Positions 1 to 64,000 of a stretch of DNA of 64,000 bases are shown piece by piece. The DNA lies in contig JBPOJF010000013.1 in the NCBI GenBank assembly GCA_052033915.1, positions 78,400 to 142,399 on the forward strand, given 5' to 3'. The DNA comes from Lentisphaerota bacterium (GTDB lineage: Bacteria > Verrucomicrobiota > Kiritimatiellia > CAIQIC01 > JAGNIJ01). Below the pieces are notes generated by a model. That model ran no database searches. It was not told the origin of the DNA and saw only the letters and a list, made by a program, of their open reading frames with translations. How positions within the stretch are numbered: the stretch's first letter is position 1; every line of letters begins with the position of its first letter. Position numbers and translations under genes: made by a program.

Positions 1-2
1 TT

Positions 3-203
3 CGGCCATGTGGCGAGCAGTGGATCAAAGAGTACGGCCAGAGAGAGTACATCGCCCATCTGAAATGGTTCGACCAGAAGGACACTCCGGACTTGATCTT
101 TCGGAGGCAGCTCCGCGCGGGGCAGCCATCCGAGGACTTTGAATACAGCGCACGCCAGCGCCTCGACAAAGCGGGCCGAACAGACGGCCCGTTTAGAGTA
201 TGA
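3..203 (+). CDS. 3' end of an unidentified upstream gene (partial; frame 3 is open from the window start to a TGA at 201-203)
   Basis: Open frame from the window edge ('...WIKEYGQREYIAHLKWFDQKDTPDLIFRRQLRAGQPSEDFEYSARQRLDKAGRTDGPFRV*'). No recognisable domain. Confidence 0.25.
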   Translation, partial: RPCGEQWIKEYGQREYIAHLKWFDQKDTPDLIFRRQLRAGQPSEDFEYSARQRLDKAGRTDGPFRV

Positions 204-256
204 AGAGCAGGTCATGGTTGCATGTCTGCTGCTAACAGAGGCACTGCGTCCGCAGT

Positions 257-913
257 TCAAACGGGCTTTTGGGCTACCAGATAGGAAGACCAGCCGTAGA
301 AATGGCCCTTGCACGTATACTTCTTTCGGCTAGCCGGCGCCCAGAAATAAAACACGTAAGCCGCTGCAAACAACCAATTACGCGATATTCCCGTACAAGC
401 AATGCCCAAACCGTTCTGCCGGCAACGATCAGCTAACGATCCAATGGAAACAGGCCTAATATGTGTCGGATCATCGTAGAAATTGAAGCCGACCACTCCC
501 GCCATCTTCCCCGATGGGCTCGAGTAGGTCACTGTTTTTGGATGAGGAGTCTCTATGTAAATCCGCCCGCCCGGCTTCAGCAGACGCACAGCCTCCATGA
601 GCAGGTGGTTCGGATCCTGCAAATGCTCCACCAAGTGCATGCAGGTGATCGCATCAATAGTTGCGTCTGCCCAAGGAAGACAATCCTGTTCCAGATTACA
701 CCGATGAAACTGACACCGCGGGGGATAGTTTTCCGGCTTGCCGGCCATGTCCGCGGCAAAAAAAGCTAGATCAGGTCGAAGCTCGGCAATATGTCCCAAC
801 GTTTCTCCGTCGGATGATCCCAAGTCCAACAACGTCCCCCCCAGAGGAACATGTGAAACAAATTGGGCTCTTCGATCAAGCCATTCGATCCCGCGTAAGT
901 GATTCCAGTTCAT
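257..913 (-). CDS. Class I SAM-dependent methyltransferase (Methyltransf_11/23-like), probably sugar O-methylation in the glycan locus
   Basis: 218 aa. Motif I 'LLDLGSSDGETL', acidic loop and 'LLKPGGRIYIETP' post-I region typical of Rossmann-fold MTases. Confidence 0.75.
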   Translation of the reverse strand: MNWNHLRGIEWLDRRAQFVSHVPLGGTLLDLGSSDGETLGHIAELRPDLAFFAADMAGKPENYPPRCQFHRCNLEQDCLPWADATIDAITCMHLVEHLQDPNHLLMEAVRLLKPGGRIYIETPHPKTVTYSSPSGKMAGVVGFNFYDDPTHIRPVSIGSLADRCRQNGLGIACTGISRNWLFAAAYVFYFWAPASRKKYTCKGHFYGWSSYLVAQKPV

Positions 914-1004
914 TGATGTGATTCTTCTCTTCTTCCTGCCGCGGTCCTGTCATTGGCGTCACGAGAGTCTACCCGGAAGGACATTGGATTTCGTCCGCAT
1001 CCGC

Positions 1005-1865
1005 TCAATCCAGCTTCCATCGAAACGAGGCGTTACGCACCGAAAAATATTTACGAGCGGATCCGGGATCGTCGTAAAGAGCGTATTCGATCGGTCCGGT
1101 GTTCACATATGCGCCATAAAGAAGTTTTTCCGCAAGCCGCGACATATTGAGGACGGGCCGCAACGCCCTGACCCAGATCGGCGCCGAGGCCGCCAACGCC
1201 GATGGTTCCGTCCTGAACTTCTCTTCGGCGCTCAGGTTCGTTCCTGTCATCGTAAACACCGCTACATAGCGCCGAAAATGGCGGGCCCGGCAACCCGATC
1301 TCAGAAGACGCACGACGAAGTCCGCGTCCCCAACGCTTCGGAATTCGGGATTGAACCGGAAGCCTTTTTCAAGGACCCGCCGGCGGAAGAAGAGCGTGCA
1401 AGACAACACATACAGGTGTCCCGCGAGAACATACGACCACCTGAGCGGATAGGACTTGCGAAACGCAATGAGGGAGCCGTCCGGACGGATCAACAACGCA
1501 TCCCCGAAAACGATATCCGCGTCGGGATACCGCTCAAACGCCTCCGCCGCCGACACCAGCGCGCCGGGAAGATACTGCTCGTCGCAGTTCAGGTACGCGA
1601 CGATCTCGCCGCGGGCCATCTCGAAGCCTTTGTTGATCGCATCGTACATCCCGCGGTCTTTCTCGCTGATCCATTTCACGCCGCTTTGCTGCTTCAGCCA
1701 TTCCACGGTTCCATCGGAAGATCCCCCGTCGACGACAATGTGCTCATGCCGCATGTCGGACTGATCCGCGACCGAGGAACAACATCGCTTCAGATACGGA
1801 AGCGCGTTGAACGCGGGGGTGATGATGGAGAAACGAAATCTGTCGCCAACGTCCGGAGTATTCAC
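1005..1865 (-). CDS. Family 2 glycosyltransferase (GT-A fold)
   Basis: 'FSIITPAFNALPYLKRCCSSVADQS...HIVVDGGSSDGT' is the canonical GT2 N-terminus with a DxD-like 'NCDEQY'. 4-nt ATGA overlap with the downstream GT4. Confidence 0.8.
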   Translation of the reverse strand: MNTPDVGDRFRFSIITPAFNALPYLKRCCSSVADQSDMRHEHIVVDGGSSDGTVEWLKQQSGVKWISEKDRGMYDAINKGFEMARGEIVAYLNCDEQYLPGALVSAAEAFERYPDADIVFGDALLIRPDGSLIAFRKSYPLRWSYVLAGHLYVLSCTLFFRRRVLEKGFRFNPEFRSVGDADFVVRLLRSGCRARHFRRYVAVFTMTGTNLSAEEKFRTEPSALAASAPIWVRALRPVLNMSRLAEKLLYGAYVNTGPIEYALYDDPGSARKYFSVRNASFRWKLD

Positions 1866-3037
1866 AAATTGACCCTCACGATTTCTCTGTAGAAATCCGC
1901 ATGCAACTGCGCGATGCGGGACGGTTCGTTCAGAGTCCTGACCTTGCTCCGGCCAGCCTCTCCCATCCGTTTACATTGATCCGCGTCCTCCAACAACATC
2001 TCCATGCCACGAGCCATGGCCGAAGAGTCGTCAACAGAAACAAGGAATCCATCCTGCCCCGGGTCGACCAACTCCGGAAGTCCTCCGGTCTGCGTGGCCA
2101 GCACCGGCAATCCCGCGGCATGGGCTTCCGTCACGACGTTGGGCGAGGTATCCATGCGGGAGCCCAACACGAGGGCACGCGACTTTCGCATCTCACTCAT
2201 CACTCCCGCGCGATCCATTTGTCCCGCAAACTCCACCCTTTCAGCGACGTGGAGTTCCCTCGCCGCCTGCATCAGGCTGGATCGCTGGGGACCATCCCCC
2301 ACGAAGCACAGTTCCGCCTGTTTGTTTCGACAGCTCGCAAAGGCTTGAAGAACGGTGTGCATGCCCTTCATCGGGCACAACGTGCCGACGCAGAGAAGGC
2401 GTGGCGCCGAGTAATCCGGCTGGACGGTCAGGAACTCCGGATTGACGGCGTGCGGGATCACCCGAATTCTCTGATGAGGGGCATGGCTTCTTACCCAGTT
2501 CGCGGCAAACTCGTTTTCCACGACCATGCCCGCAGCCCTTGTCAGCACCCAGCGCTCCAGAAACCTCAGGAAGGCGATGGATCCCGGCAGCAGGACGCTT
2601 CGCATGTACGGGGCCAGCTTCTCCATGATTCCCTGAATAGACACGATGCCGGGGGAATCCTGAAGCACGGCCATCAGGCCATATCCAGATTCCGTTCCGA
2701 ACCCGTGAACCACATCCGGCTTGAATTCCCGAAGCAAAGGCCCCAGCCGAAGCCGGCTTGGGACATACAGATGCCAGGGATCAAACCGTGTCGGTTCGAT
2801 CTTGGGCATGAACGTGAAATCAATACCGCCGTCCCGCACCTCATGCCGCCGCGTAACGGCTCGGCTGTCGACAAACACCCGGAATTCGACCCCGGGCAAA
2901 TTCTTCAACCCCATGCACAGCGACCGAATCCACGACGAAGGATGTTCCTGGCGATACCGGGGGCGCACGACATCAGGAGGCAGCAAAGCGCCCGCGGGAT
3001 AGGGCGCGAGAATCGCCACTCTGAGAACAGGGTTCAC
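1862..3037 (-). CDS. Family 4 glycosyltransferase (GT-B, group 1)
   Basis: C-terminal 'EFAGQMDRAGVMSEMRKSRALVLGSRMDTSPNVVTEAHAAGLPVLATQTGGLPELV' is the GT4 E-x7-E region. Confidence 0.8.
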   Translation of the reverse strand: MNPVLRVAILAPYPAGALLPPDVVRPRYRQEHPSSWIRSLCMGLKNLPGVEFRVFVDSRAVTRRHEVRDGGIDFTFMPKIEPTRFDPWHLYVPSRLRLGPLLREFKPDVVHGFGTESGYGLMAVLQDSPGIVSIQGIMEKLAPYMRSVLLPGSIAFLRFLERWVLTRAAGMVVENEFAANWVRSHAPHQRIRVIPHAVNPEFLTVQPDYSAPRLLCVGTLCPMKGMHTVLQAFASCRNKQAELCFVGDGPQRSSLMQAARELHVAERVEFAGQMDRAGVMSEMRKSRALVLGSRMDTSPNVVTEAHAAGLPVLATQTGGLPELVDPGQDGFLVSVDDSSAMARGMEMLLEDADQCKRMGEAGRSKVRTLNEPSRIAQLHADFYREIVRVNL

Positions 3038-3046
3038 GGATCTGGA

Positions 3047-4591
3047 TCAGTTCCAGGGCGCAGAAATGCGGACATCTACAGGAAGGGACGGCCGGCGCGC
3101 GGACGGCCACCGAAACGGCACGGGCGAGGACGACGCGTTGTTCCGCACAGACTGCTGTTCTGCGGTTCGCAAGATCCCCCACAGAATCGCGGAGAACATA
3201 AACATCATGGTAAATGATTGAAGGTCACCGTAGATGAAGAAGAAGTTCAGCACCTGGTAGATGTAGTAGGCCGTGTAGAAACAGTACGCTCTGCGAAGAA
3301 GCGGATCTTCAATGGGCGTCGCAAGACGCTTGTAGAATTCGACCGCCGAGGCAATCAGAAAGCCCGAGCCCGCGACGAGTCCCAACACTCCCAGGTCCAA
3401 CAGAAGGGCGAGCGGCCCGTTGTGATACGTATGCGACATCAGAGCCATGGTGACGGTATCCGTGCGCATGCTCATCATGGCGTTGAGATCCTCCGGGTTG
3501 ATGGTCAGGCCCTTTCCGATCAACAGGTAATCGGGGACCTGCAGCCACGCCTGTTTCCAAATCTCCACACGCCAAAGGGACGAATCCAGCGCGTCCGCTC
3601 TCGCTGCCAGGGAAACATCAATGAACGGAATGAGGGACAAGGTGCGCTGCATCGACATCGGCAGGTGCCGTGCGAAAGGCATGAGGATCATCAGCACGAG
3701 CGCGCACGTGACCGCCGTCGCGACCAATCCTCTCAGCGGCCGCTGGCTCTGGAGGAGAATGTAGATCACCAACACACCCAACGTGATGAGCAGCGAACTG
3801 CGAAACCCGGATATCATGCTCAGAGTGACAGAAATCACAATCAATGCGCCAGCAAAGAACTTGTATCTACCCCGAAAAGGAAACAGCACCAGCGCGATGG
3901 CAAGCAGATTCTGGCCAAAGCCGGCCAGCAGATTATACCGCACAACCCCGGTATCGGTCTGGGACGCCCTCAAGGAACCGACCAGGGCAGGGATTTCGGC
4001 GCGTATGAAGTTATACTGGAAGTAAATCTTGCCGTTGCTTAACTGAAAAATAACCTGAGCCAGCGCCGGAAGAGCGCTCAGAAGCAACATGACGATGATT
4101 GTATTACGCCACTGCCGCGTGGTGAGAGTAACCGAATCTCCAAGCAGGAGAAAGCCCGCCATGATGAACAACTGGATGTAAGCCATCCCGCCCCAGGACG
4201 ATCCGCCAAATACGCGAAGACCAAAACCGCGCACGAATGCTGTGAACAGAAGGATCGCAAGGAACAGATAAACGAAACCCCGGGACCACGTCCATTTCTG
4301 CCGCGTCTCCTTCGTGATGATCCGGTTCGCCATCATGACGATGACAAAACCAAACGCGAACAAATGGTATGCCTGCAGTCCTTGCGGCATGAACGGGAGA
4401 ATCAGCTGGCTCTGATAGATGGCGATCACAAGACAGAGCCACACGTCAGGACGATTGATCAGGAAGATCAGGATCGGGGCAAGCGCCAGACCGAGCTGGA
4501 GAAGGTAGTTTCCGGTGACAATGCCGTAGAAAGCGACAAGGAAAACCAAACCCACCAGACCCCACGTTACCAATAGCATCGGCGAGAACAT
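3047..4591 (-). CDS. Polytopic membrane protein, O-antigen polymerase/ligase (Wzy_C-like) family
   Basis: 514 aa with more than 10 predicted TM helices and a large loop near the C-terminal third. Sits inside the glycan locus. Confidence 0.55.
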   Translation of the reverse strand: MFSPMLLVTWGLVGLVFLVAFYGIVTGNYLLQLGLALAPILIFLINRPDVWLCLVIAIYQSQLILPFMPQGLQAYHLFAFGFVIVMMANRIITKETRQKWTWSRGFVYLFLAILLFTAFVRGFGLRVFGGSSWGGMAYIQLFIMAGFLLLGDSVTLTTRQWRNTIIVMLLLSALPALAQVIFQLSNGKIYFQYNFIRAEIPALVGSLRASQTDTGVVRYNLLAGFGQNLLAIALVLFPFRGRYKFFAGALIVISVTLSMISGFRSSLLITLGVLVIYILLQSQRPLRGLVATAVTCALVLMILMPFARHLPMSMQRTLSLIPFIDVSLAARADALDSSLWRVEIWKQAWLQVPDYLLIGKGLTINPEDLNAMMSMRTDTVTMALMSHTYHNGPLALLLDLGVLGLVAGSGFLIASAVEFYKRLATPIEDPLLRRAYCFYTAYYIYQVLNFFFIYGDLQSFTMMFMFSAILWGILRTAEQQSVRNNASSSPVPFRWPSARRPSLPVDVRISAPWN

Positions 4592-4637
4592 ATGAAAATT
4601 GAATCCTTGTCCGTCAGCTTATGGATGCGCCGGCAGT

Positions 4638-5882
4638 TTACGCGCCGATGTTTTCGGCCGCAAGTCGGTTGTAGATGCCGAGAGCCCGCGATGCCACGGA
4701 AGCCATCGCCCACTCCGTTTCGGCTCGCGATCGAGCTCCGCGGCCCAACCGTGTCCGAAGCTCGCGGTCTCGAATCAAGGATAGCATGGCCTGTGCCAAG
4801 GGTTCGGCTTCTCCAACGGGAACCACCAGTCCATTGACCCGGTCATCCACAACCGCCCGATTTCCAGGGATGTCGGATACCACGGCCGGAACGCCCCAGC
4901 TCTGTGACTCAAGGAGCGCGTTGGACATTCCCTCGCGCCGCGAAGGGAGCACAAAGAAGGCGGACTTCGCATAGAGGCCGGCGACGTCAGCGACAGAGCC
5001 TTTGAAATCGACCGTCTCCGCAATGCCGAGACGGCCAGCGTGGTCTCTCCAATAATCGATCTCTCCACCACCCGCGATGATCATTTGTGCGCCAGGACAT
5101 TGTGCGACTACCATCTTCCACGCATCGAACAAGACATCGAACGCTTTCCATTCAACACCCTGACGGAAATTGCCAACATAGAGAGCCTTCAGGTTGACGG
5201 CCACATCCGCCACCCCGGAAGGCAGTTCGACCCCGTTGGGAAGCACCGCTGCGATCTTGATCCCTTTCTCAGAAAGCGATTTGGCAGCGCGTTCTGTCTG
5301 CGCAAGATAGGGCGGACTCAGACGCCATCTTTCCCAGCACGATTTAAACGGGATCCCCACGCCGATCGGCATGAGAACGGGGAATGACGCTTCCTTCACA
5401 ACAACCGGCAATTGCAGACGGGCGCCGAGCCACGCGCCGAATCCGGCAATCCAATGAGACTCGTGTACGTGAAGCGCTGTGAATTCCTTCTTCCTTCTCA
5501 CCAGATAAAGCCAGGCGCCCATCATGAAGATCACCCGTTCAAGCCAGAGGAACGGGATGGAAGGACCGAAACTTCTGCATCGGCCGGGAGAAGCGCTATT
5601 GGACCCGGGTGCCCGCATTTCTTCCGGGCGGGATGCAAACCCGCGTTTTGCTCTCTGAATCATTCCGATACACGATTCCGCAATCGGCGAGAACCATCCC
5701 ACGCGCCGGATATCCACTCCATCACGGAGCTCACTGCGCGGCGCACCATAAGAGAAGCGACGCGTCAGGATCGCGCAGGAGGCGCCCTGCCCAACCAATT
5801 CCCGAGCGAGACGACGGCACTGCATTTCGGCGCCGCCTTGCGGCCCCGGCCAGTAATTCCAGATCAGCATGCAGATCTTCAC
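4638..5882 (-). CDS. Family 4 glycosyltransferase
   Basis: 'MKICMLIWNYWPGPQGGAEMQCRRLARELVGQG' N-terminus and 'FVLPSRREGMSNALLESQSWGVPAVVSDIPGNRAVV' C-terminal GT4 motif. Confidence 0.8.
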   Translation of the reverse strand: MKICMLIWNYWPGPQGGAEMQCRRLARELVGQGASCAILTRRFSYGAPRSELRDGVDIRRVGWFSPIAESCIGMIQRAKRGFASRPEEMRAPGSNSASPGRCRSFGPSIPFLWLERVIFMMGAWLYLVRRKKEFTALHVHESHWIAGFGAWLGARLQLPVVVKEASFPVLMPIGVGIPFKSCWERWRLSPPYLAQTERAAKSLSEKGIKIAAVLPNGVELPSGVADVAVNLKALYVGNFRQGVEWKAFDVLFDAWKMVVAQCPGAQMIIAGGGEIDYWRDHAGRLGIAETVDFKGSVADVAGLYAKSAFFVLPSRREGMSNALLESQSWGVPAVVSDIPGNRAVVDDRVNGLVVPVGEAEPLAQAMLSLIRDRELRTRLGRGARSRAETEWAMASVASRALGIYNRLAAENIGA

Positions 5883-6934
5883 GACGATTCGTTCGGCGAT
5901 TTCGCCGCCTGAATGGCATCCAGAAAATCAACAACATGAGCTTCCTCGGGCCACATTCTCCCTTCATGCCACACCATCCGGCTGTCCCAGTGACCCGGGC
6001 ACGACTCGACCGCCCAGTTTGCGTAACAGTAGCTGATCTCGACAACAACCGGCATGTGTCCAGAACCTGCGTAGAGAAGGTCAAACGCCATGGATTGAGA
6101 ACCGAGCTTTTTCGCCGCACTGAAGGCAAGTTCGATGCATTGCGGGTCAATCTTCAAAGGATCCGGATCGATCACACCACTCCCCGAGGCCCTGAAGTCG
6201 TCCGGCCGATTCATTCGGCAAAAGCCAAACGCCCGATCCCCGACCACGGTGACGCGCGTGTCGAATGCATTGTCCGGCAAGAACTCCTGAAACAGCGCAT
6301 ATCCCCGCTGGGGCATCCAGAACTGCTTGGGCAAGGGCGGGTACTTCTTCCGCAGCATGTACCGGCCGCCCCAGATCAACCGCTGGGCAATGTCCTTCAC
6401 GATTCCACCCACCGTGGACTTGTCCGAATGCAGGCCGATGCCGATAATCCCCGCACGCGAGAACATCGACGCAATGTGTTCGCGACCCTCGCCGATATTC
6501 CGGATGAGCTTTACATTGTTCGATCCTGCGCCCATGGCGAGTTTCGCGACCACAGGATATGGCGCCGCTTCCGCCCATCGTTCAGCCTCCGCACGATCCC
6601 AGAAAATCCACGTCCTCGGCGTGGGAATGCCCAATGCCTGAAGCAGGTACGACTGGGAGATCTTGTCGTCGTAGTGCCATGCGGTACGAAGATCGGGAAA
6701 CACAGGAATCTTCATCTCCTTCTCGATGACGTAAAGGATCGGCCGCGCAGCCAGACGGACTTCGTGCGGGTAGTGCGCCCAATGCCACATCACGCCGTCG
6801 CACCCGCAAACGTCGTTAAGGGGGTCCGACCCCAGCAAGTTCAGCCATCGAAGAGAAACACCGCGATCGTGAAGGGTCTCGCCCCACCGGGCCGCAAAAC
6901 CCTCGCTGTCCTTGTGAATACCCACCGTGGTCAT
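5879..6934 (-). CDS. ATP-grasp domain protein (RimK/D-Ala-D-Ala-ligase-like) embedded in the glycan locus
   Basis: 'PVVAKLAMGAGSNNVKLIRN', 'ALFQEFLPDNAFDTRVTVVGDRAF' and 'MAFDLLYAGSGHMPVVVEISY' fit the ATP-grasp B/C subdomains. ATGA overlap with the upstream GT4. Confidence 0.6.
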   Translation of the reverse strand: MTTVGIHKDSEGFAARWGETLHDRGVSLRWLNLLGSDPLNDVCGCDGVMWHWAHYPHEVRLAARPILYVIEKEMKIPVFPDLRTAWHYDDKISQSYLLQALGIPTPRTWIFWDRAEAERWAEAAPYPVVAKLAMGAGSNNVKLIRNIGEGREHIASMFSRAGIIGIGLHSDKSTVGGIVKDIAQRLIWGGRYMLRKKYPPLPKQFWMPQRGYALFQEFLPDNAFDTRVTVVGDRAFGFCRMNRPDDFRASGSGVIDPDPLKIDPQCIELAFSAAKKLGSQSMAFDLLYAGSGHMPVVVEISYCYANWAVESCPGHWDSRMVWHEGRMWPEEAHVVDFLDAIQAAKSPNESS

Positions 6935-7013
6935 GTTCGCCTCATAGGGTCCTGTGGATGAATGAACTCGTGTCCATACCGCGCGGATTGATTCGGCCGG
7001 GTGCCGGGATGGA

Positions 7014-8380
7014 TCAAGTGCGCTTACCCATGATCGTCCGCTTCAGACGCGCCACACCTCTCCACGCCATATCACCCAGTTCCGAAAGTCCGACCGCCTG
7101 GAGAAGCGCGTGGCCGATACGCCGCCACGCTGTGTTCTCCTTATGCTGCTTCAAGAACCCAAACGCTTCAATCGGCGCCGCAGAGCGTTTGGGTTTCGGA
7201 ACAAGCTCCTGCACGGCGTCTAGCAGTCGCTGAAAGCATGCTTTCTCATTGTAGTCGCGCATCGTCCGCTCCCAGCCTGCCGCCGCGATCGCGCGCCTCT
7301 CCTCCTCGTGGGCAAGGTAGTACCGGCAAAGGTCGACAGCCTCCTCAACGGTTTCAAACCCGACGGCCTCCCGGCCGACCTCGAACAGTGTCCCCAAGTG
7401 CGATTTGTTGTCGCACACGAGCAGAACGCCGTTGGCCGGCAGAACGAATGTTCTGAAGTTAATTGGCCCCGTGGAGTTATGGAAGTTCGGCCCGATCCTG
7501 GTCCGCTGGAGAAGCGGAACGCGATCCTTCTCCGGCAGGAATCCTCGCGGCCAGCCGCGCCCGTGGTAATGACCGTCGGGAAACGCCTGCACGAAGTAGT
7601 CCAGCCGTTCGGCGCGCCAGTCGGTCACGCGCTCGCACAGCAGAGCGATGTCCACGTCTCTCTCGCCAGCCAGTATTTTTTCCTTCGTGAGCGATGGATC
7701 GTAGTCGTCGACATGGAAGCCGAGCGGCCACGGCCTGACGTTCCTGACACCCCAGGAGCGATACGTGTCGATCTCGGCCATATTCCCCACCATGGCCAGG
7801 TCATAAGACCATGCCACGGGTTTCGAGAGCTCTTCCGAAGACTCGGGATCATCGAAGCACCCATAGACCGTGGTGACCGGTAATTGCCTTACAAATTCAG
7901 GATGAAGATTGACCCCATTCCAATTGACGAACACGTCGTACCCTTCCACACGTCGCGCCAGTTCTTCGTAGAGGCGCATCAGATCGACATCCCCGCGCCG
8001 CCAGCGAGCGTTCAATTCGCGCCAACGATAGTGTTCGCGCGGCGGATTGGGAGTGAGGCAAAACGTATCCACGTGGAAGCCATAGGAACACAGCCGCCGC
8101 ACCCAATCCTCCACCCACGCGCGTATGTCTACCGCGTAGGGATAGTAACTGTAACCGAGTAGAACGCGTCTGTTCATCGAGACACGAGCGTCAAGACACG
8201 GCCGCGGGGCACGCATGGCGCATTGACCGCCATCAGCGCCGCCGAATGTCCCGTTGAAGTGCCGATGTCGAGGCAGATGGATGGATGGCTCAAACACACC
8301 TTCGTTCAGCGCGCGGTTATCCACATCCTGCCGGTCATCCAACCGCCGGACAAACGAGAAAACGCGGAATCCAATCCTGC

Positions 8381-8384
<4 letters not shown>
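7014..8384 (-). CDS. CgeB-like / DUF3880-type glycosyltransferase (GT-B)
   Basis: Domain call is weak and by eye. A start at 8384 gives an ATGA overlap with the Wzx stop. Alternative internal start at 8177 (MNRRVLLGYSYY...). The track ORF extends to 8675 but overlaps Wzx by ~300 nt. Confidence 0.45.
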
Positions 8385-12327
<3,943 letters not shown>

Positions 12328-12333
12328 GATCCG

Positions 12334-13449
12334 CTACGCGTAAAAACCCGCAATCGTTTCGGCTACGAATCGCGCCTGTTCGTCCGTCAATTCAGGATAA
12401 ACCGGCAGGGCCAGCGTTTCGAACGCGGCCTTTTCGCTCACGGGGAAATCGCCTGCCTTGTAGCCGAAATGGGCAAAGCATTCCTGAAGGTGCAACGGAA
12501 CCGGGTAGTATACCTCGCACCCGATGTCATGTTTCTTCAAGTGCGCGGCGAGATCGTCCCGGCGCTCGGCACGGATAACATATTGATTGAAGATGTGGCG
12601 TTCCCGGACAACCGCAGGCAGGCTGACGACTCCCTTCTTCAGCAACCCGCTGTTTTCAAACAGCACATCATATCGCTTCGCGTTGGCCCGGCGCGCTGCC
12701 GTCCACGATTCCAAATGCTTGAGCTTCACGTTCAGCACCGCGGCTTGAAGCGCATCCAGCCGGAAATTGCCGCCGACCATCTTGTGATAATACTTCGGCT
12801 CCATGCCGTGATTGCGCAGAGAACTCAGCTTCGCGGCACGGCGTGAATCGTTCGTTGTCACCAGACCGCCATCCCCGGCGCCCCCAAGGTTCTTGGAAGG
12901 GAAGAACGAGAAGCAGCCGTAATCGCCGATCGAGCCGACTCGCCGGCCATTGTATTCGGTACCCACCGCCTGGCAGGCATCCTCGATGATTACGAGCCCG
13001 TGTTTTTTCGCCAGCGCCATAATCGGCTCCATGTCCGCCGACTGACCGTACAAATGGACCGGCATGATAGCCTTCGTTCGCGGCGTGATCTTCGCGGCGA
13101 TCAGCGCCGGATCGATGTTGCAGGTCGCCGGATCGACATCCACAAAGACCGGCCTGGCGCCGGTTCGGGCAATGGACCCCGCGGTGGCAAAAAACGTGTA
13201 AGGGCTTGTAATCACCTCATCCCCCGCCCCAATGCCCTCGGCCATCAAGGCCATCAGCAGGGCATCCGTGCCGGAAGACACGCCGCACGCATGGGCGCAA
13301 CCGCAATAGGCCGCTACGGCTTTTTCAAACTCAACAACCTTGGGACCGAGAATGAAGGATTGCGAGTCGAAGACCTCGGACACCGCGGGATCGATTTCGG
13401 ATTGGATGGCGCGGTACTGTGCTTTCAGATCGAGAAGGGGAACTTTCAT
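12334..13449 (-). CDS. DegT/DnrJ/EryC1/StrS family PLP-dependent sugar aminotransferase
   Basis: 'FDSQSFILGPKVVEFEKAVAAYCGCAHACGVSSGTDALLMALMA...DEVITSPYTFFATA' and 'SFFPSKNLGGAGDGG' (PLP-lysine region). Confidence 0.85.
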   Translation of the reverse strand: MKVPLLDLKAQYRAIQSEIDPAVSEVFDSQSFILGPKVVEFEKAVAAYCGCAHACGVSSGTDALLMALMAEGIGAGDEVITSPYTFFATAGSIARTGARPVFVDVDPATCNIDPALIAAKITPRTKAIMPVHLYGQSADMEPIMALAKKHGLVIIEDACQAVGTEYNGRRVGSIGDYGCFSFFPSKNLGGAGDGGLVTTNDSRRAAKLSSLRNHGMEPKYYHKMVGGNFRLDALQAAVLNVKLKHLESWTAARRANAKRYDVLFENSGLLKKGVVSLPAVVRERHIFNQYVIRAERRDDLAAHLKKHDIGCEVYYPVPLHLQECFAHFGYKAGDFPVSEKAAFETLALPVYPELTDEQARFVAETIAGFYA

Positions 13450-13468
13450 ACCTGGACAGGAACCTCCA

Positions 13469-13969
13469 TTATTTCAGCAGCATTTTCAGAATCGAACTAT
13501 CCCAAAGCCCTTGGGCGCGGTCACGAAACGATTGAAGCTTCTTCACCCGGTCGGCGATAAAAGCCCAATCCTTATCGGCCTTCTTCCCGTTCCGCATTCG
13601 CTCCTGGAGTAACGCCTGCGAATCCTCGAGAAGTCCGTCCGACGTTTCCATCTTTCGGCCGATCATGTCCAGCAACGCCTTGCGGATGATCCGGCCGAAC
13701 TCGTCCGTCGCCACGTAATAGTCTTTTCGGTCCCCCTTGATCCAGACCCTGCGCAGCGCCCCCCATTGATCCAACTGGCGAACCGCCATGCTGGCGCTGC
13801 CTTTGCTGATTCCCAGCTTCCGGGTCAGATCATCCAGGGACTGCGGGTCGCGGCTGAAGTAGATGTGGGCAAAAATCTGGCCCAGCACCCGGCCGGCTCC
13901 GAGCGATTGCGTGAAGTGGCCCGCGGTCTCGATGAAACGCCGGCGAAGGGAGTGCAGTTCCTGATTCAT
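13469..13969 (-). CDS. GbsR/MarR-type winged-helix transcriptional regulator embedded in the glycan locus
   Basis: 'FIETAGHFTQSLGAGRVLGQIFAHIYFSRDPQSLDDLTRKLGISKGSASMAVRQLDQWGALRRVWIKGDRKDYY' is the GbsR-family HTH. The track ORF starts at 14041 with a Pro/Ser-rich extension. The internal M at 13969 is the more plausible start. Confidence 0.55.
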   Translation of the reverse strand: MNQELHSLRRRFIETAGHFTQSLGAGRVLGQIFAHIYFSRDPQSLDDLTRKLGISKGSASMAVRQLDQWGALRRVWIKGDRKDYYVATDEFGRIIRKALLDMIGRKMETSDGLLEDSQALLQERMRNGKKADKDWAFIADRVKKLQSFRDRAQGLWDSSILKMLLK

Positions 13970-14132
13970 AGTGCGGCTCCTTGTGAGTGGACTCGGAGGA
14001 TCACGCGACGGGAGAGCGCTCGTTTCCGGGCGCGGATTCAACGCGCCCCCGGGCAGACTTCGTCCCGGTCAGTTCCCGGCGGGCCCCCGGAAGGACTGAA
14101 CTTGCCTCCTACCCTGCACGGCAAGTTTCATT

Positions 14133-14154
14133 ACGTTCAATTAGTTTTGAACGT
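14133..14154. promoter_or_regulatory. Perfect-arm inverted repeat ACGTTCAA-N6-TTGAACGT upstream of the GbsR-like regulator; candidate operator
   Basis: Seen directly at 14133..14154, in the 185-nt gap between the O-antigen-ligase gene stop and the regulator start. Confidence 0.3.
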
Positions 14155-14226
14155 AGCATAATCATCGAAACAATCAATCTTTTTCGGCGCGCGGGGAGGA
14201 ACGAGCGAGCCGGCGGACACGTCCTT

Positions 14227-16155
14227 TTACGGGGCGGGAGCGTGGGTCGCCGCCCGGGCTGCCGCGAGTTTCTCCTCCAACGCCTTGATGTTCAACCGAA
14301 TCATTTCGTTATTCCACTTCGCCGCCGCCTTCCGGAACACATCGAGAGCCTCCTGATCCCGGCCCATGCGGCGAAGCTGGAGACCCAGGTGGGACACATA
14401 AAACAGGTGTTCGGGATCAGCCGCCACCGCCCGGCGAAGGCATTCGAGCGCTTTTTCCTGCTCCCCCAGAGCATTGTAGGCCTTGCTCAGCCCGAAAACC
14501 GCCTCCAGATCATACGGATTTCGAATCAGCGCGTTGTCATACAGCGCCACGGCAGCCCGCGCCTGCCGGACCTTTTCATCCGCGTCGAAGTTCCAGAAAC
14601 TCTGCGACATGAAGACGTGCGCCTTGCTCATATAGGGACGCCAGTTGCCGGGGTCCGCGGCGATGGCTTTGTCGAACAGGTCGCCGGCCTGGGACATCTG
14701 GAATTGCTCGCGGCGCTGTTCTCCGATGAAGTGCAGCCCGTAGGACAGGAACGCCTTCACGGTCAACACCGCGATCGCAACCGCAACCAGCGCGCCGCCT
14801 CCGTAAACGAGCATCCAGGCCGGCGCCTTCAGCGGGCGCGGCTTCCAGAGACCTGTTGCGTACAAGCAGGCCGTGGTCGTTCCCGCGATCAGGATCATGA
14901 CATGGTTGTTGGAAAAGATATGTAGGTTGAAATCGAATAGGGCGTGCGCAAACGTCGCCGCCAGAGTTCCCAGAAGGCCGGCAACCAGGTAGGCATCCCG
15001 ATCCCGATCCGCCTTGAGATACGCCCCGAAGAAACGGACGCAGGCCGTCAGCACAACCAGCGCAAACAGGAAGAGCCCGACCAGGCCGTAGTCTGCCACG
15101 AAATGCAGGTACTCGTTATGAGCATAGTTGAAAAGCATCTGCTCGCTGAGCGTCCTGAATTGCGGAAAGATCCATTGGTAGCTGCCCGCACCCCAACCCA
15201 GCCACGGCTGTTGGCGAATCATGGCCAGCGTATCCGGCCAGATCCGAAGGCGAATGTCGCCCTGAATGGCCATCTGGATTCGATCCCGGAAGATATCGGA
15301 GAACATCCATAACCCGCCCGCGGTCGCCGCGACCACCAAAGGGACGGCGAGAAGAGTGATGAGAAAGAACGTTCTTCCCCGCCTCGCTCCCACCATGCAC
15401 ATCACGGTGCTTAACCCGGCAATCGCTCCAATCCAGCCGCTTCGGGACTGCGTCAGAAACAGGACGGGAAGAAATAGAGCCAAGCCATAGCCCGCGAGCA
15501 ATCTCAACGGCACTCCGGCGGACGGCATCAGCGCCAGCGCCAGGCAAAGGGGCATGAGGATTCCCAGCAGATGCGCAAAATGGTTCGGGCAGAAATAGGT
15601 ACCGCTGGCGCGCATCGCGTACTGGTCCGGCCGTTCAAGATTCAGCACCATCCGGGTTCCGTGGCTGTGCTGGATGATGGCGTACCATGCGATCAGCGTC
15701 ACCGCGAAGATCAACAAGCCGAGGAGAATTCGCCAGCGCCCGTGATGCGAAGCCAGTTCTGACCACGCCCAATAGGCGCCTATGTAGCCGGCCAGTTTCA
15801 GGATTTCGAACCGCCCGTCGTACGGCACGGAACCATACGGAACCATGACCGCCAGAAACACGAAGACGAACAGCCAGAGGATTCCGCCCGGCGGCACTTG
15901 CAGTTGCCTCAAATCCGCTCCGGCGAAAGGCCGCAGAAAGAACAACAGCAATCCGATCGACGAGGCAAACATCAGCGGACAGATCGACCAAAGGCGCACC
16001 GCGCCGAACAGGTAGACGCCGACCAGCGAGGGAAGAAGAAGCAGCGAAATCGCAACCCAGTCGAGAACGGATCGGCGGGTTGAGTTCGGGACGGCGTGGC
16101 GGCGCCGACGCCGGGGCGTTGGCTCAACGCCGCGACATGGCTCGTTGCCATGCAA
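14227..16155 (-). CDS. O-antigen ligase (Wzy_C) family membrane protein with C-terminal TPR repeats
   Basis: N-terminal ~440 aa polytopic, with a Wzy_C-like loop 'AHNEYLHFVADYGLVGL'. C-terminal ~180 aa soluble with TPR-like repeats ('AIAADPGNWRPYMSKAHVF', 'LYDNALIRNPYDLEAVFGLSKAYNALGEQEKALECLRRAVAADPEH'). Confidence 0.7.
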   Translation of the reverse strand: MHGNEPCRGVEPTPRRRRRHAVPNSTRRSVLDWVAISLLLLPSLVGVYLFGAVRLWSICPLMFASSIGLLLFFLRPFAGADLRQLQVPPGGILWLFVFVFLAVMVPYGSVPYDGRFEILKLAGYIGAYWAWSELASHHGRWRILLGLLIFAVTLIAWYAIIQHSHGTRMVLNLERPDQYAMRASGTYFCPNHFAHLLGILMPLCLALALMPSAGVPLRLLAGYGLALFLPVLFLTQSRSGWIGAIAGLSTVMCMVGARRGRTFFLITLLAVPLVVAATAGGLWMFSDIFRDRIQMAIQGDIRLRIWPDTLAMIRQQPWLGWGAGSYQWIFPQFRTLSEQMLFNYAHNEYLHFVADYGLVGLFLFALVVLTACVRFFGAYLKADRDRDAYLVAGLLGTLAATFAHALFDFNLHIFSNNHVMILIAGTTTACLYATGLWKPRPLKAPAWMLVYGGGALVAVAIAVLTVKAFLSYGLHFIGEQRREQFQMSQAGDLFDKAIAADPGNWRPYMSKAHVFMSQSFWNFDADEKVRQARAAVALYDNALIRNPYDLEAVFGLSKAYNALGEQEKALECLRRAVAADPEHLFYVSHLGLQLRRMGRDQEALDVFRKAAAKWNNEMIRLNIKALEEKLAAARAATHAPAP

Positions 16156-16935
16156 CTAGAAGAATCTCCTGTGCACGATGATTACGTCACCCGACTCGAG
16201 CTCTCTGTCCCGTTCGGGATGCTTTTCAATCGCATCGACGTCCACGCGCATACGCTGGTTGCCCCGAAGGATTTCCACCTTGGAGTGGTTTGCAAAATCC
16301 GTGAATCCGCCCGCCGCGGCAATCGCCTGGACGACCGTAACGCGACTCATCAGCAGGAACCGGCCCGGTTGTTTGATCTCGCCGCGGACATAATAACTCC
16401 GCGAAGGGACCACGACGTTCACGGTCACCATTTTGTAAATCTGTTGATCGATGTAGGTCTTCTGGATGGCCTGCTCAAGCCCCGTACTGGTCTTGCCGCC
16501 GGCCCGGATCGCGCCCACGTACGGCATGTTGATGTTGCCGTTTTCGTCAATGATATCCTCCAGCTTCTGCTCTCCGCCGGGAACACCGGGAATCCCCCGC
16601 AGGTAGATGACCACCGGATCTCCCACCTTCAGGCGGTACGCGGAGGAAGACGAAGCGATGGATGTCGCCGCCGAGTCCTTCTTTACCGGGGTTGCCGCCG
16701 CCGGCGCCTGAAGAGCAGGGGCGGGGTTGGCGGCCGGCCTGGAGATGACCGCCGTGCTGCCGGTCGAAACCGAGAAACGCGGCGCCGACGCGATCAACGC
16801 CGGCCGGGGCTGCTCCGCCGCGGCGGCCGGTTTCGGAGCCGCAGGCGCCGCATAGCTGTACCGATCGTGCGTGCGACAACCGGCCGAACCCATCACGAAC
16901 AACACACCCATGGCTAAAACCGCGCGCTTCAGCAT
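16156..16935 (-). CDS. wza: Polysaccharide export outer-membrane lipoprotein Wza (Poly_export + SLBB)
   Basis: Lipoprotein signal '...MGSAGC'. 'YRLKVGDPVVIYLRG' Poly_export motif and C-terminal SLBB 'GDVIIVHRRFF'. Confidence 0.8.
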   Translation of the reverse strand: MLKRAVLAMGVLFVMGSAGCRTHDRYSYAAPAAPKPAAAAEQPRPALIASAPRFSVSTGSTAVISRPAANPAPALQAPAAATPVKKDSAATSIASSSSAYRLKVGDPVVIYLRGIPGVPGGEQKLEDIIDENGNINMPYVGAIRAGGKTSTGLEQAIQKTYIDQQIYKMVTVNVVVPSRSYYVRGEIKQPGRFLLMSRVTVVQAIAAAGGFTDFANHSKVEILRGNQRMRVDVDAIEKHPERDRELESGDVIIVHRRFF

Positions 16936-16948
16936 TCCAAAACCTCTG

Positions 16949-19087
16949 TTACAAACTGTCCTTCTTCTGCTCCGGAGCCGCCTGAATTTCGTCGGCCGGC
17001 TTCGACTCGTCGGACTGGTAATATTGCGAGTAGTACGAATGATAATAATAGTAGTAGTCGTCGCGAAGAATATTAATATTGTTCAGCACGACGCCGAGCA
17101 GATGGCCGCCGACATTCTCGATCAGCCGCTTCGCCCGGGACGAGATGATCCTCGGATATTTCCGATACTGCACGACCAGCAGAACGCCGTCCACCTCACT
17201 GGCCAATATTGACGCATCCGTAACCCCCATGATCGGGGGGGAGTCGAAGAACACATAATCGTACCGCGCCTTCAAGTTCTTCACCAATTCGCGCATGCGC
17301 TGGGAATTGAGAAGACCCAGCGAGGAGCGCGGAAGCTTGCCGCTGGGCAGAAAGTGCAGGTTGGGAATGCTCGTGGGTTTGATCGTTTCCTCGATCGGCA
17401 CATCTCTCATCAGCACATTGGTCAGGCCGAAGCGATTGGACATGTTCAGGATCGTGTGCTGGACCGGGCGGCGGAGATCGGAGTCCACGATCAGCACCTT
17501 GTCCCCCAGTTGGGCGCAGATGTAGGCGAGATTGAACAACGTCGTGGACTTGCCCTCGCCGACGCCGCCGCTGACCACGGCAAACGCGCCGGCGCCGATC
17601 CCCTTGTTGGCAAACTGCATGTTCGTCTTGAGCACGCGATACGCTTCCGCGTGCGGACTATCCGGACCCTCCTCAATCAGCGGACGGACCTTCTGAGGAA
17701 TCACGCCGATGACGGGCAGCCCCAGGAATCGTTCAACGTCATCCACCGTCTTCACCGACGTATCCAGGTACTCAATGAAGTACGCCAGACCGACGCCCGC
17801 CACGAGACCGAGGATCAGGCTGAGCAGGATATTCATGACAATATTCGGGCTGACCGGGCGGTTCAACATGGGCGGCTCGGCAGGATCTGTTATTTCCACG
17901 GGCGTCCGCGGCACTTCGACCTCGATCCCCGTCTGGGCCACGCGCGCCCGCAGGGCATCGAGGATGTGGCGCTGAACTTCCACCTCGCGCTCCGCCTTGT
18001 CGAACGGAAGAAATTTTTCGCGCTCCGCATCAATGTCGCTTTTCCGCGCCGTTTCGAGTTCTGAGGCCAGCACGTTATACTTCTCAAGCGCGACGGCGTA
18101 GTCCGCTCGCAACCCCGTCTTCAACCCCTCGAGGGCGTTGTTCAACTTCTGCTTCAACTCGTTCACTCCGGCCTGGATTCTCTTCACCTCGGGGTGATTG
18201 ATCCCGTAGGTCTCGAGGAGAACCTTCAGGCTCACTTCGGAGTCGGCGAGTTGGGCTTTGATGGCGGTCAGATTCTGATCGTTGACGATATACGACGATG
18301 CATTCATCAATTCATCGCCGTCCAGCGACTCCAACTGATCCAGGCGCGCCTTGCGAACCAGCATGTCCACACGCGCGGCAATGCGGTCAGCCTCGAGCTG
18401 CTGCAGCCGGAGCTTGTCGGCCTGGAACCCCTTGGAGATCACGCTGACGCCCAATTCCTTGCGGATCTTTTCGAGTTCCTGCTCCGCCTGGTCCACGCGG
18501 TCCTGCTGTTTCTGCAGTTCGCTTTCCAGCACTTCAACGGCCCGCTTGACTTCCTGCCTCTTGGCGGTGAGCCGCTGATCCCTGTAAACCGCCGCGATCT
18601 CGTTGGCAATCCGGGCGGCTTCCTCGGGGTCTTCGCGATACACCTGGATGTCAATCAAGCTGGTATCGCGGAACTGCTCAACCTTGATCGAGCGGGAGAG
18701 CAGAGTAAACGCATCTTCACGACTCAGCGGCGCGCCGTCGTCACGCGCCTTCTCCCCCCAAATCTGCTGGAGATTCAGGTTGTTGATCACTTGGTAGAGG
18801 ATCTGCTTCGACTGGATAAGCTGGTACTGGGTCCGCATGAAGAACGGGTTGTAGGCGGCGACGTACTGCCGCTCAAACACGTCGATGTCCATGGCGTCTT
18901 CGCGGACCATGATCCGCGCGTTCGCCATGTACTTTCTGGGCAACGTCAACGTGAAGGCGGTGCCGGTCACCACCACTAGAAGCATGACGGCCAGAATGAC
19001 TTCCTTCCTCGACCGGATGACGCGCCAGTAGTCGAGAAAATGCAAACTGCCTTCACCGGACTGGGACTGAGTCTGAACTTGATCCAT
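16949..19087 (-). CDS. wzc: Polysaccharide co-polymerase / tyrosine autokinase Wzc (GumC/EpsB-like)
   Basis: N-terminal TM + Wzz domain, long coiled-coil periplasmic region, second TM, Walker A 'VVSGGVGEGKSTT', Walker B 'VLIVDSD', C-terminal Tyr cluster 'DDYYYYYHSYYSQYYQSDE'. Confidence 0.85.
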   Translation of the reverse strand: MDQVQTQSQSGEGSLHFLDYWRVIRSRKEVILAVMLLVVVTGTAFTLTLPRKYMANARIMVREDAMDIDVFERQYVAAYNPFFMRTQYQLIQSKQILYQVINNLNLQQIWGEKARDDGAPLSREDAFTLLSRSIKVEQFRDTSLIDIQVYREDPEEAARIANEIAAVYRDQRLTAKRQEVKRAVEVLESELQKQQDRVDQAEQELEKIRKELGVSVISKGFQADKLRLQQLEADRIAARVDMLVRKARLDQLESLDGDELMNASSYIVNDQNLTAIKAQLADSEVSLKVLLETYGINHPEVKRIQAGVNELKQKLNNALEGLKTGLRADYAVALEKYNVLASELETARKSDIDAEREKFLPFDKAEREVEVQRHILDALRARVAQTGIEVEVPRTPVEITDPAEPPMLNRPVSPNIVMNILLSLILGLVAGVGLAYFIEYLDTSVKTVDDVERFLGLPVIGVIPQKVRPLIEEGPDSPHAEAYRVLKTNMQFANKGIGAGAFAVVSGGVGEGKSTTLFNLAYICAQLGDKVLIVDSDLRRPVQHTILNMSNRFGLTNVLMRDVPIEETIKPTSIPNLHFLPSGKLPRSSLGLLNSQRMRELVKNLKARYDYVFFDSPPIMGVTDASILASEVDGVLLVVQYRKYPRIISSRAKRLIENVGGHLLGVVLNNINILRDDYYYYYHSYYSQYYQSDESKPADEIQAAPEQKKDSL

Positions 19088-19201
19088 GAATCGTCGGCTC
19101 CCAAAAAGCTAGTGAGGCTTTCGCCTCACTAGCATGGCAAGGCCTGCTGGATAATCAGCTGAAATCCGATCCGAGCCACCTTTCCCTGCGCGCGCCCGGA
19201 A

Positions 19202-20416
19202 CTAGAACTGGGTTTTCCACCCCACATCAACCCGATTCTCCACGAAATCCTCGCGCATCTTGGCTCCGTTGTTGTACTCGAGATCGGATGTGAAGTCAGA
19301 GTACTGCCAACCGGCTTCCAGCCAGTTCGACCGATTGACCTGGTAGGTCACGCGCGCGCTGACCTGCAGGGTCTCTTCTTTCCCGTCCTTCGCGCCGACC
19401 AACGGATGGGCCGGATCGGGTTCGCGGAGCGCCTGGTCCGCGCTGTAATCCCCCACGATGTAGCTGCCCGACAGATAGAGCGCCACACGCGCCGTGAGAT
19501 CGTGAGCAATACTGGCGTACATCTGCGCGCGGTCCTGGCTCGCAAACGGATATACTTCCGTCTCGAACATGGAGTAGCCGACGCCCGCGCTGATGCGCGT
19601 CGCCGGGGTTGGAAGGAACGTGGCCGAGGCGTCCACATACGGCGAGCTCTGCGAGTCGATCTTGTCGTCGTTGAATTCCTTCTGCTGGAAACCGCCCACC
19701 ACATTCCCGATCAGGCTGGGGCTGAAGATCTGTTCAACGCCGCCGCCCACATACACGCTCTTCGAGCCGCGATCCGGACCTTCATACTCGACGCCCTCGC
19801 CGCGGAACTCGCCGATCAGCGTGGTCTCCGGAACCACCTGGTGCCGCAGGGTCAGCCCGCCGACAAACAGGTCGTAATCTTCGGAGTTGGAATAGATGTC
19901 CTCATCATACCGCAGGGCGATATACCGGCCGGCCAGTTCCAACCGCGTCGACGGCCGCAGGAGATAGCCCAAGGTGCCGTTGAGGGTGTTGTAGTAGAAA
20001 TCGCTGTTCTCCCGGACCAGGTCGCCGTTGCCATCCTTCAGCTTGGGGGATTCGCCGCGGCGCAGCGTGTCCACCACGCTCAACGTCACGCGGGGCGAGA
20101 ACGTCTGGTTCAGGATGAAATCCAGTTCATTCTGAAAATCAGTGCTGTCGGACGGCCTATCGTCCCACCACACATAGGAGGGGCGATAGCGCACGCCGAT
20201 GTACGTGTTCTGCAGGTTGAAATTGACGAGGAATTCCAGTTCTTCAATGATCTTGAAGCTGCTTTCCTTGTCGTTTTCAGACTGGTAAATATTGTCGTCG
20301 TACTCGAAGCGCAGGCGGTTGTTGACCTGGAACGGCTTGGCTCCCTCACGGGCCCATGCGGCATCAGCCATTGCCAGCACAAACAGAAAAGCGCACAGCC
20401 ATTTTGTCCATTTCAT
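19202..20416 (-). CDS. Outer-membrane beta-barrel protein associated with the EPS export module
   Basis: Signal peptide 'MKWTKWLCAFLFVLAMADAAWA'. Alternating amphipathic strands rich in Y/G/S/N/D and a C-terminal 'GWKTQF' aromatic terminus typical of OMPs. Confidence 0.5.
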   Translation of the reverse strand: MKWTKWLCAFLFVLAMADAAWAREGAKPFQVNNRLRFEYDDNIYQSENDKESSFKIIEELEFLVNFNLQNTYIGVRYRPSYVWWDDRPSDSTDFQNELDFILNQTFSPRVTLSVVDTLRRGESPKLKDGNGDLVRENSDFYYNTLNGTLGYLLRPSTRLELAGRYIALRYDEDIYSNSEDYDLFVGGLTLRHQVVPETTLIGEFRGEGVEYEGPDRGSKSVYVGGGVEQIFSPSLIGNVVGGFQQKEFNDDKIDSQSSPYVDASATFLPTPATRISAGVGYSMFETEVYPFASQDRAQMYASIAHDLTARVALYLSGSYIVGDYSADQALREPDPAHPLVGAKDGKEETLQVSARVTYQVNRSNWLEAGWQYSDFTSDLEYNNGAKMREDFVENRVDVGWKTQF

Positions 20417-20473
20417 CGGCCTATCTCCTCGGTTCCGTTGATGCATCACAATTCACCTTGAAAATCGTCTGCC

Positions 20474-21091
20474 TCAGTCCTGGGTCACGGGTTTCGGCTT
20501 GAACTCGTCGGCAATGAATTCAAACTGGCTCAACACGCGCACCACATAGGCCATATCCACACCGTACTGGGTCTCGTCGAGCGGATTGAACTTGTGACGC
20601 TTTTCCAGCGGATCGACCTGCGGCGATGCCACATGAACCGCCACCGGTTCCGCCAAAGGTTCGACGTAGCTCACGGTTTCGCCCACGGCATCCAGCGGAA
20701 CGCCCTGCGCCTTCAGGTAATCGATCCATTCCTTCGGATCCTCGGGATGCTTGATGTCGCCCTGCTTCTTCATGGCCTGCACAATCACGCGGGCCAGATC
20801 CGCCTTGATCACGGGGTTGCCGGGCTTCCAGCCATCCTTGGGGGCAATGCCGTTATCCATGAGCAACGTAAAGCACTGCTGATCGCTGGGGGCTGCCGGG
20901 AGAAAACGCGAAAGACCCAGAACCTGAACCAGGAGATGGGCCAGTTCGGCCTGGGAAACCTCCGCCGTCTTGGTCACAGGAGCCTTCTTTGCCCTGGCGG
21001 GTTGAGGATTCTTTTCCGCGGCGGTTACGGAGGGAACAGCAAAGGCGATGCAAAGAACCGCAACCAACAACACCGACCACATTTTCTTCAT
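20474..21091 (-). CDS. Secreted hypothetical protein (signal peptide, no recognisable domain)
   Basis: 'MKKMWSVLLVAVLCIAFAVPSVTAAEK' signal peptide. Last gene of the minus-strand block, divergent from rnhC. Confidence 0.4.
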   Translation of the reverse strand: MKKMWSVLLVAVLCIAFAVPSVTAAEKNPQPARAKKAPVTKTAEVSQAELAHLLVQVLGLSRFLPAAPSDQQCFTLLMDNGIAPKDGWKPGNPVIKADLARVIVQAMKKQGDIKHPEDPKEWIDYLKAQGVPLDAVGETVSYVEPLAEPVAVHVASPQVDPLEKRHKFNPLDETQYGVDMAYVVRVLSQFEFIADEFKPKPVTQD

Positions 21092-21333
21092 ATTTGAGAC
21101 CTCCACGTTCAGATCACCCATGGCGCTTGCCACAAACTGACAGAACAAACCCCGTACGCGAATATAGTTGCAACTACATATAGAGCATTAGTATCCCGAC
21201 CCGAGAGAACCGGTCAACAACATTTTCCGCGAAATACGCGGGGTTTTTGTGAAAATCCGAGGGGGGATCCTTCCCCTCGCGGGTCATGAGACCTCGGGTT
21301 GTCACCGAATATGCCTTCTGATACTGTTTGCGC

Positions 21334-22314
21334 ATGACGCCGAGAACCTCGTTTACCTTCAAGCTGACCCCGGGACAGCAGACCACGCTCGCGGCTCTTC
21401 TGAAAGCCGGGAACTACATCCCGCGCGAAGTCGAACACACCATCGCGGCGGCGGAGGGTCAGGACTGCAAGATCGCCCTCTACAAGAGCGGCAAATGCCT
21501 CGTCCAGGGCCGCGGGGCGCAGGACTGGGTGACGTTTGTTCTCGAACCCCAGGTGCTTCAGGAAGCACATCTCGGCTACGAGAAGATTCTCAACCCCAAA
21601 GCGTCACAACCCCACATGGGCATCGACGAAAGCGGAAAGGGCGATTTCTTCGGCCCCCTCGTCATCGCCGCGGCGTACGCCGATGAACGCCTCACGGACG
21701 CGCTGCAGGAGATGAACGTCCGCGACAGCAAGACCGTTACGAGCGACCGCAAGGCGCTCGAGATGGCCCGGGACATCCGCAATCTGCTCGGAAAGCGGTT
21801 CGCGATCGTCACCATCGGTCCCCGCGCGTACAACCGCCTCTACGCCGGCATGCGAAACGTCAACAAGATCCTCGCCTGGGGCCACGCGAGGGCCATCGAG
21901 AATCTTCTGGAGAAGGTGCCCGATTGCCCCCGCGCCATCTCCGACCAGTTCGGCCCGAAACGGCAGATCGAACAGGCGCTCATGAAGAAGGGCCGGAAGA
22001 TCGAACTCGTCCAGCGCCACAAGGCGGAGTCCGATATGGCCGTCGCGGCCGCCTCCCTTCTCGCGCGCGCCGGGTTCCTTCTCGCGCTCATCGACCTCCA
22101 GAAGAAATTCGGTGTCGCCATTCCGAAAGGCGCCTCCGCCCACGTGCAGGACACCGCGGTCAAGCTGATCGGCAAGCACTCCCCCCGGATCCTCCTCGAT
22201 ATCGCCAAGTGCCATTTCAAAACCGCCGACGTCGTGCTCGGGAAAACTTCGTTCGACCGGAGCATTCTGGGGCCGGAAGGCCAGGCGACGTCGAAGACGC
22301 CGGGGGGGGAATGA
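21334..22314 (+). CDS. rnhC: Ribonuclease HIII
   Basis: N-terminal ~80-aa RNase HIII-specific domain followed by an RNase HII-fold with 'GIDESGKGDFFGPLVIAAAY' (DESGKG is the HIII variant of the DEAGRG motif). Confidence 0.8.
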   Translation: MTPRTSFTFKLTPGQQTTLAALLKAGNYIPREVEHTIAAAEGQDCKIALYKSGKCLVQGRGAQDWVTFVLEPQVLQEAHLGYEKILNPKASQPHMGIDESGKGDFFGPLVIAAAYADERLTDALQEMNVRDSKTVTSDRKALEMARDIRNLLGKRFAIVTIGPRAYNRLYAGMRNVNKILAWGHARAIENLLEKVPDCPRAISDQFGPKRQIEQALMKKGRKIELVQRHKAESDMAVAAASLLARAGFLLALIDLQKKFGVAIPKGASAHVQDTAVKLIGKHSPRILLDIAKCHFKTADVVLGKTSFDRSILGPEGQATSKTPGGE

Positions 22315-22315
22315 C

Positions 22316-22432
22316 GAATGACCCATGGTGAATGCCTAATGAATGACGAAGTCCGAATGACGAGTCGGATCGGCATTCCGGAATGCGTCATTCATTCGTC
22401 ATTCGCGCTTCGTCATTTGCCATTGCGAGGCG
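22316..22432. repeat. Cluster of GAATGAC heptamers (left arm, ~5 copies) and GTCATTC heptamers (right arm, ~4 copies) around a perfect central palindrome GCATTCCGGAATGC
   Basis: Seen directly. Begins at the rnhC stop codon and ends 5 nt before the FAH start codon. Confidence 0.5.
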
Positions 22433-22436
22433 CCGC

Positions 22437-23294
22437 ATGAAACTGATCCGCTTCGGTCCGCCCAACCAGGAACGCCCCGGCGTCCTCATCGAAAAGGATT
22501 CGAAGATCCTCGATGTGCGCGCCATGGCGTTCGATATCAAGGACTTCAACGGCCATTTCTTCACGCACTGGGGAATCCGGCGCGTCCAGGCTCTCTTGAA
22601 GGAGCCGTCGCTCAAAACCGTCCCGGCCGACGGCGTGCGCCTCGGCCCGCCCGTCGCGAGACCCGGAAAAATCGTCTGCCTCGGCAAGAACTACGCGGAT
22701 CACGCGGCGGAGTTCGACGCTGAAATTCCTTCCTCCCCCATCCTCTTCAGCAAGGCCCCCACGTCGCTCGTCGGACCGTTCGACCCGATCCTCCTCCCGT
22801 GCGGCGCGAACATCGTCGACGGCGAAGTCGAACTGGCGGTCGTGATCGGCCGAACGGCGCGCGGCGTACAGGAATCCGATGCCCTTCAGTTCGTCGCCGG
22901 TTATACCGTTTTGAACGATGTCACCGACCGCGAGGCCCAGAAAGAGGGCAGACAGTGGTTCCGCGCGAAGAGCGCCGACACGTTCTGCCCGCTTGGCCCA
23001 TACCTCGTCACGCCGGACGAAATCCGCGACCCGCAGAACCTGCGCCTGTATTCGAAAATCAACGGGCAGACCCTGCAGGACAACAGCACATCGAAGATGA
23101 TCTTCAAGATCGCGCACCTGATCTCGTTCATCAGTTCATCGATCACGCTGGAAGCCGGCGACATCCTCGCCACGGGAACGCCGGGCGGAATCGGCTCGGC
23201 ACACAAACCGCCCGTCCTGCTGCGGCCCGGAGACACCATCGAGGCCGGTATCGAGGGCTTGGGCAGGCAACGCGGAACGGCACAGGCATCGTAG
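22437..23294 (+). CDS. Fumarylacetoacetate hydrolase (FAH) family protein (2-keto-4-pentenoate hydratase-like)
   Basis: 'GKIVCLGKNYADHAAEF', 'EVELAVVIGR', 'GYTVLNDVTDRE', 'GDILATGTPGGIG' are FAH-fold hallmarks. Confidence 0.8.
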   Translation: MKLIRFGPPNQERPGVLIEKDSKILDVRAMAFDIKDFNGHFFTHWGIRRVQALLKEPSLKTVPADGVRLGPPVARPGKIVCLGKNYADHAAEFDAEIPSSPILFSKAPTSLVGPFDPILLPCGANIVDGEVELAVVIGRTARGVQESDALQFVAGYTVLNDVTDREAQKEGRQWFRAKSADTFCPLGPYLVTPDEIRDPQNLRLYSKINGQTLQDNSTSKMIFKIAHLISFISSSITLEAGDILATGTPGGIGSAHKPPVLLRPGDTIEAGIEGLGRQRGTAQAS

Positions 23295-23379
23295 CCCGGA
23301 TATTGCACGAGAGCTCGCGCAACAAGCGGACGAGCATAATCCCGCAGCGCTTCCCTTTGTTCAGAACCCCGAAAAAGAG

Positions 23380-23410
23380 AAAAGGATGGCGGGTACCCGC
23401 CATCCTTTTC
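23380..23410. terminator. Bidirectional intrinsic terminator: A-tract, GGATGGCGGGTACCCGCCATCC hairpin, T-tract
   Basis: Perfect 9-bp stem flanked by A5 and T4 between the convergent FAH (+) and HU (-) genes. Confidence 0.6.
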
Positions 23411-23438
23411 CACACCTAAAACGCCCAGGATTGTCAGT

Positions 23439-23717
23439 TTAGCGGCCGAGGATCGCGTCCTTCGCAGCCTTCGCCACGCGGAACTTCACAACCTTCTTGG
23501 CCGGGATCTGAATCTGTTCGCCTGTCGCCGGATTACGGCCGATGCGAGCGGCGCGATTCACAAGGACGAGCTTGCCGAGACCGGGAATCGTAAAGCTGTT
23601 CTTCGCTTCCTTGTAAGCGAGCTTGCACAGTTCATCAAAAAACAGAGCGACCTGCTTTTTCGCGAGGCCTGTCTTCTCCGCCAACTGTCCCTGAATCTGA
23701 GCCTTGGTCAACGCCAT
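23439..23717 (-). CDS. hup: HU family nucleoid-associated DNA-binding protein
   Basis: 92 aa, '[23 protein letters not shown]...[35 protein letters not shown]' is the HU/IHF signature. Confidence 0.9.
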   Translation of the reverse strand: [92 protein letters not shown]

Positions 23718-23837
23718 GACTATCCTCCTTCGGTTTGAGTTTGCTGCCTACAGACTAAATCCGATCCAATTTCACCCGGCATTGTGGTGTGATTTATAGG
23801 CAAAACAAGTGTTTTTTTCGTTTTTTTGGGGCGTTTT

Positions 23838-24410
23838 TCAGCGCCCGCGCGCATCGAAATCCGCTTGTTCGACAACCATCTCGCGCGCGATCGCCTGCGC
23901 CTTTTCGGACCCGTCCACTTTCGCAACAATCGCGAGCGCGAATTCGAAACAAGTCCCCGCTCCCTGGCTCGTGATGACGTTGCCGTCAATCACCACGGCC
24001 TCGTTCACGTATTGAGCCTGCGTCAGCTCCGGCCCAATGTCGGGATAGCACGTCGCCTTGCGGCCCGCCAGCACGCCCGCGCGCTGAAGAACCAAGGGCC
24101 CGGCGCACACCGCTGCGACAATCTTCCCCGCGCGATGCAGACCGCGGATCGCCTCATGTAAAGACTCTTCCTGGAGAAAACTCTCCACGCCCTTCGCGCC
24201 GCCCGGCACGACGATCAGGTCGAACAAGGAAGGATCGATCTCGTCCCATGCGGCGTCCGGAACAATCTTCACCCCGCGCGAGGCTGTAATGACGCCTTTT
24301 TTCAGGCCGGCCGCAACCACCTCCCATTTCGCGCGCCGCAACGTGTCGATCACAATAACGGCTTCCATCTCTTCCGTGCCGTCGGTTATCGGAACCAGTA
24401 CTCGTGTCAT
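23838..24410 (-). CDS. DJ-1/PfpI (ThiJ) family protein
   Basis: 'MTRVLVPITDGTEEMEAVIVIDTLRRA', nucleophile elbow 'AAVCAGP', 'VIDGNVITSQGAGT'. Confidence 0.8.
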   Translation of the reverse strand: MTRVLVPITDGTEEMEAVIVIDTLRRAKWEVVAAGLKKGVITASRGVKIVPDAAWDEIDPSLFDLIVVPGGAKGVESFLQEESLHEAIRGLHRAGKIVAAVCAGPLVLQRAGVLAGRKATCYPDIGPELTQAQYVNEAVVIDGNVITSQGAGTCFEFALAIVAKVDGSEKAQAIAREMVVEQADFDARGR

Positions 24411-24450
24411 GTGCAGGCCCTCCAAGATAGAAGTAATATGACGGGGGATA

Positions 24451-24500
24451 GTCCAAAGTCCAAGGTCCAAAAATACTCTGCCCTTTAGACTTTGGACTTC
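24451..24500. repeat. Copy 1 of the dispersed inverted-repeat element (GTCCAAAGTCCAAGGTCCAAA ... TAGACTTTGGACTTC)
   Basis: Seen directly between the HK stop (24504) and the DJ-1 start. Related copies at ~49505, ~53612 and ~59187. Confidence 0.5.
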
Positions 24501-24503
24501 TTC

Positions 24504-26201
24504 CTACTTCTTCCGCGCGTCGAGAATCGCGCGGACCTCGACGGCGAGCTTCTGACGGCTAAACGGTTTGGACAGGAATCGCGCGCTGGACACTTTCAGC
24601 AGGCGTTCCGCGGTCTTCGGCGTAAAGCCGGAAACAACCAGGATCGCGACCTTCGGGTTGATGCGCACGAGTTCACGGTAGACTTCCTCGCCATTCACGT
24701 ACGGCATGACAACATCCAACAGGACCAGGTCAATCTTCGACGCGTGCTGCTTGTACGTGTGGATGGCCTCTTCGCCGCCGGTCGCCGTCCAGACGGTGTA
24801 GCCGGACTTGTGCAGAAGCCGCTGGGTGATACTCAAGGCCAGCGGATCGTCGTCCACAACGAGAATCGTCTCCGTCCCGCCCGGTATGGCTTCGATATCG
24901 CGCTCTTCGACCACCACCGGCGTCTCCGGTTTGGCCGTTGGAATGTAGAGTCGGAAGCAGGCGCCGAGATTCTGCTCTGAATAAACCGTCACCCAACCGC
25001 CCATCGCGTGGATCATGTGCTGCACCACGCTGAGGCCCAGCCCCGTACCGGCTTTCTTGGTCGTGAAGAAGGGCTCAAAAATGTGTGGTTTGACGTCCTG
25101 CGCCATCCCCTGGCCGGTGTCGGTCACGGAAATGGTGATGTACGAGCCCGGCATGCGCTCCGGCCAGCGCTCGAGATCCTCCTGCTCCACCTTGACCAGG
25201 TCCACCTCGACGGAGAGGTTGCCGCCATCGGGCATCGCGTCCCGCGCGTTCAGGCAGAGGTTCAGCAGCGCGCGATACAGCACGACCGGGTCGGTGTGGA
25301 CCTTGGGCAGGGACGTCTTTTCGGGCGCGAACAGCGAGATGTTACGCGGAAGGGTCTTCTTCAGCATCGCGACCACGTCGTTCAGCACCACCTGGATATC
25401 CACGTTCTCCATCCGCGGCGCCGAGTGGCGCGTGACGGAAAGGAGACGACCCGTCAGTTCGTTGGCCGTTTGCGCGGCATCCAGAATCTTGGCGATGTCC
25501 TTCTGGAACGGCTGGCCGGCCATCTGGTCCTGAAGCAGCGATGCGTAGGCCATGATGACGGTCAGCAGGTTCTTGAATTCGTGGGCGATTCCGATGGAAA
25601 GGTTCTCGACCAGTTCCATCTGCTGGGATTGAAGAACCTGCTTTTCGAGAGAACGTTCGCGGGTAACGTCACGAGCCACGATCATGGACCCGATACGCCC
25701 GTCGTTCGAGTCGTTCAAAGGGGAGACCCGGACATCCAGCAACCGCGCGTGATGATCGTCGGAAAAGCAGGTTGCCTCGCCAACCCACACATCCTCTTTC
25801 TCCAACACCTTGGAGATGTCGCCGAATGACAATCCTCCCTGAAACTGAAAACAGCCGTCCAGTTCGACCGGCCGCTCCATGACCTTCCCGGGGTTCACAC
25901 CCAGCATACGGCCCATCGCGGCGTCCGCATAGATGATCTTGCCTTGCAAATCGGCAATCATCACTCCGTCATTGAGGAAATCGAGAGCTCGAAGAGGCAA
26001 GGACTTTTCGGGAGGCTGCGTATTGGGTGATTCTTTAGTCACATTCCCGCTCCGCTGCACAAACTGTTGCGCAGTTGTACGTCCCGCGACTGACGCTATT
26101 GATATGCCCAAAACGGCCAACCCGTAAAGGGCCCTCGGCCCCTTTCTTGTTCCGCCGCCTCGCAGCGACAGCGCGCGCGTTGATTGACACCATTCTGGCA
26201 C
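24504..26201 (-). CDS. Hybrid sensor histidine kinase / response regulator (PAS - HisKA - HATPase_c - REC)
   Basis: H-box 'IAHEFKNLLTVIMAYASLL', N/G boxes 'LNLCLNARDAM ... GTGLGLSVVQHMIHAMGG', REC 'ILVVDDDPLALS...DLVLLDVVMP...SKPF'. Exact start uncertain. Confidence 0.8.
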   Translation of the reverse strand: MPEWCQSTRALSLRGGGTRKGPRALYGLAVLGISIASVAGRTTAQQFVQRSGNVTKESPNTQPPEKSLPLRALDFLNDGVMIADLQGKIIYADAAMGRMLGVNPGKVMERPVELDGCFQFQGGLSFGDISKVLEKEDVWVGEATCFSDDHHARLLDVRVSPLNDSNDGRIGSMIVARDVTRERSLEKQVLQSQQMELVENLSIGIAHEFKNLLTVIMAYASLLQDQMAGQPFQKDIAKILDAAQTANELTGRLLSVTRHSAPRMENVDIQVVLNDVVAMLKKTLPRNISLFAPEKTSLPKVHTDPVVLYRALLNLCLNARDAMPDGGNLSVEVDLVKVEQEDLERWPERMPGSYITISVTDTGQGMAQDVKPHIFEPFFTTKKAGTGLGLSVVQHMIHAMGGWVTVYSEQNLGACFRLYIPTAKPETPVVVEERDIEAIPGGTETILVVDDDPLALSITQRLLHKSGYTVWTATGGEEAIHTYKQHASKIDLVLLDVVMPYVNGEEVYRELVRINPKVAILVVSGFTPKTAERLLKVSSARFLSKPFSRQKLAVEVRAILDARKK

Positions 26202-26269
26202 AGAGGTAATTTGAAAGGCAAGTTAATCGCTTTACGATTCGCAAACCGCCGTCATCGGGAGGCAAGGTC

Positions 26270-29200
26270 ATGAATCGATTTCTCTCTTTCTTCCTCATGG
26301 CTGTCTTGTGCGCGCTCGCCGGTTCCGCGCCCGCCGAAACCTATCGCGGCGAGATGAACTCCTGGGGCGCCAGTTGGATGGCGCAGGACACGGACTTCGG
26401 AAGCGTCTGGAAGGTCAGCGTGACCTCCGGCGCGGACGATACAACCTCCGAGTTCAAATTCGACCGCTTCGGCGATTGGGCGGAAAACTGGGGCGCCGGC
26501 AGCAGCGCGACAAAAAATTCGACAATCGGGTCTCTCGCTTCCGGCGGCGGCAACCTCAGCTTCAGCGCCCTCAACGCCAAACACTACAGCTTTACCATGA
26601 ACGCGGGACACACCTCCTACGTCGTGATGGAAACCGACAGCGACCCTGTATCCATTACGCGCGCGGACGTCCAGCTTGCGGACCCGTGGGCCGCGGGCGC
26701 GCCCGTCACGATCCAGCTCAGCGCGGCGAAGAGCCCGCAGGAGAACATCTGGATTCGCTACACGACGAATAGCTGGGCCTCCAGCCGATTAACCGCCGCG
26801 GCATCCGGAAGCTCCACGAACTATTCCGCGACGATCACCGCGAACGCCGGCTCCCGCGTGGAATACTACGCCCTGACCTCCACCATGCCGTCGAACCAGA
26901 TCGCGGCCGATCCCGACCTCTGCACGCTGCGCGGCAACAAGTCGGGCACGACGAATTACAGCTTCCGGTTCGGCGCCGGCAACGCATGGCACATTCCGGC
27001 AAACGCGGAACCCGTCGGCGCCACGATGCGCAACCCGCAGAGCCCCTATTCCCACAACGCGGTGTACATCTATAACGGCAACCAGTTCCAGGGCGGCGGC
27101 AACGCGGCCGACCAGTCGGGCGGCACACTGTACCACCGCCTCTCGGGCGCCGCCGGTTGGACCGCGACAAACCTCTCGTACGACAACCAGATCGATAACA
27201 ACAAGTACTGGAAGTCGGCCATCCCGGCAGGAACGTACGGGAAGACGAACGTCGTGGAGTATTACCTGTCCGTCACTTACACCGACCACAACACCACCTA
27301 CATCGGCACGACGAACGGCGGCATGTCGAGCGTAACGTATCTCGCGGCGAGCAACGCGCAGGCGCATCCGTTCTCGTTCACGATGGGCGGCGAGCCGGGC
27401 ACGGAAGCGGCGTACATCTGGCACAACACGAACCGCGTACATGTCGGCAGCGACGCCGTGCAGTGCTGGGCGAAGATCGGCTACGCGCAGGGGATCGGCA
27501 CGAACCGCTGGGTGGACGGCGCGGCGATCTACTACACGACGAACGGCGCGGAACCGTCCGGCGCCAACGGCATCCCCGGCGCGTCGTCGATGGTTCAGAT
27601 GATGAGCTTCGATCACATGGAAGAGGATCCATACGCGGACGGCGACGCGATGTGGTGGATGGGCACGCTGACGAACCTGCCGTCGGCCGACGGCAGCACG
27701 ATCAAGTACCGGATCGGCGCGTGGAAGTCGGGCGGCGTGGAGCGCTTCGCGGAGTACGGCACGACCGGACAGGACAACCAGACCTTCGTGTTCTCGCTCT
27801 TCGTGCCCGGCGCGGCCGGCCTCACCGTGAACGGCGTCAACGCCGACTACACGACCACCAAGTTCTTTATCGACGAGGCCGCGGGCGAAACACAGTACGT
27901 CACGGTCGTCTACACGCCCGAAGCCGGCGCCTCCAACGTGCAGGTCTTCTGCAATCTGAACCGCCGCGACTTGTGCGACGTGGATTACACCAACGCGCTC
28001 ATCGCGGGCGACGGCTACGCGGACGGCATCCGCCCGCCGGACGGCAATCTGCTCACGCCCGCGGACACCGGCGCGTATTTCACCGCGTTCGCGATGACCG
28101 GCGGTCCAACCACCTTCTACTGGACCGGCGCGGTCAGCCGCTGCGGCGCGTATCGCCTCACGACCCGCTACCAGAAGAACGCCGCGAGCGCGACGAACTG
28201 GAACTGGTACTCCTCCGGCGGCCTGCGCGATCACGCGATCGTCGTCTCGCCGAGGAAGGCGCTCGAGCAGACGATGTACGAGCTCAACACGCTGACGGTC
28301 GAGGCGACGGACAACTCCGAGGCGGGCCGCAGCACGTTCCAAGACCTGCTGGGCGCGGCCGACGGCGACACCGACGGCTACGACCCGTTCAATCTCGACT
28401 ACCTGAATTTCCTCCAGGTCAACTGCCTGTGGTTCCAGCCGATCCACCCGAACGCCGAGGAGCGGAAGGACTCGTACACGCCCGGCAGCCCGTACGCGAC
28501 GAAGAACTACTTCGCCGTCTCGAAGTACTACGGCGCCGACATGACCGAGGCGGGCGCAATGAGGGAGTTCACGAACTTCGTGGCGAAGTGCGACGCGTAC
28601 ACCGGAACGGTCGGCACCATCAACGTGATGCTCGACGGCGTGTTCAACCACACCTCGTGGGACGCGGTGTTCGGCGAGGGCGGTACGAACTTCAACTACT
28701 GCACGAACGTCAACGACCGCATCGGCTGGTTCAAGCCGGGCTGGTACGCGCTTTGGACGGACTACGGCCTGCCCGCGACGTACTATCACAGCGCGTACTC
28801 CAACGACATCGCCACCGCGCCGGACCGCGGCGATTTCGGCAAGTGGCCGGATGTGGCGGAGCTGTACTACGGAAAATATTCCGCGCTCGTGCGGCACAAC
28901 CCGGACAACAACGGCGACTACCTGAACGAGGGCGACGTGTACGACTTCGCCGGCATGACCGCCGCCAACGAGATGGACCTGTGGCGCTACATCGCCTACT
29001 ACACCGAGTTCTGGCTCAAGAAGACCGGCCACGCCGGCACCAACTCGTGGGTCGCCGCGCAGGACGACCGCGGCATCGACGGCCTGCGTTGCGACTTCGG
29101 CCAGGGCCTGCCGCCGCAGCTTTGGGAGTACATCATCAACCGCACGCGGCGCATAAAGTGGAACTTCATTTTCATGGCCGAGACGCTCGACGGCGGCAAA

Positions 29201-30766
29201 CCCGGCTACCGCTCGAACCGCCACTTCGACGTACTGAACGAAAACCTCGTCTTCAAGTTCACGCAGGAGCGAATCAACGACTCGGGAGCGCTGAGGCAGG
29301 CGCTCGAGGACCGGCGCACGGCGTACAGCGGCGGCGCGATCCTGCTGAACCTGACCTCGCACGACGAGATCCTGCCCGGCAACGACACCTGGATGGTCGC
29401 GTCGCGCTACGGCGCCGTGTCCGCCGTCGACGGCATCCCGATGATCTTCTACGGGCAGGAGCAGGGAATTCAGAACTGGGCGGGCGCGGTGACGAAGAAC
29501 ACGGGCTTCAAGACGCCGCACGAGGAGAACTTCGGCAAATACATCCCGCACTTCAAGCAGTGGAACCAGCTCACGGTCTGGACCCACACGCCCGACTACG
29601 GCGGCACGGATCTCGCGCAGTGGTACGGGCGCGTGAACTGGGCGCGGCACAACAGCGCCGCGCTCCGGAGCCGGAACCGCTGGTTCCTCAGCAAGGTCGG
29701 CGGCGGCGACGAGTCGCGCATCCTCGCCGTGGCGAAGTACCAGACGCCCTACGCCTCGCCGCGCACGAGCGACGTCGTGCTCGCGTTTGCGCTCCTGCTC
29801 CGCAACGACGAGGACACGCACGTCGGCGCGAGCGCGACGTACGACCTCAAGCCCGTATGGAACCTGCTTGGCCTCAGCACGTCCAAGTACTACAAAGCCC
29901 GCAACCTCGTTTCGAGCAACGCGCTCGCCGCCTACGTCTGGACAAACGTCTCCGGATCAACGCTTTACAACAGCGGCCTTTGGGTTTCTCTGAACGCCGG
30001 CACCTCCGCCCTGCCCATCACGGCCGACGGCGAGCTCGTGCAGTTCCTGAAGATCGAAGAGGATAACTTGGCGCCGGTGATCCACCTGCCGGGCCCGCAT
30101 ATTCTGCCGGTTGGAGCATCGACAAACTTCCCCGTCACGGCCGCCGATCCTGACGGAACCATTGTTACACTCACGAATACGGCCGTTCTTCCGGATGCCG
30201 TATTTGTCAACGGGGTTTTTTCGTGGACAGCAACGCCGGCGTTCGAGAACACCGCCCATCCTGTCGCGTTTGTCGCCACGGATGATCAGGGGCTCTCCGC
30301 GACGAACAGCACGACGATCACCGTCCCGTTCGACTGGAACGGAAACGGGATCGGCGACGGCTGGGAATGGACCCACTTCCAGAACCTGACCAACGCCGCG
30401 GCAAACGACAACGACGGCGACGGCGCGGGCAACTACGACGAGTACATCGCGGGCACGCAGCCGACGAACATCGGATCGGTGTTCAAGGTCATCTCCGTCT
30501 CCAGCGCAGACGGAACCTCAAGCCGCAACATTACGGTCTCCACGGAACCGGAGCGGCACTACTCGATCTACTTCGGCGACAGCGGCATGAGCAACAACAT
30601 GACGTGGTCCCCATTCGGCAATACGAACCTGGGCGTCGGCTCGTGGCTGGAGACCAGCCCGACATCGACCACGCACACCTTCACGGACGACGAGAGCACG
30701 AACACCACATCCTCCGCGCCCGCCTCCGGGCACCGGTTTTACCGGTTTAAAGTGCATAACCCCTAG
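26270..30766 (+). CDS. Giant secreted multidomain alpha-amylase-family (GH13-like) glycoside hydrolase
   Basis: Signal peptide 'MNRFLSFFLMAVLCALAGSAPA'. GH13-like regions I-IV: 'DGVFNHTS', 'GIDGLRCDFGQG', 'FIFMAETLDG', 'LLNLTSHDE'. C-terminal Ig/cadherin-like module, Ca-binding Asp-rich loops 'DWNGNGIGDGWEW' and 'NDNDGDGAGNYDEY', then a ~100-aa tail ending 'GHRFYRFKVHNP'. N-terminal Trp-rich ~100 aa may be a CBM. Confidence 0.7.
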   Translation: MNRFLSFFLMAVLCALAGSAPAETYRGEMNSWGASWMAQDTDFGSVWKVSVTSGADDTTSEFKFDRFGDWAENWGAGSSATKNSTIGSLASGGGNLSFSALNAKHYSFTMNAGHTSYVVMETDSDPVSITRADVQLADPWAAGAPVTIQLSAAKSPQENIWIRYTTNSWASSRLTAAASGSSTNYSATITANAGSRVEYYALTSTMPSNQIAADPDLCTLRGNKSGTTNYSFRFGAGNAWHIPANAEPVGATMRNPQSPYSHNAVYIYNGNQFQGGGNAADQSGGTLYHRLSGAAGWTATNLSYDNQIDNNKYWKSAIPAGTYGKTNVVEYYLSVTYTDHNTTYIGTTNGGMSSVTYLAASNAQAHPFSFTMGGEPGTEAAYIWHNTNRVHVGSDAVQCWAKIGYAQGIGTNRWVDGAAIYYTTNGAEPSGANGIPGASSMVQMMSFDHMEEDPYADGDAMWWMGTLTNLPSADGSTIKYRIGAWKSGGVERFAEYGTTGQDNQTFVFSLFVPGAAGLTVNGVNADYTTTKFFIDEAAGETQYVTVVYTPEAGASNVQVFCNLNRRDLCDVDYTNALIAGDGYADGIRPPDGNLLTPADTGAYFTAFAMTGGPTTFYWTGAVSRCGAYRLTTRYQKNAASATNWNWYSSGGLRDHAIVVSPRKALEQTMYELNTLTVEATDNSEAGRSTFQDLLGAADGDTDGYDPFNLDYLNFLQVNCLWFQPIHPNAEERKDSYTPGSPYATKNYFAVSKYYGADMTEAGAMREFTNFVAKCDAYTGTVGTINVMLDGVFNHTSWDAVFGEGGTNFNYCTNVNDRIGWFKPGWYALWTDYGLPATYYHSAYSNDIATAPDRGDFGKWPDVAELYYGKYSALVRHNPDNNGDYLNEGDVYDFAGMTAANEMDLWRYIAYYTEFWLKKTGHAGTNSWVAAQDDRGIDGLRCDFGQGLPPQLWEYIINRTRRIKWNFIFMAETLDGGKPGYRSNRHFDVLNENLVFKFTQERINDSGALRQALEDRRTAYSGGAILLNLTSHDEILPGNDTWMVASRYGAVSAVDGIPMIFYGQEQGIQNWAGAVTKNTGFKTPHEENFGKYIPHFKQWNQLTVWTHTPDYGGTDLAQWYGRVNWARHNSAALRSRNRWFLSKVGGGDESRILAVAKYQTPYASPRTSDVVLAFALLLRNDEDTHVGASATYDLKPVWNLLGLSTSKYYKARNLVSSNALAAYVWTNVSGSTLYNSGLWVSLNAGTSALPITADGELVQFLKIEEDNLAPVIHLPGPHILPVGASTNFPVTAADPDGTIVTLTNTAVLPDAVFVNGVFSWTATPAFENTAHPVAFVATDDQGLSATNSTTITVPFDWNGNGIGDGWEWTHFQNLTNAAANDNDGDGAGNYDEYIAGTQPTNIGSVFKVISVSSADGTSSRNITVSTEPERHYSIYFGDSGMSNNMTWSPFGNTNLGVGSWLETSPTSTTHTFTDDESTNTTSSAPASGHRFYRFKVHNP

Positions 30767-30924
30767 CCCGGCAAGACCTCATCTTCGCCGACAGGCTTGA
30801 AGGCCGATTTTTCCGCCAGGGCTGGCGACAGAGCTGAGTTCATCGCTTCAATGATTTCAGGAATTGTGCTGATTGAATAAGCGGTTGGACAAGTTCAGAT
30901 AAACCCGGTACACAGAACCATCAA

Positions 30925-31383
30925 ATGATGTATTCGTCAGATCCCTGGTACATGAATATCCCCGTGTGGGCGGGTGTCGCCGCATGGTTCGTTGCCCAGT
31001 TCATCAAGCTGTTCATCCACTTTGTCCGTCACCGCAGTTTCGATTCGGCCTTTCTTCTCCGGCTGGGCGGCATGCCCAGTTCCCATTCCGCGGCCGTCAG
31101 CGCAGTCGCCACATCCATCGGCCTGATTTGCGGTTTTGGAAGCTCGATTTTTGCGGTGGCTTTCTGCCTTGCGGTCATTGTGATGATCGACGCTCAGACC
31201 GTGCGCCGGGCGGCCGGCCAGCAGGCCCGCCTCGTGAACCAGATTGTGGACGAGCTGTTCAAGACCCATCGGTTTCCCCAGCACAAGCTTGCGGAACTGC
31301 TCGGTCACACCCGGCTGGAGGTTCTTCTGGGAATGCTGCTCGGAATCGTGGCCGCCTTGCTGGTGCATTCTTTTGCCCCGTAG
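30925..31383 (+). CDS. Divergent PAP2 family membrane protein (YuiD/DUF212-like)
   Basis: 152 aa, 4 TM helices, 'GGMPSSHSAAVSAVATSIG' and 'DAQTVRRAAGQQARLVNQIV' motifs of the divergent PAP2 family. Confidence 0.65.
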   Translation: MMYSSDPWYMNIPVWAGVAAWFVAQFIKLFIHFVRHRSFDSAFLLRLGGMPSSHSAAVSAVATSIGLICGFGSSIFAVAFCLAVIVMIDAQTVRRAAGQQARLVNQIVDELFKTHRFPQHKLAELLGHTRLEVLLGMLLGIVAALLVHSFAP

Positions 31384-31393
31384 AGGTCCCCGT

Positions 31394-31810
31394 ATGAGCC
31401 CGCAACGATTTCCTTCGAGGAGGTCCGGCCTCGGACAGCGAAATACGCGTCAGCGCGACGTGATCCTCGGCGTCATTTGCTCCGCGCGCGGCCCATTAAC
31501 GGCGGCGGACATTCTTCCGCGGGCCGCAAAAAAAATCCGGGGAATCGGAATCGCAACGATCTACCGCACGATCAAACTGCTGCTCGAACAGAAGCGCATC
31601 AGCGCCGTGATCCTGCCCACGGGCGAGACCCGCTACGAACCGCACGGCCTCGATCACCATCATCACTTCCAGTGCACGCAATGCGGCCAGGTCTTCTGCA
31701 TGGATTTCTGTCCCTTCACCCAGTCCGGTTTCGCCCCACTCCCGCGAGGATTCCGGGTGGAGTCGCATTCGGTCACGACGTACGGAAAATGTCCGGGATG
31801 CGGGACGTAG
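31394..31810 (+). CDS. Fur family metal-responsive transcriptional regulator (Zur/Nur/Fur-like)
   Basis: 'RNTRQRDVILGVICSARGPLTAADIL...IGIATIYRTIKLLLEQ' wHTH, 'HHHHFQCTQCGQVFCMD ... CPGCG' Cys4 zinc-site motifs. Start is the internal M of track ORF 31244..31810. Confidence 0.8.
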   Translation: MSPQRFPSRRSGLGQRNTRQRDVILGVICSARGPLTAADILPRAAKKIRGIGIATIYRTIKLLLEQKRISAVILPTGETRYEPHGLDHHHHFQCTQCGQVFCMDFCPFTQSGFAPLPRGFRVESHSVTTYGKCPGCGT

Positions 31811-31839
31811 GAAGACGCGCGGGGCGCTTCCTGCCACCC

Positions 31840-32583
31840 TCAATGCGGGTGCGGATGTCGCAGGATGTGCGGCCGCTCCAGACCGTGGGCCCGCATCAGT
31901 TCCTCGTTGTCCAGCAATTCGGCGGTCGGCCCTTCCGCCATGATCTTTCCGCCGTCCATCACGATGACCCGCGGGCAGACTTCGACCACAAGCTCCAGAT
32001 CGTGCGTTGCAATGATCCGCGTATGCTCGAACGAGTGGAGCATCTCGATCAGCCTCCGGCGCCCGCGCGGGTCCAGGTTCGAGGACGGTTCATCCATGAC
32101 CAGGATGTCCGGCGACATCGCCAGCACGGTCGCGATCGACACCGCGCGCTTCTCGCCGGCGGAAAGCCTGTAGGGCGCGCGGTCCTTCACATGGCTCATG
32201 CCGACGCGCTCCAGCGCCGCGATCACCCTCTGCTGGACCTCGGCCTGTGGGAGGCCCGCATTAAGCGGCCCGAAGGCCACATCCTCGGCAACGGTGGGCA
32301 TGAACAACTGGTCGTCCGGATCCTGAAAAACCATGCCGACCGCGCGCCGGACCGTGGCCGTCGTCTCGGGCGTCAGCGGCGCGTCGCCGATGCGCACTTC
32401 GCCGCGGGTGGGCTTCAGGCAGCCGTTCAGGTGAAGCAGCAGGGTGGACTTCCCGGCGCCGTTCGCGCCGACCAGCGCGACCGCCTGCCCGCGCGCGATC
32501 CGGACCGAGACGCCTTTCAGCGCCTCCGTTCCATCGGGATACACGTGGCACAGGTCGCGCACTTCGACCATGGGATCGCTCAT
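31840..32583 (-). CDS. cbiO: ECF-type transporter ATPase (CbiO/EcfA), Ni/Co uptake
   Basis: Walker A 'GANGAGKST', signature 'LSAGEKRAVSIA', Walker B 'ILVMDEPSSNLD'. ATGA overlap with cbiQ. Confidence 0.8.
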   Translation of the reverse strand: MSDPMVEVRDLCHVYPDGTEALKGVSVRIARGQAVALVGANGAGKSTLLLHLNGCLKPTRGEVRIGDAPLTPETTATVRRAVGMVFQDPDDQLFMPTVAEDVAFGPLNAGLPQAEVQQRVIAALERVGMSHVKDRAPYRLSAGEKRAVSIATVLAMSPDILVMDEPSSNLDPRGRRRLIEMLHSFEHTRIIATHDLELVVEVCPRVIVMDGGKIMAEGPTAELLDNEELMRAHGLERPHILRHPHPH

Positions 32584-33386
32584 GACAGACCTCCCGTGAA
32601 CCAGCGGCCCAGCAGATCGGCAAGATTCCATGTCCGCGCCGCGGCGAAGAACACCGTCCACCCGAGCACGAACGCCGCATCCGCCCGACCTGCGGGTGTC
32701 GGGTCAAGGACGCGGATTTCCCCAGCGAAACCGCGCGACATCATCGCGCGATAGACGCGATCCGCGCGAGCCATCGAACGCAGAAGCAGGTGGCCCACGG
32801 CTGAGCCGTACACGCGCAGCGGGACGGCGGCCGAGCCGGCGGCGCGAATCTGCATGCCGCGCCGCATCCGCGAACCTTCAGCCGCGACGACGAACAGATA
32901 GCGGTAAAGGAACAACAGTTGGACGACGAACACGCGGGGCAGACCCATCCGCTCCAGCCCGGCGCATAAACGATTCATGCCCGTACACGCCACGAGAACG
33001 AGCGCCGCGCTCACCGTCAGGACGAAGCGGACGAGGATGGAGGCGAACGAGAACCAACCTCCGGTGACGACCCGCCCGCCGATGGCCGCGACAGGCTCGC
33101 GGTCCAGGAATGGATTGAACATCCCGATCACGACGGCGAACGGCGCAGCGATGAGAATCTTCCGGAGCAGATACCCTGACGGGATCCGCCCCAGCGACAT
33201 GAGCGCGAGGGGGTAGACAAAAAACGGCATCAACGCGGACACTTCGTAGCGCGGGAACGACATCACAAATACGATGAAGAGGAGGGTGGTGACCGCCTTG
33301 GCCCGCGCATCGAGCCGGTGCAAAGGCGTATCCAACCGGCCCAACTCATCCATACGGCCGATTTCGATCCATTCTCCAGGACTCAA
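32580..33386 (-). CDS. cbiQ: ECF transporter transmembrane (T) component CbiQ
   Basis: ~250 aa, 5-6 TM helices, 'LDARAKAVTTLLFIVFVM' and 'RRGMQIRAAG' (conserved R-rich cytoplasmic loop of EcfT/CbiQ). Confidence 0.75.
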   Translation of the reverse strand: MSPGEWIEIGRMDELGRLDTPLHRLDARAKAVTTLLFIVFVMSFPRYEVSALMPFFVYPLALMSLGRIPSGYLLRKILIAAPFAVVIGMFNPFLDREPVAAIGGRVVTGGWFSFASILVRFVLTVSAALVLVACTGMNRLCAGLERMGLPRVFVVQLLFLYRYLFVVAAEGSRMRRGMQIRAAGSAAVPLRVYGSAVGHLLLRSMARADRVYRAMMSRGFAGEIRVLDPTPAGRADAAFVLGWTVFFAAARTWNLADLLGRWFTGGLS

Positions 33387-33453
33387 GGGTTCCGCCTTGT
33401 TTCCGACAAGAATCCGCGCGGTTTCCGAGTCTCATCCATCGCTCGCCGACCGT

Positions 33454-34536
33454 CTATGACTCCCCAGAACCCATGATCACACTTTGCGAAGTGTGATCAT
33501 GCCTGTCCCTCGGCGCTTGACCCCGCTTCAACACCCAGCCGACCGCGCACGCCAACATCAGCGTGATCGCACCACCCACGAGTCCCGACACGGAAGTCCC
33601 CGCGCTCACCGCGGGCCAGGAGGCCGCCTGCTCCTCCGACTCGGCTGCCTCGGCGCTCGATTTGAATCCGTAGTCCGGCAGAAACGCCGTTTTCTCCTGC
33701 ACCGATGAGAGTTCCTTGTGCACTCCGCTCTCCGAACCAGAGACCTCCTCCGTTCCGATGACCTTCGCGATCGACCACTCCAGTCCGTCAGGATGCGTTG
33801 AGGCGAACCAACTGGCGACTCCGCCCACAACCACCGCGGCAATCAGCAGGCCGATCAGGACCGGCCGCAAGCTGACGCGCGTCCCCGCAGCCGCTTCCGC
33901 GGCCGGCAAAGCCTCCGGCCGCGCGCGGGCAACAAACGAGACGACAACCGCCGTGGCCAGGCCCTCGACAATTCCGATCGCCAGGTGAATGGGCGACATC
34001 AGCAGGACAAACACGCCGAACGGCAACGCCGTAATCCCGGATGCTTTGGTCTCGAGCACGACGCTGAACGCTCCGAGTTGGAGCCCCACGACCGCGGCAA
34101 CGATTGCCGCCACCCATGCGCGCGGCGTTCCGTGCTGATCCTTCGTGATCGCCCGGTAGACAAAGGGATACGCGACGAACGCGGGGTAAAACCCAAGGTT
34201 GAAGATATTGCAGCCCAGCGCCAGCAAACCGCCATCCGCGAAGAACAGCGCCTGCACCGTCAGCACCGAGGCAATCACCAGGAATGCCGCGTACGGCCCC
34301 AGCAGGATCGCCAGGATCAGCCCGCCGCCGAGATGGCCGCTCGAACCCGCGCCCGGAATCGTGAAGTTGATCATCTGCGCGGCGAAGATGAACGCGCCGA
34401 GCACGCCCATCATCGGAACCAGGTTATCGCGCATCGTCAGCCGCACTTTCCGCGCGCAATACGCGATCAACCCCGCGCTCGCGGCCCACATCGTCCCGCC
34501 CACGGCGGGGGAAATTAAAGCATCGGCCATGTGCAT
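33454..34536 (-). CDS. cbiMN: Fused CbiM-CbiN (NikMN-like) Ni/Co ECF substrate-capture component
   Basis: Starts 'MHMADALIS' (CbiM N-terminal MH motif that coordinates the metal), 7 TM CbiM core, C-terminal CbiN-like two-TM extension. The track ORF's first 114 aa are an artefact. Confidence 0.75.
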   Translation of the reverse strand: MHMADALISPAVGGTMWAASAGLIAYCARKVRLTMRDNLVPMMGVLGAFIFAAQMINFTIPGAGSSGHLGGGLILAILLGPYAAFLVIASVLTVQALFFADGGLLALGCNIFNLGFYPAFVAYPFVYRAITKDQHGTPRAWVAAIVAAVVGLQLGAFSVVLETKASGITALPFGVFVLLMSPIHLAIGIVEGLATAVVVSFVARARPEALPAAEAAAGTRVSLRPVLIGLLIAAVVVGGVASWFASTHPDGLEWSIAKVIGTEEVSGSESGVHKELSSVQEKTAFLPDYGFKSSAEAAESEEQAASWPAVSAGTSVSGLVGGAITLMLACAVGWVLKRGQAPRDRHDHTSQSVIMGSGES

Positions 34537-34538
34537 GT

Positions 34539-35318
34539 CTATTTCCCTCCAAACGTCCACTTCAGGCCGGCTGTCGCTGTGAAATCCGGCGCATCGCCCT
34601 CGATTTTCGATCCGCCCGCCACGTCGAGAACCAGATCCTCGACCACATCCCAGCGGAAGCCCGTGTTGTACTGCACCACAGTGTCCGCGCCGTCCGTCAG
34701 TTCCTTCTCGGCGAACACTTCGCCCACCCATTGCACGGCATCCGTCAACTGGTAGTCCAGCGCGACGCCGTAGTGAACCACATCGTGGACTTTTTCGTCG
34801 TCCGGCTCGCCGATCCACGAGTAGCCGGCGTTCACGTGAACGCCCGCCTTTTCCCCGAACGCCCGCGACGCCGCCCACATCAGGTCGTAGTCGGTCTCGC
34901 CGCTGCCCAGTCCTTTATCTTCGTCCGCCGTCGGAAACTTGACCGAGGGGACCAGCGCGTGCCGCGCGCCGAGTGGGCACTCCTCGAGGAACTGCCACTT
35001 GGCGTTGATCACGAGATCGCCGACCCCGCTTTCCCTGTGACGCTTCTTCGCACCGCTCTCAAGCGCCTCGTCTCGTTCCTCGAACTGTCCGCCGAAGCCT
35101 ACGCCCACGGCAAGGCCGGGCAGAACCCCGTACCCCAGCCCGACCGGGAAATCCCAATGGTCGCAATCCGAATCCCCGCCGTACACGGCCCCGGCCTCGA
35201 TCTCGAACCGGCCGGTATCCACCGGGTCCGCATCGTCAATCGTCAACGGCCTCGCGGCAAACGCCGCCCCCGCCGTCATCAGGCTCAGCGCCAAAATCGC
35301 CTCTTTGCAGATTCTCAT
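34539..35318 (-). CDS. Outer-membrane channel-like protein ('MetA-pathway/phenol-degradation-like' OM transporter family) inside the Ni uptake operon
   Basis: Signal peptide 'MRICKEAILALSLMTAGAAFA', amphipathic beta-strands, 'FEIEAGAVYGG...GLGYGVLPGLAVGVGFGGQF'. Confidence 0.5.
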   Translation of the reverse strand: MRICKEAILALSLMTAGAAFAARPLTIDDADPVDTGRFEIEAGAVYGGDSDCDHWDFPVGLGYGVLPGLAVGVGFGGQFEERDEALESGAKKRHRESGVGDLVINAKWQFLEECPLGARHALVPSVKFPTADEDKGLGSGETDYDLMWAASRAFGEKAGVHVNAGYSWIGEPDDEKVHDVVHYGVALDYQLTDAVQWVGEVFAEKELTDGADTVVQYNTGFRWDVVEDLVLDVAGGSKIEGDAPDFTATAGLKWTFGGK

Positions 35319-35320
35319 CT

Positions 35321-35758
35321 TCAGAACTCCTTTCCTGTTGTCGTGACCGTGAGTTTCCCGTGCTTCACTCCTTTGACAGCAATCAATCCGTCCGCCAGCT
35401 TCCGCACCGCCGGCGCCTTCCCGCGCACCGCCAGGACTTCCATGCAGTTGTGGTGGTCGAGGTGGATGTGAAGGACCGAGATGATCAGCCCCTCGTGGTC
35501 GTGCTGGATGTCGGTCAGCTTCGCCTGCAGGTCGCGCTTGTGATGGTCATAGACCAGCGTGATCGTGCCCGCGATCTCGCCCCCGCCCACCTCCGCCCAG
35601 TGCTCGACCAGCCGCGCACGGACCATGTCCGCCAGCGCCTGCGAGCGGTTGGCGTACCCCTTCTTCTTCGACATGGCGTCCAACTGACCCACCAGATCGC
35701 CGGCCATCGAGACGCTGAAACGAACTACCGGGTGTGCGTTCATGGTGTTACCTTTCAA
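35321..35758 (-). CDS. nikR: Nickel-responsive regulator NikR (RHH + ACT-like metal-binding domain)
   Basis: N-terminal ribbon-helix-helix 'VVRFSVSMAGDLVGQLDAM', C-terminal high-affinity Ni site 'HIHLDHHNC' (H-x-H ... H ... C). Confidence 0.8.
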   Translation of the reverse strand: MKGNTMNAHPVVRFSVSMAGDLVGQLDAMSKKKGYANRSQALADMVRARLVEHWAEVGGGEIAGTITLVYDHHKRDLQAKLTDIQHDHEGLIISVLHIHLDHHNCMEVLAVRGKAPAVRKLADGLIAVKGVKHGKLTVTTTGKEF

Positions 35759-35923
35759 GATTTTCGTAACCTTGCAACTCTTTAACCCGCTGTCAAGGCC
35801 GATGCAGGATACCGTATGCGCGCGCGGAGTTCGTCCTCATTTTCCGTATTCCGCGACATCTTCGTGGGACCACAGAGTCGCAAGGCGCAGGCCGCGCGTC
35901 TTCACCTCAAGACGAGATGATCA

Positions 35924-35954
35924 TTGACACAACAACCCACATCATCAATATATA
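35924..35954 (+). promoter_or_regulatory. Sigma70-like promoter (TTGACA - 17/19 nt - AATATA/TATATA) driving the riboswitch-nrdDG-dcd transcript
   Basis: Seen directly in an AT-rich patch ~50 nt upstream of the riboswitch. Confidence 0.35.
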
Positions 35955-35999
35955 GTGTAGTTCTTTAGATAGATCACAACAGATTGTAGGTTTGTGACG

Positions 36000-36292
36000 T
36001 GGACAAGTGCCCCCGCTCATGCGGGGGAGAATAGGGAATCGGGTGTGAATCCCGAGCGGTAGCGCCGCTGTGACGAGTGACGAACGCTTCATCAAGCCAC
36101 TGCTTCTTCGAGCGGTAAGGCGAAGCCAGTAGGAAGATCTCGAAGCCAGAAGACCTGCTTGTTCGCGCTCATCCGGTCCGGCGGCCTGAAGTCGCCGGCA
36201 ACTGTCTCGCCGAAGACAGGATGAGGGAAGAGACGAGCTTGACCCGTTGCCCGGCCCGCCTTCACTCCCTCGCGAGTGGTGGCGGTTTTTTC
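36000..36292 (+). promoter_or_regulatory. Cobalamin (B12) riboswitch with intrinsic-terminator expression platform
   Basis: Conserved blocks in the correct order: 'AGGGAA', 'GGTGTGAATCC', 'GCGGTAGCGCC', B12-box 'AAGCCACTGC', 'GCGGTAAGGCGAAGCC', 'CCAGAAGACCTGC'. Followed by the hairpin CCCGCCTTCACTCC...GAGTGGTGGCGG + TTTTTT at 36256..36292, 84 nt before the nrdD ATG. Confidence 0.7.
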
Positions 36293-36375
36293 TGTCCGTA
36301 CGCTGCGCGCGAGTGGTTTCCCTCAAGACGAACAAGCGGCTGGTTGCCGCAGAAACAGAGAGGAGACCGCTCGAC

Positions 36376-38541
36376 ATGCTTCACGAACGTTCCGACAGTT
36401 CGATCCCGCAGATTCAAAACACGCTGTCGCTGGCCGTCCGAAAACGGGATGGTCGCGTTGTGGCCTTCGACTCAGAGCGTATTCGACTCGCCATCGCCGC
36501 CGCCTTCAAGGCGGACCAAGGACTGACTCTCAACCAGCGCCTGCCAATCGACGCCGACACCGCCGTAGTTCAGATCACCGACGCGGTGGTGCAGTCTCTC
36601 GCCGCGCGATCCGCCAACGACGAGGCGCTGGAGATCGAGTCCATTCAAGACCTGGTCGAGAAACATCTCATGCAGTCGGGCCATCACCGCGTGGCCAAGC
36701 GCTACATCCTCTACCGGGAAGAGCGGCGAAAAGCGCGCTTCGCGCGCGACCTGGGCGAACCGCTGGTCGCCACGGTCACATCGATCGACGAGTACCTGAG
36801 CGCGGCCGACTGGCGGGTCAACGCCAACGCGAACCAAGGCTACTCCCTGGGCGGGTTGATCCTCAACATCTCGGGAAAAGTCACCGCCAATTACTGGTTG
36901 AATCACCTCTACGGCGGAGACATCGAACGCGCGCATCGGGACGGCGATTTCCATATCCACGACCTCGACATGCTGGCCGGCTACTGCGCCGGCTGGTCCC
37001 TGCGCCGGCTCCTGTTGGAAGGGCTCAACGGTGTGCCCAACAAGATCGAAGCGGCGCCGCCGAAGCACCTGAGAACCGCGCTGGGGCAGATGGTCAATTT
37101 CCTTGGAACCCTTCAGAACGAATGGGCCGGGGCGCAAGCGTTCAGTTCGGTGGACACCTATCTGGCGCCGTTCGTTCGCCGGGACGGGCTGACCTACGCC
37201 GAGGTGCGGCAGTGCTTCCAGGAGTTCGTCTACAACCTGAACGTCCCGTCGCGATGGGGAACGCAGACGCCGTTCACCAATCTGACTTTTGACTGGATGT
37301 GCCCCGCCGATCTGCGCGAGCAGCAGCCCGTCATTGCGGGCGAGTTGATGCCTTTCCTCTACGGCGACCTGCAGAAGGAGATGGACGACATCAATCGCGC
37401 GTTCCTCGAAGTGATGAACGCGGGCGACACCAAGGGCCGCATTTTCACCTTCCCGATTCCCACGTACAACATGACGGAGGATTTCGATTGGGAACATCCG
37501 AATACGGACCTTCTTTTTGAGATCACCGCGAAGTACGGCCTTCCGTATTTCCAGAACTTCGTCAACTCGGAGCTGAAACCGGGCATGGTGCGCTCCATGT
37601 GCTGCCGCCTGCAACTGGATCTGCGCGAACTCCTGAAGCGCGGCAATGGTCTTTTCGGCTCCGCCGAGCAGACCGGTTCGGTCGGCGTGGTCACGGTGAA
37701 CTGCGCCCGGCTGGGGTACCGGTTCAAGGGCGATTCGCAGGGACTGTTCGCCGAGTTGGATCGGCTGCTGGAACTGGCCAAGCGAAGCCTGGAGGTCAAG
37801 CGGCAAGTCATTGAGGAACGCATGAAGTCCGGTTTGTATCCGTTCACGCGCCGTTACCTCGGCACGCTTCGTAATCACTTCAGCACAATCGGAGTGAACG
37901 GCCTGAACGAATGCGTCCGCAATTTCACCGGCGATCGGGACGACATCTCCACACCGGAGGGGATCGCGCTCAGCCTCCGCATTCTGGACCACATCCGCGG
38001 CCGGCTGATCGGATACCAGCAGGAGACGGGACACCTCTACAACCTCGAAGCGACGCCGGCCGAGGGCGCGACCTATCGCTTTGCGCGGGAAGATCGCAAA
38101 CGCTTCCCCCGGATTCTCCAGGCGGGCGCCGAAGAGGCCCCGTACTACACGAACTCCTCCCAGTTGCCGGTCGGCCACACCGATGATCCGTTCTTCGCGC
38201 TGCAGCATCAGGAAGCGCTCCAACAGCGCTACACCGGCGGAACCGTCTTCCACCTCTACATGGGCGAACGGATCTCCAGCGCGCGCGCCTGCAAGGAGCT
38301 GGTTCGTCGCGCGATCACCCGGTTCCGCATTCCCTATATCACGGTGACCCCGACCTTCTCGATCTGCCCGCAGCATGGCTACCTGACCGGGGAACACGCC
38401 TTCTGCCCGAAATGCACCGATCACAAACAAGCCTGCGAAGTCTGGACGCGCGTGATGGGCTACTACCGTCCGGTCTCGCAATTCAACAGGGGCAAGCAGA
38501 GCGAATTCAAAGAGCGCCTGTTCTTTGCCGAGGCACCCTGA
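36376..38541 (+). CDS. nrdD: Anaerobic ribonucleoside-triphosphate reductase (class III RNR)
   Basis: 721 aa. C-terminal Zn-ribbon 'CPQHGY...CPKC' and glycyl-radical motif 'RVMGYYRPV'. Start is the internal M with an AGGAGA RBS. Confidence 0.85.
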   Translation: MLHERSDSSIPQIQNTLSLAVRKRDGRVVAFDSERIRLAIAAAFKADQGLTLNQRLPIDADTAVVQITDAVVQSLAARSANDEALEIESIQDLVEKHLMQSGHHRVAKRYILYREERRKARFARDLGEPLVATVTSIDEYLSAADWRVNANANQGYSLGGLILNISGKVTANYWLNHLYGGDIERAHRDGDFHIHDLDMLAGYCAGWSLRRLLLEGLNGVPNKIEAAPPKHLRTALGQMVNFLGTLQNEWAGAQAFSSVDTYLAPFVRRDGLTYAEVRQCFQEFVYNLNVPSRWGTQTPFTNLTFDWMCPADLREQQPVIAGELMPFLYGDLQKEMDDINRAFLEVMNAGDTKGRIFTFPIPTYNMTEDFDWEHPNTDLLFEITAKYGLPYFQNFVNSELKPGMVRSMCCRLQLDLRELLKRGNGLFGSAEQTGSVGVVTVNCARLGYRFKGDSQGLFAELDRLLELAKRSLEVKRQVIEERMKSGLYPFTRRYLGTLRNHFSTIGVNGLNECVRNFTGDRDDISTPEGIALSLRILDHIRGRLIGYQQETGHLYNLEATPAEGATYRFAREDRKRFPRILQAGAEEAPYYTNSSQLPVGHTDDPFFALQHQEALQQRYTGGTVFHLYMGERISSARACKELVRRAITRFRIPYITVTPTFSICPQHGYLTGEHAFCPKCTDHKQACEVWTRVMGYYRPVSQFNRGKQSEFKERLFFAEAP

Positions 38542-39197
38542 TGGCACATCGCCTCTCCATCTCGGCGCAATCGGCGGCGGACGCCGGCGACGTGATCCCG
38601 GTTGCCGGTGTTGTGCCTCTGACCACCCTGGATTTCCCCGAACGGCTCGCAACCGTGGTGTTCACGCAAGGCTGTCCCTGGCGCTGTGCGTACTGCCATA
38701 ACGCGCACCTGCGTGCTCTCAATCAACCCGGCCGATGGCGCTGGCAGGATGTCTGCGCGCGGCTCGACGAGCGGCGCGATTTCGTCGAAGCCGTCGTTTT
38801 CAGCGGGGGCGAACCCACGTTCCACCGTGGATTGGAAATCGCCATCCGGACGGTCCGACGGAAGAGGTTCCTCGTCGGACTCCACACGGCGGGAATCTTC
38901 CCCGAGCGTCTTCGCGCTCTGTTGCCATTGCTGGATTGGGTGGGCTTCGACGTCAAAGCCCCCCTCGATCATCACTATGCGCGGCTCACCGGTGACGCCC
39001 GGAGCGCCGTCAAGGTCAAAGCCAGTTTGAAGATGCTGATGGCATCGGGCATCGCGTTCCAACTGCGCACCACCGTTGCCGATGGCGCGGAGGGCGACCG
39101 GTGGTTTGAAGCCGTTCGGGGACATCTGATTCGTTTCGGCGCGGGCGAGCCGGTCCGGCAATCCGTGCGCGAAGCGGCCCGGGAGGGCGCGGCGTGA
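38541..39197 (+). CDS. nrdG: Anaerobic RNR activating protein (radical SAM)
   Basis: 'GCPWRCAYCHN' CxxxCxxC radical-SAM cluster motif. ATG overlaps the nrdD stop (TGATG). Confidence 0.8.
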   Translation: MAHRLSISAQSAADAGDVIPVAGVVPLTTLDFPERLATVVFTQGCPWRCAYCHNAHLRALNQPGRWRWQDVCARLDERRDFVEAVVFSGGEPTFHRGLEIAIRTVRRKRFLVGLHTAGIFPERLRALLPLLDWVGFDVKAPLDHHYARLTGDARSAVKVKASLKMLMASGIAFQLRTTVADGAEGDRWFEAVRGHLIRFGAGEPVRQSVREAAREGAA

Positions 39198-39775
39198 TTC
39201 TCAACGACCATCAGATCGCGCGCCTTGCCCGCCGTGGCATGATTCGTCCCTTTAGCGCCCAGCTTGTGCGCCGGCTCGATGGCCGGCCCATTCTGTCCTA
39301 CGGACTGTGCAGCTTCGGATATGACCTCCGCCTATCGCCCAAGGAATTTAAAGTCTTCCGCCATGTGCCGGGCAAAATTGTAAATCCAAAAGACTTCTCG
39401 CCGGCCAGCCTGGAGTTGACCAAGTTGCATCGCGACGACTACGGCAGCTTCTTCATCCTCCCCGGCCAAAGCTACGGGCTCGGGGTCGCCATCGAACGCC
39501 TGCATCTGCCCGAGAACGTCAGCGCGATCTGCTTGGGAAAGAGCACCTATGCCCGCTGCGGCATTATCGCCAACGTCACGCCGGCGGAAGCCGGGTGGCA
39601 GGGACATCTCACCCTGGAATTCTCCAACAGCAGTGCGGCGGATTGCCGCATCTATGCCGGCGAAGGCATTGTGCAAATGATTTTTCTACAGGGCGAACGA
39701 TGCAGGACCAGCTACTGCGCGCGGGAAGGAAAGTATCACCGGCAAGGCAATCACATCACCTTTCCGCGCGTATAG
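39194..39775 (+). CDS. dcd: dCTP deaminase
   Basis: 'MILNDHQI', 'GYDLRL', 'SYGLGV...LHLPENVSAICLGKSTYARCGI' dUTPase-fold motifs. GTG start overlapping the nrdG stop. Confidence 0.85.
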   Translation: MILNDHQIARLARRGMIRPFSAQLVRRLDGRPILSYGLCSFGYDLRLSPKEFKVFRHVPGKIVNPKDFSPASLELTKLHRDDYGSFFILPGQSYGLGVAIERLHLPENVSAICLGKSTYARCGIIANVTPAEAGWQGHLTLEFSNSSAADCRIYAGEGIVQMIFLQGERCRTSYCAREGKYHRQGNHITFPRV

Positions 39776-40018
39776 ATGAAGGCTTTGAATGACACCGTTT
39801 TTCCAGGATGACAGGAAAGGCCGTGAAAGCCGGCCACAGTCTCGCTGCGGTAACGAGCTACAACTCTCCATCCGTCTTGCACCCTGTTTGGCGCACGCGG
39901 AGCAAAGCCAATCGACGATCCCAATCGGCGGTGAAGGCGAGAGACGAGGCGAAATGTCACAGGCTCGGAGTCCGAACATCTGTCTTCCTGGCGCAAGAAG
40001 AAAAGGCCCATCGCCAGA

Positions 40019-42349
40019 ATGGAGACCATGGTGAAGAAACATATCCTGACACACAACCTCGGATATCCCCGCATAGGGGCGAAGCGCGAGTTGAAACGCG
40101 CCCTCGAATCCTATTGGAAGAAGACCCGCACGGAGACGCAACTCTTCGACACGGCAAAAGCCATTCGAAGAGCCAACTGGCTTTTTCAGAAACAGGCCGG
40201 GATCGATCTAATTCCGTCCAATGATTTCAGTCTCTATGATCAGATGCTCGACACCTGCGCGCTAGTCGGGGCAGTGCCGGAGCGGTTCCGGCAGGAGGCT
40301 GGCCCAGTCTCCCTGTCGACGTATTTCGCCATGGCGCGAGGGATCGATGGCGCGGGCGATCAAGCGTGTGATTCGAACCCTGCTTCGCCCTGCGCGCCCC
40401 TGGAAATGACCAAGTGGTTTGACACGAACTATCACTATCTCGTGCCGGAGTTGAGCCACGATCAACGCTTCCAGCTTGCATCGAGCAAGGTGTTCGATGA
40501 ATTCGCAGAAGCGCTAGATATGGGCATCCGCACCATGCCGGTACTTATCGGTCCGGTCACCTTCCTTTTGCTGGCCAAGACGCGCGGACCGCATTTCAAG
40601 CGGCTGTCAATCCTTCCGCACCTGCTCCCTGTCTACGCCAAAGTCCTGCGGCGCCTTTGCGATCAAGGGGCGGAGTGGGTACAGATGGACGAGCCGTGTC
40701 TCTGTCTCGACCTTGCCGAGGAGGATCTCGCCGGGATCACGACGGCCTATGAACAACTGAACCGAGCCGCTTCCGGATTGAAGATAATGGTGGCAACCTA
40801 CTTCGGGGACTTGCAGCACAACCTTGAGACAGCTTGCCGGCTGCCGGTGTCCTGCATCCATTTCGACGCGGTGCGAGCGCCTCACGAACTGGATCGGCTG
40901 CTCGAGTTGCTGCCGCCGACGATGCGATTGTCGCTTGGGGTTGTAGACGGCCGCAATGTCTGGCGAAATGACTTTGAACACTCACTGGCGCTACTGCGGA
41001 AGGCCATAGCCTCCATCGGCGAGGAACGCCTCTTGGTCGCGCCGTCATGCTCGCTGATTCATGCGCCGCTCAGCTTGAAGCAGGAAAGCAAGCTGGATGT
41101 GGAAATCAAGAGTTGGCTTTCATTCGCGGAGGAGAAGATCACCGAGGTCGTTCAACTTGCGCACCTCGCACGACAGAAGAAGGCTTCCTCCCGGTTATCC
41201 GGGAACCGCGAGGCCGTCACGCTTCGACTCAATAGCCCGCGCATTCACGATCCTGCCGTCAAGATGCGGACCGACGGCATATCTCCGGCTGCCCTGCAGA
41301 GACACAGCGCCTTCGCCATCCGGAAACCGAAACAGCAGGCGCGACTGAAGTTGCCGTCTTTTCCGACAACGACCATCGGTTCGTTTCCACAAACAGAGGT
41401 AGTCCGGACAGCCCGCGCCGATTTCAAGAAGGGGATTCTGTCACAGCAAGCGTACGAAGGGTTCCTCGAACAAAAGCTCGCCGAGTGTGTTCTGTGGCAG
41501 GAAGAGATTGGCCTTGACGTGTTAGTGCATGGCGAATTCGAACGGACCGACATGGTTGAGTATTTCGGGGAACAGCTTGCGGGTGTCGCATTGACGGAGA
41601 ACGGCTGGGTGCAAAGCTACGGTTCTCGTTGCGTGAAGCCGCCCATCCTATTCGGCGATGTCTCCCGTCCGAGGCCGATGACAGTCCGGTGGTCAAAATA
41701 CGCGCAGTCGTTGACGAAGAAACCTCTGAAAGGAATGCTGACCGGTCCACTTACGATCCTGCAATGGAGTTTCGTTCGCGACGACCAGCCGCGCAGCGAA
41801 ACCGCCAAACAGATTGCGCTTGCTCTGAGAGACGAGGTTCTCGACTTGGAGGCGGCCGGACTCCCGATCATTCAGATCGACGAGCCGGCTCTGCGCGAAG
41901 GACTGCCGCTTCGGCGCGCGGATTGGCGAAGCTATCTGGACTGGGCCGTCGACGCTTTCCGACTTGTGGCCGGCGGCGTCCAGGATGAGACGCAGATCCA
42001 CACCCATATGTGTTATTGTGAATTTGACGACGTCCTCGGCAGCATCGCTGCGCTCGACGCAGATGTGATCTCCATCGAAACATCGCGCTCCAACATGCAG
42101 TTGCTTGAAGCCTTCACAAGGTTCGATTATCCGAACGATATCGGGCCGGGCGTCTGGGACATTCACTCGCCACGCGTCCCATCCGTAGATGAAATGCTGG
42201 GCCTTATTCGTGCCGCCGCGAAGGTGATTCCAAGCGAGCGTCTATGGATCAATCCTGACTGCGGTTTGAAGACACGTCAATGGAACGAGGTGAAGGTGGC
42301 GTTGCAGAATCTCGTCGCCGCGGCGCAGAAGGCGAGAGCGGCAGTGTGA
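40019..42349 (+). CDS. metE: Cobalamin-independent methionine synthase
   Basis: 776 aa, '[20 protein letters not shown]' N-terminus, C-terminal Zn site 'HTHMCYCEF' and 'DCGLKTR'. Confidence 0.9.
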
Positions 42350-42523
42350 CACGGTACGGTCTGCGTGGGAGTTCCTCAGGCAACTCGTCCAGAGCGCCGT
42401 CCTGTGTGGTTGAATGGTTCTGGATTCGTGTTCGAGTTGTTTGGGTTGACGGGGACTGAGACCGTCAATGTCGGGACAGCAAACAGAAGTCCGTTGTCCA
42501 CAACATGACCTTCTGCGGCCGGA

Positions 42524-43567
42524 TCAGAAGAAAGCCTTCGCCAATTTCAGCACGCCCTGGCTCCAAGGCGTACGATGCGTGATCCCTGATCGCCCGGAAA
42601 TTCTATCGGCGTTGTCAAGGTACCAGCGATAGTTCCGAATCAGGGCTTCGCGATTGGAGAACTTCGGCTTGAACCCGAGTTTGCGTTCGGCTTTCTCGAT
42701 GGAAACGAATGATTCCTTCCCCGCCGTTTCGTAAATCCATTTGTATAAAGGCGATATACGCAGTGCTTCCAGCAACCTCAGAAGGGCGATCGCCGGCTTC
42801 TCAGGTATGGAGATGATCCGTTTGCCGTGACCCGCGGCATCCAGGACCGCTTGAAAATCGGTTCGCGGCGTGCCGTACTCGGCCGCGCCGATATTGAAGG
42901 TGTCGTTGACGATGTCGTCGGGCAGGACAGCGCACAGCCAGATGGCCTCGCACAGGTCTTCCACGTCCAAGTACTGGTACGGATTATTCCCGCTCCCCAG
43001 GATCGGGAAGTTGTGACCGTCCCGCGCCCATTCATACAGGAGAGCGAAGACGCCGAGTCGCTCCGGACCGACGAAGGACTTCGGCCGGATGACCGGCAAG
43101 ACCAGTCCGTTGCCTCGATATTCTTCGCACAGCATCTCGGCAGCGACCTTGGCTTCTCCGTAGGGCCCAACCCCATGGAGATCATCCGACTCCAACAAAG
43201 GATGATGGTCCGGAATTCCGTAAACCGCTGTCGAAGAGATATGAATCACGCGCTTGATCCCGACCCGAACCGCCTCCGCAAGCACTGTACGGGTACCTTC
43301 GACATCGGTGCTGTAGATATCGGCCGGCTTGTAGAGGGGTAACGCGGCGGCGGCATGGACAACGATATCCGCATCCTTCAAGGCCGGCCGAACATCCTCA
43401 GCACGCCGGATATCTCCTTGAATCGAACGAACGCGATCCCGCACGTCGTCATAATCAAACGGCGCCAAATCGAGAGAGGTGACTTCCTGGCCTCTGGCCA
43501 GCAAATGGCGCACAAGATTGATGCCTAGAAATCCGGCGCCGCCGGTAATCAGATATCGCTGTTTCAT
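42524..43567 (-). CDS. NAD-dependent epimerase/dehydratase (extended SDR)
   Basis: '[19 protein letters not shown]' Rossmann motif and 'YGEAKVAAE' YxxxK. Start gives an ATGA overlap with the upstream MTase. Confidence 0.75.
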
Positions 43568-44181
43568 AGGGGGGATGCCTCCCTCATAGGAACCGCTTTC
43601 ACATAGAACTCGTTCTCCGCGTCCTCCACAAAATTCACGTGGAATCCGGCGTCCCGCAAGAGAGATTGGATTCCAAGGGCGCACGGCATGCGATCATGGC
43701 GCACGACTTCAGAGAATCCGGCATGCAGCGAGTTCAGCCTGGCGCTTCCTTCCAGGTTGGCGATCACCAGTCGCCCTCCCGGCGCAAGCCAGGGGCGGAT
43801 GCGCCGCAGAATCGCGAGCGGGTTGTCGAAATGCGGGAATACCCGGAACAAGATGACCCAATCCCAACTTTCCGATTGAAGATTCACCGTTTCCGCCGCG
43901 GCGTGAACAATATCGACGTTCTCCAGATGCCCCAGTCTCAACCGGGCTTGCTCCACCATCCCGCCGCTGGCATCGAATGCCAGAACATGACCGCTGGGGC
44001 CCACCCATGTTGAGAGATACTCCGTCAACGGGCCGACACCACAGCCCGGCTCGACAACGCGTTGGCCGGTCAAGCGGCCAAGACGCCATCCCAGTCTCTC
44101 GACTTTTCGGCGATCTTCTTCGGTAAACAAGAGCGGATCCGAGCTTCTGGATACGCGATCAAAAAACTCGTTTTTTGTCAT
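43564..44181 (-). CDS. Class I SAM-dependent methyltransferase
   Basis: '[15 protein letters not shown]' motif I, '[11 protein letters not shown]', '[12 protein letters not shown]'. The track ORF 43564..44979 fuses this gene with the antisense of the permease. Real start at the internal M (ATGA overlap with the permease stop). Confidence 0.7.
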
Positions 44182-44999
44182 GAGGCGACTCCTGAAGGTT
44201 CCCGCATCCGAGACGAGCGTATGGCGCGCACGGCCAGGCTGGCGGCATAGATCAGCGAGGAGATCAACACTATGCTCGCGCCCGCCGGCCAGTTGAACAG
44301 GAACGAAACCGCGAGGCCGCCGAGCGCGGCAAGCGCGCCCAGCGACATGGACCAGATCACCACGGCCTTGTATCCGCGAGCCAGTTGCAGCGCGGCCACG
44401 GCCGGATTCGTCAGCAGGCTGTACAGCATCAGGCCGCCGACGATGTTCAAGTTGACGGTGACGGTGAATCCGCACAGCGCGATCATGGCGTAGTAGAGGG
44501 CGGTGGCATGAATGCCCGAGGCGCGCGCGATCTCGCGGTCGAACAGAACGGCCTTCATTTCCTTTCCGAACGCGGAAAGAAGCGCCAGCGGCAACAGCGC
44601 GGCCGCCGTCAGCGGCAGGAGATCGGCCCATTGCACCAGCAGGAGGTTGCCCCACATCAGGCCCAGCACTTCCGACCGGCGATTCTGGAGAATCCCGATC
44701 CCCAGGAAAGCCAGCCCCAGCGTAAGCGAGAACAGGATGCTCATGATGGTGTTGGCGTGCGTACGGGTCCTGTCGGATAGCGGGCCGATGAGAACAGCCG
44801 TTGCGAAGGAAGCCGCCAGCGCCGTCCCCAGAACGGGGGTGCCGATAAAGTAAGACAGCACCGCGCCCGCCAGGGCGGCGTGCGCCAGACAGATGCCCAT
44901 AAACGGAAGATTCAACGAGACCAGAATGAAGCCCGCCAACCCGCACCCCGCACCCCCGAGCAGGCCGGTCAGCAGCCATTTGAGCTGAAGCGGCGTCAT
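44178..44999 (-). CDS. Metal (Zn/Mn) ABC transporter permease (ABC-3 family)
   Basis: ~8 TM helices, 'ALYYAMIALCGFTVTVNLNIVGGLMLYSLL' ABC-3 core. Confidence 0.75.
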   Translation of the reverse strand: MTPLQLKWLLTGLLGGAGCGLAGFILVSLNLPFMGICLAHAALAGAVLSYFIGTPVLGTALAASFATAVLIGPLSDRTRTHANTIMSILFSLTLGLAFLGIGILQNRRSEVLGLMWGNLLLVQWADLLPLTAAALLPLALLSAFGKEMKAVLFDREIARASGIHATALYYAMIALCGFTVTVNLNIVGGLMLYSLLTNPAVAALQLARGYKAVVIWSMSLGALAALGGLAVSFLFNWPAGASIVLISSLIYAASLAVRAIRSSRMREPSGVAS

Positions 45000-45790
45000 T
45001 CGGATTCCTCCGGGACGGCCAGATAGCGCCCGCCGGATTTCACTACGCGAAGCGGCAAGTCGTACAGATCCGACAGCGGTTGGTCCTGGAGGATATCGGC
45101 CGGCGATCCGATTCGGATCAGGCGGCCGGCTTTGAGCAGGGCGACCCGCGTGATACCCGCAGGCAGGTGCCGGAGGTCATGAGTGACCATGATCACGGTC
45201 ATCTGCGTCGTCCGCCACAAGTGGCCGACGAGGAGGGTAATGGCCTCCTGCCATCGGAAATCCAGATGACCCGCAGGCTCATCCAAGAGAAGAACCTCAG
45301 GTTCCTGCGCGAGCGCGCGCGCCAAATGGGCCTTGCGCTGTTCGCCGCCGGAAAGGACGACCACGGAGCGGTCGCCCAGGGCGCCGAGTTGCGTCTCCTC
45401 CATGATGCGGTCGCAGATTTGCCGGTCGCTTTCGCGGAAGCGGCGGCCCATGCCGCGTACGCCCACACGTCCGAGTTCAACCACTTCGCGAACAGAAAGC
45501 GGCAAGACAGCGACCGGGCGGGAGTGCAGTTGAGGAACGTATCCGATGCGCCGCCGGAGACGGCCCCGCGCGCGAGGCGACAACCGCCGAACGTCCGAGC
45601 CAAGGACCTTCAGTTGCCCGTCGTATTGGATCAAGCCGGGGATCGACTGAAGAAGCGTGCTCTTGCCTGCCCCGTTGGGCCCGAGGACGGCCAGAAACTC
45701 TCCGCGCTCCAGGGAAAACGACACCTCCTTCAAGATGTCCGCACGCTGTCGGCAAACACAAAGGTTCCTGGCCTCAATGATCGGCGTCAT
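44996..45790 (-). CDS. Metal ABC transporter ATP-binding protein
   Basis: Walker A 'GPNGAGKST', signature 'LSGGEQRKAHLARAL', Walker B 'VLLLDEPAGHLD'. Confidence 0.8.
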   Translation of the reverse strand: MTPIIEARNLCVCRQRADILKEVSFSLERGEFLAVLGPNGAGKSTLLQSIPGLIQYDGQLKVLGSDVRRLSPRARGRLRRRIGYVPQLHSRPVAVLPLSVREVVELGRVGVRGMGRRFRESDRQICDRIMEETQLGALGDRSVVVLSGGEQRKAHLARALAQEPEVLLLDEPAGHLDFRWQEAITLLVGHLWRTTQMTVIMVTHDLRHLPAGITRVALLKAGRLIRIGSPADILQDQPLSDLYDLPLRVVKSGGRYLAVPEESE

Positions 45791-46610
45791 GGAACCCCTC
45801 GAGGAGCGCGCCGACATTCTTTGCCACTAAAGCCCAATACGCCCCTTCCCGGCCGCTTTCCGGAAAGTTGCTGAGCATGATGCCCGGCAGGTCGGCGGCT
45901 TCCGACAGGGCTTTCAAGTGCTGTGGACCCCATTGCAGATTCCCAATCACCGCCTCCGCTCCGGCCGTCTTCGCCATGTTGACCGCACGGTTTAACTGCC
46001 AGGCCGATTCATCCGTTCCCGCGTCGAACACGGCGACTATGTTGAGGCCGATCCATCGGCAGAAGTCGTTCTGGTAGCGAGCGCACAAGACCTTGCGCTC
46101 CCGGAGGCGCTCCGTTTGAAGTCGGCTGCTCTGTTCCGTATCCACGGCCTGACTCTGAATGGACTGCAACCCTTGGCGAATCAGGTCCTCTTTCTCAGGC
46201 CATTCACGAACCAGCCGGTCCGTCAGTTCAGCGCACATCGCAACATAATTGCTTGGAATGGTGAAGGCCGGAAGCGAGGCGAGCGAAACAACGCGCCCTG
46301 TATCGAGCCCGGATTTGGAAATTCCCATATCGAGCCCGGCCTGGTAATCGTGCCGGATAAACAGACGTGCGGACGCCATGTCGGCCACTTGTCCCGGCTC
46401 AAGGTCGAAATGACCGGGACATGAACCGGGGGGCAACAGGCGTACGACTTCGACGCCGGGCCCCATGAGGTCTCTCACCGCCGCCTCGATCAGCGTGGTG
46501 GTCACCACGACCTTCGGCGTCTCCGTTGCGATTCCGACGGTCCGGGCATGCAACGAGACAAGCGCTGTGAGGGTGAGCCAGATGAATACAGATAGACACC
46601 GTTTTTTCAT
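45774..46610 (-). CDS. Small periplasmic metal-binding protein (TroA/ZnuA-like, cluster-9 SBP)
   Basis: Signal peptide 'MKKRCLSVFIWLTLTALVSLHA', 'VVVTTTLIEAAV' and 'LLPPGSCPGHFDLEP' resemble cluster-9 SBPs. Assignment by eye. Confidence 0.45.
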   Translation of the reverse strand: MKKRCLSVFIWLTLTALVSLHARTVGIATETPKVVVTTTLIEAAVRDLMGPGVEVVRLLPPGSCPGHFDLEPGQVADMASARLFIRHDYQAGLDMGISKSGLDTGRVVSLASLPAFTIPSNYVAMCAELTDRLVREWPEKEDLIRQGLQSIQSQAVDTEQSSRLQTERLRERKVLCARYQNDFCRWIGLNIVAVFDAGTDESAWQLNRAVNMAKTAGAEAVIGNLQWGPQHLKALSEAADLPGIMLSNFPESGREGAYWALVAKNVGALLEGFHDADH

Positions 46611-47272
46611 AGGGTTTGAATGGATGCTCCATCGCGCGGTTGAATGCGCGCGATGACGCCGTTGTCACCGCGTCCGCAATACCAGGTTCGTGCGCTGAGC
46701 GGCGCGAAGCCGCTGAGGGCTTTGGCAGAGCTCTGGCGCGGCCCCAGACTCCAAACAACCCACGCAAGGGGCGATTCCCTGCTGTCATGATAGCGGCCGC
46801 TGGCGCTCTGGCAGGAGGGAAAATCGTCCGGGACATAAACCTGAAACCCATCGCTCTGCAAGGAACCGTTGAGGTAATACAGCCCCGGCGCGACATACTT
46901 GTACGTGTGGCCCGGATTGAACGGGTCTTCCATCATGGAGGACACGCCTTTCTTGTTGCCGGGCGGCAGGTAGCCCGAAGTGACCAATTCCGAAGGCAAC
47001 TCGCACCAGTGTTCTCTCTCGGCAGTGTTGCATGACACCCTGACGGGCGGGTACTTCTGGTGATCTGTGTAATACAGGGTCAGCGCCACCTCGATCTGCC
47101 GCAATTCGGTACAGGTTTTGGCAACGCGCCCCTTCTCCATCGCGGAACCCAGAACGGGAACCAGAAACCCGCAGAGGACGAGAATCAGCGCGATCACCAC
47201 GAGCAATTCGACCAGCGTAAACCCGCGAGTCCTTCCTTTGCTTCTTCCTGCCGCATTGCTCATGGGGATCAT
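46607..47272 (-). CDS. Prepilin-type N-terminal cleavage/methylation domain protein with DUF1559-like C-terminus (type II secretion pseudopilin-like)
   Basis: 'RGFTLVELLVVIALILVL' is the class III signal peptide / N-methylation motif. 'ALTLYYTDHQKYPP' and the C-terminal region resemble the DUF1559 family expanded in the PVC superphylum. Confidence 0.7.
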   Translation of the reverse strand: MIPMSNAAGRSKGRTRGFTLVELLVVIALILVLCGFLVPVLGSAMEKGRVAKTCTELRQIEVALTLYYTDHQKYPPVRVSCNTAEREHWCELPSELVTSGYLPPGNKKGVSSMMEDPFNPGHTYKYVAPGLYYLNGSLQSDGFQVYVPDDFPSCQSASGRYHDSRESPLAWVVWSLGPRQSSAKALSGFAPLSARTWYCGRGDNGVIARIQPRDGASIQTL

Positions 47273-47328
47273 CCGGAAGGAACGGGGCGCGTCCAGGCCG
47301 CCCCGTTCCGGATTCCAATGGCGCCGAG

Positions 47329-48438
47329 TTAGTTCCGTTGTCTCAAGCGGTAGTAGCGCAGTTGCTCCGACGGCTCTTCTTCCACCGCAATCCATTTGAC
47401 CGGCGGCACTGTGACGTTGGTCCAACCGGCCGAATCCAGCAGGTTGGTGGTGTATTCGAGAATGTAGTTCGTGTAGGTTCCGGACCAATACACCAACGTC
47501 TTGTCGCCCGTCATCACGAACTGGAGCGTCGGCCCGATTTCCTGGACGAACAGCTCATATCCGAACCTGCCATCCGACCCGGTTCCAGATTCCTGATTGA
47601 TGATTCCGACCGCTGAAAACCAATCGTCCGGCATGGGCCCAATATCCGTCAGCGGCATGCGAAGACTGAAATATCGTCCGTTGCCGTCTGTGACTGTGCA
47701 CAGCCGGTCGCCCCAGTTCGTCTTTCCCCATCCTGTGGAGCCGTAGTCGTTCGTTGCCAGACGGATGCCTTCGATGCGAACGCGCATGCCTTGATAGTAT
47801 TCCCCGCCGGATTGACGCGTCGCGTCGAAGATCTGATTCGTGCCTTCCGACACCAGGTCGGTCAGCTCAATAACTTCGGGATCAGGGAGGCCGCGACCGG
47901 CCTCGACCAGTGTGATGTAGAAGTTGTGCGCGTCGTTTGTTCGATGCGCTTCATTGATATTCCGTTTCCCGCCGTAGAACAGCGACTTGTTCGCCGTGAT
48001 CTCCACCAGGTCGCCCTTGCGGAAATAGTGAGCGGTATTCGTGTCGTAGTTCAGCCGGTACATTTCGTTGGACCACTCCGCTTCGGAGTAGAGGTTGCCT
48101 GCCGGAATCCAAGAACCCAGGCTGCTGTAGTTCTGCCCCATCCAGAGCGCCGTGCCGCCTCGATCGCCGGCTTCCGCGGCCTGGAAGAAGACCTGCCACT
48201 GAGCGCCCATCCGCCTCCCGCCCTCGGCCCCCGGATCCCACGCGAAGTCCAGCATCTCCTCGGGGTTGTTGAGAATCACCCCGCGGATGGTGAACGGGTG
48301 CGCGCCGGTCCACGCGCTGACCCCCATCTCCGTCACGGATTGCAAGTTGGTGTGCGTTTCTGTCTGCGCCTGCGCCGTACCCATCCCCGCGCCAAGCATC
48401 ACGACCGCCGCGAGGGCACTGCTGATCGTCCTCTTCAT
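47329..48438 (-). CDS. Secreted hypothetical protein, first gene of the putative metal-regulated operon
   Basis: Signal peptide 'MKRTISSALAAVVMLGAGMGTAQA'. No recognised domain. C-terminal tail '...SEQLRYYRLRQRN' resembles the tail of the 1498-aa protein. Confidence 0.45.
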   Translation of the reverse strand: MKRTISSALAAVVMLGAGMGTAQAQTETHTNLQSVTEMGVSAWTGAHPFTIRGVILNNPEEMLDFAWDPGAEGGRRMGAQWQVFFQAAEAGDRGGTALWMGQNYSSLGSWIPAGNLYSEAEWSNEMYRLNYDTNTAHYFRKGDLVEITANKSLFYGGKRNINEAHRTNDAHNFYITLVEAGRGLPDPEVIELTDLVSEGTNQIFDATRQSGGEYYQGMRVRIEGIRLATNDYGSTGWGKTNWGDRLCTVTDGNGRYFSLRMPLTDIGPMPDDWFSAVGIINQESGTGSDGRFGYELFVQEIGPTLQFVMTGDKTLVYWSGTYTNYILEYTTNLLDSAGWTNVTVPPVKWIAVEEEPSEQLRYYRLRQRN

Positions 48439-48463
48439 CGAAATACCCGCCTCCTTCGTTATA

Positions 48464-48489
48464 GTGTTACGTATTTATAGTTTCGTAAC
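48464..48489. promoter_or_regulatory. Inverted repeat TGTTACG-N12-CGTAACA (plus a direct TTATAGT repeat), ~30 nt upstream of the secreted-protein gene
   Basis: Seen directly in the divergent intergenic region. Confidence 0.3.
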
Positions 48490-48590
48490 ATCTCACATCC
48501 GCGCGATGGTGTCAACTCTCCGATCGGGCGGCTCCGCCCGCTCCCGGAACATGCGCTCAGGTTCCTGTTGAACCGGATCGCCCGATTGTG

Positions 48591-48612
48591 TATTGATAAT
48601 GCATTATCAATA
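48591..48612. promoter_or_regulatory. Fur/Zur-box-like perfect palindrome TATTGATAATGCATTATCAATA
   Basis: 22-bp perfect palindrome matching the Fur-box core GATAATGATAATCATTATC, 40 nt upstream of znuA (+) and ~150 nt upstream of the divergent minus-strand operon. Confidence 0.55.
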
Positions 48613-48651
48613 ACAAGCGCGCCTTCCGGGGCGCGTCCGGAGCGACCAGGT

Positions 48652-49560
48652 ATGAGGAAACGATGCGCATGGCTGCTGGCGGCATGGCTCGCGGGGCCGG
48701 CGGGGGCCGCGGAGGACCCGTTCCGGATCGTCACCTCGTTCTACCCGATTCACATCGCCGTTCTGAACGTGGCGCGAAACATCCCCGGCGTCGAAGTGAT
48801 CAACCTGACCCCTCCCGTCACCGGCTGCCTTCACGAGTACTCGATGACGCCGCAGGACCTCCGGACGCTGGCCCGGGCGGACGCGTTCGTGGTCAACGGG
48901 CTGGGCATGGAATCCTTCCTGGACGAGGCGGTGAAGCGCCTGCCGCGCCTGCGTGTCATCGACGCCAGTCGCGGCATCGAGCCCCTGGACGACAATCCCC
49001 ATGTCTGGGTCAGCGTCACGCTGGCCATCCAGCAGGTGCGGACCATCGCCGACGCCCTCGAGGAGTTCGACCCGGACCACGCAGAGCGCTATCGCGCGAA
49101 CGCGGACGCCTACATCGCGCAGTTGGACGCCCTGCGCCGAAAAATGCGTGAAGGATTGGACGGCGTGAAGAACCGCCACATCGTCACGCTCCACGAAGCC
49201 TTCCCGTACTTCGCGCAGGAGTTCGGCCTGCGCGTCATCGCCGTGATCGAGCGCGAGCCCGGCTCGGAGCCCGGCGCGCGCGAGCTGGCGCAAACGATCG
49301 ACCTCGTCAGGCAAACGGGCGCGCCCGCCCTGTTTGCCGAACCGCAATACCCGGCCAAGGCGATCGATACCATCGCCGCGGAAACCGGCGCGAAGGTGTA
49401 CACACTGGACCCGGCCGTGACCGGCCCGATGGAGCCGGGAGCGTATGTGGGGATCATGGAAACGAATTTGGAGACGTTGATAGCGGCGTTGAAGGAAGAA
49501 CCCCGTCCAAGGACCGAAGTCGAAAGTCCCAAGCAACCAACCTTGGACATGGGACTTTAG
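48652..49560 (+). CDS. znuA: Zinc/manganese ABC transporter substrate-binding protein (ZnuA/TroA family)
   Basis: Signal peptide, metal-site motifs 'GCLHEYSMTPQD', 'DDNPHVWVSV', 'TLHEAFPYFAQEF'. The last ~18 codons are encoded by a copy of the dispersed repeat. Confidence 0.8.
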   Translation: MRKRCAWLLAAWLAGPAGAAEDPFRIVTSFYPIHIAVLNVARNIPGVEVINLTPPVTGCLHEYSMTPQDLRTLARADAFVVNGLGMESFLDEAVKRLPRLRVIDASRGIEPLDDNPHVWVSVTLAIQQVRTIADALEEFDPDHAERYRANADAYIAQLDALRRKMREGLDGVKNRHIVTLHEAFPYFAQEFGLRVIAVIEREPGSEPGARELAQTIDLVRQTGAPALFAEPQYPAKAIDTIAAETGAKVYTLDPAVTGPMEPGAYVGIMETNLETLIAALKEEPRPRTEVESPKQPTLDMGL

Positions 49561-49578
49561 ACGTTGGACTTCGTGAGC
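49505..49578. repeat. Copy 2 (degenerate) of the dispersed inverted-repeat element, overlapping the znuA 3' end
   Basis: 'CCGTCCAAGGACCGAAGTCGAAAGTCCCAAGC...CCTTGGACATGGGACTTTAGACGTTGGACTTCG'. Confidence 0.4.
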
Positions 49579-49588
49579 GACTGATCGC

Positions 49589-50389
49589 ATGGACCACAAC
49601 ATCACATCCGGCCATGCCGGCGCGTGCTGCACGCGGATCGAAGACCTCGGCGTCCGCATCGGCAACTCGATCATCCTCGAGAACGTCGATCTCCATCTTC
49701 ATTGCGGACAGCTCATCGCGCTGATCGGTCCGAACGGCGCGGGCAAGACAACGCTCCTGCGCGCGATGCTGGGCGAACTGCCGCACTCCGGCAAACTGCA
49801 TTTCCTCCCGGTTCGCAAGACGGGCGGGGGACCCTCGCCGAGAATCGGCTACGTGCCCCAGAAGATCGAGATGGATCTCCTCGCGCCGATCACCGTGCGC
49901 GATCTATTCGCCGGCGCCGTCTCGCGCCGGCCGATCTGGCTGGGCTGCCGCCGGAAGAGCCTGAAAGGGTCCCTCGACATGCTGTCCGTCGTCGGCGCGG
50001 ACGAACTCCTCGAGAAGAAGCTGGGTCAGCTCTCCGGCGGACAACTCCAGCGCGTCCTCCTCGCGCTCGCGCTAACCCCTGTTCCGGACATTCTTCTCCT
50101 CGACGAGCCGGTCGCCGGCGTGGATCAGGCGGGCATCGAGATGTTCTACACGATGGTGTCTCAGTTCCGCCGCTCGTTCGACCTCGCCATCCTCCTGATC
50201 TCGCACGACCTGCCCGCCATCGCGCGCTTCGCGGATCGGATGGTCTTCCTGAACCGGCGAATCCTGGCCGACGGCACGCCGGCCGAGGTTCTGTCCAACC
50301 CGCGGGTCATTCAGACGTTCGGCTACGATTTCTCCGCCGCCGCCGGCCCGCCCGCCGCCGCGCCCGTCCACCATGGAGGCGCATCGTGA
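49589..50389 (+). CDS. znuC: Zinc ABC transporter ATP-binding protein
   Basis: Walker A 'GPNGAGKTT', signature 'LSGGQLQRVLLALAL', Walker B 'ILLLDEPVAGVD'. Confidence 0.8.
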   Translation: MDHNITSGHAGACCTRIEDLGVRIGNSIILENVDLHLHCGQLIALIGPNGAGKTTLLRAMLGELPHSGKLHFLPVRKTGGGPSPRIGYVPQKIEMDLLAPITVRDLFAGAVSRRPIWLGCRRKSLKGSLDMLSVVGADELLEKKLGQLSGGQLQRVLLALALTPVPDILLLDEPVAGVDQAGIEMFYTMVSQFRRSFDLAILLISHDLPAIARFADRMVFLNRRILADGTPAEVLSNPRVIQTFGYDFSAAAGPPAAAPVHHGGAS

Positions 50390-51219
50390 ACGCGTGGCAC
50401 GCCTGGATCGCGCAACTGCCGTTCGAGTGGGCGCAGTACGCGTTCATGCACAACGCCCTGCTGGCCCTCATCCTGCTCTCGCCGCTCTTCGCCCTGATCG
50501 GCTGCATGGTGATCAACAACCAGATGGCGTTCTTCTCCGAGGCCATCGGCCATGCCGCGCTGACCGGCATCGCGATCGGCGTCGTGGCCGGGATCGCCAA
50601 TCCGCTCTGGAGCATGATTCCCGTCGCCGTCCTCCTGGCCTTCGCCATCACCCTGCTGCGCCATTACAGCGCGGCGTCGGCCGACACGATCATCGGCCTC
50701 GTCATGGCGTTCGCCGTCGCGCTCGGCGTGGTGCTCCTTTCGCGCGGCGGGGGGTTCGCGAAGTATTCCCGCTACCTCATCGGCGATATCCTGACTATCG
50801 CCCCCGGCGAAATCGCCGGCGCCGCGATCCTGCTCGCCGGGATCGCCGGCATCTGGCTCGTCTTCTTCAACCGGATCGCGCTGACATTCCTGAACCGCCC
50901 GCTCGCGAGGAGCCGCGGCATCAACGTGTGGATGGTCGAAGGGCTGTTTGCGGCGGCCGTGGCGCTCGTCGTCACCGTCAGCATTCCGTGGATCGGCCTG
51001 CTGGTGATCAATTCCCTGCTGATCCTCCCGGCCGCCGCGGCCCGGAACCTGGCCCGCAACACGGCGCAGTACCACGCGATCGCGATCGCCGTCAGCCTCC
51101 TCTCCGGAATCCTCGGCCTGATCGGGTCGTACTACTGGAACACCGCCTCCGGCGCCACCGTGGTGCTCGTCGCCATGGGCTTCTTCATCCTGTCGCTCGC
51201 CGGCCGCATCGCGCGGTAG
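50386..51219 (+). CDS. znuB: Zinc ABC transporter permease (ABC-3)
   Basis: GTG start overlapping the znuC stop. 8 TM helices, 'AFFSEAIGHAALTGIAIG' ABC-3 motif. Lies inside the long track ORF 49624..51219. Confidence 0.75.
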   Translation: MNAWHAWIAQLPFEWAQYAFMHNALLALILLSPLFALIGCMVINNQMAFFSEAIGHAALTGIAIGVVAGIANPLWSMIPVAVLLAFAITLLRHYSAASADTIIGLVMAFAVALGVVLLSRGGGFAKYSRYLIGDILTIAPGEIAGAAILLAGIAGIWLVFFNRIALTFLNRPLARSRGINVWMVEGLFAAAVALVVTVSIPWIGLLVINSLLILPAAAARNLARNTAQYHAIAIAVSLLSGILGLIGSYYWNTASGATVVLVAMGFFILSLAGRIAR

Positions 51220-51380
51220 CCTCATCGGGACGGTTGAGCGCGTTCGCCGAACGCCCCGGAAAAAGTTTCCAAGGGTTGGAAAAATCGCCGAAAATTTTTC
51301 CAAGGTCAGGAAAAAACCCTCCTCGTTGCACCAAGAAGGGCTCGAAACCGCGCGGATGGCGTGATAGAAGCGTGTGCGAC

Positions 51381-52748
51381 ATGATCAACCATCCGTGCAT
51401 GTTATATAAAACGACTTATGTGCACAGGCGACATGCCGCCGTACGCACAACCGACTTCGTTTTCAACCAGTTGATTCCGTACATCGGAAACAAGCGTAAG
51501 TTGCTGGACCTCATTGCACAGGCCTTGAAGCACTCCACGAAGTCGGGGGTCCCGACTTTTCTGGACCTCTTCGCAGGCAGCGGTGTCGTGGCCCGTCTTG
51601 CCAAGACGCTGGGATATCGAGTCATCGCCAACGACTGGGAGCCATATGCGAAAGTGATAAACGGCTGCTACATCGGGAACAACACCCCGCCCGATTTCAA
51701 GGCGCTGGGCGGATACGAGAAGGCCCTGGCCCGCCTGAACGGCCTGCCTCCCCGCGTGGACTGGATTACCGATCACCTGTGCCCGCGAGACGACGAAAAC
51801 TACGACATTGAGGTGGATCGCATGTTCTACATGCGCAAGAACGGCATGCGGATCGATGCGATCCGCCACCGGATTCTCGAATGGCGCGATTCCGGCACTA
51901 TCGACGATAGTGAGCAGGACTGTCTGCTTGCCCCCTTGCTCTATCAGGCCTGCTACACGAGCAACACGAGCGGGGTATTCAAAGGATTCCACAATGGATG
52001 GGGCGGCCAGACCCGGACGGCGCTCTACCGCATCGCCGGCGACCTGCGCCTGACGCCGGCCGTGTTCTTCGACAACGGCCAGGACAACCAAGTGCTTTGC
52101 GACGACGCGCAACGCGTCGCCGAAGACCTGCGCGCCGACGAACTGGATGTGGTGTATCTTGACCCGCCGTACAATCAGCATCCCTACGGCAGCAACTATC
52201 ATGTGCTGAATACGATTGCGCTGTGGGATAAACCGGAACTGAGCCAGACGATTACACCCGGGACCAAATCGGCCATCCGCCGGGACTGGAGAGCCGAAAG
52301 GCGAAGCGCGTACAACCACGCCGACGAGGCGGCCGGAGCTTACGCGAAGCTTCTGCAAACACTCAACTCCCGTTTCATTCTGACAAGCTACAGCACCGAC
52401 GGCTTCATCCCCCTGGAGAAGATGCTGGAAGCCAACATCCGTCGCGGACATGTCCGCATCGAGATGAAGGGCTACAAGCGATATCGGGTCAGCTCGCAAC
52501 GGTTCTCCAACAAACCCATGAACGTCGAGTTTGTCGTTGTCCTCGACACGCACAGGGCATCCGACGTCTCGTTGGATGAACTCCATCGCTCGATTACGGC
52601 CAAGGAAGAATCTTTGCTGAACGGTCACAGGGAATACGCGATTCAGAAGCCGGCGCAACCGGCCCGGTTGGAAGGAGCCAGGGCGGCTCGCCTGCGGCGG
52701 GCGAGCCCGGAACGAGGCATAGCGTTATGCAAATCAGCCACAGCTTGA
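51381..52748 (+). CDS. D12-class (Dam-like) N6-adenine DNA methyltransferase, orphan
   Basis: N-terminal 'LIPYIGNKRKLL' (D12 motif X), motif I 'DLFAGSGVV', motif IV 'YLDPPYN'. ~455 aa with a long C-terminal region. No restriction endonuclease adjacent. 22-nt overlap with metF. Confidence 0.65.
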   Translation: MINHPCMLYKTTYVHRRHAAVRTTDFVFNQLIPYIGNKRKLLDLIAQALKHSTKSGVPTFLDLFAGSGVVARLAKTLGYRVIANDWEPYAKVINGCYIGNNTPPDFKALGGYEKALARLNGLPPRVDWITDHLCPRDDENYDIEVDRMFYMRKNGMRIDAIRHRILEWRDSGTIDDSEQDCLLAPLLYQACYTSNTSGVFKGFHNGWGGQTRTALYRIAGDLRLTPAVFFDNGQDNQVLCDDAQRVAEDLRADELDVVYLDPPYNQHPYGSNYHVLNTIALWDKPELSQTITPGTKSAIRRDWRAERRSAYNHADEAAGAYAKLLQTLNSRFILTSYSTDGFIPLEKMLEANIRRGHVRIEMKGYKRYRVSSQRFSNKPMNVEFVVVLDTHRASDVSLDELHRSITAKEESLLNGHREYAIQKPAQPARLEGARAARLRRASPERGIALCKSATA

Positions 52749-53611
52749 AAAACCGCAACCGGCCCCTGCTCTCCTTCGAGTTCTTCCCCCCGAAGGACGA
52801 GGCCGGGATGGACGCGCTGAAAAACGCCGCGGCAAAATTGCTTTCGGCGAAACCGGATTTCGTCACCGTGACGTACGGCGCGGGCGGCTCCACCCGGCAG
52901 AAGACGCTCGATATCTGCGGCATGCTGAACACCCTGGGCTTCACGGCCCTCATGCCGCACGTGACGTGCGTCGGCCACACCCGCGCGGAACTCGAGGACA
53001 TCGCGGACGAGATTCACCGCCGCGGCTTCCGGAACATCATGGCCCTGCGCGGCGATCCGCCGAAGGGCGAGACGGTGTTCCGGCCCGCGCCGGACGGCCT
53101 CGCGCACGCATCGGACCTGGTGAAGCTGATCCGGGCGAGGCACGACGACATCTGCTGCGGCGTCGCCGGCTATCCCGAGAAGCATCCTGAAGCCGCGTCG
53201 CTCGATGCGGACATCGCAAACTTGAAGATCAAGACCAATGCGGGCGCGGCCTTCGTCACGACCCAGCTCTTCTTCGACAACCGTTTCTACTTCGATTTCG
53301 TCGGCAAATGCCGCGCCGCGGGCATCCGGCAGCCGATCATCCCGGGGCTGATGCCGGCGCTGTCGTACAAGCAGATCCGCCGGTTCGTGTCCACGTGCGG
53401 CGCGAGCGTCCCGCCGGCCCTTTCCTCCGCGCTGGAACAAGCGGGCGACGACGCCGAGGCCGCATCCGCCGCCGGGATCCAATGGGTTGTGCGGCAGATC
53501 GACGACCTGCTGCGAAACGGCGTGCCCGGGATTCACCTCTACATCCTGAACCGCGCCAAGGTCGCGCTCGCGCCCGCGGTCACGGAATGCTTCGCGCGAT
53601 ATAGGGTCTAA
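52727..53611 (+). CDS. metF: Methylenetetrahydrofolate reductase
   Basis: 'LLSFEFFPPKDEAG', 'FVTVTYGAGGSTRQKT', 'ALRGDPP' MTHFR hallmarks. Confidence 0.85.
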   Translation: MQISHSLKNRNRPLLSFEFFPPKDEAGMDALKNAAAKLLSAKPDFVTVTYGAGGSTRQKTLDICGMLNTLGFTALMPHVTCVGHTRAELEDIADEIHRRGFRNIMALRGDPPKGETVFRPAPDGLAHASDLVKLIRARHDDICCGVAGYPEKHPEAASLDADIANLKIKTNAGAAFVTTQLFFDNRFYFDFVGKCRAAGIRQPIIPGLMPALSYKQIRRFVSTCGASVPPALSSALEQAGDDAEAASAAGIQWVVRQIDDLLRNGVPGIHLYILNRAKVALAPAVTECFARYRV

Positions 53612-53690
53612 TCCAAAGCCCAAAATCGAAAGTCCAATGTCCAAAGTCAGCGGAACGTGCTTAGGACTTTAGACCTTGGACTTACTCGTA
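53612..53690. repeat. Copy 3 of the dispersed inverted-repeat element (ATCCAAAGCCCAAAATCGAAAGTCCAATGTCCAAAGTC ... TTAGGACTTTAGACCTTGGACTTAC)
   Basis: Seen directly between the convergent metF and macB. Confidence 0.5.
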
Positions 53691-55658
53691 GCGCAGCGCC
53701 TCGATCGGATTCAGCAGCGCTGCCTTGCGCGCGGGCCACAGGCCGAACACGATGCCGATCAGCGCCGAGAACAGCGTGGCCAGGAGCACCGACGGCAGCG
53801 ACACGCTTGTGGCCCAGCCCGCGAACTGCGACATGCCGGCCGCAACGCCGCACCCCAGCGCGACGCCGATCAATCCGCCCAGGAGGCTGATCACCAGCGC
53901 CTCGGTGAGGAACTGCGCGAGGATGTGGCGCCGCCGCGCGCCCACGGCTTTCCGCAACCCGATCTCGCGCGTGCGTTCCGTGACGGACACGAGCATGATA
54001 TTCATGATGCCGATGCCGCCGACAACCAGCGAGATGACCGCGATCGACGCAAGGAGCATGGACATCGTCCGGCTGGTCGCGGTCAGCGTCTTCCGGAACT
54101 CGGCCAGGTTACGGATCGTGAACGCATCTTGGGCTTTGGCCGGCGGAATTCGATGCCGCCGGCACATCGCATCCCGGATGGCCGTCTGCGCCGAGTCGAT
54201 TTCGGGTTCGCTGGCAATTTCGATACTGACCTGGTCGATATAATCCTTGCCGAACAGGCGGTACATGGCCGTCGTGATGGGGATGATAATCACGTCGTCC
54301 TGGTCGCGCCATCGGTCCGCCCCTTTCTCGGGCAGGATGCCGACAACCTGGAAAGAGATCCGGTTGATCCGGATGAACGCGCCGATGGGGTTCCGGTCGC
54401 CGAACAGTTCTTTCATCGGGGTCAGCCCGATCATCGCCACGCGTGAACGCTGGAGCACGTCGCCCTCCGTCACGAACCGCCCGACCTGCGGAACGGACGC
54501 GCGAATCATCGCGTAGTCCGGCAGCGTCCCGGTGACCTGGGTGCTCCAGTTCTTCCCTTCGTACACGACCTGCGCGCTCCCGTTGACCATGGGCGCGATG
54601 CGGGTGATGGACGGCACCTCTTTCGGCAGTGCGCGAATGTCTTCGAGTGTGATGCGGCTCGCGGCCTGCACCGCGATGCCGCGATCCCGGCTCGAGCCCG
54701 GCCTCAGCATCAGCGAGTTGGAGCCCATGTCCTCCAGTTGCTTGCGAATGGATTCGCTCGCGCCCGTCCCCAGCGCCAGCATCGCGATCACCGCGCTGAC
54801 GCCGATCAGGATGCCCAGCATCGAGAGCCCCGTGCGCACCTTGTTGGCGCGCAATGTCCGCAGCGCCTGCCGGACCAGACCGACGCCGCGGCGCACGCGC
54901 ACGAACAGGGGAACGCCGAACATCGAACGCCGACCGTCCGGCTTCGGCGTCGGGCGCCGGGGGTCGGGCGTCGGACGTTCGAGCCTCGCGCGCTTGCGTT
55001 CGTCCGAAACCACCGTCCCGTCCCGCAGCGTGATGACCCGTTCGGCATACGCGGAAATTTCCGCTTCGTGCGTGACGAGGATCACCGTTTTTCCCCGGCG
55101 GTGAAGCTCCGCAAGAACGGCCATAATCTCCGTCGCGCTGGCGGAATCCAGGTTCCCTGTGGGCTCGTCGGCGAGGATCAGCTCGGGGTCGTTCACCAGT
55201 GCGCGGGCGATCGCCACACGCTGCTGCTGGCCGCCGGACAGTTCGTTCGGCTTGTGCGTCATGCGACGTTCCATGCCCGTATCGCGAAGCAGTTTCTCCG
55301 CCCGGGCCATGTCCACGCGGCCCGCGGAATACAACATCGGCATGACCACGTTTTCCCGGGCGGTCGTCCGCGAAAGAAGGTGGAACTGCTGGAAGACAAA
55401 GCCAACGCTCCGGCTGCGCAGGACGGCGAGGTCGTCTTCGCCCAGGCTGGACACCTCGCGGCCCATCAGGCGGTAACTTCCCGAATCCGGCCGGTCCAGC
55501 AGGCCAATCACGTGCATCAGCGTCGATTTGCCGGAGCCGGACGCCCCCATGATCGCGACGAACTCGCCGCGCTCGATCGTCAGATGGATTCCGTTCACGG
55601 CCGACACCGTGGTGTCGCCCATGCGATATTCGCGGCGGATGTTGGACAACTCGATCAT
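53682..55658 (-). CDS. macB: MacB-type ABC transporter (fused ATPase + FtsX-like permease)
   Basis: Walker A 'GASGSGKST', signature '[15 protein letters not shown]', C-terminal 4-TM FtsX domain with a large periplasmic loop. Confidence 0.8.
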
Positions 55659-55663
55659 CGGGA

Positions 55664-56626
55664 CTACCGCGTCCTGCCCCGGCCGAACGGCGTGAACGGG
55701 CTCGTCTTCTCGTCACTGCCGCCGGGCGCCTGCACCTTCGGCGACAACACCGACTCGCCTTCCGCGAGGCCGCCGGCGATTTCAACATTCTTCCCGTCGG
55801 TCTTGCCGACGGCGACTTCGACGGACTTCCGTCCATTCGGATTTCGCGAATCGCGCTTCCACACCACCCGGCGCCCGTCCTCGTCATGCACCGTCTCCGC
55901 GGGAAGAATGAGCACATTCGTCGCCGTCACCGCGGTGAACACGACGCTGGCCGTCATACCGCTTCGCACGAAGCCGGGCATCTTCGCGGGAAGGACTTCC
56001 ACCTTGTAGATGGTCACGTTCTGAACCGTTTCCGCCTCATACGAGATCCGGCTGACCGCCGCGTCGAACCGCTCGTCGGGATACGCGTCCAGCGTCACCG
56101 TGACGGGCCGGCCCAGGGAGACCCGGGCGAGATCCGTTTCGTCCACCTGCGCTTCCACAATGAGCACGTCCGACATCACCAGCAGCGTGTCGCCGGCGCC
56201 CACGGTCTGACCGGGCTCGACGTCACGCGCGATGATCGTTCCGTCGAGCGGAGCGATGATCGGCGTGGCCTTGTAGATTTCCTGCCAGTGCGCAAGCGCC
56301 TCGGGCCCCCGCGCGCGGGCGGCATCCAGCAGCGCGGCGCGGTCGGTCGAACTCATCCACGCGATCGTCTGGCCCGCCTTGACCGGCTCCCCTTCCTGCA
56401 CCCGCACCTCCTCCATGCGCCCCGCGATCGGCGGCTTGATCTCAAGCCGGTTCCGGGGACGGACTTCTGCTGTGGATTGGACGGTCACTTCGATGTTTCC
56501 GCGCCCGACCGTGACGGCGCCGTAGGTCTGTTCCGCCCCGGTGTTTTTCTTCGCGCTCGACGTCCAGCAGGCATAGCCGGCGGCGAGTACGGCGAAAACC
56601 ACGATCCAGAATCCGAGTTTTTTCAT
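55664..56626 (-). CDS. macA: Periplasmic adaptor subunit (HlyD/MacA family)
   Basis: Signal anchor 'MKKLGFWIVVFAVLAAGYAC', lipoyl/beta-barrel motifs 'GEPVKAGQTIAWMSS', 'IIAPLDGTIIARDVEPGQTV'. Confidence 0.75.
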   Translation of the reverse strand: MKKLGFWIVVFAVLAAGYACWTSSAKKNTGAEQTYGAVTVGRGNIEVTVQSTAEVRPRNRLEIKPPIAGRMEEVRVQEGEPVKAGQTIAWMSSTDRAALLDAARARGPEALAHWQEIYKATPIIAPLDGTIIARDVEPGQTVGAGDTLLVMSDVLIVEAQVDETDLARVSLGRPVTVTLDAYPDERFDAAVSRISYEAETVQNVTIYKVEVLPAKMPGFVRSGMTASVVFTAVTATNVLILPAETVHDEDGRRVVWKRDSRNPNGRKSVEVAVGKTDGKNVEIAGGLAEGESVLSPKVQAPGGSDEKTSPFTPFGRGRTR

Positions 56627-56677
56627 AAACTGCCTCCGTTGCAGAAGCGCCTTCGAGACGCGGCACGGATGCCGCAT

Positions 56678-57955
56678 CTACCTTAATTCCGGTAAACGGC
56701 TTTTCCCCTGCGCTTTCTCCCAATTCGCCTCCGCGGTGACGGCATTCCGCCGTCCCGCGAGGTCGCTCTTTTGGCTGCCGATCAGGTCGTTTTCGATCCG
56801 ATCCCAGTCCTCGAACGAGATCATCCCCGACGCATACTGGCTTCGCCCGATCTCGGCGCGGACCTCCTCGGCTTCCAGGTAGGCCGCGTTCACCTCGGAC
56901 TGGTCAACCGCGTCGGCATAGTCGACCAGCGCCTTCTGAAGATTCGCCACGATCTCCGCGTCGGCCGCTCTCAGGACGGCTTCCGCCCGCGCCAGTTCCG
57001 CCCGCGCGCCGCGCACATTCATGACGTTCTTACCGCCCTGAAAGAATGGGAAGCTCATCGTCAGGCCCACGAACCACTCGTCCTGCTCGGGCATCCAGTC
57101 TTCGCCGTTCCGACCCGCCGAGGCCCTTGCCGCGATTTCGGGGAAATACCGGCTCTTCGCGGACTCCACGCCGGCCCGCGCGATCAGGAGTTGGGCCACG
57201 GCGCGCCTGTGCGCGGGCGTGTCGGCCGCCAGGGCTTCAAAATCCGCTTCGGTGTCCGGTTTTCCGGCTTCCAGCTTTCCAGCCGCTTCCACGCCTTCGC
57301 TTTCGCTGCGGCCCAGTACGCGGACCAGTTGCCGGCGCGCGACGGCGTGATACCGCTCCGCCTGCGCGACCCCGAACTCGGCGTCGCGCAAGGAGGCCTG
57401 CGTGAGAAGAAGAGCGCCCTTGTGTTCGCGGCCGCCCTCGTAACGAAGCTGAATCAGGTCCAGGTTCTCGGTGCGGCGTCTCGCGATCTCGCGCGCAAGC
57501 GTGACCTGCTCCTGCGCAAACAACAGGCCGGCAAACGCGGTTCGCACGTCGCCGCTGAGCGTCGCGCGGCGTTCGGCGAGGTCGGCCTCGACGGATTGAA
57601 GCCGCGCGGCGGCGGCGTCCACGGCGGCGCGGTTGCGTCCGCCCGTGTACAGGCTCTGGCTCGCGGAAACGCCGTACGACGCGCTGTCGCGCGTGGTGGA
57701 GCTTCCGTCTTCACCGGACTCCGCGCCGCTCCGGCTGCCGCCCGCGTTCGCCGACACCTGGGGCAGCAGATCGCCGTAGCTGGCCTTGTGGTCGTACCGG
57801 GCCTTCTCCGCGGCCGCCACCGCCGCCGCGAGGTCGGGGTTGTTCGCGGCCGCCTCTGCGAGACAGTCGTCGAGCGTCAGGGACCCTTCCGCGCCGGCCA
57901 GGGTTGCCATCGCAAGCAGACACGAGATCAACACGACGTGTTTCATAAAAAACAT
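56678..57955 (-). CDS. tolC: TolC family outer-membrane efflux protein
   Basis: Signal peptide, 'LTLDDCLAEAAANNPDLAAAVAAAEKA' TolC N-terminal repeat, and the two-repeat coiled-coil architecture. Confidence 0.8.
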   Translation of the reverse strand: MFFMKHVVLISCLLAMATLAGAEGSLTLDDCLAEAAANNPDLAAAVAAAEKARYDHKASYGDLLPQVSANAGGSRSGAESGEDGSSTTRDSASYGVSASQSLYTGGRNRAAVDAAAARLQSVEADLAERRATLSGDVRTAFAGLLFAQEQVTLAREIARRRTENLDLIQLRYEGGREHKGALLLTQASLRDAEFGVAQAERYHAVARRQLVRVLGRSESEGVEAAGKLEAGKPDTEADFEALAADTPAHRRAVAQLLIARAGVESAKSRYFPEIAARASAGRNGEDWMPEQDEWFVGLTMSFPFFQGGKNVMNVRGARAELARAEAVLRAADAEIVANLQKALVDYADAVDQSEVNAAYLEAEEVRAEIGRSQYASGMISFEDWDRIENDLIGSQKSDLAGRRNAVTAEANWEKAQGKSRLPELR

Positions 57956-58012
57956 CCGGATACTACCCCCGCCGCCGAAGCGGGTCGAGAAGGTTGTGCC
58001 TTCGCGGTTTCA

Positions 58013-59107
58013 TCACGAACAACGCGCGCGGGCCCCGTTTATTGCATGATGCCTGTACGTTTCTTGAAGAGCCCACTCCGCATGCTCCCGGATCAACGGA
58101 TCCGGATCGCGCGCGGCCGTCCGCAAAACCTCCAGCGACGATGAATCCCGCGCGTTTCCCAGGGCCACCGCCACATTTCTCAGCAGGCCGCTGCGCTTCG
58201 CGCGCAGGACGGGCGTTCCGGCGAACCGCTCGCGGAAACCGTCTTCGTCCAGCCCCATGAGGTCTGCGAGTTTGGGGGCACAGAGATGTTCATGAAAGCT
58301 CAGGAATCCGGCCGCCGCGCCGCTGAGGGAGACATTCAGGGTTCGGCGTGCGGCTGCATTCCGCGGGCAGGCCTGCTGGCATTCGTCGCAGCCGAAAATC
58401 CAATTGCCCATCTTCGGGCGAAGCTCTTCCGGAATGGCGCCGCGATGCTCGATCGTGAGATAGGACAGGCACTTCCGGGCATCCAGTCCATACGGTTCCA
58501 CCAGCGCGCCGGTCGGACAGCGCTGGAGACAGCGGGAGCAGTCGTTGCAGGAATGGCCAACTTCCAATTGGGAATGGGCCATTGAAGATTGGAAATCGAG
58601 CTTCGCGTCCAGAAGCACTTCTCCGAGGAACAGGTACGATCCGAAATCCGGATGAATCAAATTCGTGTTCTTTCCCAAAAACCCCAATCCCGCGTGCGCT
58701 GCTAAATCCCGCTCCAGGACCGGGCCGGTATCCACGTTCACGCGAACCCCGGCGCCCCGCCCCGTTTCCTCGCGCACGAAGGCCGCAAGCTCTTCCAGCA
58801 TCGGCCGCATCACGTCGTGGTAATCGCGGCCCCACGCGAAGCGCGAGATGCGGCCGCGTGTCGGATCGTTCCAAATCACCGGCGGCGGGTCCTGGACGAA
58901 GTAACTGAGCCCGCAGACGATGGCGGTTTGGGAGGAAGGGCGGACGCGGCGATCGACATCCTTCCCCATCCAGGTCATGCCGGCGGCGCGGCCGGAGTCC
59001 AGCCAGCGCCGGAACTCCCCGCCGCTCGCCGGTTGAGCAGACCCGACACGCGCCGTATCGAAACCAATGGCGGCCGCCTTCTCCAGAATCTTGTCCGTCA
59101 GGCTCAT
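58013..59107 (-). CDS. queG: Epoxyqueuosine reductase (tRNA-Q biosynthesis, 4Fe-4S + cobalamin-type fold)
   Basis: 'MSLTDKILEKAAAIGFD', 'CNDCSRCLQRCPTGAL' and 'CDECQQACPRN' twin ferredoxin motifs, C-terminal HEAT-like 'LIREHAEWALQ'. The track ORF's first 93 aa are an artefact. Confidence 0.8.
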   Translation of the reverse strand: MSLTDKILEKAAAIGFDTARVGSAQPASGGEFRRWLDSGRAAGMTWMGKDVDRRVRPSSQTAIVCGLSYFVQDPPPVIWNDPTRGRISRFAWGRDYHDVMRPMLEELAAFVREETGRGAGVRVNVDTGPVLERDLAAHAGLGFLGKNTNLIHPDFGSYLFLGEVLLDAKLDFQSSMAHSQLEVGHSCNDCSRCLQRCPTGALVEPYGLDARKCLSYLTIEHRGAIPEELRPKMGNWIFGCDECQQACPRNAAARRTLNVSLSGAAAGFLSFHEHLCAPKLADLMGLDEDGFRERFAGTPVLRAKRSGLLRNVAVALGNARDSSSLEVLRTAARDPDPLIREHAEWALQETYRHHAINGARARCS

Positions 59108-59186
59108 TGGCGTCTCGGCATTCCTGCCGGGCTGTGAAACGGCCGGCCTTCGCGCCGCCGCTTTTCCGTTTGTTGACGATGAAGCA

Positions 59187-59230
59187 GTCCAAGGTCCAAA
59201 GTGAAATGGCTTCCACCGACTTTGGACTTC
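59187..59230. repeat. Copy 4 of the dispersed inverted-repeat element (CAGTCCAAGGTCCAAAGTG ... CCGACTTTGGACTTC)
   Basis: Seen directly between queG and the AhpD-like gene. Confidence 0.5.
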
Positions 59231-59232
59231 TT

Positions 59233-59571
59233 TTACTTCCCGTTCGCCTCCAGCGCGTCGAACACTTTCGGCAGGTATGTGAACGACGGCCCGCCCTGCA
59301 TCATCACGCAAACGGAAACCGCCTCCAGAATTTCCTCCCGGGTCGCGCCGACGGCGAGGCACTTCTTCACATGAAGATAGATGCACGGCTCGCAGCGCAA
59401 CGCGACCCCGATCGCGAGAGCGATCAGCTCTTTGGTCTTCAACGGCAGAACGCCATCCTTGATCGCGGCATCAAACAGCGCCTGGAAACTCTTCGCCGTG
59501 CCCGGCATCGCCTGCTGCAGCTTGCCGAAGTCCTTCTTGTACTTGTCGTAAAATCCTTTCGCGTCCGACAT
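59233..59571 (-). CDS. Carboxymuconolactone decarboxylase (AhpD-like) family protein
   Basis: 112 aa, 'ALRCEPCIYLHVKKCLAVGATREEILEAVSV' (CxxC AhpD-core motif). Confidence 0.75.
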   Translation of the reverse strand: MSDAKGFYDKYKKDFGKLQQAMPGTAKSFQALFDAAIKDGVLPLKTKELIALAIGVALRCEPCIYLHVKKCLAVGATREEILEAVSVCVMMQGGPSFTYLPKVFDALEANGK

Positions 59572-59966
59572 GAGCTGTTCCTTTCGTTTTGACTGCGCAG
59601 AATGTACTGCAAGATTCTCGATCTTCCAACGTTCGGCCGTCCATTGCGGAAAAAATCCAACCTCAGGACACCCCTCGTCTCCATCGCATCCGTCCCGGGA
59701 AAAACGCGCTCACAGAAAGCTCATTTCACGCGCTTCAGTAAAACGCTACACTTGCATCATGGTTTTTATAGCGCTGTGTAAGGAAATGCCTACAAATAAG
59801 CTGGATTTATCAATAAAAACGGGTATGAACTCTAAACACAAATTGCGGATTTGCGTACGGTAAATCGCATATTGAATCGGCGGAGTTTCAGGATATTGTA
59901 TTTCGCCCGAACGCAGATGTGAAGGAAGCCGGTTCGGGCAGTCGATGATCAACCAAAGGGAATGAT

Positions 59967-60206
59967 ATGCAAACGGGAGAACGTGTTGTGGACAATCAGT
60001 TGTTGAGCGAGAGGATTCAGATTGAGCGTAAACAATTCTTTTTTGATTTGAAGGAAAATCCCCGCGGGCGATTTCTGAAAATCACGGAGGAAGTGGGCGG
60101 CCGCAGGGACACCATCATCATCCCTTCCACCGGTCTGGAGCTTTTCCTTTCTTCCGTCGAGAAGGCCATCGAAGCGGACAAGGCAAACAGCATCGGGAAT
60201 TCCTGA
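59967..60206 (+). CDS. DUF3276 (bacterial Pur-alpha-like ssDNA/RNA-binding) family protein
   Basis: 'SERIQIERKQFFFDLKENPRGRFLKITEEVGGRRDTIIIPSTGLELF' matches the PUR-repeat DUF3276 core. Preceded by an unusually AT-rich ~250-nt region. Confidence 0.5.
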   Translation: MQTGERVVDNQLLSERIQIERKQFFFDLKENPRGRFLKITEEVGGRRDTIIIPSTGLELFLSSVEKAIEADKANSIGNS

Positions 60207-60316
60207 GAAACCCCGTTGGACGGTGTTTGAACAAGCGCCCGGCGCAATTCAGCGTCGGGCGTTTTGTCTATCGCCATTGCGCTCATGGGGCAATCCGGCT
60301 AAGGTAAACGCCGGAC

Positions 60317-60922
60317 ATGAGCACAGATCCGGCACCCACCCCCGACACAAGCCAGCCCCACGACCGCGCGCTGGTCGCCGCCGCGAGCCGGGGCGATCTG
60401 GCGGCTTACGACCAGCTTGTCCGGCGCCACCAGTCGCGTATTTACGGCCTTGTGTACAACATGACGAGCAGCAAGGAGGATGCGGAGGACCTGGTCCAGG
60501 ACGTATTTGTGAAGGCTTTTTCGTCCCTGAAAGGCTTTCGGGGCACCTCATCCTTCTACACATGGATCTACCGGATTGCGATCAACCGGACGATCAACTT
60601 CCTCAAAAGGCGGAAAAAGAGGCAGGCGCTGAGCCTGAACGACGTGGACGAAAGGGTCGAACGCGATCCGGCCTACGTGGAACTTTCCGCGCGGGAGTCG
60701 CCGGTCCGGGACACCTCCCTGCTGGAATTGCAGGAAAAGTTGAACAAAGCGCTTTTGACCCTGTCAGAGAAGCATAGAACGGTGGTGGTCCTACACGACA
60801 TCCAGGGCCTTCCGCATGAGGAGATCGCCCGAATAACCGGATGCTCGGCAGGAACGGTACGATCGCGGCTGTTTTACGCAAGGCAACAGCTTCAAGGTGA
60901 ACTTGCGGAGTTTGCGCCATGA
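60317..60922 (+). CDS. ECF-subfamily RNA polymerase sigma-70 factor
   Basis: Region 2 'AYDQLVRRHQSRIYGLVYNMTSSKEDAEDLVQDVFVKAF' and region 4 HTH 'LHDIQGLPHEEIARITGCSAGTVRSRLFYARQQL'. Confidence 0.85.
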   Translation: MSTDPAPTPDTSQPHDRALVAAASRGDLAAYDQLVRRHQSRIYGLVYNMTSSKEDAEDLVQDVFVKAFSSLKGFRGTSSFYTWIYRIAINRTINFLKRRKKRQALSLNDVDERVERDPAYVELSARESPVRDTSLLELQEKLNKALLTLSEKHRTVVVLHDIQGLPHEEIARITGCSAGTVRSRLFYARQQLQGELAEFAP

Positions 60923-61458
60923 AATGTGAATGCGTCAGGCAGCTTCTCGTCGAGTTTGAAGATTCCGCACTTCCCGCCGATGTTTCCGAACATCTGGCCC
61001 GGTGCTCCTCCTGCCGGCAACACAGCCGGCAGATGGACGTCGTGCGGCGGCTCCTGTCGCTCAAACAATACGAGCGTCCTGACCCGGGCTTCGAGGAACG
61101 ATCGGCTTTGACGATTCGTCGCCGGTTGGAAGACAGGGCCCGCAAACCCGAGCCGCTTTTCGGAAGCCTCCGGGAATTCCTGACGGACTATCCGCGGCCC
61201 GTGTTTCGGTATGCGCTGGCAGGCGTCGTCGCCGTGCTGATCGTATTGAACTTCGTTTCGTTGCCCTTGCTCGAACCGGTTCGCCCCGTCGCGCCGATCG
61301 CCCGGATCGCCCCGGCGCCGGCGGCCGAACCCGCAACCATGCCCCTCGAGGTCTATCGCCGGCCCGCCTATGCCGTGTTTCAAGAGCCCTCCAACCGCGG
61401 GCCGGCTCGCGTGGAATACGGCCCGCGCGAATCGGTCCCCGTCCACTTCGAGTACTGA
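60919..61458 (+). CDS. Anti-sigma factor (zf-HC2 N-terminus, single TM, periplasmic C-terminus)
   Basis: ATGA overlap with the sigma gene. 'CVRQLLVEFEDSALPADVSEHLARCSSCRQH' zinc-binding anti-sigma motif. TM 'YALAGVVAVLIVLNFVSL'. Confidence 0.65.
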   Translation: MKCECVRQLLVEFEDSALPADVSEHLARCSSCRQHSRQMDVVRRLLSLKQYERPDPGFEERSALTIRRRLEDRARKPEPLFGSLREFLTDYPRPVFRYALAGVVAVLIVLNFVSLPLLEPVRPVAPIARIAPAPAAEPATMPLEVYRRPAYAVFQEPSNRGPARVEYGPRESVPVHFEY

Positions 61459-61547
61459 CCTCCACTCCGATCGCCTCCGCAATGCTATTGCCGCGCCAGC
61501 GGCGAGAGGGTATTCTGAATTCATCTGAGGGCGTGGAGGAACCTTGA

Positions 61548-62675
61548 ATGTATCTGCCAGAAGCAAGCATTGATTCAGTGCTCGGCGCGATCCGGAAGAT
61601 GGGATTGGGCCCGTCCGACAACGCCCTCATTCTTCTGGGCGAGAAAAACGCGCCCGATCTCTCAAAGCTCGTCGAGGCGCTGCGCGGCGCCGGCGTCCGG
61701 TTCGCCGGAGCGGTCTTTCCGGGCATTCTTCACGGTCACGAGGCGTATTTCGAAGGCGCCATCCTGCTCTCAATGCCGGTCCTTCGCGATCCGATCGTGA
61801 TCAAGAATCTCGACCAGGAAGTAACCGCGTTGCCCGATTTCGGCCCCGAGATCGCCGGGCAGGGCAGCACCCCTTACACGGCCATCGTGCTGGCGGATGC
61901 CCTGTGTCCCAATATCTCGCCGTGTCTGCGGGAGTTGTTCAATCTTCTCGGCAATTCGGCGCATTACATCGGCGGCGGCGCCGGATCCATGACCCTCAAA
62001 CAAAAGCCCTGCGTATTCACCGCGGAGGGAGTCTTTCAGAACGCGGTGGCCATCTGCTTCGCCAGGTTGTCCAGCTCCCTCGGCGTGCGTCACGGCTGGG
62101 AGAACCTGGCGGGGCCCGTGGTGGCCACGAACACCGTTCAAAACACCATCATCGAATTGAACTGGCGCAAGGCCCTCGACGTCTATCGGGAAATTGTCGA
62201 AGCGGATTACGGCAAGTCGATCACCCGGGACACCTTTTTTGAAATCGCGAAGTTTTACTCGTTCGGCATCATCAAGGAAGGAGCGGAAGACATCGTGCGC
62301 GACCCGCTCACCTTGAACGACCGGGACGAGCTCGTCTGCGCGGGGGACATCCCCGAGAACGCCGTTTTGAACATCCTGAAGGCGCGTCCCGAACGCCTGA
62401 TTGAAGCGGCCGACCAGGCCGCCGAAACCAGCCTGGATTTCAGGAACGGCCGGCCGCGGCAGTGCCTCGTGGTGGACTGTATTTCCAGAACCCTGGTTCT
62501 CGGCAAGCGGTTCTCGGAAGAACTGGCCCGGGTGGAACATCGCATCCAGAGCGCGCACAGCGCTCTCGTCCCCGAAGGCATATTGAGCCTGGGGGAAATT
62601 TCCTCCTACGGCGACGGGTATATTGAGCTTTTCAACAAGACCATTGTCGTCGGAATCCTTTACCATGCCGAATGA
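61548..62675 (+). CDS. FIST (N+C) domain sensory protein
   Basis: 375 aa with the FIST_N and FIST_C arrangement ('AIVLADALCPNISP...HYIGGGAGSM', 'LSLGEISSYGDGYIELFNKTIVVGIL'). Confidence 0.6.
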   Translation: MYLPEASIDSVLGAIRKMGLGPSDNALILLGEKNAPDLSKLVEALRGAGVRFAGAVFPGILHGHEAYFEGAILLSMPVLRDPIVIKNLDQEVTALPDFGPEIAGQGSTPYTAIVLADALCPNISPCLRELFNLLGNSAHYIGGGAGSMTLKQKPCVFTAEGVFQNAVAICFARLSSSLGVRHGWENLAGPVVATNTVQNTIIELNWRKALDVYREIVEADYGKSITRDTFFEIAKFYSFGIIKEGAEDIVRDPLTLNDRDELVCAGDIPENAVLNILKARPERLIEAADQAAETSLDFRNGRPRQCLVVDCISRTLVLGKRFSEELARVEHRIQSAHSALVPEGILSLGEISSYGDGYIELFNKTIVVGILYHAE

Positions 62676-64000
62676 CTCATCCAGCCGCATCGTGCGCGAG
62701 ATCTCGATCCTCTACGAGCTGTCGCTCTCGCTGGGACAATCCCTCGACATTGAGACCACCTGTTCACGATTCCTGAGAACCCTTCTGGCGCGAAAAAACC
62801 TGGCCTACGCGTCCGTGTGGATCCGGGCGCGGGACATGCGCGGGCTGAACGATGTGTCCCCCGCCGGCCCGGATGCGGACTCCCTCAATCTGGTGTACTC
62901 CATTCCCAAGTTCCGGACCCGCGAATCTTCGATTCCCGCCGGGCATCCGATCCTGACGATGTTCGGCGCGCGCGACGCCGTCTCGATCGCCTCGACCCAG
63001 AAGGAGTTCGCCGGCGTGATCACCGAGAAGGGAATCGAAAAAGGCGTGTTCGCCCTGTTCAAGCTCGGCAACATCGGCCTGCTGAAACTCTTCTCCATCA
63101 CGCGCGACAAGCCGTTCGACGAGGAGCACCTGAACCAGTACCGGAATGTCTTTTCCAAGTTCACCACATCGCTTCAAGCCTGCCTCAACCACTCCGCGCT
63201 GATCATGGAGATGGGCGAGCGGCGCAAGGTCGAGGAGGCCCTGCGGCAGGGCGAGGAGAAATACCGAAACGTGGTCGAGCGGGCGCTGGACGGCATCATC
63301 GTCATCCAGGACGAAAAGGTTGTTTTCGCGAACAACAAGTTCCGCAGCATGACCCGGTATTACGACACGATCACGCCGGACATGCCGTTCAACCAGTTGA
63401 TCCATCCGCCCGAGCTGCCCCGCGTCGCCGAGAACTATCGCCGCCGCATGGCGGGCGAAAACATCATCCCCGCGTACGAAACCGTCCTGGTCGCGGCCGA
63501 CGGAACCCTCGTTCCCGTGGAGATGAACGCCGCGATCATCACGCACGAAGGCAAGCCGGCCGACTTGGTGTATATCCACGACATCGCGCTGAGAAAAAAG
63601 TTTGAAGCGGAGCGCGCCCAACTGGCCATGGCCATCGAGCAGACGACGGACCTCGTCGTCATCACGGACACCCAGGGCGCCATCCTGTATGTCAACCCCG
63701 CCTTCGAGCGCATCACGGGCTATGCCCGGACCGAGGTGATGGGAAAGAATCCGAACCTGCTCAAGAGCGGCCGGCACGATTCCGAGATCTTCAAAGCCAT
63801 GTGGGCCGCCCTGTCCTCGGGACAGGATTGGCGGGGTCGACTGCAGAACCGGAAGAAGGACGGCTCCATCTTCACGTGCGACACCATCATCACCCCCACC
63901 CGCGACGAGGAAGGGTCCGTCGTCAATTACGTCAGCGTCCAGCGCGACGTCACGCGCGAACTGCAGATGGAGGAGCAGTACCTGCAGGCGCAGAAGATGG
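62665..64000 (+). CDS. GAF + tandem PAS sensor protein (probable histidine kinase; 3'-truncated by the window end)
   Basis: Not in the ORF track because no stop is reached. The frame from the ATG at 62665 (11-nt overlap with the FIST gene) is open to 64000. 'SRIVREISILYELSLSLGQSLDIE' GAF start, then PAS repeats ('ERALDGIIVIQDEKVVFANNKF', 'TDLVVITDTQGAILYVNPAFERITGYARTEVMGKNPNLLKSG'). Confidence 0.6.
   Translation, partial: MPNDSSSRIVREISILYELSLSLGQSLDIETTCSRFLRTLLARKNLAYASVWIRARDMRGLNDVSPAGPDADSLNLVYSIPKFRTRESSIPAGHPILTMFGARDAVSIASTQKEFAGVITEKGIEKGVFALFKLGNIGLLKLFSITRDKPFDEEHLNQYRNVFSKFTTSLQACLNHSALIMEMGERRKVEEALRQGEEKYRNVVERALDGIIVIQDEKVVFANNKFRSMTRYYDTITPDMPFNQLIHPPELPRVAENYRRRMAGENIIPAYETVLVAADGTLVPVEMNAAIITHEGKPADLVYIHDIALRKKFEAERAQLAMAIEQTTDLVVITDTQGAILYVNPAFERITGYARTEVMGKNPNLLKSGRHDSEIFKAMWAALSSGQDWRGRLQNRKKDGSIFTCDTIITPTRDEEGSVVNYVSVQRDVTRELQMEEQYLQAQKM

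Follow-up and report, generated by a model that had tools for sequence, protein, structure and literature searches.

Heptanucleotide-armed hairpins at gene 3′ ends: anatomy, spread and possible role

What kind of element sets tandem heptamers, facing one another as the arms of a stem-loop, against the stop codons of genes, and how does it come to be there? The question is raised by four dispersed stem-loops in the window, the whole 64-kb stretch of DNA analysed here. Their arms consist of GTCCAAR / YTTGGAC heptamers in tandem, and every one of the four adjoins or overlaps a stop codon (Table 1). An initial annotation had assigned them to a REP/BIME-type family, probably specific to this lineage, that would serve as terminator, mRNA stabiliser or mobile miniature element.

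Anatomy of the hairpins and the ZnuA tail

The elements follow the general plan 5′-(GTCCAAR)n, a loop of 12-24 nt and (YTTGGAC)m-3′, with ~2-5 units per arm and stems of ~20-30 bp. Each arm is a direct GTCCAAR array without internal dyad, and the hairpin needs both arms. Whichever strand is read, A predominates in the 5′ arm and U in the 3′ arm. No relatedness was found among the loops of the four copies. Tandem Repeats Finder called a period of 7 at 24450-24471 and 53612-53648, with the units in phase. Allowing at most one mismatch, GTCCAAAGTC matched 15 times in the window compared with 3.56 +/- 1.89 times in shuffled sequences; none of the 100 shuffles reached 15, and 13 of the 15 matches lay inside the four elements. 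The lone GTCCAAR heptamer showed no enrichment in the window (17 versus 14.7), so that it is the arrangement of the heptamers, in tandem and inverted, that carries the signal. Relative to shuffles, RNA folding in the window gave z = -4.39 for copy 1, -2.24 for copy 2 and -2.53 for copy 4, and for copy 3 z = -3.39 (+) and -3.81 (-). At Rfam gathering thresholds nothing was found at the hairpins, the only matches being two cobalamin riboswitches.

Table 1. Heptamer-armed hairpins in the window and the ZnuA tail encoded by copy 2
Feature	Position	Strand	Arms	Left units	Loop	Right units	Context
Copy 1	24451-24499		24451-24471 and 24484-24499	GTCCAAA GTCCAAG GTCCAAA	~12 nt	TTTAGAC TTTGGAC	3 nt past stop (24504-24506) of hybrid histidine kinase gene (-; PAS/HisKA/HATPase/receiver); on other side DJ-1/PfpI gene (-), start ~40 nt downstream of copy 1
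Copy 2	49505-49569		49505-49532 and 49542-49569	GTCCAAG GACCGAA GTCGAAA GTCCCAA		CTTGGAC ATGGGAC TTTAGAC GTTGGAC	overlaps znuA 3′ end; 19 nt between its end and znuC start (49589)
Copy 3	53611-53683		53611-53648 and 53658-53683	ATCCAAA GCCCAAA ATCGAAA GTCCAAT GTCCAAA	~15 nt	TTAGGAC TTTAGAC CTTGGAC	occupies entire gap between convergent MTHFR (+, stop 53609-53611) and MacB-type ABC (-, stop 53682-53684) genes, touching both stops
Copy 4	59187-59230		59187-59203 and 59218-59227	GTCCAAG GTCCAAA GTG	~14 nt	CCGAC TTTGGAC	5 nt past stop (59233-59235) of carboxymuconolactone-decarboxylase (CMD)-family gene (-); on other side queG (-), copy 4 ~80 nt upstream of it
Fifth hairpin	22310-22424		46 nt each	GAATGAC		GTCATTC	first unit contains TGA stop of RNase HII-family gene (21328-22314); ends just before FAA-hydrolase gene
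ZnuA tail PRPRTEVESPKQPTLDMGL	49505-49560	+					last ~18 codons plus stop, encoded by copy 2

Taken together, the arm reading, the period of 7, the unrelated loops and the shuffle test bear out the initial description of a four-copy inverted-repeat family with tandem GTCCAAR arms and a variable loop. Its placement of all four copies at gene 3′ ends also stands, and its locations were right apart from the start of copy 3, which lies at 53611, where the stop codon TAA overlaps the first unit.

Copy 2 is in part coding sequence, as the initial annotation had noted: its left arm, loop and part of its right arm are translated as the tail of ZnuA, the Pfam ZnuA domain ending at residue 306 of 330 and the copy 2 codons running from 49505 to a TAG at 49558-49560. 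In relatives the znuA stop is a TAA or TAG within the loop. The window has CAA at that codon, so that the znuA ORF continues to the TAG in the unit TTTAGAC. Copy 2 also carries a paired change, GTCCAAA to GTCCCAA together with ATTGGAC to ATGGGAC, by which pairing is kept.

Position, orientation and change in place

The pattern search beyond the window that the initial annotation had proposed returned further copies, and 132 GTCCAAR elements were counted in fetched loci (~1.5 Mb). Copy number was four in the 64 kb of the window and zero in ~11 kb of extra DNA from the same strain. A logo of ~800 units read G97 T96 C97 C84 A92 A94 with a variable seventh base, and the commonest array had about four units per arm. 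At 60 of the 132 elements the distance from an arm end to a called gene stop was between -3 and +20 nt; the distances peaked at -1 to +7, and at convergent pairs both stops were often touched. Gene calls were crude (starts over-extended through arrays, small genes missed), with only the stop-codon distances reliable, and on these calls the proportions of convergent, co-directional and divergent contexts did not differ from the baseline.

A strong orientation bias was observed. GTCCAAR-first exceeded YTTGGAC-first by 113:1 in the ascertained loci, 10:0 in unbiased loci and ~10:1 in matched viral-contig scans (p = 0.012). The fetched loci also held 48 hairpins of the same architecture built on 43 other heptamers, and here too the A-rich arm was 5′ in 35 of the 48 and not in 13 (p = 0.002). 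Sense and antisense folds were equally stable in 53 co-directional cases (27 versus 26, Wilcoxon p = 0.57) and G-U pairs were rare in the stems (~6%), giving no sign of RNA-specific selection.

One hairpin on another unit lies in the window itself (fifth hairpin in Table 1; fold -52.6 kcal/mol, z -4.22), while other 3′ ends there have plain GC-rich hairpins, such as that at 23378-23411. Neighbouring hairpins within one locus are built on different units, yet both arms of each match. A universal GTC core of the heptamers was considered and rejected, many units having no GTC. That these genomes have heptamer-armed hairpins on many units besides GTCCAAR argues for local formation rather than for copies of one mobile element.

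Orthologous sites allowed the same hairpin to be followed between genomes. In the MTHFR/MacB gap, a GTCCAAR hairpin is retained in a relative of 92% identity, and a relative with 64% ZnuA identity has a hairpin of another repeat, ACACGAA / TTTCGTGTN (z -6.5). Unit counts in this gap are five left and three right in the window and four and four in one relative (L122); a metagenome scan with MTHFR found only one close relative, its hairpin identical to that of L122, and more distant loci without synteny. Between znuA and znuC the hairpin is kept in relatives down to 67% ZnuA identity, with units that differ among the window, L122, L128, L129 and L125. Folding of the orthologue hairpins gave z -5.2 to -7.9. 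Three further loci (L123, L126 and L127) have only a direct array at znuA with no inverted arm, indicating that the hairpin is not always required there.

Spread and origin

The supposition that the family is specific to this lineage did not hold. A scan for the GTCCAAR hairpin pattern found at least 119 loci, and among the matches listed, by record titles, ~75 were Acidobacteriota, 22 Planctomycetota, 2-3 Verrucomicrobia, 3 Chloroflexi and 2 Gemmatimonadota MAG loci. Viral contigs also carried the hairpins, 2-6 nt after the end of an ORF. A Phycisphaerales MAG has the GTCCAAR hairpin embedded in a longer repeat, present in multiple copies and conserved in flanks that are not heptamers (loci including L004, L037, L041, L061, L087, L099 and L103). 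No paper in the searched library contained the tandem GTCCAAR unit.

A REP is a small stem-loop, in a BIME two REPs stand as an inverted pair, and hundreds of copies occur per genome. Like REP/BIME and their RAYTs (PMC8266576, PMC2817692), the GTCCAAR elements are dispersed intergenic hairpins found at gene 3′ ends and inside operons, and the same roles, mRNA stabilisation and termination, have been proposed. Non-autonomous hairpins spread by a RAYT or a similar single-strand transposase would also account for one unit reaching several phyla, and such a mobile origin is in keeping with the copies on viral contigs and with the larger Phycisphaerales repeat, which suggests that some carriers may mobilise the hairpin. 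[quoted passage not shown] The arms consist of direct heptamer arrays in place of a fixed palindrome, the loops of different copies bear no relation to one another, and adjacent hairpins are built on different units. Orthologous loci have the element at the same site and differ in unit number, not in its presence or absence. The RAYT search that had been suggested did yield one RAYT-like ORF, in a relative (L125:1-271), but the ~400 nt that could be read on one side of it contained no heptamer hairpin, the locus ending on the other side, and no RAYT motif was found near ~130 elements (HUH and Y motifs in six-frame translation of the ~1.5 Mb of fetched DNA). We regard this origin as highly improbable, and the initial assignment to a REP/BIME-type family was abandoned. 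The suggestion of a mobile miniature element fared no better: a MITE, which has a conserved internal sequence between terminal inverted repeats and a target-site duplication, was rejected on the unrelated loops, the lack of a flanking direct repeat on reading and the shared site in orthologues.

Heptamer slippage with correction of near-palindromes, acting wherever non-coding DNA tolerates it, might alternatively leave such hairpins as a neutral by-product with no role in expression. Heptamer repeats are over-represented in many bacterial genomes and an origin by polymerase slippage has been proposed (Mrazek 2007, as reported in PMC4692102 and PMC4679880); neither strand folds better as RNA, the arrays fill intergenic gaps to the stop codons, direct-only arrays exist and the gene-context mix is near the baseline. 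Symmetric slippage would nevertheless not be expected to give a strong orientation bias, nor would neutrality lead one to expect a hairpin that persists at znuA|znuC, a different hairpin standing in for the GTCCAAR one at MTHFR/MacB among divergent relatives, or several copies kept on compact viral contigs, and we think this account unlikely. The tight conservation of the unit across phyla and the commonest count of ~four units per arm would be accommodated if each heptamer, as DNA or RNA, were a site for a sequence-specific factor common to these phyla, the hairpin being secondary. The factor would be, for example, a nucleoid protein or an RNA-binding protein reading GGA in UUUGGAC; a protein partner has been proposed for Nostoc heptamer repeats (10.1101/2022.06.06.494920), and for Beggiatoa repeats the candidates put forward are S1, Csp and CsrA-like proteins (PMC4679880). 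Against a binding-site array, at least 43 other units share the architecture in the same genomes, which makes one factor for each improbable. Almost all arms also pair with an inverted copy that would hide single-strand RNA sites, and no candidate protein was found; such an array is accordingly given little credence.

We favour the view that the GTCCAAR hairpins are probably heptanucleotide-repeat hairpins of the kind called STRR in cyanobacteria, acting as transcript 3′-end stem-loops and formed in place by gain and loss of units. In its favour are the contact of the arms with stop codons, the hairpin of another repeat at the same site in a distant relative, the persistence of the element between znuA and znuC, and the orientation bias. 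The element would be transcribed at the gene end into a long stem-loop marking the transcript 3′ end, which may terminate or attenuate transcription from either direction and also block 3′ exonucleases; a REP-like role as terminator or mRNA stabiliser is plausible. Elements would arise and change locally by slippage of whole 7-nt units, with templating from arm to arm, or selection, maintaining their complementarity as DNA, and would expand until they meet the flanking stop codons. Long regular stems could alternatively be RNase III substrates. In ABC transporters the stoichiometry is known to be set by stem-loops that follow the binding-protein gene (PMC9045158), and the znuA|znuC hairpin may in this way hold the binding-protein message above those of the membrane and ATPase subunits, although copy 2 is mostly translated and ribosomes would melt its hairpin.

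The heptamer hairpins resemble intrinsic terminators in lying just past the stop codon with the U-rich side 3′. They depart from a canonical intrinsic terminator, in which a short GC-rich stem with a small loop leads straight into a U-run, as their stems are much longer, their loops larger and no U-run follows: the stems are followed by UAUCCCC (copy 1) and UGCUUCA (copy 4), and the 3′ arm is U-rich throughout. A terminator consensus scan flagged 23378-23411 and none of the heptamer hairpins.

Formation in place does not by itself explain an identical unit in several phyla. The presence of GTCCAAR in Acidobacteriota, Planctomycetota, Verrucomicrobia and their phages might conceivably be the footprint of a shared sequence-specific system, either a factor able to bind, cut or write the array or a hairpin that has moved between phyla, a proposal we consider very unlikely.

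Relation to known heptamer repeats and implications

Heptanucleotide repeats have been noted in cyanobacteria since 1990 and across bacteria since 2007. STRR were originally defined by a heterocystous cyanobacterial host and the units CCCCAGT, TTGGTCA or CAACAGT. In Calothrix, Nostoc and Anabaena they are dispersed, intergenic tandem 7-nt units whose inverted arrays form hairpins between co-transcribed genes, such as hupS and hupL, or past gene 3′ ends, with roles in stability, coupling or termination proposed (PMC2670836, PMC4692102). The GTCATTC hairpin of the window and a GGTCATT hairpin in another locus (L121) also resemble the Nostoc unit GAC(C/T)AAT, whose opposite strand reads GTCATTG (10.1101/2022.06.06.494920). 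The host here, however, is no cyanobacterium: it looks like a PVC-group member, judging by the nearest named homologues of the window's ZnuA, which belong to Verrucomicrobia, Kiritimatiellae and Lentisphaerota. GTCCAAR moreover spans several phyla; the hairpins are the same kind of element as STRR, not STRR in the strict sense.

Comparable behaviour has been described for GGGAATC in Xanthomonas and GGGGA(C/T)T in Nostoc (Rehm et al. 2015, PMC4692102). These arrays are enriched in non-coding DNA, favour the first 50 bp past the stop and are under-represented between divergent genes; their unit number varies between close relatives at one locus with a mode of four, and inverted forms can fold as stem-loops. 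Their units are G-rich and were read as G-quadruplex formers, whereas GTCCAAR cannot form a quadruplex; since GTCCAAR also shows the four-unit preference, this suggests that the preference may be independent of quadruplexes. TAACTGA repeats of marine Beggiatoaceae, Cyanobacteria and Bacteroidetes (MacGregor 2015, PMC4679880) likewise share one exact intergenic heptamer across distant phyla with no evident mechanism of transfer, but all except one case are direct repeats, and most are found shortly before start codons, in contrast to the inverted pairs just past stops described here. The znuA|znuC hairpin has a counterpart in the internal terminators of ABC importers (PMC9045158), stem-loops between binding-protein and translocator genes with a long stem and a weak U-tract. 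Those are GC-rich stems of Clostridia tested by experiment, whereas the znuA|znuC stem, a putative terminator, is a partly translated heptamer array.

Heptamer hairpins add repeat-encoded tails to proteins, as in ZnuA, and this is relevant to annotation. Three regularities lend themselves to easy testing: the contact of arms with stops, the excess of A in the 5′ arm and of U in the 3′ arm whichever strand is read, and the replacement of one hairpin by another at a single site. Should the shared-system proposal be true, heptamer-armed hairpins would form a class of their own, dependent on a factor and concerned with transcript ends or genome maintenance, and would not be an accident of slippage. 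The architecture, and even the same unit, reaches hard-to-culture soil and freshwater phyla, and if it is chiefly at heptamer hairpins that transcripts end or are processed there, the prediction of operons and 3′-UTRs would have to take them into account.

Heptamer hairpins at gene ends in the window

The initial annotation had described four dispersed hairpins with GTCCAAR arms at gene 3′ ends, and this family proved to be real. Matches to the 10-mer GTCCAAAGTC with at most one mismatch numbered 15 in the window against 3.6 expected, a count reached in 0 of 100 shuffles, and 13 of the 15 fell inside the four hairpins. The single GTCCAAR heptamer was not enriched in the window, indicating that what stands out is the way the units are arranged, in tandem and inverted. 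Tandem Repeats Finder called a period of 7 on the arrays, a repeat finder recovered the paired arms, and the window hairpins folded better than shuffled controls (z −2.2 to −4.4). Stems of GTCCAAR hairpins were 20–30 bp long, with loops of 12–24 nt (median 20) and a median element length of 73 nt; the loops of the four window copies are unrelated to one another. A fifth window hairpin, built on GAATGAC and GTCATTC units, was the first sign that the general feature is the architecture rather than the particular unit.

Heptamer hairpins and other features of the window, with gene context from Pfam and ORF reading
Feature	Coordinates	Left arm	Loop	Right arm	Context
Copy 1	24451-24499	GTCCAAA GTCCAAG GTCCAAA	12 nt	TTTAGAC TTTGGAC	3 nt past hybrid histidine kinase stop; ~40 nt ahead of DJ-1/PfpI; both genes on − strand
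Copy 2	49505-49569	GTCCAAG GACCGAA GTCGAAA GTCCCAA		CTTGGAC ATGGGAC TTTAGAC GTTGGAC	overlaps znuA end; ends 19 nt ahead of znuC
Copy 3	53611-53683	ATCCAAA GCCCAAA ATCGAAA GTCCAAT GTCCAAA		TTAGGAC TTTAGAC CTTGGAC	whole gap between convergent MTHFR and MacB-type ABC genes; MTHFR stop overlaps first unit, MacB stop abuts last unit
Copy 4	59187-59230	GTCCAAG GTCCAAA GTG		CCGAC TTTGGAC	5 nt past CMD-family gene stop; ~80 nt ahead of queG
Fifth hairpin	22310-22424	GAATGAC units, 46 nt		GTCATTC units, 46 nt	TGA stop of RNase HII-family gene within first unit
Classical bidirectional terminator	23378-23411				15-bp GC-rich stem, flanking A and T runs; between convergent FAA-hydrolase and HU-like genes
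Cobalamin riboswitch (Rfam RF00174, 117 bits)	35988-36176 (+)				just upstream of large ORF 36247-38541
Cobalamin riboswitch (Rfam RF00174, 36 bits)	39773-40001 (+)				just upstream of large ORF 40019-42349
Perfect 22-nt palindrome TATTGATAATGCATTATCAATA	48591-48612				~40 nt upstream of likely znuA start (48652); looks like a candidate Zur/Fur-type operator
D12-class N6-adenine DNA methyltransferase gene	51240-52748 (+)				between znuB (50386-51219) and MTHFR

The proximity to stop codons extended to loci fetched from other genomes, where, with rough gene calls, a stop lay −3 to +20 nt from an arm end in 60 of 132 elements and distances peaked at −1 to +7. In many convergent pairs the element touched both stops. 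These calls give no reliable start-codon distances or proportion of divergent contexts, because ORFs run on across the arrays and small genes escape detection.

Distribution and proposed local formation

Species-representative genomes were scanned for GTCCAARGTC-N5-35-GACYTTGGAC, and at least 119 loci matched, against ~67 expected by chance, under uniform composition, over all 596 Gb of the collection. Approximately 113 of the matches listed have two or more heptamers per arm, a structure not expected by chance. Taxa were counted from record titles, and the counts are shares among the matches listed rather than abundances: Acidobacteriota ~75 (mostly Pyrinomonadaceae, Blastocatellia and Chloracidobacterium), Planctomycetota 22, Chloroflexi 3, Verrucomicrobia subdivision 3 2–3, Gemmatimonadota 2, and scattered other taxa in which some matches are plain 10-nt palindromes consistent with chance. 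The labels of carrier metagenome-assembled genomes (MAGs) are fallible, and many independent bins agree. Around ten multi-unit copies were also found on IMG/VR viral contigs, 2–6 nt past ORF ends; one 34-kb contig (IMGVR_UViG_3300049983_000004; loci L219 and L222) bears four hairpins a few nt past ORF ends, with one exception in which the upstream ORF enters the left arm by 13 nt. The family had been thought probably specific to this lineage, and its presence in several phyla and on viral contigs shows that it is not.

Loci carrying GTCCAAR hairpins also contained 48 hairpins of the same design on 43 distinct other units (including AAGTGAC, CCTGAAA, AATCGTG, AATCCGC, GAAGGAT, CAGTAGG and AATGACC). 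The densest case is a Pyrinomonadaceae MAG contig (L104, JBOGOP010000003.1, 1-6500), where 24 tRNA genes lie on one strand and nearly every spacer holds a heptamer-armed hairpin, with AGTTTCA, GAAGGAT, GGAGGCA, GCGGATT or GTCCAAA units. Neighbouring hairpins there differ in unit while the two arms of any one hairpin agree. Together with the unrelated loops in the window, this sequence pattern argues that each hairpin would have been formed and homogenised locally, and against copying from a master element.

Change at orthologous sites

Relatives for comparing orthologous loci were found via ZnuA. In the 330-residue window protein the Pfam ZnuA domain extends to residue 306, most homologues terminate in '...EKALK', and tails in the window's clade (e.g. 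SPKSKVQDPK) are in-frame GTCCAAA; the initial annotation was thus correct that copy 2 supplies the last ~18 codons of znuA. In four relatives with 67–91% protein identity (L122, L128, L129, L125) the znuA|znuC junction carries a GTCCAAR hairpin of 4 + 4 units with the znuA stop inside the loop. In the window this stop codon is now CAA and the ORF continues as far as a right-arm TAG, adding 8 residues to ZnuA. Two matching substitutions also distinguish copy 2: GTCCAAA has become GTCCCAA and, complementary to it, ATTGGAC has become ATGGGAC. A more distant relative (L123, 64% identity) has only the left array at znuA. In two Kiritimatiellae-like loci (L126, 3990-4011; L127, 3850-3975) the ZnuA tail is made of GRQTTDD repeats; their coding sequence is a different, direct array, (GACGACA)n, which lacks an inverted arm and in L127 runs to at least 17 units.

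At MTHFR/MacB, the hairpin is shared with a 92%-identity relative, where it counts 4 + 4 units versus 5 + 3 in the window. In L123 this gap is occupied, in place of the GTCCAAR hairpin, by a strong hairpin (15303-15392) with arms of ACACGAA / TTTCGTGTN repeats and a period near 9 (−39.8 kcal/mol, z −6.5). A pair of Verrucomicrobia subdivision 3 loci (L014 and L059) has kept 4 + 4 units alongside many substitutions. Judged from these sequence comparisons, the hairpin persists at orthologous sites, changes by whole units and is occasionally replaced, a pattern unlike that of insertion and excision.

L059 (CAYYWB010000486.1) is binned as Bifidobacteriaceae and is orthologous to L014 at 86% DNA identity; its label is probably a binning error. 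Separately, the znuB–MTHFR interval is only ~97 nt in 91–92% relatives (L122, L130), so the window methyltransferase gene looks like an inserted orphan methyltransferase.

Possible role and relation to known families

The arrangement 5′-(GTCCAAR)n...(YTTGGAC)m-3′ reads identically on either strand, and the YTTGGAC-first arrangement is a different object. GTCCAAR-first outnumbered YTTGGAC-first 113:1 in ascertained loci, 10:0 in unbiased loci and ~10:1 in matched scans of viral contigs (p = 0.012), and the A-rich arm was 5′ in 35 of 48 hairpins on other units (p = 0.002). Symmetric slippage would not produce such a bias. An A-rich 5′ and U-rich 3′ arm on both strands has the look of a bidirectional terminator. 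The stem and loop sizes count against a simple terminator, as do the scan and fold results. No U-run followed the GTCCAAR stems, and a terminator consensus scan of the window flagged none of the heptamer hairpins while finding the classical terminator, indicating that this genome also uses ordinary terminators. G-U pairs are rare in the stems, and sense and antisense folds did not differ in stability (27 versus 26, p = 0.57), suggesting that complementarity is kept at the DNA level; any role in RNA is an inference. For such long stems, processing by RNase III is a credible alternative. On balance we lean slightly towards a transcript-end stem-loop that would evolve by slippage of units with DNA-level matching of the arms, a reading that does not extend to the recurrence of GTCCAAR across phyla.

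REP elements are palindromes following a conserved tetranucleotide, with a cognate RAYT (REP-associated tyrosine transposase; PMC8266576). No conserved tetranucleotide was found 5′ of the GTCCAAR arms, and the REP/BIME identity first proposed was rejected; no cognate RAYT turned up in the ~1.5 Mb of fetched DNA. A partial ORF in L125 (1-271, −) has IS200/RAYT-like motifs (PDHLHL ... YMFLNPYRA), with no heptamer hairpin in the ~400 nt available on one side of it. In the Phycisphaerales MAG CSMAG_1437 (L004, L037, L041, L061, L087, L099, L103), a GTCCAAR hairpin forms part of a longer repeat that is present in multiple copies and whose flanks, GGTGGAACCCACCAACC... and ...GGTGGGTTGC, are conserved and not heptameric; the whole looks like a MITE-like composite element.

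Closer likenesses are found among heptanucleotide repeats. In the cyanobacterial STRR the tandem unit is 7 bp long, and the arrays fold into hairpins both between hupS and hupL and close to 3′ ends (PMC2670836). Heptamers of Xanthomonas and Nostoc tend to lie at most 50 bp past stops, vary in unit number among relatives and prefer four units (PMC4692102); GTCCAAR arms also have a four-unit mode, yet GTCCAAR cannot form a G-quadruplex. TAACTGA repeats represent one heptamer spread across phyla with no known vector (PMC4679880). Copy 2, which follows znuA, may have a functional analogue in the stem-loops found behind binding-protein genes, which tune ABC-transporter stoichiometry (PMC9045158). 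The GTCCAAR hairpins belong to the heptanucleotide-repeat hairpin class, to which they add a new unit and new hosts.

Follow-up and report, generated by a model that had tools for sequence, protein, structure and literature searches.

A predicted NikR-regulated nickel importer operon with a putative TonB-independent outer-membrane channel in a PVC-group bacterium

The passage of free nickel, and of transition-metal ions in general, across the outer membrane is still poorly understood; for nickel and cobalt, reviews list no routes other than non-specific general porins and a small number of TonB-dependent receptors. Does a nickel operon ever bring its own outer-membrane channel? The question is raised by a locus within a 64,000-nt stretch of DNA (the window) from a bacterium of the PVC group, whose nearest MAGs are labelled Lentisphaerae, Verrucomicrobiota and Kiritimatiellae. 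On the minus strand, the gene order is nikR, a gene for a 259-aa β-barrel (omp), nik(MN), nikQ and nikO, and a Fur-family gene converges on the tail of this array. All six genes named in a preliminary description of the locus are present at the coordinates given in Table 1. We propose that nikR-omp-nik(MN)-nikQ-nikO is a nickel-acquisition operon in which the barrel supplies a TonB-independent outer-membrane step, a reading to which we assign a probability of roughly 65%. Judged from the sequences, the importer itself is of a known kind, whereas the barrel would represent a novel, nickel-associated form within an established family of outer-membrane channels, its function being putative.

The five minus-strand genes had been described as tightly packed throughout, which holds for three of the four junctions: 2 nt separate nikR from omp and omp from nik(MN), and nikQ and nikO share an ATGA overlap. 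The exception is nik(MN)-nikQ, where the spacing is 67 nt from the TTG start at 33386 or 100 nt from the ATG start at 33353, the gene call with the latter giving a product of 257 aa. Similarly, the start of nikR was placed at TTG 35758, but ATG 35743 is the most likely start because the operator and a GAAAGG ribosome-binding site occupy positions 35745-35772.

Table 1. Features of the nickel locus and of the second NikR-type box (positions in the window)
Feature	Position	Strand	Basis
nikR, Ni-responsive ribbon-helix-helix repressor, 140 aa	35321-35743	-	PF08753, NF003381
Outer-membrane beta-barrel (omp), 259 aa, COG4313/PF13557, proposed Ni channel	34539-35318	-	PF13557 and AF2 model
nik(MN), NikM fused to PDGLE, ECF substrate-capture component, 360 aa	33454-34536	-	PF01891, PF13190
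nikQ/cbiQ, ECF transmembrane (T) component	32580-33386	-	PF02361, TIGR02454
nikO/cbiO, ECF ATPase, 247 aa from ATG 32583	31840-32583	-	PF00005, TIGR01166
Fur-family regulator, 138 aa, two CxxC pairs, HHHH motif	31394-31810	+	PF01475
Candidate NikR operator	35745-35772	.	GTTAC-N14-GTAAC core, consensus match
Second NikR-type box, GTGTTACGTATTTATAGTTTCGTAACAT	48464-48491	.	same core

The nik(MN) product starts with MHMADALISP and matches PF01891 (198.9 bits) and the PDGLE family PF13190 (113.9 bits), whereas CbiN models reach just 19-29 bits against cutoffs of 115-238. Thus, the original name 'cbiMN' is correct for the fused M component but not for the 'N' part, which is PDGLE in the position of NikN, as in the natural Nik(MN) fusion. 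The nikQ product scores 100 bits with PF02361 and 125.9 bits with TIGR02454 (cutoff 111.8), and the nikO product 113.7 bits with PF00005 and 218.4 bits with the cbiO model TIGR01166 (cutoff 211.8). Dedicated T (CbiQ) and A (CbiO) components are therefore encoded in the same operon as the S component. The best solved relative of NikM is TtNikM2 (4M58, 83.7 bits, versus 28.1 bits for RcCbiM, 5X3X). Met1, His2 and His68 (equivalent to His67), as well as the Gln, His and Glu residues of the hydrogen-bond network, align with those of TtNikM2, in which the roles of the metal-site residues have been described (PMC3945884). NikM binds the bare ion via four nitrogens, and its ligands are common to NikM and CbiM, such that nickel and cobalt are not discriminated by these residues (PMC3945884). 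The shared ligands, the word 'cobalt' in the Pfam and NCBIfam names and a cobalamin riboswitch located 230 nt from nikR would all be compatible with a cobalt (CbiMNQO) or mixed nickel/cobalt importer, with the barrel serving cobalt. We regard this as quite improbable, given that the riboswitch, the only one found, lies on the opposite strand and serves nrdD, leaving the nik genes outside B12-riboswitch control. The operon is instead headed by NikR and a NikR box, the auxiliary component is of the nickel type (PDGLE, not CbiN), NikM is much closer to TtNikM2 than to RcCbiM, and relatives of the barrel have CooT and HupE/UreJ as neighbours.

The nikR product matches PF08753 (120.7 bits) and the equivalog model NF003381 (182.7 bits versus a cutoff of 105), and aligns over its full length with NikR of Pyrococcus horikoshii (2BJ1, 141.9 bits), in line with the NikR architecture of an N-terminal ribbon-helix-helix domain followed by an ACT-like nickel-binding domain at the C-terminus. 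The HxHx5C metal site is kept, HIHLDHHNC aligning with HVHMDEHNC of PhNikR, and in the region of the upstream histidine QHDH is aligned to QHEY. These positions (H-x-H-x5-C plus the upstream His) we take to be the high-affinity ligands, as in E. coli NikR. NikR proteins bind a dyad of 27-28 bp in promoters of nickel-uptake genes. A candidate operator near the nikR start, for which the preliminary description had suggested a search, was found: the dyad, AGGTTAC-N14-GTAACAC in the minus-strand reading, ends 2 nt before the nikR ATG and covers the ribosome-binding site. It matches the published NikR consensus, GTGTTAC-N13/14-GTAACAC (PMC545781), with two mismatches at the outer positions of one half-site. 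Two copies of the perfect core GTTAC-N14-GTAAC are present in the window, where the expected number is 0.01; the degenerate 7-N14-7 pattern at 2 mismatches is on its own unenriched there (4 found versus 2.2 expected). Equivalent boxes abut nikR in four related loci (L008, L020, L043 and L049). No sigma-70-type promoter was detected, which we count against the proposed reading. The second box, which the preliminary description of this locus does not mention, precedes by 26 nt an operon on the minus strand that encodes another metal transporter, of the ABC-3 type, and probably marks a second member of the same NikR regulon.

The operator, HxHx5C in NikR and Met1-His2/His68 in NikM bear out the initial proposal of a nickel-responsive, autoregulated ECF importer. 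That the nik operon encodes a nickel-repressed, autoregulated importer of a known, ordinary type is well supported by these sequence features. By analogy with E. coli NikR, at high nickel Ni-NikR would bind the dyad abutting its own start codon and shut off the whole unit, including nikR, and at low nickel the operon would be expressed. By sequence, the inner-membrane step is that of a standard group-I ECF importer: Met1-His2 at the N-terminus of NikM, along with His68, would capture the bare ion with the help of the PDGLE/NikN domain fused to NikM, and uptake would be energised by NikQ/NikO. The same four modules (NikM with the MH N-terminus and His67, a fused N component, Q and O) are found in NikR-regulated Nik(MN)QO importers, including Geobacter/Desulfovibrio nikMNQO, Rhodobacter capsulatus Nik(MN)QO and T. 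tengcongensis NikM2, which also share the repressor and essentially the same operator consensus. Unlike in these systems, the operon described here belongs to a PVC-group host, has nikR as its first gene and carries between nikR and nik(MN) the barrel gene, itself a conserved NikR-box target.

The barrel protein belongs to PF13557, as had been suspected (64.7 bits versus a gathering cutoff of 22), and its precomputed annotation lists PF27733 and PF13557. It starts with a signal peptide ending in AFA, followed by a conserved ARPLxIDDADP segment. By DSSP, the AF2 model (pLDDT 81) has 13 strand elements and does not resolve exactly 12. In Foldseek searches, this model matched FapF (5O67, E 1.7e-12, TM about 0.7) and a COG4313 channel (4RL8, E 2.6e-8, TM 0.71), and the predicted fold appears to correspond to the 12-stranded barrels of FapF and Pput2725. 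Conserved polar residues in the alignment are E80, R82, E84, H161, N163, H182 and D188, and strand alternation in the alignment and the model suggests that they face the lumen. No TonB-dependent receptor domain (PF07715 or PF00593) was matched in this protein, which has 259 aa rather than ~700 aa. In common with COG4313/PF13557 channels (Pput2725, TcpY, SphA) and FapF, the barrel carries a segment ahead of strand 1 at its N-terminus, and its FPT-x-D and GSG loops form a conserved cluster. It differs from them in being shorter (about 238 mature residues versus 270-320), in its invariant acidic and histidine residues, in the RPLxIDDADP N-terminus and in the additional subfamily model PF27733. 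Its genomic partners are also different, namely metal importers and metalloregulators rather than genes for aromatic or sphingosine catabolism.

The preliminary description named a lack of recurrent linkage to cbiMNQO/nikR in other genomes as grounds for refutation; the opposite was clearly found. We compared 46 loci from PVC MAGs that encode close homologues, with identities of 47-89% over the best tblastn segment; all are MAGs of one superphylum, so some of the following counts reflect shared ancestry. In 37 of them, nikM starts no more than 300 nt after the barrel gene (38 if the divergent CbiM of L015 is counted). The nikR gene is directly upstream of the barrel gene in 29/46 loci, and seven more end at a contig edge. 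Boxes were searched for with the pattern GT[AG][AT][TC]AC-N13/14-GT[AG][AT][TC]AC, allowing at most one mismatch. Such a box precedes the barrel gene or the adjacent nikR in 34 of 44 loci, whereas elsewhere in 520 kb there are only six sites, three of them 387-400 nt upstream of a barrel gene. The box is kept at nikR-barrel pairs without ECF genes (L011, L021, L042) and at a solitary barrel gene (L045), suggesting from the sequences that the barrel is a NikR-regulon member irrespective of its co-transcription with ECF genes. The idea of a dedicated nickel channel, put forward in the preliminary description, is thus strengthened by the position directly upstream of nikM, by boxes before a solitary barrel gene and by relatives beside other nickel transporters. 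More distant arrangements are HupE/UreJ-barrel (L063), barrel-CbiM(-PDGLE) (L065, L066), barrel-CbiM-PDGLE-NikR (L071) and CooT-CbiM followed by a single PDGLE::barrel ORF (L070); in-frame PDGLE::barrel fusions occur in two clusters. In L067, a PF13557 relative closes a fur-feoAAB operon, FeoAB being a partner in single loci. These distant cases (L063-L071) argue against confinement of the barrel-nik adjacency to one recent clade. No paper on a link between this barrel and nickel was found in the literature covered, to which Rodionov et al. 2006 (J Bacteriol) does not belong.

The barrel might still be a passenger without a role in metal uptake, such as a general envelope protein that stays beside the nik genes by lineage descent. 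The origin of all close homologues from one superphylum would fit this explanation, as would the more distant PF13557 loci L053-L062 and L064, in which no metal genes were found nearby. It is nevertheless very improbable, since NikR boxes precede the barrel gene even when it is solitary or paired with nikR alone, the barrel is fused in frame to PDGLE, and it stays while the partner transporter changes between ECF types (35-39% versus 75-92% NikM identity) and HupE/UreJ. A further possibility is that the barrel acts in nickel acquisition, but that what it passes or exports is a nickel chelate or an amphipathic nickelophore instead of the free ion. So far, the substrates associated with the COG4313 family have been hydrophobic. 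Pput2725, the only COG4313 channel studied both structurally and functionally, conducts ions poorly, and its authors favour hydrophobic substrates and lateral diffusion (PMC4493636), a precedent for hydrophobic or amphipathic cargo; the best structural match, FapF, is a peptide-secretion channel. However, the barrel adjoins NikM, a binder of the bare ion, HupE/UreJ or, in single loci, FeoAB, the operon has no genes for metallophore synthesis or periplasmic binding proteins, and the conserved barrel residues are acidic or histidine rather than hydrophobic. Thus, a chelate or nickelophore as the substrate seems unlikely, although it is less easily dismissed than the passenger or the cobalt explanation. 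According to the reading that we favour, the barrel would pass Ni2+, and perhaps also Co2+, into the periplasm by diffusion and without TonB. The acidic N-terminal RPLxIDDADP segment is a candidate selectivity filter, as are the seven putative lumen-facing residues.

The Fur-family gene was initially taken for a second regulator at the operon tail. Its convergent position, 29 nt from the nikO stop, stands, but it is the second gene of a separate plus-strand DUF212-fur operon, the two genes being 10 nt apart, and a Fur gene lies within 8 kb of the barrel gene in just 3 of 46 loci, of which two belong to the closest relatives. On the grounds of strand and linkage, we rejected it as part of the nik system. 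The product matches PF01475 (73 bits) and has the Cys4 structural site of the family, in that CTQC and CPGC line up with the two CxxC motifs in Fur proteins of solved structure. All NCBIfam subclass models remained far below their cutoffs (PerR, the best, 50 bits versus 200), and the scores of its PDB matches fall within 40-53 bits for Fur, Zur, Nur and PerR alike, making the protein equidistant from them. It could be imagined as a Nur-like second nickel sensor co-regulating the nik operon from its tail, considering its proximity to nikO and the presence of Streptomyces coelicolor Nur (3EYY) among these matches, but the Nur score of 44 bits is no better than the others and the nik promoter region contains no Fur-type palindrome. 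Together with the sporadic linkage and the pairing with DUF212, this leaves the Nur-like assignment without support and the probability of such co-regulation very small. In L019, a homologue with 41% identity lies divergent to znuACB. A unique Fur-type palindrome (48593-48610) precedes a znuA-like gene in the same intergenic region as the second NikR box; on these two grounds, a Zur-like role unrelated to nickel is weakly favoured.

Other outer-membrane metal routes offer partial parallels. TonB-dependent nickel receptors (FrpB4/FecA3 of H. pylori, NikH of H. mustelae) likewise represent a NikR-controlled outer-membrane step. Unlike them, the 259-aa barrel has neither a Plug domain nor a 22-strand barrel, and the unit lacks TonB/ExbBD genes; therefore, transport would be passive. 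The barrel may thus take the place of TonB-dependent receptors, as first suggested. Closer in concept is MnoP of Bradyrhizobium japonicum, a Mn2+-selective outer-membrane channel induced by manganese limitation: it is a metalloregulated, TonB-independent, metal-specific channel feeding a high-affinity inner-membrane importer, although its metal and regulator differ. In Geobacter/Desulfuromonas, hypothetical porins with a Fur box in front of their genes adjoin feoAB (Rodionov et al. 2004). They are likewise predicted metal-regulon porins beside an inner-membrane ion importer, but their families are different (PF07396-like, PF04966) and their regulon is that of iron.

The linkage of the barrel to nickel points to an undescribed TonB-independent nickel route across the outer membrane. 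The barrel is a conserved NikR-regulon member in dozens of genomes and is found alongside nickel importers of three different kinds, which makes it a concrete candidate, and one that is easy to test, for a passive channel dedicated to nickel. Some members of a family that now carries the annotations 'phenol MetA-pathway' or 'hydrophobic-compound channel' would thereby be relabelled, improving the annotation of PVC-group genomes, and a handle would be gained on the supply of nickel to hydrogenases, CODH and urease in anaerobic communities. More tentatively, and with somewhat less than even confidence, we suggest that the ~250-aa 'GRPLxTDDAG' clade of COG4313/PF13557 (partly PF27733) comprises widespread, unrecognised TonB-independent outer-membrane channels specific for metal cations, with each sub-clade tied to its own metal regulon and importer. 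For nickel these would be NikR and either NikMNQO or HupE/UreJ, and for ferrous iron Fur and FeoAB. If so, the window would hold the nickel archetype of this clade, and many anaerobes would control and select the transition-metal ions that pass their outer membrane instead of relying on leakage through general porins.

The nickel-uptake locus consists of five minus-strand genes read in one direction, nikR-omp-nik(MN)-nikQ-nikO, as recovered by ORF listing and profile searches (see the table). The preliminary description had all five tightly packed. This holds for nikR-omp (TGA-ag-ATG), omp-nik(MN) (TAG-ac-ATG) and nikQ-nikO (ATGA overlap) and fails between nik(MN) and nikQ, where the gap is 67–100 nt depending on the choice of start. 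The "cbiMN" call was likewise half right: the CbiM/NikM part stands, but the C-terminal fused part is a PDGLE domain and not CbiN, as in the Nik(MN) fusion that occurs naturally in Rhodobacter. DNA of the locus is also present on two public assembly contigs, and among genome bins an uncultured Lentisphaerae MAG is closest (89% identity in the outer-membrane protein, 98% in NikR).

Features of the nickel-uptake region, its surroundings and selected loci in other genomes (L handles, loci with barrel homologues; P handles, distant barrel relatives)
Feature	Sequence	Position	Strand	Match or context
nikR	window	35321-35743	-	NF003381 182.7 bits, cutoff 105
Outer-membrane protein (omp), 259 aa	window	34539-35318	-	PF13557 64.7 bits
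CbiM/NikM + PDGLE fusion, 360 aa	window	33454-34536	-	PF01891 198.9 bits, PF13190 113.9 bits
cbiQ/nikQ	window	32580-33386	-	TIGR02454 125.9 bits, cutoff 111.8
cbiO/nikO	window	31840-32583	-	TIGR01166 218.4 bits, cutoff 211.8
NikR box, first	window	35745-35772		AGGTTAC-N14-GTAACAC
Cobalamin riboswitch	window	35988-36176	+	RF00174, 117 bits, E 1e-29
nrdD	window	36247-38541		class III ribonucleotide reductase
Fur-family gene	window	31394-31810	+	convergent on nikO, 29 nt between stops
DUF212 (divergent PAP2) gene	window	30925-31383	+	10 nt before Fur-family gene
Secreted protein, 1498 aa	window	26270-30766	+	upstream of DUF212
NikR box, second	window	48464-48491		GTGTTACGTATTTATAGTTTCGTAACAT
Operon behind second NikR box	window	48438-44178	-	
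Fur-type palindrome, 18 bp	window	48593-48610		TTGATAATGCATTATCAA
znuA-like gene	window	48652-49560		ABC ATPase gene next
Small ORF	L035	7702-7866		
Small ORF	L046	7640-7822		
P0140	L063			barrel after DUF4331 + HupE/UreJ nickel permease
P0212, P0284	L065, L066			barrel before CbiM(-PDGLE)
P0298	L071			order OMP-CbiM-PDGLE-NikR
P0299	L069	913-1965		single ORF, PDGLE + signal-peptide-like segment + PF13557 barrel, directly after cbiM
P0299	L070	1879-2931		as in L069; nickel chaperone gene cooT also upstream
P0353	L067, Smithellaceae MAG	1217-5774		barrel ends fur-feoA-feoA-feoB(-feoB-associated) operon
P0310	L068, Omnitrophota MAG	5001-6343		barrel directly before Fur gene
Dyad	L066	about 4920-4960		TAGTAGCAT-N13-ATGCTACTA
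Dyad	L071	about 4815-4850		GTAGCAT-N13-GTGTTAC

NikR aligns end to end with NikR of P. horikoshii (141.9 bits), HxHx5C metal motif included. The closest solved structure to NikM is TtNikM2 of T. tengcongensis (83.7 bits; R. capsulatus CbiM, 28.1 bits), and the alignment shows Met1, His2 and His68 (the His67 equivalent) retained together with the Gln, His and Glu of the hydrogen-bond network, residues whose roles have been described (PMC3945884). The NikR-Nik(MN)QO importer as such is a textbook system, already known. Directly 5' of the nikR ATG lies a dyad resembling the delta-proteobacterial NikR consensus GTGTTAC-N13/14-GTAACAC (PMC545781), in the region where an operator search had been suggested. 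In the 64 kb, 0.01 copies of the perfect core GTTAC-N14-GTAAC would be expected, and two are present. With up to two mismatches, the degenerate 7-N14-7 pattern shows no enrichment in the window (4 versus 2.2 expected), nor does its N13 version (2 versus 2.35); the significance of the box lies in the perfect core and in cross-genome conservation, not in the degenerate pattern. With nikR as its first gene, the unit is predicted to be autoregulated by NikR, and the dyad and the conserved metal ligands of NikR and NikM agree with the earlier picture of an autoregulated, nickel-responsive ECF importer. A sigma-70 promoter scan of 31200-36400 gave no match. The intergenic region containing the nikR promoter also harbors a cobalamin riboswitch. 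We rejected it as a mark of a cobalt transporter: it is located on the plus strand, opposite to the nik genes, and runs into nrdD, and is therefore uninformative on the cobalt specificity of the transporter. A B12-independent ribonucleotide reductase under B12 control is a known arrangement.

The second gene of the operon encodes a signal peptide ending in AGAAFA, followed by an invariant RPLxIDDADP segment. An AlphaFold model built from 17 homologues (pLDDT 81) contains 13 DSSP strand elements, and Foldseek searches with it retrieved FapF (E 1.7e-12, TM about 0.7) and the COG4313 channel Pput2725 (4RL8; E 2.6e-8, TM 0.71), each a 12-stranded barrel carrying a plug at its N terminus (PMC4493636). 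Profile match and modeled fold together identify the protein as a bona fide PF13557/COG4313 member, in line with the homology suggested before. Eleven Asp/Glu and two His are among its invariant residues; judging from strand alternation in alignment and model, E80/R82/E84, H161/N163 and H182/D188 probably point away from the hydrophobic (lipid) side.

Scanning one genome per species yielded 46 loci with a close barrel homologue (best tblastn segment 47–89% identical). Every one comes from a MAG that is PVC-group or unclassified, with the labels Kiritimatiellae, Lentisphaerae, Verrucomicrobiota or Pontiellaceae. Linkage to nik genes, on which the channel proposal depended, is recurrent: in 37 loci (38 if the divergent CbiM of L015 is counted) a nikM-like gene starts no more than 300 nt past the barrel gene, and nikR is directly upstream in 29, with seven more not assessable at contig ends. 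The usual partner is Nik(MN), 72–92% identical; in L015, L039, L043 and L046 it is another CbiM type (35–39%) with no fused PDGLE. Three genomes (L011, L021, L042) have nikR-omp alone, and in some loci the barrel gene is wholly alone. The box GT[AG][AT][TC]AC-N13/14-GT[AG][AT][TC]AC, allowing one mismatch, is present in 34 of the 44 assessable loci, either no more than 260 nt before the barrel gene or immediately ahead of the neighboring nikR, including nikR-omp pairs and the solitary barrel gene of L045. Elsewhere in 520 kb only six sites were found, three of them 387–400 nt upstream of a barrel gene with a small ORF intervening. ORFs of 54–60 aa between box and barrel gene are seen in L035, L046 and L036; the L035/L036 peptides (…GEVIITIHDSRVVQIEKREKK…) presumably resemble YezD/DUF2292-type small proteins, and that of L046 (…YSLRLTKNRKLILNK) we take to resemble HemP.

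When 1.84 billion representative proteins were searched with a profile, 92 clusters reached E<=1e-30 and 786 reached E<=1e-10. Several relatives neighbor other nickel importers (see the table), and a further cluster, P0293, was also called as a PDGLE + barrel fusion. Such a fusion, if real, implies that the barrel would be freed by signal-peptidase cleavage. The HupE, Feo and Fur links are represented by one locus each, and a metagenome scan with the HupE-linked P0140 alone added just one further nik-linked locus; L067 and L068 hint at iron-linked sub-clades. Upstream of the barrel gene in L065, L066 and L071 there is another dyad type, 7-N13-7, with perfect 9-bp arms in L066; the L066 and L071 dyads may represent a diverged class of NikR operator. 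No nik, feo, hupE, znu or fur gene neighbors the barrel in L064 or in the remotest PF13557 matches (L053-L062). Thus, metal association is clade-specific rather than family-wide.

A second NikR box, better than the first, is located 26 nt upstream of another operon. Its products are a 369-aa secreted protein without Pfam or NCBIfam match, a pseudopilin-like protein with an N-methyl domain, a binding protein weakly similar to ZnuA, and an ABC ATPase with an ABC-3 permease. The operon may encode another nickel-regulated metal importer with uncharacterized accessory proteins. Divergent from it is a znuA-like gene headed, 42 nt upstream, by a perfect Fur-type palindrome; no second copy exists in the window, including before DUF212-fur. 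The Fur-family gene had been placed at the tail of the nik operon. It is indeed convergent on nikO, but lies outside the nik transcription unit, in a plus-strand operon with DUF212; this pairing is repeated in the two closest relatives, L007 and L008, and of the 46 loci only 3, two being those relatives, have a Fur homologue at most 8 kb from the barrel gene. The secreted protein encoded upstream of DUF212 has only a weak alpha-amylase match in precomputed annotation. A Nur-like, nickel-sensing role for the Fur-family protein found no support: all NCBIfam subclass models score below their cutoffs, and solved Fur, Zur, Nur and PerR score alike (40–53 bits). A Zur-like protein is the better guess, at slightly under even odds, because a 41%-identical homologue in L019 is divergent to znuA-znuC-znuB, the window palindrome precedes a znuA-like gene and the L019 region carries a similar one, TGATAA-N4-GTATCA. 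The palindrome is a candidate target of the Fur-family protein, as proposed earlier.

Gene content, operator-like dyad, conserved metal ligands, modeled barrel fold, recurrent linkage and box conservation are shown by the data and frame the following scheme. By analogy with the E. coli paradigm, Ni-NikR would repress the nik unit; Ni2+, possibly Co2+, would pass passively through the barrel into the periplasm, NikM would then capture the ion, and ATP-driven import would follow. The main argument against free-ion passage comes from the family: Pput2725 is a poor ion conductor, with hydrophobic compounds as its proposed substrates (PMC4493636), which would fit a barrel passing a nickel chelate. 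We nevertheless prefer the free ion, since the partners handle ions as such, NikM by binding the bare ion and HupE/UreJ as an ion permease, and metallophore or binding-protein genes are absent beside the barrel.

For the outer-membrane nickel step, reviews mention only porins and TonB-dependent receptors, and searches combining COG4313, PF13557 or Phenol_MetA_deg with nickel returned nothing relevant in the literature covered, which did not reach Rodionov 2006. Within that literature, no paper describes a conserved position of such a barrel in the NikR regulon or next to various nickel importers. Recurrent nik linkage and NikR boxes, even where the barrel gene is solitary, make the protein a candidate nickel channel, and comparative genomics gives good support to its membership of the NikR regulon and to its association with several kinds of nickel importer.

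What the first reader, a model, noticed from the sequence alone, without database searches (positions are those of the whole stretch)
35924..39775. Cobalamin riboswitch with terminator platform controlling a nrdD-nrdG-dcd operon
All conserved B12-aptamer blocks including the B12 box are present at 36000-36200. They are followed by a GC-rich hairpin and T6 at 36256-36292, which is the OFF-state terminator. The regulated genes are the class III anaerobic RNR, its activase and dCTP deaminase, chained by overlapping start and stop codons. B12 repression of an anaerobic RNR implies the genome also encodes a B12-dependent class II RNR (nrdJ) used when cobalamin is available. Inclusion of dcd in the same B12-controlled transcript is uncommon.
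Basis: partly seen in the sequence, partly recalled or inferred. Interest (0 to 1): 0.6.

Follow-up and report, generated by a model that had tools for sequence, protein, structure and literature searches.

The report
B12 riboswitch gating anaerobic ribonucleotide reductase
A vitamin-B12-sensing RNA switch with a transcription terminator sits in front of the genes for the B12-independent anaerobic ribonucleotide reductase, its activase and dCTP deaminase in an uncultured Verrucomicrobiota-like bacterium; it is real and well conserved, but this kind of control has been known since 2003-2004, so it is an ordinary find with a few small extras.

Summary
Rfam RF00174 matches 35988-36176 at 117 bits against a gathering score of 31.5. 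nrdD (36376-38541), nrdG (38541-39197) and dcd (39194-39775) follow, joined by overlapping stop and start codons.

Across 10 distinct related leaders, both the terminator conformer and a mutually exclusive antiterminator conformer keep their pairing, with compensatory changes. This is therefore a working two-state OFF switch.

- A second RF00174 aptamer (39773-40001) sits directly after dcd and in front of metE.
- Two NrdR-box-like sites, 31 bp apart, overlap the promoter.
- A conserved hairpin occludes the nrdD ribosome-binding region.

The logic of B12 repressing the B12-independent isozyme is published for nrdDG in Desulfovibrio, Desulfuromonas and Propionibacterium acnes. Having dcd in the unit is confined to one Verrucomicrobiota clade: 10 of 80 nrdD loci, and 8 of 8 metagenome loci that carry nrdD-nrdG-dcd.

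The inferred nrdJ could not be tested.

Verdict: a new member of a known kind, of low-to-moderate interest.

The parts
35924..35954 (+). Probable sigma-70-type promoter: -35 TTGACA at 35924-35929, and an A/T-rich -10 (ATATAT/TATATA) at about 35948-35954.
   Evidence: TTGACA is invariant in 7 related leaders, with TATAnn 17-19 nt downstream. The consensus scan did not call it because the -10 and the spacing are off consensus. The transcription start is inferred to lie near 35958-35962.
35943..35958 (+). NrdR-box-like site 1, CATCAATATATAGTGT, overlapping the -10.
   Evidence: It matches ACACWATATATWGTGT at 13 of 16 positions. It is the only hit in the 64 kb window at 3 or fewer mismatches, where 0.05 are expected.
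35974..35989 (+). NrdR-box-like site 2, TCACAACAGATTGTAG, 31 bp from site 1. It is also a 5' palindrome or hairpin just before P1.
   Evidence: It matches at 11 of 16 positions. The equivalent palindrome scores 12-13 of 16 in relatives at 32-33 bp spacing. Riboswitch-less nrdD loci L004 and L016 carry two boxes 32 bp apart. Leaders of metE riboswitches score only 8-11, although they have a hairpin at the same place.
35960..35967 (+). Leader motif GTTCTTTA (GTTCTTTG in relatives) at the probable 5' end of the transcript.
   Evidence: GTTCTTTG lies 3-29 nt upstream of 10 cobalamin riboswitches of this clade, whatever the downstream gene. Its function is unknown.
35988..36176 (+). Cobalamin (AdoCbl-type, with P6 extension) riboswitch aptamer, including the B12 box AGCCAGAAGACCUGC.
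   Evidence: RF00174 at 117.1 bits over the full-length model. Orthologous aptamers score 103-116 bits upstream of nrdD in L001-3, L009 and L010. The custom model finds more.
36168..36225 (+). Three-way junction 3' of P1. It consists of closing helix CUCAUCC (36168-74) : GGAUGAG (36219-25), hairpin H1 (36176-36199), and hairpin H2 (36203-36218) with the conserved loop CGCC(G)A. H2 is the probable P13/L13 partner of L5.
   Evidence: H1 and H2 each carry 4-5 pairs with compensatory changes. The closing helix is nearly invariant. The module recurs behind clade riboswitches of other genes. The kissing-loop assignment is an inference.
36223..36271 (+). Antiterminator (ON conformer). GAGGGAAGAGACGAGC (36223-38) pairs with GCCCGCCUUCACUCCCUC (36254-71). 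In addition, CGCUC (36166-70) pairs with GAGUG (36274-78).
   Evidence: RNAalifold on 13 leaders selects this conformer. 93.3% of cells are paired, against 52% or less in slid controls, and 0 of 500 shuffles reach this. In L003 and L086 the strands read GAGGAAAAC: GUUUUCCUC. It forms in transcripts cut before the 3' arm of the terminator.
36256..36291 (+). Intrinsic terminator (OFF conformer): an 11-bp interrupted GC-rich stem, a 6-nt loop and U6.
   Evidence: It is conserved with compensatory changes.
36310..36373 (+). Long hairpin that pairs the Shine-Dalgarno region (GGAG 36362-65) up to 2 nt before the nrdD ATG. It encloses a small conserved GC hairpin (36336-36350).
   Evidence: Folds. 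Four pairs carry compensatory changes across relatives. Whether B12 controls it is unresolved.
36376..38541 (+). nrdD, the class III (anaerobic) ribonucleoside-triphosphate reductase, with an N-terminal ATP-cone.
   Evidence: NF006126 at 1115 bits; PF13597 and PF03477. The C-terminal glycyl-radical motif RVMGY and the Cys cluster CPKC...C were read from the sequence.
38541..39197 (+). nrdG, the radical-SAM activase. The ATG shares one base with the nrdD TGA. An alternative in-frame ATG lies at 38412.
   Evidence: TIGR02495 (NrdG2) at 178 bits. The short form keeps the whole domain. Sequence.
39194..39775 (+). dcd, dCTP deaminase. Its GTG start overlaps the nrdG TGA.
   Evidence: TIGR02274 at 116.5 bits; PF22769. 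Sequence.
39773..40001 (+). Second cobalamin aptamer. It begins at the dcd stop codon and has no terminator-like hairpin.
   Evidence: RF00174 at 35.7 bits, just above the gathering score of 31.5. No + strand terminator lies between dcd and metE.
40019..42349 (+). metE, the B12-independent methionine synthase, immediately downstream of the second aptamer.
   Evidence: NF003556 at 1131 bits; TIGR01371 at 1084 bits.

Best explanation
This is an adenosylcobalamin-type riboswitch that represses a nrdD-nrdG-dcd operon by premature intrinsic termination. When B12 is available, the cell stops making the B12-independent class III ribonucleotide reductase, its activase and the dCTP deaminase that processes the reductase's dCTP product.

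Shown:
- The aptamer, the terminator and the three genes.
- Two mutually exclusive, conserved conformers of the 3' platform.

Inferred mechanism:
- Ligand binding closes P1 and, through an L5-L13-type contact with hairpin H2, stabilises the three-way junction.
- The junction's closing helix, CUCAUCC:GGAUGAG, locks up the 5' end of the antiterminator strand.
- The terminator (36256-36291) then forms, and transcription stops about 85 nt before the nrdD ATG.
- Without B12, GAGGGAAGAGACG pairs with the 5' arm of the terminator and CGCUC pairs with its 3' arm, so the polymerase reads through.

Two NrdR-box-like sites over the promoter probably add repression at initiation that depends on the dNTP pool.

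The transcript probably continues into a second cobalamin aptamer that gates metE. The whole block would then be a cluster of B12-independent isozymes that is silenced when B12-dependent NrdJ and MetH can work. The presence of NrdJ and MetH is inferred, not shown.
For: Aptamer and genes:
- RF00174 at 117 bits.
- Gene identities.
- Codon overlaps.
- Terminator fold.

Structure conservation:
- OFF structure on 13 leaders (10 distinct): 85.7% paired against 49% or less in slid controls, 16 pairs with compensatory changes, 0 of 500 shuffles.
- ON structure: 93.3% paired against 52% or less, 0 of 500 shuffles. RNAalifold chose it on its own.

Recurrence:
- A riboswitch lies upstream of nrdD in the window, L001-3, L005, L009, L010, L013, L027 and L043, and in other phyla in L024, L036, L050, L059 and L078.
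- It is present in 8 of 8 metagenome nrdD-nrdG-dcd loci with enough upstream sequence.

Other regulatory elements:
- NrdR boxes.
- Second aptamer and metE.
- In L005, metE follows dcd with no intervening riboswitch. In L006-8 a riboswitch-metE unit lies upstream on the same strand, with only about 20 nt before nrdD.

Cobamide use and published precedent:
- A B12-dependent QueG gene is in the window.
- Published precedent for the logic: PMC545781 and PMC3848588.
- NrdJ plus NrdDG in Akkermansia: PMC7733943.
Against: - nrdJ and metH were not found in the window and could not be searched for in the genome.
- The window's own proteins have no exact match in the assembly index.
- Thermodynamic folding always favours the terminator, even without the aptamer. 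The ON state therefore has to be reached kinetically, which is usual for such switches but is not shown here.
- Most compensatory changes in the terminator and antiterminator come from one diverged lineage (L003/L086).
- The L5-L13 contact rests on an invariant 3-bp GCG:CGC core and cannot be tested by covariation.
- NrdR-box site 2 coincides with a hairpin that metE riboswitches also carry, so it may be an RNA element rather than a protein site.
- No experiment supports ligand binding or termination.
Confidence: 0.85

Rival explanations
1. Control is at two levels. Besides termination, the conserved hairpin 36310-36373 blocks translation initiation of nrdD in transcripts that escape the terminator. 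The same purine-rich switch strand, GAGGGAA (36223-29), opens it in the absence of B12 by pairing with UUUCCCUC (36317-24).
For: - The hairpin covaries.
- In most relatives CCCUC is conserved although it is unpaired in the hairpin.
- The switch strand is 8-nt complementary to it (88.8% paired).
- A similar arrangement precedes another riboswitch-controlled gene in L007.
Against: - The pairing is no better than shuffled controls (69 of 500).
- In L003 and L086 only 4 bp remain.
- The hairpin forms in every predicted state, so it may be constitutive, serving mRNA stability or setting the translation rate.
Confidence: 0.3
2. The riboswitch is real, but the genome has no nrdJ. B12 would then repress nrdDG-dcd for another reason, for example because a class I enzyme takes over, or because B12 serves as an environmental cue.
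For: - No nrdJ lies in the window or in any of the 113 loci held.
- No second ATP-cone protein was found in them.
- The inference was never tested here.
Against: - Published comparative genomics finds nrdJ wherever nrdDG carries a B12 element (PMC545781; P. acnes, PMC3848588).
- Nearly all Akkermansia strains have NrdJ.
- metE, the other classic B12-independent isozyme, is co-clustered and has its own aptamer.
Confidence: 0.1
3. The switch acts mainly on translation or through Rho, and the hairpin with its U-run is incidental.
For: - The terminator scan did not call it.
- About 85 nt and a ribosome-site hairpin lie between it and the ATG.
Against: - An 11-bp GC-rich stem directly followed by U6.
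- It is conserved with compensatory changes.
- A conserved antiterminator pairs with both of its arms.
- The same terminator design follows the metE riboswitches of L006-8.
Confidence: 0.05
4. The region is a chance or decayed match, or it encodes the 156-aa minus-strand ORF 35907-36377.
For: An ORF of that size exists.
Against: - 117 bits, E 1e-28.
- Structural covariation across relatives.
- The ORF matches no Pfam family. Such antisense ORFs are common in this G+C-rich window.
Confidence: 0.01

Closest known systems
B12-element (cobalamin riboswitch) upstream of nrdDG in Desulfovibrio vulgaris and Desulfuromonas (Rodionov et al. 2004, PMC545781, and the 2003 study it cites)
   Same: A cobalamin aptamer lies in the 5' leader of the B12-independent class III RNR operon. 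The proposed logic is that B12 switches off the B12-independent isozyme in favour of NrdJ.
   Different: The phylum differs (Verrucomicrobiota-like). The operon carries dcd as a third gene. metE with a second aptamer is attached. nrdJ is not demonstrated here.
Propionibacterium acnes nrdDG 5' UTR with a cobalamin riboswitch and a pair of nrd-boxes (PMC3848588)
   Same: A cobalamin riboswitch and NrdR boxes occur together at one nrdDG operon.
   Different: In P. acnes the boxes lie far downstream of the active promoter. Here they overlap the -10 and the first transcribed bases, upstream of the aptamer. The P. acnes operon has no dcd.
Streptomyces coelicolor nrdABS B12 riboswitch (Borovok et al. 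2006; from my own knowledge, not read here)
   Same: B12 represses a B12-independent RNR while NrdJ takes over. NrdR also regulates the nrd genes.
   Different: The regulated enzyme is class Ia, not class III.
Class I AdoCbl riboswitches with an L5-L13 kissing loop and a terminator platform (structural work of Johnson et al. 2012 and Peselis & Serganov 2012; from my own knowledge)
   Same: A four-way-junction core, the B12 box, a P6 extension, and a regulatory hairpin 3' of P1 whose loop can contact L5.
   Different: Here the regulatory hairpin sits in a three-way junction with an extra hairpin (H1). The junction's closing helix, rather than the loop itself, sequesters the antiterminator. The kissing contact is not demonstrated.
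metE cobalamin riboswitches (the classic B12-independent methionine synthase case; logic cited in PMC545781)
   Same: The second aptamer at 39773-40001 sits directly before metE.
   Different: It lies inside an operon-like block, starts at the stop codon of dcd, has no obvious promoter of its own, and scores only just above the Rfam threshold.

Membership tests
Cobalamin riboswitch (Rfam RF00174) | Covariance-model score at or above the curated gathering score, over the full model. | tested here: met
   117.1 bits against 31.5, model positions 1-189 of 189.
Cobalamin riboswitch (Rfam RF00174) | B12 box and conserved core blocks (GGGAA, GGUG..AAUCC, GCCACUG, AGCCAG-AGACCUGC). | tested here: met
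   All are visible in the cmscan alignment and are invariant across 14 clade aptamers.
Cobalamin riboswitch (Rfam RF00174) | Location in the 5' leader, on the same strand, of a gene linked to B12 metabolism. | tested here: met
   The aptamer ends 200 nt upstream of nrdD, a published target class.
Cobalamin riboswitch (Rfam RF00174) | Binds a cobalamin and changes conformation. | not testable with these tools
   This needs in-line probing or ITC with AdoCbl, MeCbl or HyCbl.
Terminator/antiterminator expression platform | GC-rich hairpin directly followed by a U-run, upstream of the start codon. | tested here: met
   Hairpin at 36256-36285 plus U6 at 36286-36291, about -17 kcal/mol.
Terminator/antiterminator expression platform | A mutually exclusive alternative pairing that uses the terminator arms, conserved in relatives. 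| tested here: met
   Antiterminator 93.3% paired against 52% or less in slid controls. Terminator-state structure 85.7% paired against 49% or less.
Terminator/antiterminator expression platform | Ligand-dependent termination. | not testable with these tools
   This needs single-round transcription assays or Term-seq with and without B12.
Class III ribonucleotide reductase system (NrdD/NrdG) | NrdD equivalog model above its cut-off, a C-terminal glycyl-radical motif, and an adjacent radical-SAM activase. | tested here: met
   NF006126 at 1115 bits (cut-off 548). RVMGY was read at 38449-38463. NrdG matches TIGR02495 at 178 bits (cut-off 131).
dCTP deaminase (Dcd) | Equivalog model above its cut-off. 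| tested here: met
   TIGR02274 at 116.5 bits (cut-off 92.8). Whether the enzyme is monofunctional or a bifunctional deaminase-dUTPase was not examined.
NrdR operator (tandem nrd-boxes) | Two 16-bp palindromes resembling acaCwAtATaTwGtgt, about 31-32 bp apart, at an nrd promoter. | tested here: met
   13 of 16 and 11 of 16 matches, 31 bp apart. The spacing is 32-33 bp in relatives. Riboswitch-less nrdD loci L004 and L016 show the same pattern.
NrdR operator (tandem nrd-boxes) | An nrdR gene in the genome, and NrdR binding. | not testable with these tools
   No other ATP-cone protein occurs in the window or the loci.
B12-dependent / B12-independent isozyme-switch regulon | The genome also encodes the B12-dependent counterpart (NrdJ; MetH for metE). 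| not testable with these tools
   Neither is in the window. Indirect support comes from QueG in the window and from the literature.

The most novel reading that the evidence does not exclude
In this Verrucomicrobiota clade, B12 would switch a whole route of deoxynucleotide supply rather than one enzyme. A single transcript gated twice by cobalamin aptamers would carry the NTP-reducing class III RNR, its activase, the dCTP deaminase that turns the RNR's dCTP product into the dTTP precursor, and metE. It would be layered under NrdR. The nrdD message would also be checked a second time, at translation, by a hairpin that the antiterminator strand itself opens. If so, dcd would be dispensable when NrdJ runs. 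That predicts an NDP-reducing NrdJ and a different dUMP source in B12-replete cells.
Probability: 0.25. Interest if true: 0.45.

Novelty: new member of a known kind. Interest (0 to 1): 0.25.

Why it matters
The finding adds a clean, well-conserved example from Verrucomicrobiota, a phylum little studied for riboswitches, to the established rule that cobalamin riboswitches silence B12-independent isozymes. Both conformers of the expression platform can be read directly from comparative data, so it would make a convenient model for termination-type cobalamin switches.

The co-regulated dcd and the attached metE aptamer suggest that B12 availability rewires dNTP, dTTP and methionine synthesis together in these bacteria. 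This is relevant to cobamide cross-feeding in gut and soil communities. None of it overturns current understanding.

Tried and rejected
- **Terminator scan.** It found no + strand terminator. I rejected this as a false negative, because the stem has one internal mismatch and the tool requires an uninterrupted stem next to the T-run.
- **Exact-sequence look-ups of NrdD and MetE.** Neither is on record, so the source organism could not be named. The best relatives are 72-79% identical Verrucomicrobiota MAGs.
- **Search for nrdJ.** All ORFs of at least 480 aa in the window were annotated and none is an RNR. tblastn with the NrdD ATP-cone against all loci found only NrdD itself.
- **MFE folding of the leader.** It never produced the antiterminator. 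The antiterminator appears only in transcripts truncated before the 3' arm and in the alignment-based fold. The ON state must therefore be reached kinetically.
- **Pairing of the switch strand with UUUCCCUC in the ribosome-site hairpin.** It was no better than shuffles, so I kept it only as a hypothesis.
- **L5-L13 kissing loop.** Only an invariant GCG:CGC core is shared. Sister riboswitches allow a 5-bp UUGCG:CGCAA pairing. Covariation could not be tested.
- **Partner for the conserved leader motif GUUCUUUGA.** I considered the CUCAUCAAG segment, the B12 box and H2. No consistent covariation was seen by eye, so I did not pursue it.
- **Literature search for dcd under a riboswitch with nrdD.** No paper in the held library contains all three terms.
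- **Universality of the dcd-nrdDG link.** It is not universal. L088 has a 79%-identical dcd with no nrdDG nearby.

Full report

Yes. A cmscan of the whole window against Rfam 15 gives two matches above gathering score, and both are RF00174. The first covers 35988-36176 on the + strand at 117.1 bits (gathering score 31.5, E 1e-28) and spans the model end to end.

Downstream lies the hairpin CCGCC-U-UCACUC[CCUCGC]GAGUGG-U-GGCGG at 36256-36285, followed by TTTTTT at 36286-36291 (about -17 kcal/mol). The simple terminator scan missed it because the stem has one internal mismatch.

The open reading frames that follow are:
- nrdD, 36376-38541: NF006126 at 1115 bits, ATP-cone plus NRDD domains. The glycyl-radical motif RVMGY is legible.
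- nrdG: TIGR02495 at 178 bits.
- dcd, 39194-39775: TIGR02274 at 116.5 bits.

The nrdD TGA shares a base with an nrdG ATG at 38541. The nrdG TGA overlaps the dcd GTG.

**2. Surroundings**

Upstream, and divergently transcribed, are nikR, a porin-like gene and a CbiM/N-Q-O-type ECF transporter (31840-35758). This is most simply a NikR-controlled nickel uptake unit, unrelated to the switch.

Downstream, the second RF00174 match (39773-40001, 35.7 bits) begins at the dcd stop codon. It ends 18 nt before metE (40019-42349; NF003556 at 1131 bits). No + strand terminator-like site separates dcd from it, and I saw no convincing promoter by eye. metE is therefore probably reached by read-through from the nrd promoter and gated a second time.

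No class II RNR is encoded in the window. A B12-dependent epoxyqueuosine reductase gene (QueG, 58013-59386, minus strand) is present, so the organism does use cobamides.

**3. Relatives**

The closest NrdD sequences (72-79% identity) are in Verrucomicrobiota MAGs. The window's own proteins are not in the assembly index.

Among 80 nrdD loci, nrdG almost always follows nrdD. dcd follows nrdG only in one Verrucomicrobiota clade: L001-3, L005-10 and L018.

Cobalamin aptamers lie directly upstream of nrdD in L001, L002, L003, L009 and L010 (103-116 bits). With a model built from clade aptamers, they are also found:
- in L013, L005, L027 and L043;
- in other phyla, in L024, L036, L050, L059 and L078.

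A metagenome scan with Dcd found eight further loci with nrdD-nrdG-dcd and enough upstream sequence. All eight carry the aptamer. One close dcd (L088, 79% identity) is unlinked.

The link to metE recurs in other arrangements:
- In L005, metE follows dcd without a second aptamer.
- In L006-8, a riboswitch-metE unit is followed on the same strand by two ThrE-family genes and then, after about 20 nt, by nrdD-nrdG-dcd.

**4. How it works**

The 3' platform is strongly conserved. Immediately after P1 comes a three-way junction with three parts:
- a closing helix, CUCAUCC (36168-74) : GGAUGAG (36219-25);
- a variable hairpin H1 (36176-99);
- a hairpin H2 (36203-18) whose stem covaries and whose loop, CGCC(G)A, is conserved.

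The same module follows clade riboswitches of metE and of other genes. I take H2 to be the P13/L13 equivalent that contacts L5 (GGUAGCGCC). In sister riboswitches L5 UUGCG and the loop CGCAA are 5-bp complementary. In the nrdD group only GCG:CGC is contiguous, and covariation cannot decide the matter.

On 13 leaders (10 distinct), the terminator-state structure comprises the junction, H1, H2, the terminator and the ribosome-site hairpin. It is 85.7% paired against 49% or less when partners are slid. Sixteen pairs carry compensatory changes, and 0 of 500 shuffles reach it.

RNAalifold on the same alignment instead returns a competing conformer. In it, GAGGGAAGAGACGAGC (36223-38) pairs with the 5' arm of the terminator (36254-71), and CGCUC (36166-70, the outer 3' strand of P1) pairs with GAGUG (36274-78) of the 3' arm. 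That structure is 93.3% paired against 52% or less, with 0 of 500 shuffles reaching it. In the diverged L003/L086 lineage both strands changed together (GAGGAAAAC: GUUUUCCUC).

The antiterminator also appears when the window's transcript is folded without the 3' arm of the terminator. Full-length MFE folds always keep the terminator. The decision must therefore be kinetic, as is usual for such switches.

The inferred sequence of events is as follows. With B12, P1 and the junction helix form, the first bases of the antiterminator strand are locked, and the terminator forms. Without B12, both terminator arms are captured and the polymerase continues.

**5. Additional layers**

*NrdR boxes.* CATCAATATATAGTGT (35943-58) matches the NrdR-box consensus at 13 of 16 positions. 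It is the only such site in the window, where 0.05 are expected. TCACAACAGATTGTAG (35974-89) lies 31 bp downstream. Relatives keep both sites at 32-33 bp spacing. Riboswitch-less nrdD loci (L004, L016) have two clear boxes 32 bp apart. Site 2 coincides with a 5' hairpin that metE riboswitches also possess, with an unrelated sequence, so its role as a protein site is probable rather than certain.

*Ribosome-site hairpin.* A long hairpin (36310-24: 36358-73) pairs the Shine-Dalgarno region and ends 2 nt before the ATG. It covaries. The antiterminator strand is complementary to its UUUCCCUC segment, which would make a second, translational checkpoint. However, that pairing is no better than shuffled controls.

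*Leader motif.* All clade riboswitch leaders begin with a conserved GUUCUUUG motif whose function is unknown.

**6. Comparison with what is known**

B12 elements in front of nrdDG, in genomes that also have nrdJ, were described for Desulfovibrio vulgaris and Desulfuromonas. The explicit proposal was that B12 represses the B12-independent isozyme (PMC545781, citing an earlier 2003 survey). Propionibacterium acnes has a cobalamin riboswitch and nrd-boxes at nrdDG (PMC3848588). Akkermansia muciniphila, a verrucomicrobium, has both NrdJ and NrdDG (PMC7733943).

The present locus passes every membership test that could be run for RF00174, for a terminator/antiterminator platform, for NrdD/NrdG, for Dcd and for tandem nrd-boxes. 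Ligand binding, termination in vitro, and the presence of nrdJ, metH and nrdR could not be tested.

**7. Why dcd?**

This part is inference. Class III RNRs reduce nucleoside triphosphates, whereas class II enzymes reduce either di- or triphosphates (PMC8365446, abstract). dCTP, the direct NrdD product, is the Dcd substrate on the way to dUMP and dTTP. Co-expression with NrdD is therefore sensible, and co-repression by B12 suggests that the route is not needed when NrdJ is active.

I found no paper in the held library that mentions dCTP deaminase, nrdD and a riboswitch together.

**8. Verdict**

This is a genuine, functional-looking cobalamin OFF switch of the termination type, controlling nrdD-nrdG-dcd. 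The regulatory idea is well known.

The new points are modest:
- the phylum;
- the dcd passenger;
- the serial second aptamer for metE;
- the NrdR boxes upstream of the aptamer;
- a platform whose two conformers are both visible in comparative data.

It is a new member of a known kind. Interest: 0.25.

Noticed in passing
window 39773-40001 (+), with metE at 40019-42349: A second RF00174 cobalamin aptamer (35.7 bits, just above threshold) starts at the dcd stop codon and ends 18 nt before metE. It has no terminator and no obvious promoter of its own. An L5-like GUCUC is complementary to GAGAC at 40022-26, next to the start codons, which hints at translational control.
   Followed up: partly
window 35943-35958 and 35974-35989: Two NrdR-box-like palindromes, 31 bp apart, overlap the nrdD promoter and the first transcribed bases. 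They are conserved in relatives, and riboswitch-less nrdD loci (L004, L016) have them too.
   Followed up: partly
window 35960-35967; L001 5596, L002 5602 and 11285, L003 5600, L005 3234, L006 1163, L007 1175/12219/12109(-), L008 1169: The motif GTTCTTTG (GTTCTTTA in the window) lies 3-29 nt upstream of cobalamin riboswitches of this clade, whatever the regulated gene. It probably marks the 5' end of the transcripts. Its function is unknown: it could be an initial transcribed sequence or an unmodelled 5' extension of the riboswitch.
   Followed up: partly
window 36310-36373: A covarying hairpin occludes the nrdD Shine-Dalgarno and start region downstream of the terminator. Its conserved but unpaired CCCUC is complementary to the antiterminator strand.
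   Followed up: partly
window 31840-35758 (-): A divergent cluster of nikR, a porin-like gene (Phenol_MetA_deg family), a fused CbiM-CbiN-like gene, cbiQ and cbiO. It is probably a NikR-controlled nickel ECF importer rather than a cobalt one.
   Followed up: no
window 58013-59386 (-): An epoxyqueuosine reductase gene (QueG; DUF1730 plus 4Fe-4S domains). The enzyme is cobamide-dependent, which shows the organism uses B12.
   Followed up: no
L002 8335-9771 and L081 (same arrangement): A 478-aa ORF with only a faint nitronate-monooxygenase-like match is inserted between nrdD and nrdG. A further cobalamin riboswitch follows dcd (L002 11288-11471), in front of small ORFs with no family match.
   Followed up: no
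L005 3233-9195; L006-L008 1190-9450: There are alternative arrangements of the same gene set. In L005 a single riboswitch precedes nrdD-nrdG-dcd-metE. In L006-8 the order is riboswitch-metE-ORF-thrE-thrE-nrdD-nrdG-dcd, with only about 20 nt before nrdD.
   Followed up: partly
L001 1564-5419: A cobalamin riboswitch precedes a 716-aa protein with no Pfam match, a protein with a prepilin-type N-terminal methylation motif, and a DUF6580 protein. This may be an uncharacterised B12-related, possibly uptake, operon in Verrucomicrobiota.
   Followed up: no
window 26270-30766 (+) and 50373-52748 (+): A 1498-aa ORF has only a short alpha-amylase catalytic-domain match. A 791-aa ORF carries a D12-class adenine methyltransferase domain in its C-terminal half.
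   Followed up: no
window 1-19100: A large exopolysaccharide or O-antigen-type cluster: Wzz/tyrosine-kinase, two Wzy_C ligase-like proteins, a flippase, a glycosyltransferase and DUF362.
   Followed up: no

Follow-up and report, generated by a model that had tools for sequence, protein, structure and literature searches.

Seven tightly packed genes, g1 to g7, occupy positions 42524-48438 on the minus strand of the window, by which we mean the whole stretch of 64,000 nucleotides that was analysed (Table 1). The g1-g2 spacer measures 56 nt, or 65 nt with the g2 start that public gene calls use, at the second ATG, and every other junction in the operon is an overlap of 4-17 nt. With no gap larger than this, the compact metal-import operon read from this strand in the initial annotation is borne out, and the layout supports one tightly coupled unit for metal import. 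A znuABC set runs in the opposite direction, and the 213-nt region between g1 and znuA holds both a NikR box and a palindrome, TATTGATAATG/CATTATCAATA. The window also contains a classical nikR-nikMNQO unit: 13 kb from g1-g7, a minus-strand operon headed by nikR (31840-35743) continues with the gene for an outer-membrane channel-like protein and nikMNQO.

Table 1. Features of the window, numbered from its first letter
Feature	Position	Strand	Identification
NikO	31840-32661	-	Pfam matches
NikQ	32580-33386	-	Pfam matches
NikM/N (CbiM+PDGLE)	33454-34542	-	Pfam matches
Outer-membrane channel-like protein	34539-35318	-	PF13557
nikR	35321-35743	-	NF003381, 183 bits (cut-off 105)
Fur-family regulator, 138 aa	31394-31810	+	PF01475, 73 bits
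Second NikR box, GTGTTAC-N14-GTAACct	35745-35772		abuts nikR start
g7	42524-43567	-	SDR epimerase/dehydratase family; PF01370, 136 bits
g6	43564-44181	-	class I SAM methyltransferase, cytoplasmic; Methyltransf_11/25 matches
g5	44178-44999	-	ABC-3 family permease; PF00950, 155 bits
g4	44996-45790	-	ABC transporter ATPase; PF00005, 102 bits
g3	45774-46610	-	ZnuA-family SBP, cluster A-I; PF01297, 70 bits
g2	46607-47272	-	prepilin-type protein, 218-221 aa; prepilin motif G|FTLVE
g1	47329-48438	-	secreted protein, 369 aa; signal peptide
NikR box, GTGTTAC-N14-GTAACAt	48464-48491		26 nt upstream of g1 ATG
Perfect 22-bp Fur/Zur-like palindrome	48591-48612		direct reading of sequence
znuA	48652-49560	+	canonical, divergent from g1; PF01297, 242 bits
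znuC	49589-50389	+	ABC_tran, 86 bits
znuB	50386-51219	+	ABC-3, 173 bits

The inverted repeat TGTTACG-N12-CGTAACA noted earlier at the g1 promoter is present at 48465-48490 and proves to be the inner part of a NikR box, with one mismatch to the published consensus GTGTTAC-[N13/14]-GTAACAC (PMC545781), which is itself a comparative-genomics prediction for delta-proteobacteria. At up to two mismatches the window contains two such boxes, against 0.02 expected. The box beside g1 lies between a perfect TTGACA, itself situated between palindrome and box, and the g1 ribosome-binding site, and its AT-rich spacer includes TATAAAT on the minus strand; a sigma-70 scan of the g1 upstream region returned no convincing promoter, the TTGACA-to-TATAAA spacing being 30 nt. 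The NikR encoded in the window aligns with the solved P. horikoshii protein (2bj1) at 142 bits and keeps the nickel-ligand motif H-x-H-x5-C; judged by its sequence, it is a genuine NikR.

Linkage to nikR extends to related loci. Of 83 g1-bearing genomic loci surveyed in the PVC group of bacteria, 52 have nikR adjacent, 31 have none within reach, and 33 include the ABC genes. In the closest relatives (75-76% identity) the gene order is nikR-g1-g2-SBP-ATPase-permease-MTase or nikR-g1-g2, and NikR boxes stand immediately before nikR. One ortholog, L001 (69% identity), keeps the box as aTGTTAC-N14-GTAACAC at the corresponding position, and its operon is followed by nikR-cbiMNQO. A scan of 1.31 Mb of loci for the looser pattern NN[AG]TTAC-N13/14-GTAA[TC]NN gave 28 matches, of which 25 fall upstream of g1 or nikR, in regions that make up 2.2% of the sequence; the strict box is absent from many g1 loci.

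The substrate-binding protein g3 has a divergent ZnuA fold, with a PF01297 score of 70 bits against 242 for the plus-strand ZnuA. Its canonical His3Asp site is lost and an invariant CPGHFD motif stands in its place, the comparison of ligand positions giving C64, H67, D69 and H87 as family invariants; in the plus-strand ZnuA the His/His/His/Asp ligand positions can be read from the alignment. The motif CPGHFD[LIM]xP recurs in at least 600 metagenome stretches, and a sequence search of g3 against the PDB gave no match. Public annotation names this SBP "zinc ABC transporter substrate-binding protein", and we know of no cluster A-I/ABC-3 system for nickel, the known ones serving Zn, Mn or Fe. The two downstream genes, both taken for operon partners in the initial annotation, fare differently. 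The methyltransferase g6 (invariants ExGCGxG, D70, FPHF and H153) is present in 32 of the 33 ABC-bearing loci and in 8 of 12 loci of TonB-receptor type, and its co-inheritance and genuine linkage with the importer are supported. The epimerase g7 is translationally coupled in the window through an ATGA overlap; no ortholog-level match stands beside the module in any of the 83 loci, the closest relatives lack it as well, and it is outside the conserved module.

At the head of the operon, g1 combines two OB folds in tandem, a conserved module spanning about residues 25-300, with a C-terminal beta domain that is small and variable. Profile searches against Pfam and NCBIfam gave no match, and Foldseek a weak one (E 0.014) to 4hsp, the DUF3299 protein PA4066, encoded in the PA4063-4066 operon of Pseudomonas aeruginosa. 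Its only invariant soft ligands are His29, His165 and Cys247, only about one homolog in three could have an X-X-His motif at its N-terminus, and no nickel-binding site was identifiable in g1 or g2. A location at the cell surface is suggested by the PEP-CTERM or dockerin ends of some of the g1 homologs. The second gene, g2, encodes a GspG-like pseudopilin fold with an enlarged C-terminal globular domain, for which the profile matches are N_methyl and a weak T2SSG/GspG and the best structural matches EpsG and PulG (27-28% identity). Its former label, DUF1559, is rejected: neither the PF07596 nor the H-X9-DG model matches, and the protein is GspG-like instead. No genes for assembling a T2SS or a type IV pilus were found near g2. 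Apart from that label, the claim that two such genes lead the operon in an undescribed arrangement stands: the pair is real and conserved (g2 adjoins g1 in 78 of the 83 loci) and undescribed within the literature searched.

Alternative front ends emerge when loci are anchored on the SBP gene. Among 63 evaluable loci, g2 (with or without g1) lies upstream of the SBP in 44 and an outer-membrane TonB-dependent receptor (TBDT) forms the front end in 12, and no locus has both. In other lineages the receptor, not g1-g2, precedes the SBP-ABC-MTase cassette; nikR-TBDT-SBP-ABC-MTase operons exist, and NikR-type sites precede six of nine TBDT-type operons. What this exclusivity shows is a choice between two architectures; it does not show that they do the same thing. 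Judged only by their position and by this pattern, g1-g2 may be the equivalent of the receptor.

We consider it reasonably probable that the minus-strand operon is a NikR-controlled nickel-acquisition system of new design, with g1-g2 as its nickel capture front end. In the host, a Kiritimatiellia-type (PVC group) bacterium, Ni-NikR would occupy the GTGTTAC-N14-GTAACA box and repress g1-g7, and scarce nickel would allow transcription. Outside the cytoplasmic membrane the g1+g2 pair would capture nickel and pass it to g3-g5, a predicted ABC importer of ZnuABC fold that would bring nickel, as Ni(II) or as a chelate, through the inner membrane, the Zn/Mn His3Asp site of g3 having been exchanged for Cys/His/Asp (CPGHFD plus His87). 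The conserved cytoplasmic partner of the ABC genes, g6, may synthesise or process a ligand for nickel, and g7 would be a local passenger. The job of g1-g2 would fall, in sister operons, to a TonB-dependent receptor under NikR control. Extracytoplasmic metal capture, first proposed for g1-g2 as a surface metal-scavenging role, survives as the best reading, with nickel as the probable metal.

The initial annotation had placed the palindrome at the minus-strand promoter and the operon under Zur or Fur, so that the whole of it would be repressed from this site and respond to zinc or iron starvation, with g1-g2 as a surface zinc scavenger. The palindrome is real, Fur/Zur-like and rare: its 16-mer core TGATAATGCATTATCA occurs once in the window with up to three mismatches allowed, and a perfect palindrome with arms of at least 11 arises in 6 of 200 block shuffles. 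A candidate binder is encoded in the window, a Fur-family regulator that falls under every NCBIfam equivalog cut-off, its subtype (Fur, Zur or PerR) not being assigned by score; the importer, moreover, is of the ZnuABC structural family and its SBP carries the public zinc annotation. However, the palindrome lies 153-174 nt from the g1 ATG, as against 40-61 nt upstream of the divergent znuA ATG, and it was found in none of 85 related loci (L001 to L085), among them L001 with the same divergent layout. Orthologous operons have nikR, within or next to them, and NikR boxes instead, and g3 is without the zinc site that the plus-strand ZnuA keeps. We regard Zur/Fur repression of the operon as highly improbable. 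Since it lies 40 nt from znuABC and is absent from the 85 loci, the palindrome is assigned to znuABC, most likely as the operator of this divergent, zinc-type set and not of the minus-strand operon. Could it act on both sides? NikR would then gate the operon and a Fur-family regulator at the palindrome would also modulate it, in this genome only, for instance by occluding a promoter farther upstream or through DNA architecture. Both sites share one intergenic region with the perfect TTGACA between them, and the sigma-70 scan did not place the g1 transcription start. But only the window and L001 have the g1 operon juxtaposed with znuABC, and L001 lacks the palindrome; such dual control would therefore not be evolutionarily conserved, and we find it distinctly unlikely.

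Control by NikR could also hold without nickel capture by g1-g2: the ABC system alone would handle the metal, and the pair would be a surface or secreted module that is simply expressed when nickel is limiting, for instance an adhesin, an OB protein that binds glycans or nucleic acids and is displayed on a pseudopilus, or a substitute that spares nickel. Oligonucleotides or oligosaccharides are typical OB-fold ligands, invariant His and Cys are few in g1, and nikR-g1-g2 operons without any transporter gene exist (20+14 loci). Yet in minimal loci g1-g2 are the sole genes predicted to share a transcript with nikR, and the canonical primary target of NikR is the uptake of nickel (PMC545781, PMC2667541). 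Before the SBP-ABC-MTase cassette the pair also occupies the exact slot of the TonB-dependent receptor, never together with it. A role other than capture seems unlikely to us, and nickel capture by g1-g2 stays the preferred reading.

The closest known systems are the NikR-regulated nickel importers NikMNQO/NikKMLQO and NikABCDE, the extracytoplasmic NikK and NikL being encoded with the transporter (PMC545781, PMC2667541). They share with g1-g7 a GTGTTAC-N13/14-GTAACAC-type operator before the uptake operon and, in many genomes, an adjacent nikR; as in NikKMLQO, extra extracytoplasmic components are encoded alongside the transporter. Unlike NikMNQO and NikABCDE, g3-g5 is of ABC-3/ZnuA type, not ECF or Opp-type, and the tandem OB-fold protein and pseudopilin have no similarity to NikK, NikL or NikA. 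The zinc importers ZnuABC and AztABCD, with AztD or ZinT as periplasmic metallochaperone, are Zur-regulated. They too combine a cluster A-I SBP, an ABC-3 permease and an ATPase with a secreted accessory protein in a metal-starvation operon, but here NikR would take the place of Zur, the binding-site residues of g3 are changed, and the accessory fold is OB plus pilin, as against beta-propeller or lipocalin-like in AztD and ZinT.

FrpB4 of Helicobacter pylori is a NikR-repressed TonB-dependent nickel receptor. With FrpB4-type receptors g1-g2 would share an outer-envelope nickel step under NikR control, and sister operons of the SBP-ABC-MTase cassette begin with a TonB-dependent receptor, sometimes after nikR; g1 and g2, unlike FrpB4, are not beta-barrels and have neither TonB box nor plug domain. 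Like GspG (EpsG/PulG), g2 has a class III signal peptide with the motif G|F-x-x-x-E, and its fold joins a long N-terminal helix to a beta-sheet head, but it is about 80 residues longer, scores 39 bits against an equivalog cut-off of 89, and sits in a metal-uptake operon with secretion machinery genes not nearby. Metal systems also include small OB-fold proteins of the periplasm, such as PA4066 and CusF. As an envelope-exported OB-fold protein encoded with a metal transporter, g1 resembles them; it differs in being without sequence similarity to either, in its two OB domains plus C-terminal domain, and in its obligatory pseudopilin partner.

Seven minus-strand genes, g1 to g7, encode a secreted OB-fold protein, a pseudopilin, the substrate-binding protein (SBP), ATPase and permease of an ABC importer, a methyltransferase and an epimerase, and their control by nickel through a putative NikR operator is, judged from sequence, very probable. 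The open reading frames from g2 to g7 overlap successively by 4-17 nt, so the g1-g2 gap is the sole separation (56 nt, or 65 nt from the second g2 ATG, as in public gene calls). A scan for sigma-70 promoters and terminators found nothing above shuffled controls and nothing within the operon to split g1-g7, and a riboswitch search in seven related loci returned no Rfam family except an unrelated tmRNA. The g1-g2 gap carries an 11-bp perfect GC-rich stem, GGAACGGGGCG...CGCCCCGTTCC. As an attenuator or terminator this hairpin was rejected: its energy is no better than that of shuffles (z -0.96), it lacks a T tract, and the g1-g2 gap is unconserved among orthologs, measuring 18 nt in L001, a related locus with 69% identity. 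The features described in the initial annotation, seven open reading frames and two repeats upstream of g1, are borne out, except for the DUF1559 label attached to g2: Pfam and NCBIfam give no PF07596 (SBP_bac_10) or H-X9-DG match, and the g2 C-terminus (...GDNGVIARI...) is without the His-X9-DG spacing.

Features of the window discussed in the text (window positions, nt)
Feature	Position	Strand	Description
FAA hydrolase	22383-23294		convergent with DJ-1/PfpI
32-bp palindrome	23379-23410		perfect, GAAAAGGATGGCGGGTACCCGCCATCCTTTTC
DJ-1/PfpI	23838-24470		convergent with FAA hydrolase
1498-aa ORF	26270-30766	plus	GC3 0.89; short alpha-amylase catalytic-domain match, otherwise unannotated
Fur-family regulator	31394-31810	plus	138 aa, HHHH and CxxC motifs; convergent with nikO
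nikR-led operon	31840-35772, including box		PF13557 outer-membrane channel-like protein, NikM/N (CbiM+PDGLE fusion), NikQ, NikO
nikR	35321-35743		NikR equivalog match
NikR box of nikR	35745-35772		abuts nikR start codon
g7	42524-43567	minus	SDR epimerase/dehydratase
g6	43564-44181	minus	class I SAM methyltransferase
g5	44178-44999	minus	ABC-3 permease, PF00950 155 bits
g4	44996-45790	minus	ABC ATPase, PF00005 102 bits
g3	45774-46610	minus	weak ZnuA-family member, PF01297
g2	46607-47272	minus	prepilin N-methylation motif and weak GspG-like match
g1-g2 gap	47273-47328	minus	11-bp stem
g1	47329-48438	minus	no family (Pfam, NCBIfam)
Second inverted repeat	48465-48490		TGTTACG-N12-CGTAACA
NikR box of g1	48464-48491		GTGTTAC-N14-GTAACAt
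TTGACA element	48500-48520	minus	upstream of g1 NikR box
Fur-like palindrome	48591-48612		perfect, 22 bp, TATTGATAATGCATTATCAATA
GC hairpin	48618-48635		CGCGCCTTCCGGGGCGCG, between palindrome and znuA start
znuA-znuC-znuB	from 48652	plus	canonical operon divergent from g1
D12-class N6-adenine DNA methyltransferase	51402-52748	plus	immediately 3' of znuB
MacAB-TolC-type efflux set	53682-57955	opposite	after MTHFR

Taken with one more base on each side, the second repeat differs by one mismatch from GTGTTAC-[N13/14]-GTAACAC, the consensus that comparative genomics has given for NikR sites before nikMNQO operons (PMC545781, Tables 4 and 11). Matches with at most two mismatches number exactly two in the window against 0.02 expected: the box beside g1, which ends 26 nt upstream of that gene, and the one in front of nikR. 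The latter gene is, by its predicted product, a genuine nikR: it reaches 183 bits with the NCBIfam equivalog for NikR (cut-off 105) and 142 bits against the solved Pyrococcus horikoshii NikR, with the HxH...C nickel-ligand motif retained. The window thus has nikR and two boxes, one at a classical nickel ECF transporter and the other in front of g1. The PF13557 protein of the nikR operon resembles a MetA-pathway/OmpP-like outer-membrane channel, and its presence within nikR-nikMNQO may represent the envelope step of that transporter. Four independent promoters (g1 and nikR in the window, and two close relatives, L086 and L087) share a TTGAC(A) element some 16-26 nt before the NikR box; the distance from this element to the AT-rich spacer of the box exceeds that of a standard -35/-10 pair.

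The association between g1 and nikR extends beyond this genome. Homologs of g1, all unannotated, number 871 and come chiefly from metagenome-assembled genomes of Kiritimatiellia and Verrucomicrobiota, and a profile search gathered 442 clusters at 50% identity in which residues ~10-302 are conserved and the C-terminus varies. In a census of 83 non-redundant loci retrieved by this profile, g2 follows g1 in 78 and nikR adjoins in 52; 33 loci have the ABC genes, and all but one of these (32/33) also carry the methyltransferase. L001 keeps the gene order of the window through the methyltransferase, continues with nikR-cbiMNQO and retains aTGTTAC-N14-GTAACAC 46 nt upstream of g1. The closest relatives, at 75-76% identity, read nikR-g1-g2-SBP-ATPase-permease-methyltransferase (L086, L087) or nikR-g1-g2 (L088), with NikR-type boxes directly upstream of nikR. 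The relaxed pattern NN[AG]TTAC-N13/14-GTAA[TC]NN occurs 28 times in the 1.31 Mb of loci, and 25 of these occurrences fall within the 2.2% of sequence upstream of g1 or nikR; in the nikR-g1-g2 operons of one entire clade, TTATTAC-N14-GTAATAA stands near -30 relative to nikR. The epimerase g7 was rejected as a member of the module, as it is unconserved, with an ortholog in none of the 83 loci nor in the closest relatives. The flanks of the L086 operon (1326-3687 and 9076-9837 of that locus) contain two genes for DUF364 ("putative heavy-metal chelation"), one of which also has DUF4213, as well as a second methyltransferase and a gene of the metallo-beta-lactamase fold; a metallo-beta-lactamase-fold gene also follows g2 in L088. 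These neighbours may belong to a small-molecule (nickel ligand) pathway.

Could the perfect palindrome in the same 213-nt divergent region be the operator instead? The initial annotation had proposed Fur/Zur control of the minus-strand operon. The palindrome does have the classical Fur/Zur half-sites around a two-base centre (core TGATAAT-GC-ATTATCA); a perfect palindrome of such length arose in merely 6 of 200 shuffles, and the core occurs once in the window. Its position speaks for the other gene: it lies 40-61 nt before the ATG of znuA (centre 50 nt) and 153-174 nt before that of g1 (centre 164 nt), with the NikR box and TTGACA in between g1 and it. Nor does it recur before orthologous operons or other metal genes: a search for TGATAATNNATTATCA in 85 related loci gave zero matches, the window holds no further 7-2-7 or 7-1-7 relative with up to three mismatches, and the palindrome is absent from L001, though znuABC is divergent there too. 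On position and absent conservation it was rejected as the operator of the minus-strand operon, and znuABC is its most likely target. That g1 is under dual control in this genome, by NikR and by a Fur-family regulator at the palindrome, is improbable and draws no support from the comparison of loci. NikR at the box next to g1 is the preferred reading. The Fur-family regulator encoded in the window, which may be of Fur, Zur or PerR type and scores below every NCBIfam equivalog cut-off, is, from its sequence, a candidate binder of the palindrome. The GC hairpin on the znuA side of the palindrome, which scores terminator-like on the minus strand, may either belong to the znuA leader or act as an insulator between the divergent promoters.

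The DNA methyltransferase gene behind znuB has no obvious restriction partner nearby and is followed by MTHFR and then by the efflux set on the opposite strand. At the corresponding place in L001 (3699-5320), an ArsP_1 permease and DUF1980 pair comes after the divergent znuCBA; close relatives thus differ in what surrounds their zinc genes. Elsewhere in the window, the 32-bp palindrome between the convergent FAA hydrolase and DJ-1/PfpI genes looks like a bidirectional terminator, and the 1498-aa ORF is listed in the table.

The importer itself departs from its zinc counterpart. The ABC-3 permease and ABC ATPase are encoded alongside the binding protein g3, as in a ZnuBC-type importer, and g3 matches PF01297 over residues 34-271 with 70 bits (cut-off 29), against 242 bits for the plus-strand ZnuA; a sequence search against the PDB found no match for g3. 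In an alignment with the window ZnuA (His/His/His/Asp), three of the four ligand positions are lost in g3-type proteins; the residues aligned with the four are G66/H67 (shifted by one), S/D/E, R/H-Q180 and N248, and g3 lacks the canonical cluster A-I ligand set (His, His, His/Glu, Asp). They share instead an invariant Cys64-Pro-Gly-His67-Phe-Asp69 (CPGHFD), plus His87/Asp88, Gln180 and Asn248. With at least 600 matches to the CPGHFD motif in metagenomes, this is a sizeable family, and public pipelines annotate its members as zinc-binding. A predicted Cys/His/Asp site under NikR control would fit Ni(II) or a nickel chelate. Of the two enzymes that, in the initial annotation, could modify a metallophore, the methyltransferase g6 travels with the transport genes, in receptor-type loci as well (8/12), and the epimerase does not; the best NCBIfam matches of g6 all score far below cut-off.

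A further comparison concerns what stands in front of the binding protein. Distant g3 homologs in three genomes (one Latescibacterota, one Planctomycetes and one without phylum assignment) all belong to operons of a TonB-dependent receptor, SBP, ATPase and permease, two of which continue with the methyltransferase. Among 63 CPGHFD-anchored loci with upstream sequence sufficient for scoring, g2 precedes the binding protein in 44, accompanied by g1 in 30 of the 36 having room, and a TonB-dependent receptor is present in 12; the receptor and g1-g2 occur together in none. Neither front end is found in seven, three of which have a different prepilin-type gene. Such other prepilin-type proteins lie directly upstream of the SBP in L120 (5945-6967), L123 (3468-4187) and L125 (3163-3882), the first with a C-terminus that is DUF1559/H-X9-DG-like by eye (...NVLYMDGH...), and pilin-like front ends of the cassette may be of several kinds. 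NikR features recur among receptor-type operons: nikR heads three of them (L107, L167 and L170, nikR-receptor-SBP-ABC-methyltransferase), and NikR-type half-sites precede six of the nine that could be evaluated. In Helicobacter, NikR represses TonB-dependent nickel receptors. Read most simply, a single nickel-uptake cassette would have two alternative front ends, g1-g2 and the TonB-dependent receptor, and their mutual exclusivity suggests a different route for the metal across the outer envelope.

In its AF2 model (pLDDT 81.8), g1 comprises two OB-fold barrels together with a small beta domain at the C-terminus; Foldseek found no whole-chain match and matched the DUF3299 protein PA4066 only weakly, and Pfam and NCBIfam searches of g1 and 30 homologs gave nothing beyond C-terminal PEP-CTERM or dockerin domains in a few. 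In these homologs the PEP-CTERM sorting signal or dockerin takes the place of the C-terminal domain, which argues that the OB module acts at the cell surface. Of 117 homologs, 113 conserve His29, which lies a few residues past the point where the signal peptide is predicted to be cleaved; an ATCUN-like N-terminal X-X-His in mature g1 was considered and discarded as a family feature, as it is feasible in only about 39 of the 113. The g2 N-terminus, RG|FTLVELLVVIALILVL (PF07963, 28.6 bits, cut-off 21.2), is a class III signal with a hydrophobic helix; its G|FTLxE motif is invariant, as are F18 and E22 in 28 homologs, and the g2 model (pLDDT 89.3) has the pilin architecture of an N-terminal alpha-helix on a beta-sheet. 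Neither protein shows an obvious nickel site, and the window ORFs from about 13.5 kb to the end, the portion covered by the search, include no prepilin peptidase, T2SS or T4P genes.

A model can be put together from these parts. When nickel is sufficient, Ni-NikR would occupy the box and block transcription; when it is scarce, g1-g7 would be expressed. At the surface or in the periplasm, g1 with the pseudopilin g2 would capture nickel or a nickel chelate and hand it to g3, for import across the inner membrane by g4 and g5, while g6 would act on a cytoplasmic small molecule tied to import and g7 would be a lineage-specific addition. The package as a whole, NikR-controlled nickel acquisition with a g1-g2 front end, is on balance favoured. 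The nickel-capture role of g1-g2 is a tentative assignment. Still bolder, less likely than not but with a substantial chance of being right, is the idea that in PVC bacteria (Kiritimatiellia, Verrucomicrobiota and some Planctomycetota) a pseudopilin and a secreted tandem-OB protein form a new outer-envelope metal-uptake device that replaces the TonB-dependent receptor and feeds a nickel-specific ZnuABC branch. One of the related loci, L029, belongs to a named isolate, Limisphaera sp. 4302-co, which should make the system accessible to tests in culture.

If the model is true, automatic annotation is wrong for hundreds of "zinc ABC transporter" binding proteins, a nickel-linked cluster A-I/ABC-3 branch with a distinct Cys/His/Asp site is defined, and a first, testable function falls to one of the PVC superphylum's many orphan prepilin-like proteins. 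Nickel uptake in this superphylum is essentially uncharted; a 2009 survey recorded a known nickel transporter in none of its few Planctomycetes and Verrucomicrobia genomes (PMC2667541). A literature search found no description of this g1-g2/NikR nickel system. Nickel uptake under NikR is itself of an already known kind; what appear to be undescribed in the searched literature are the transporter family as one for nickel, its remodelled binding site, and an OB-protein/pseudopilin pair in the place of the receptor.
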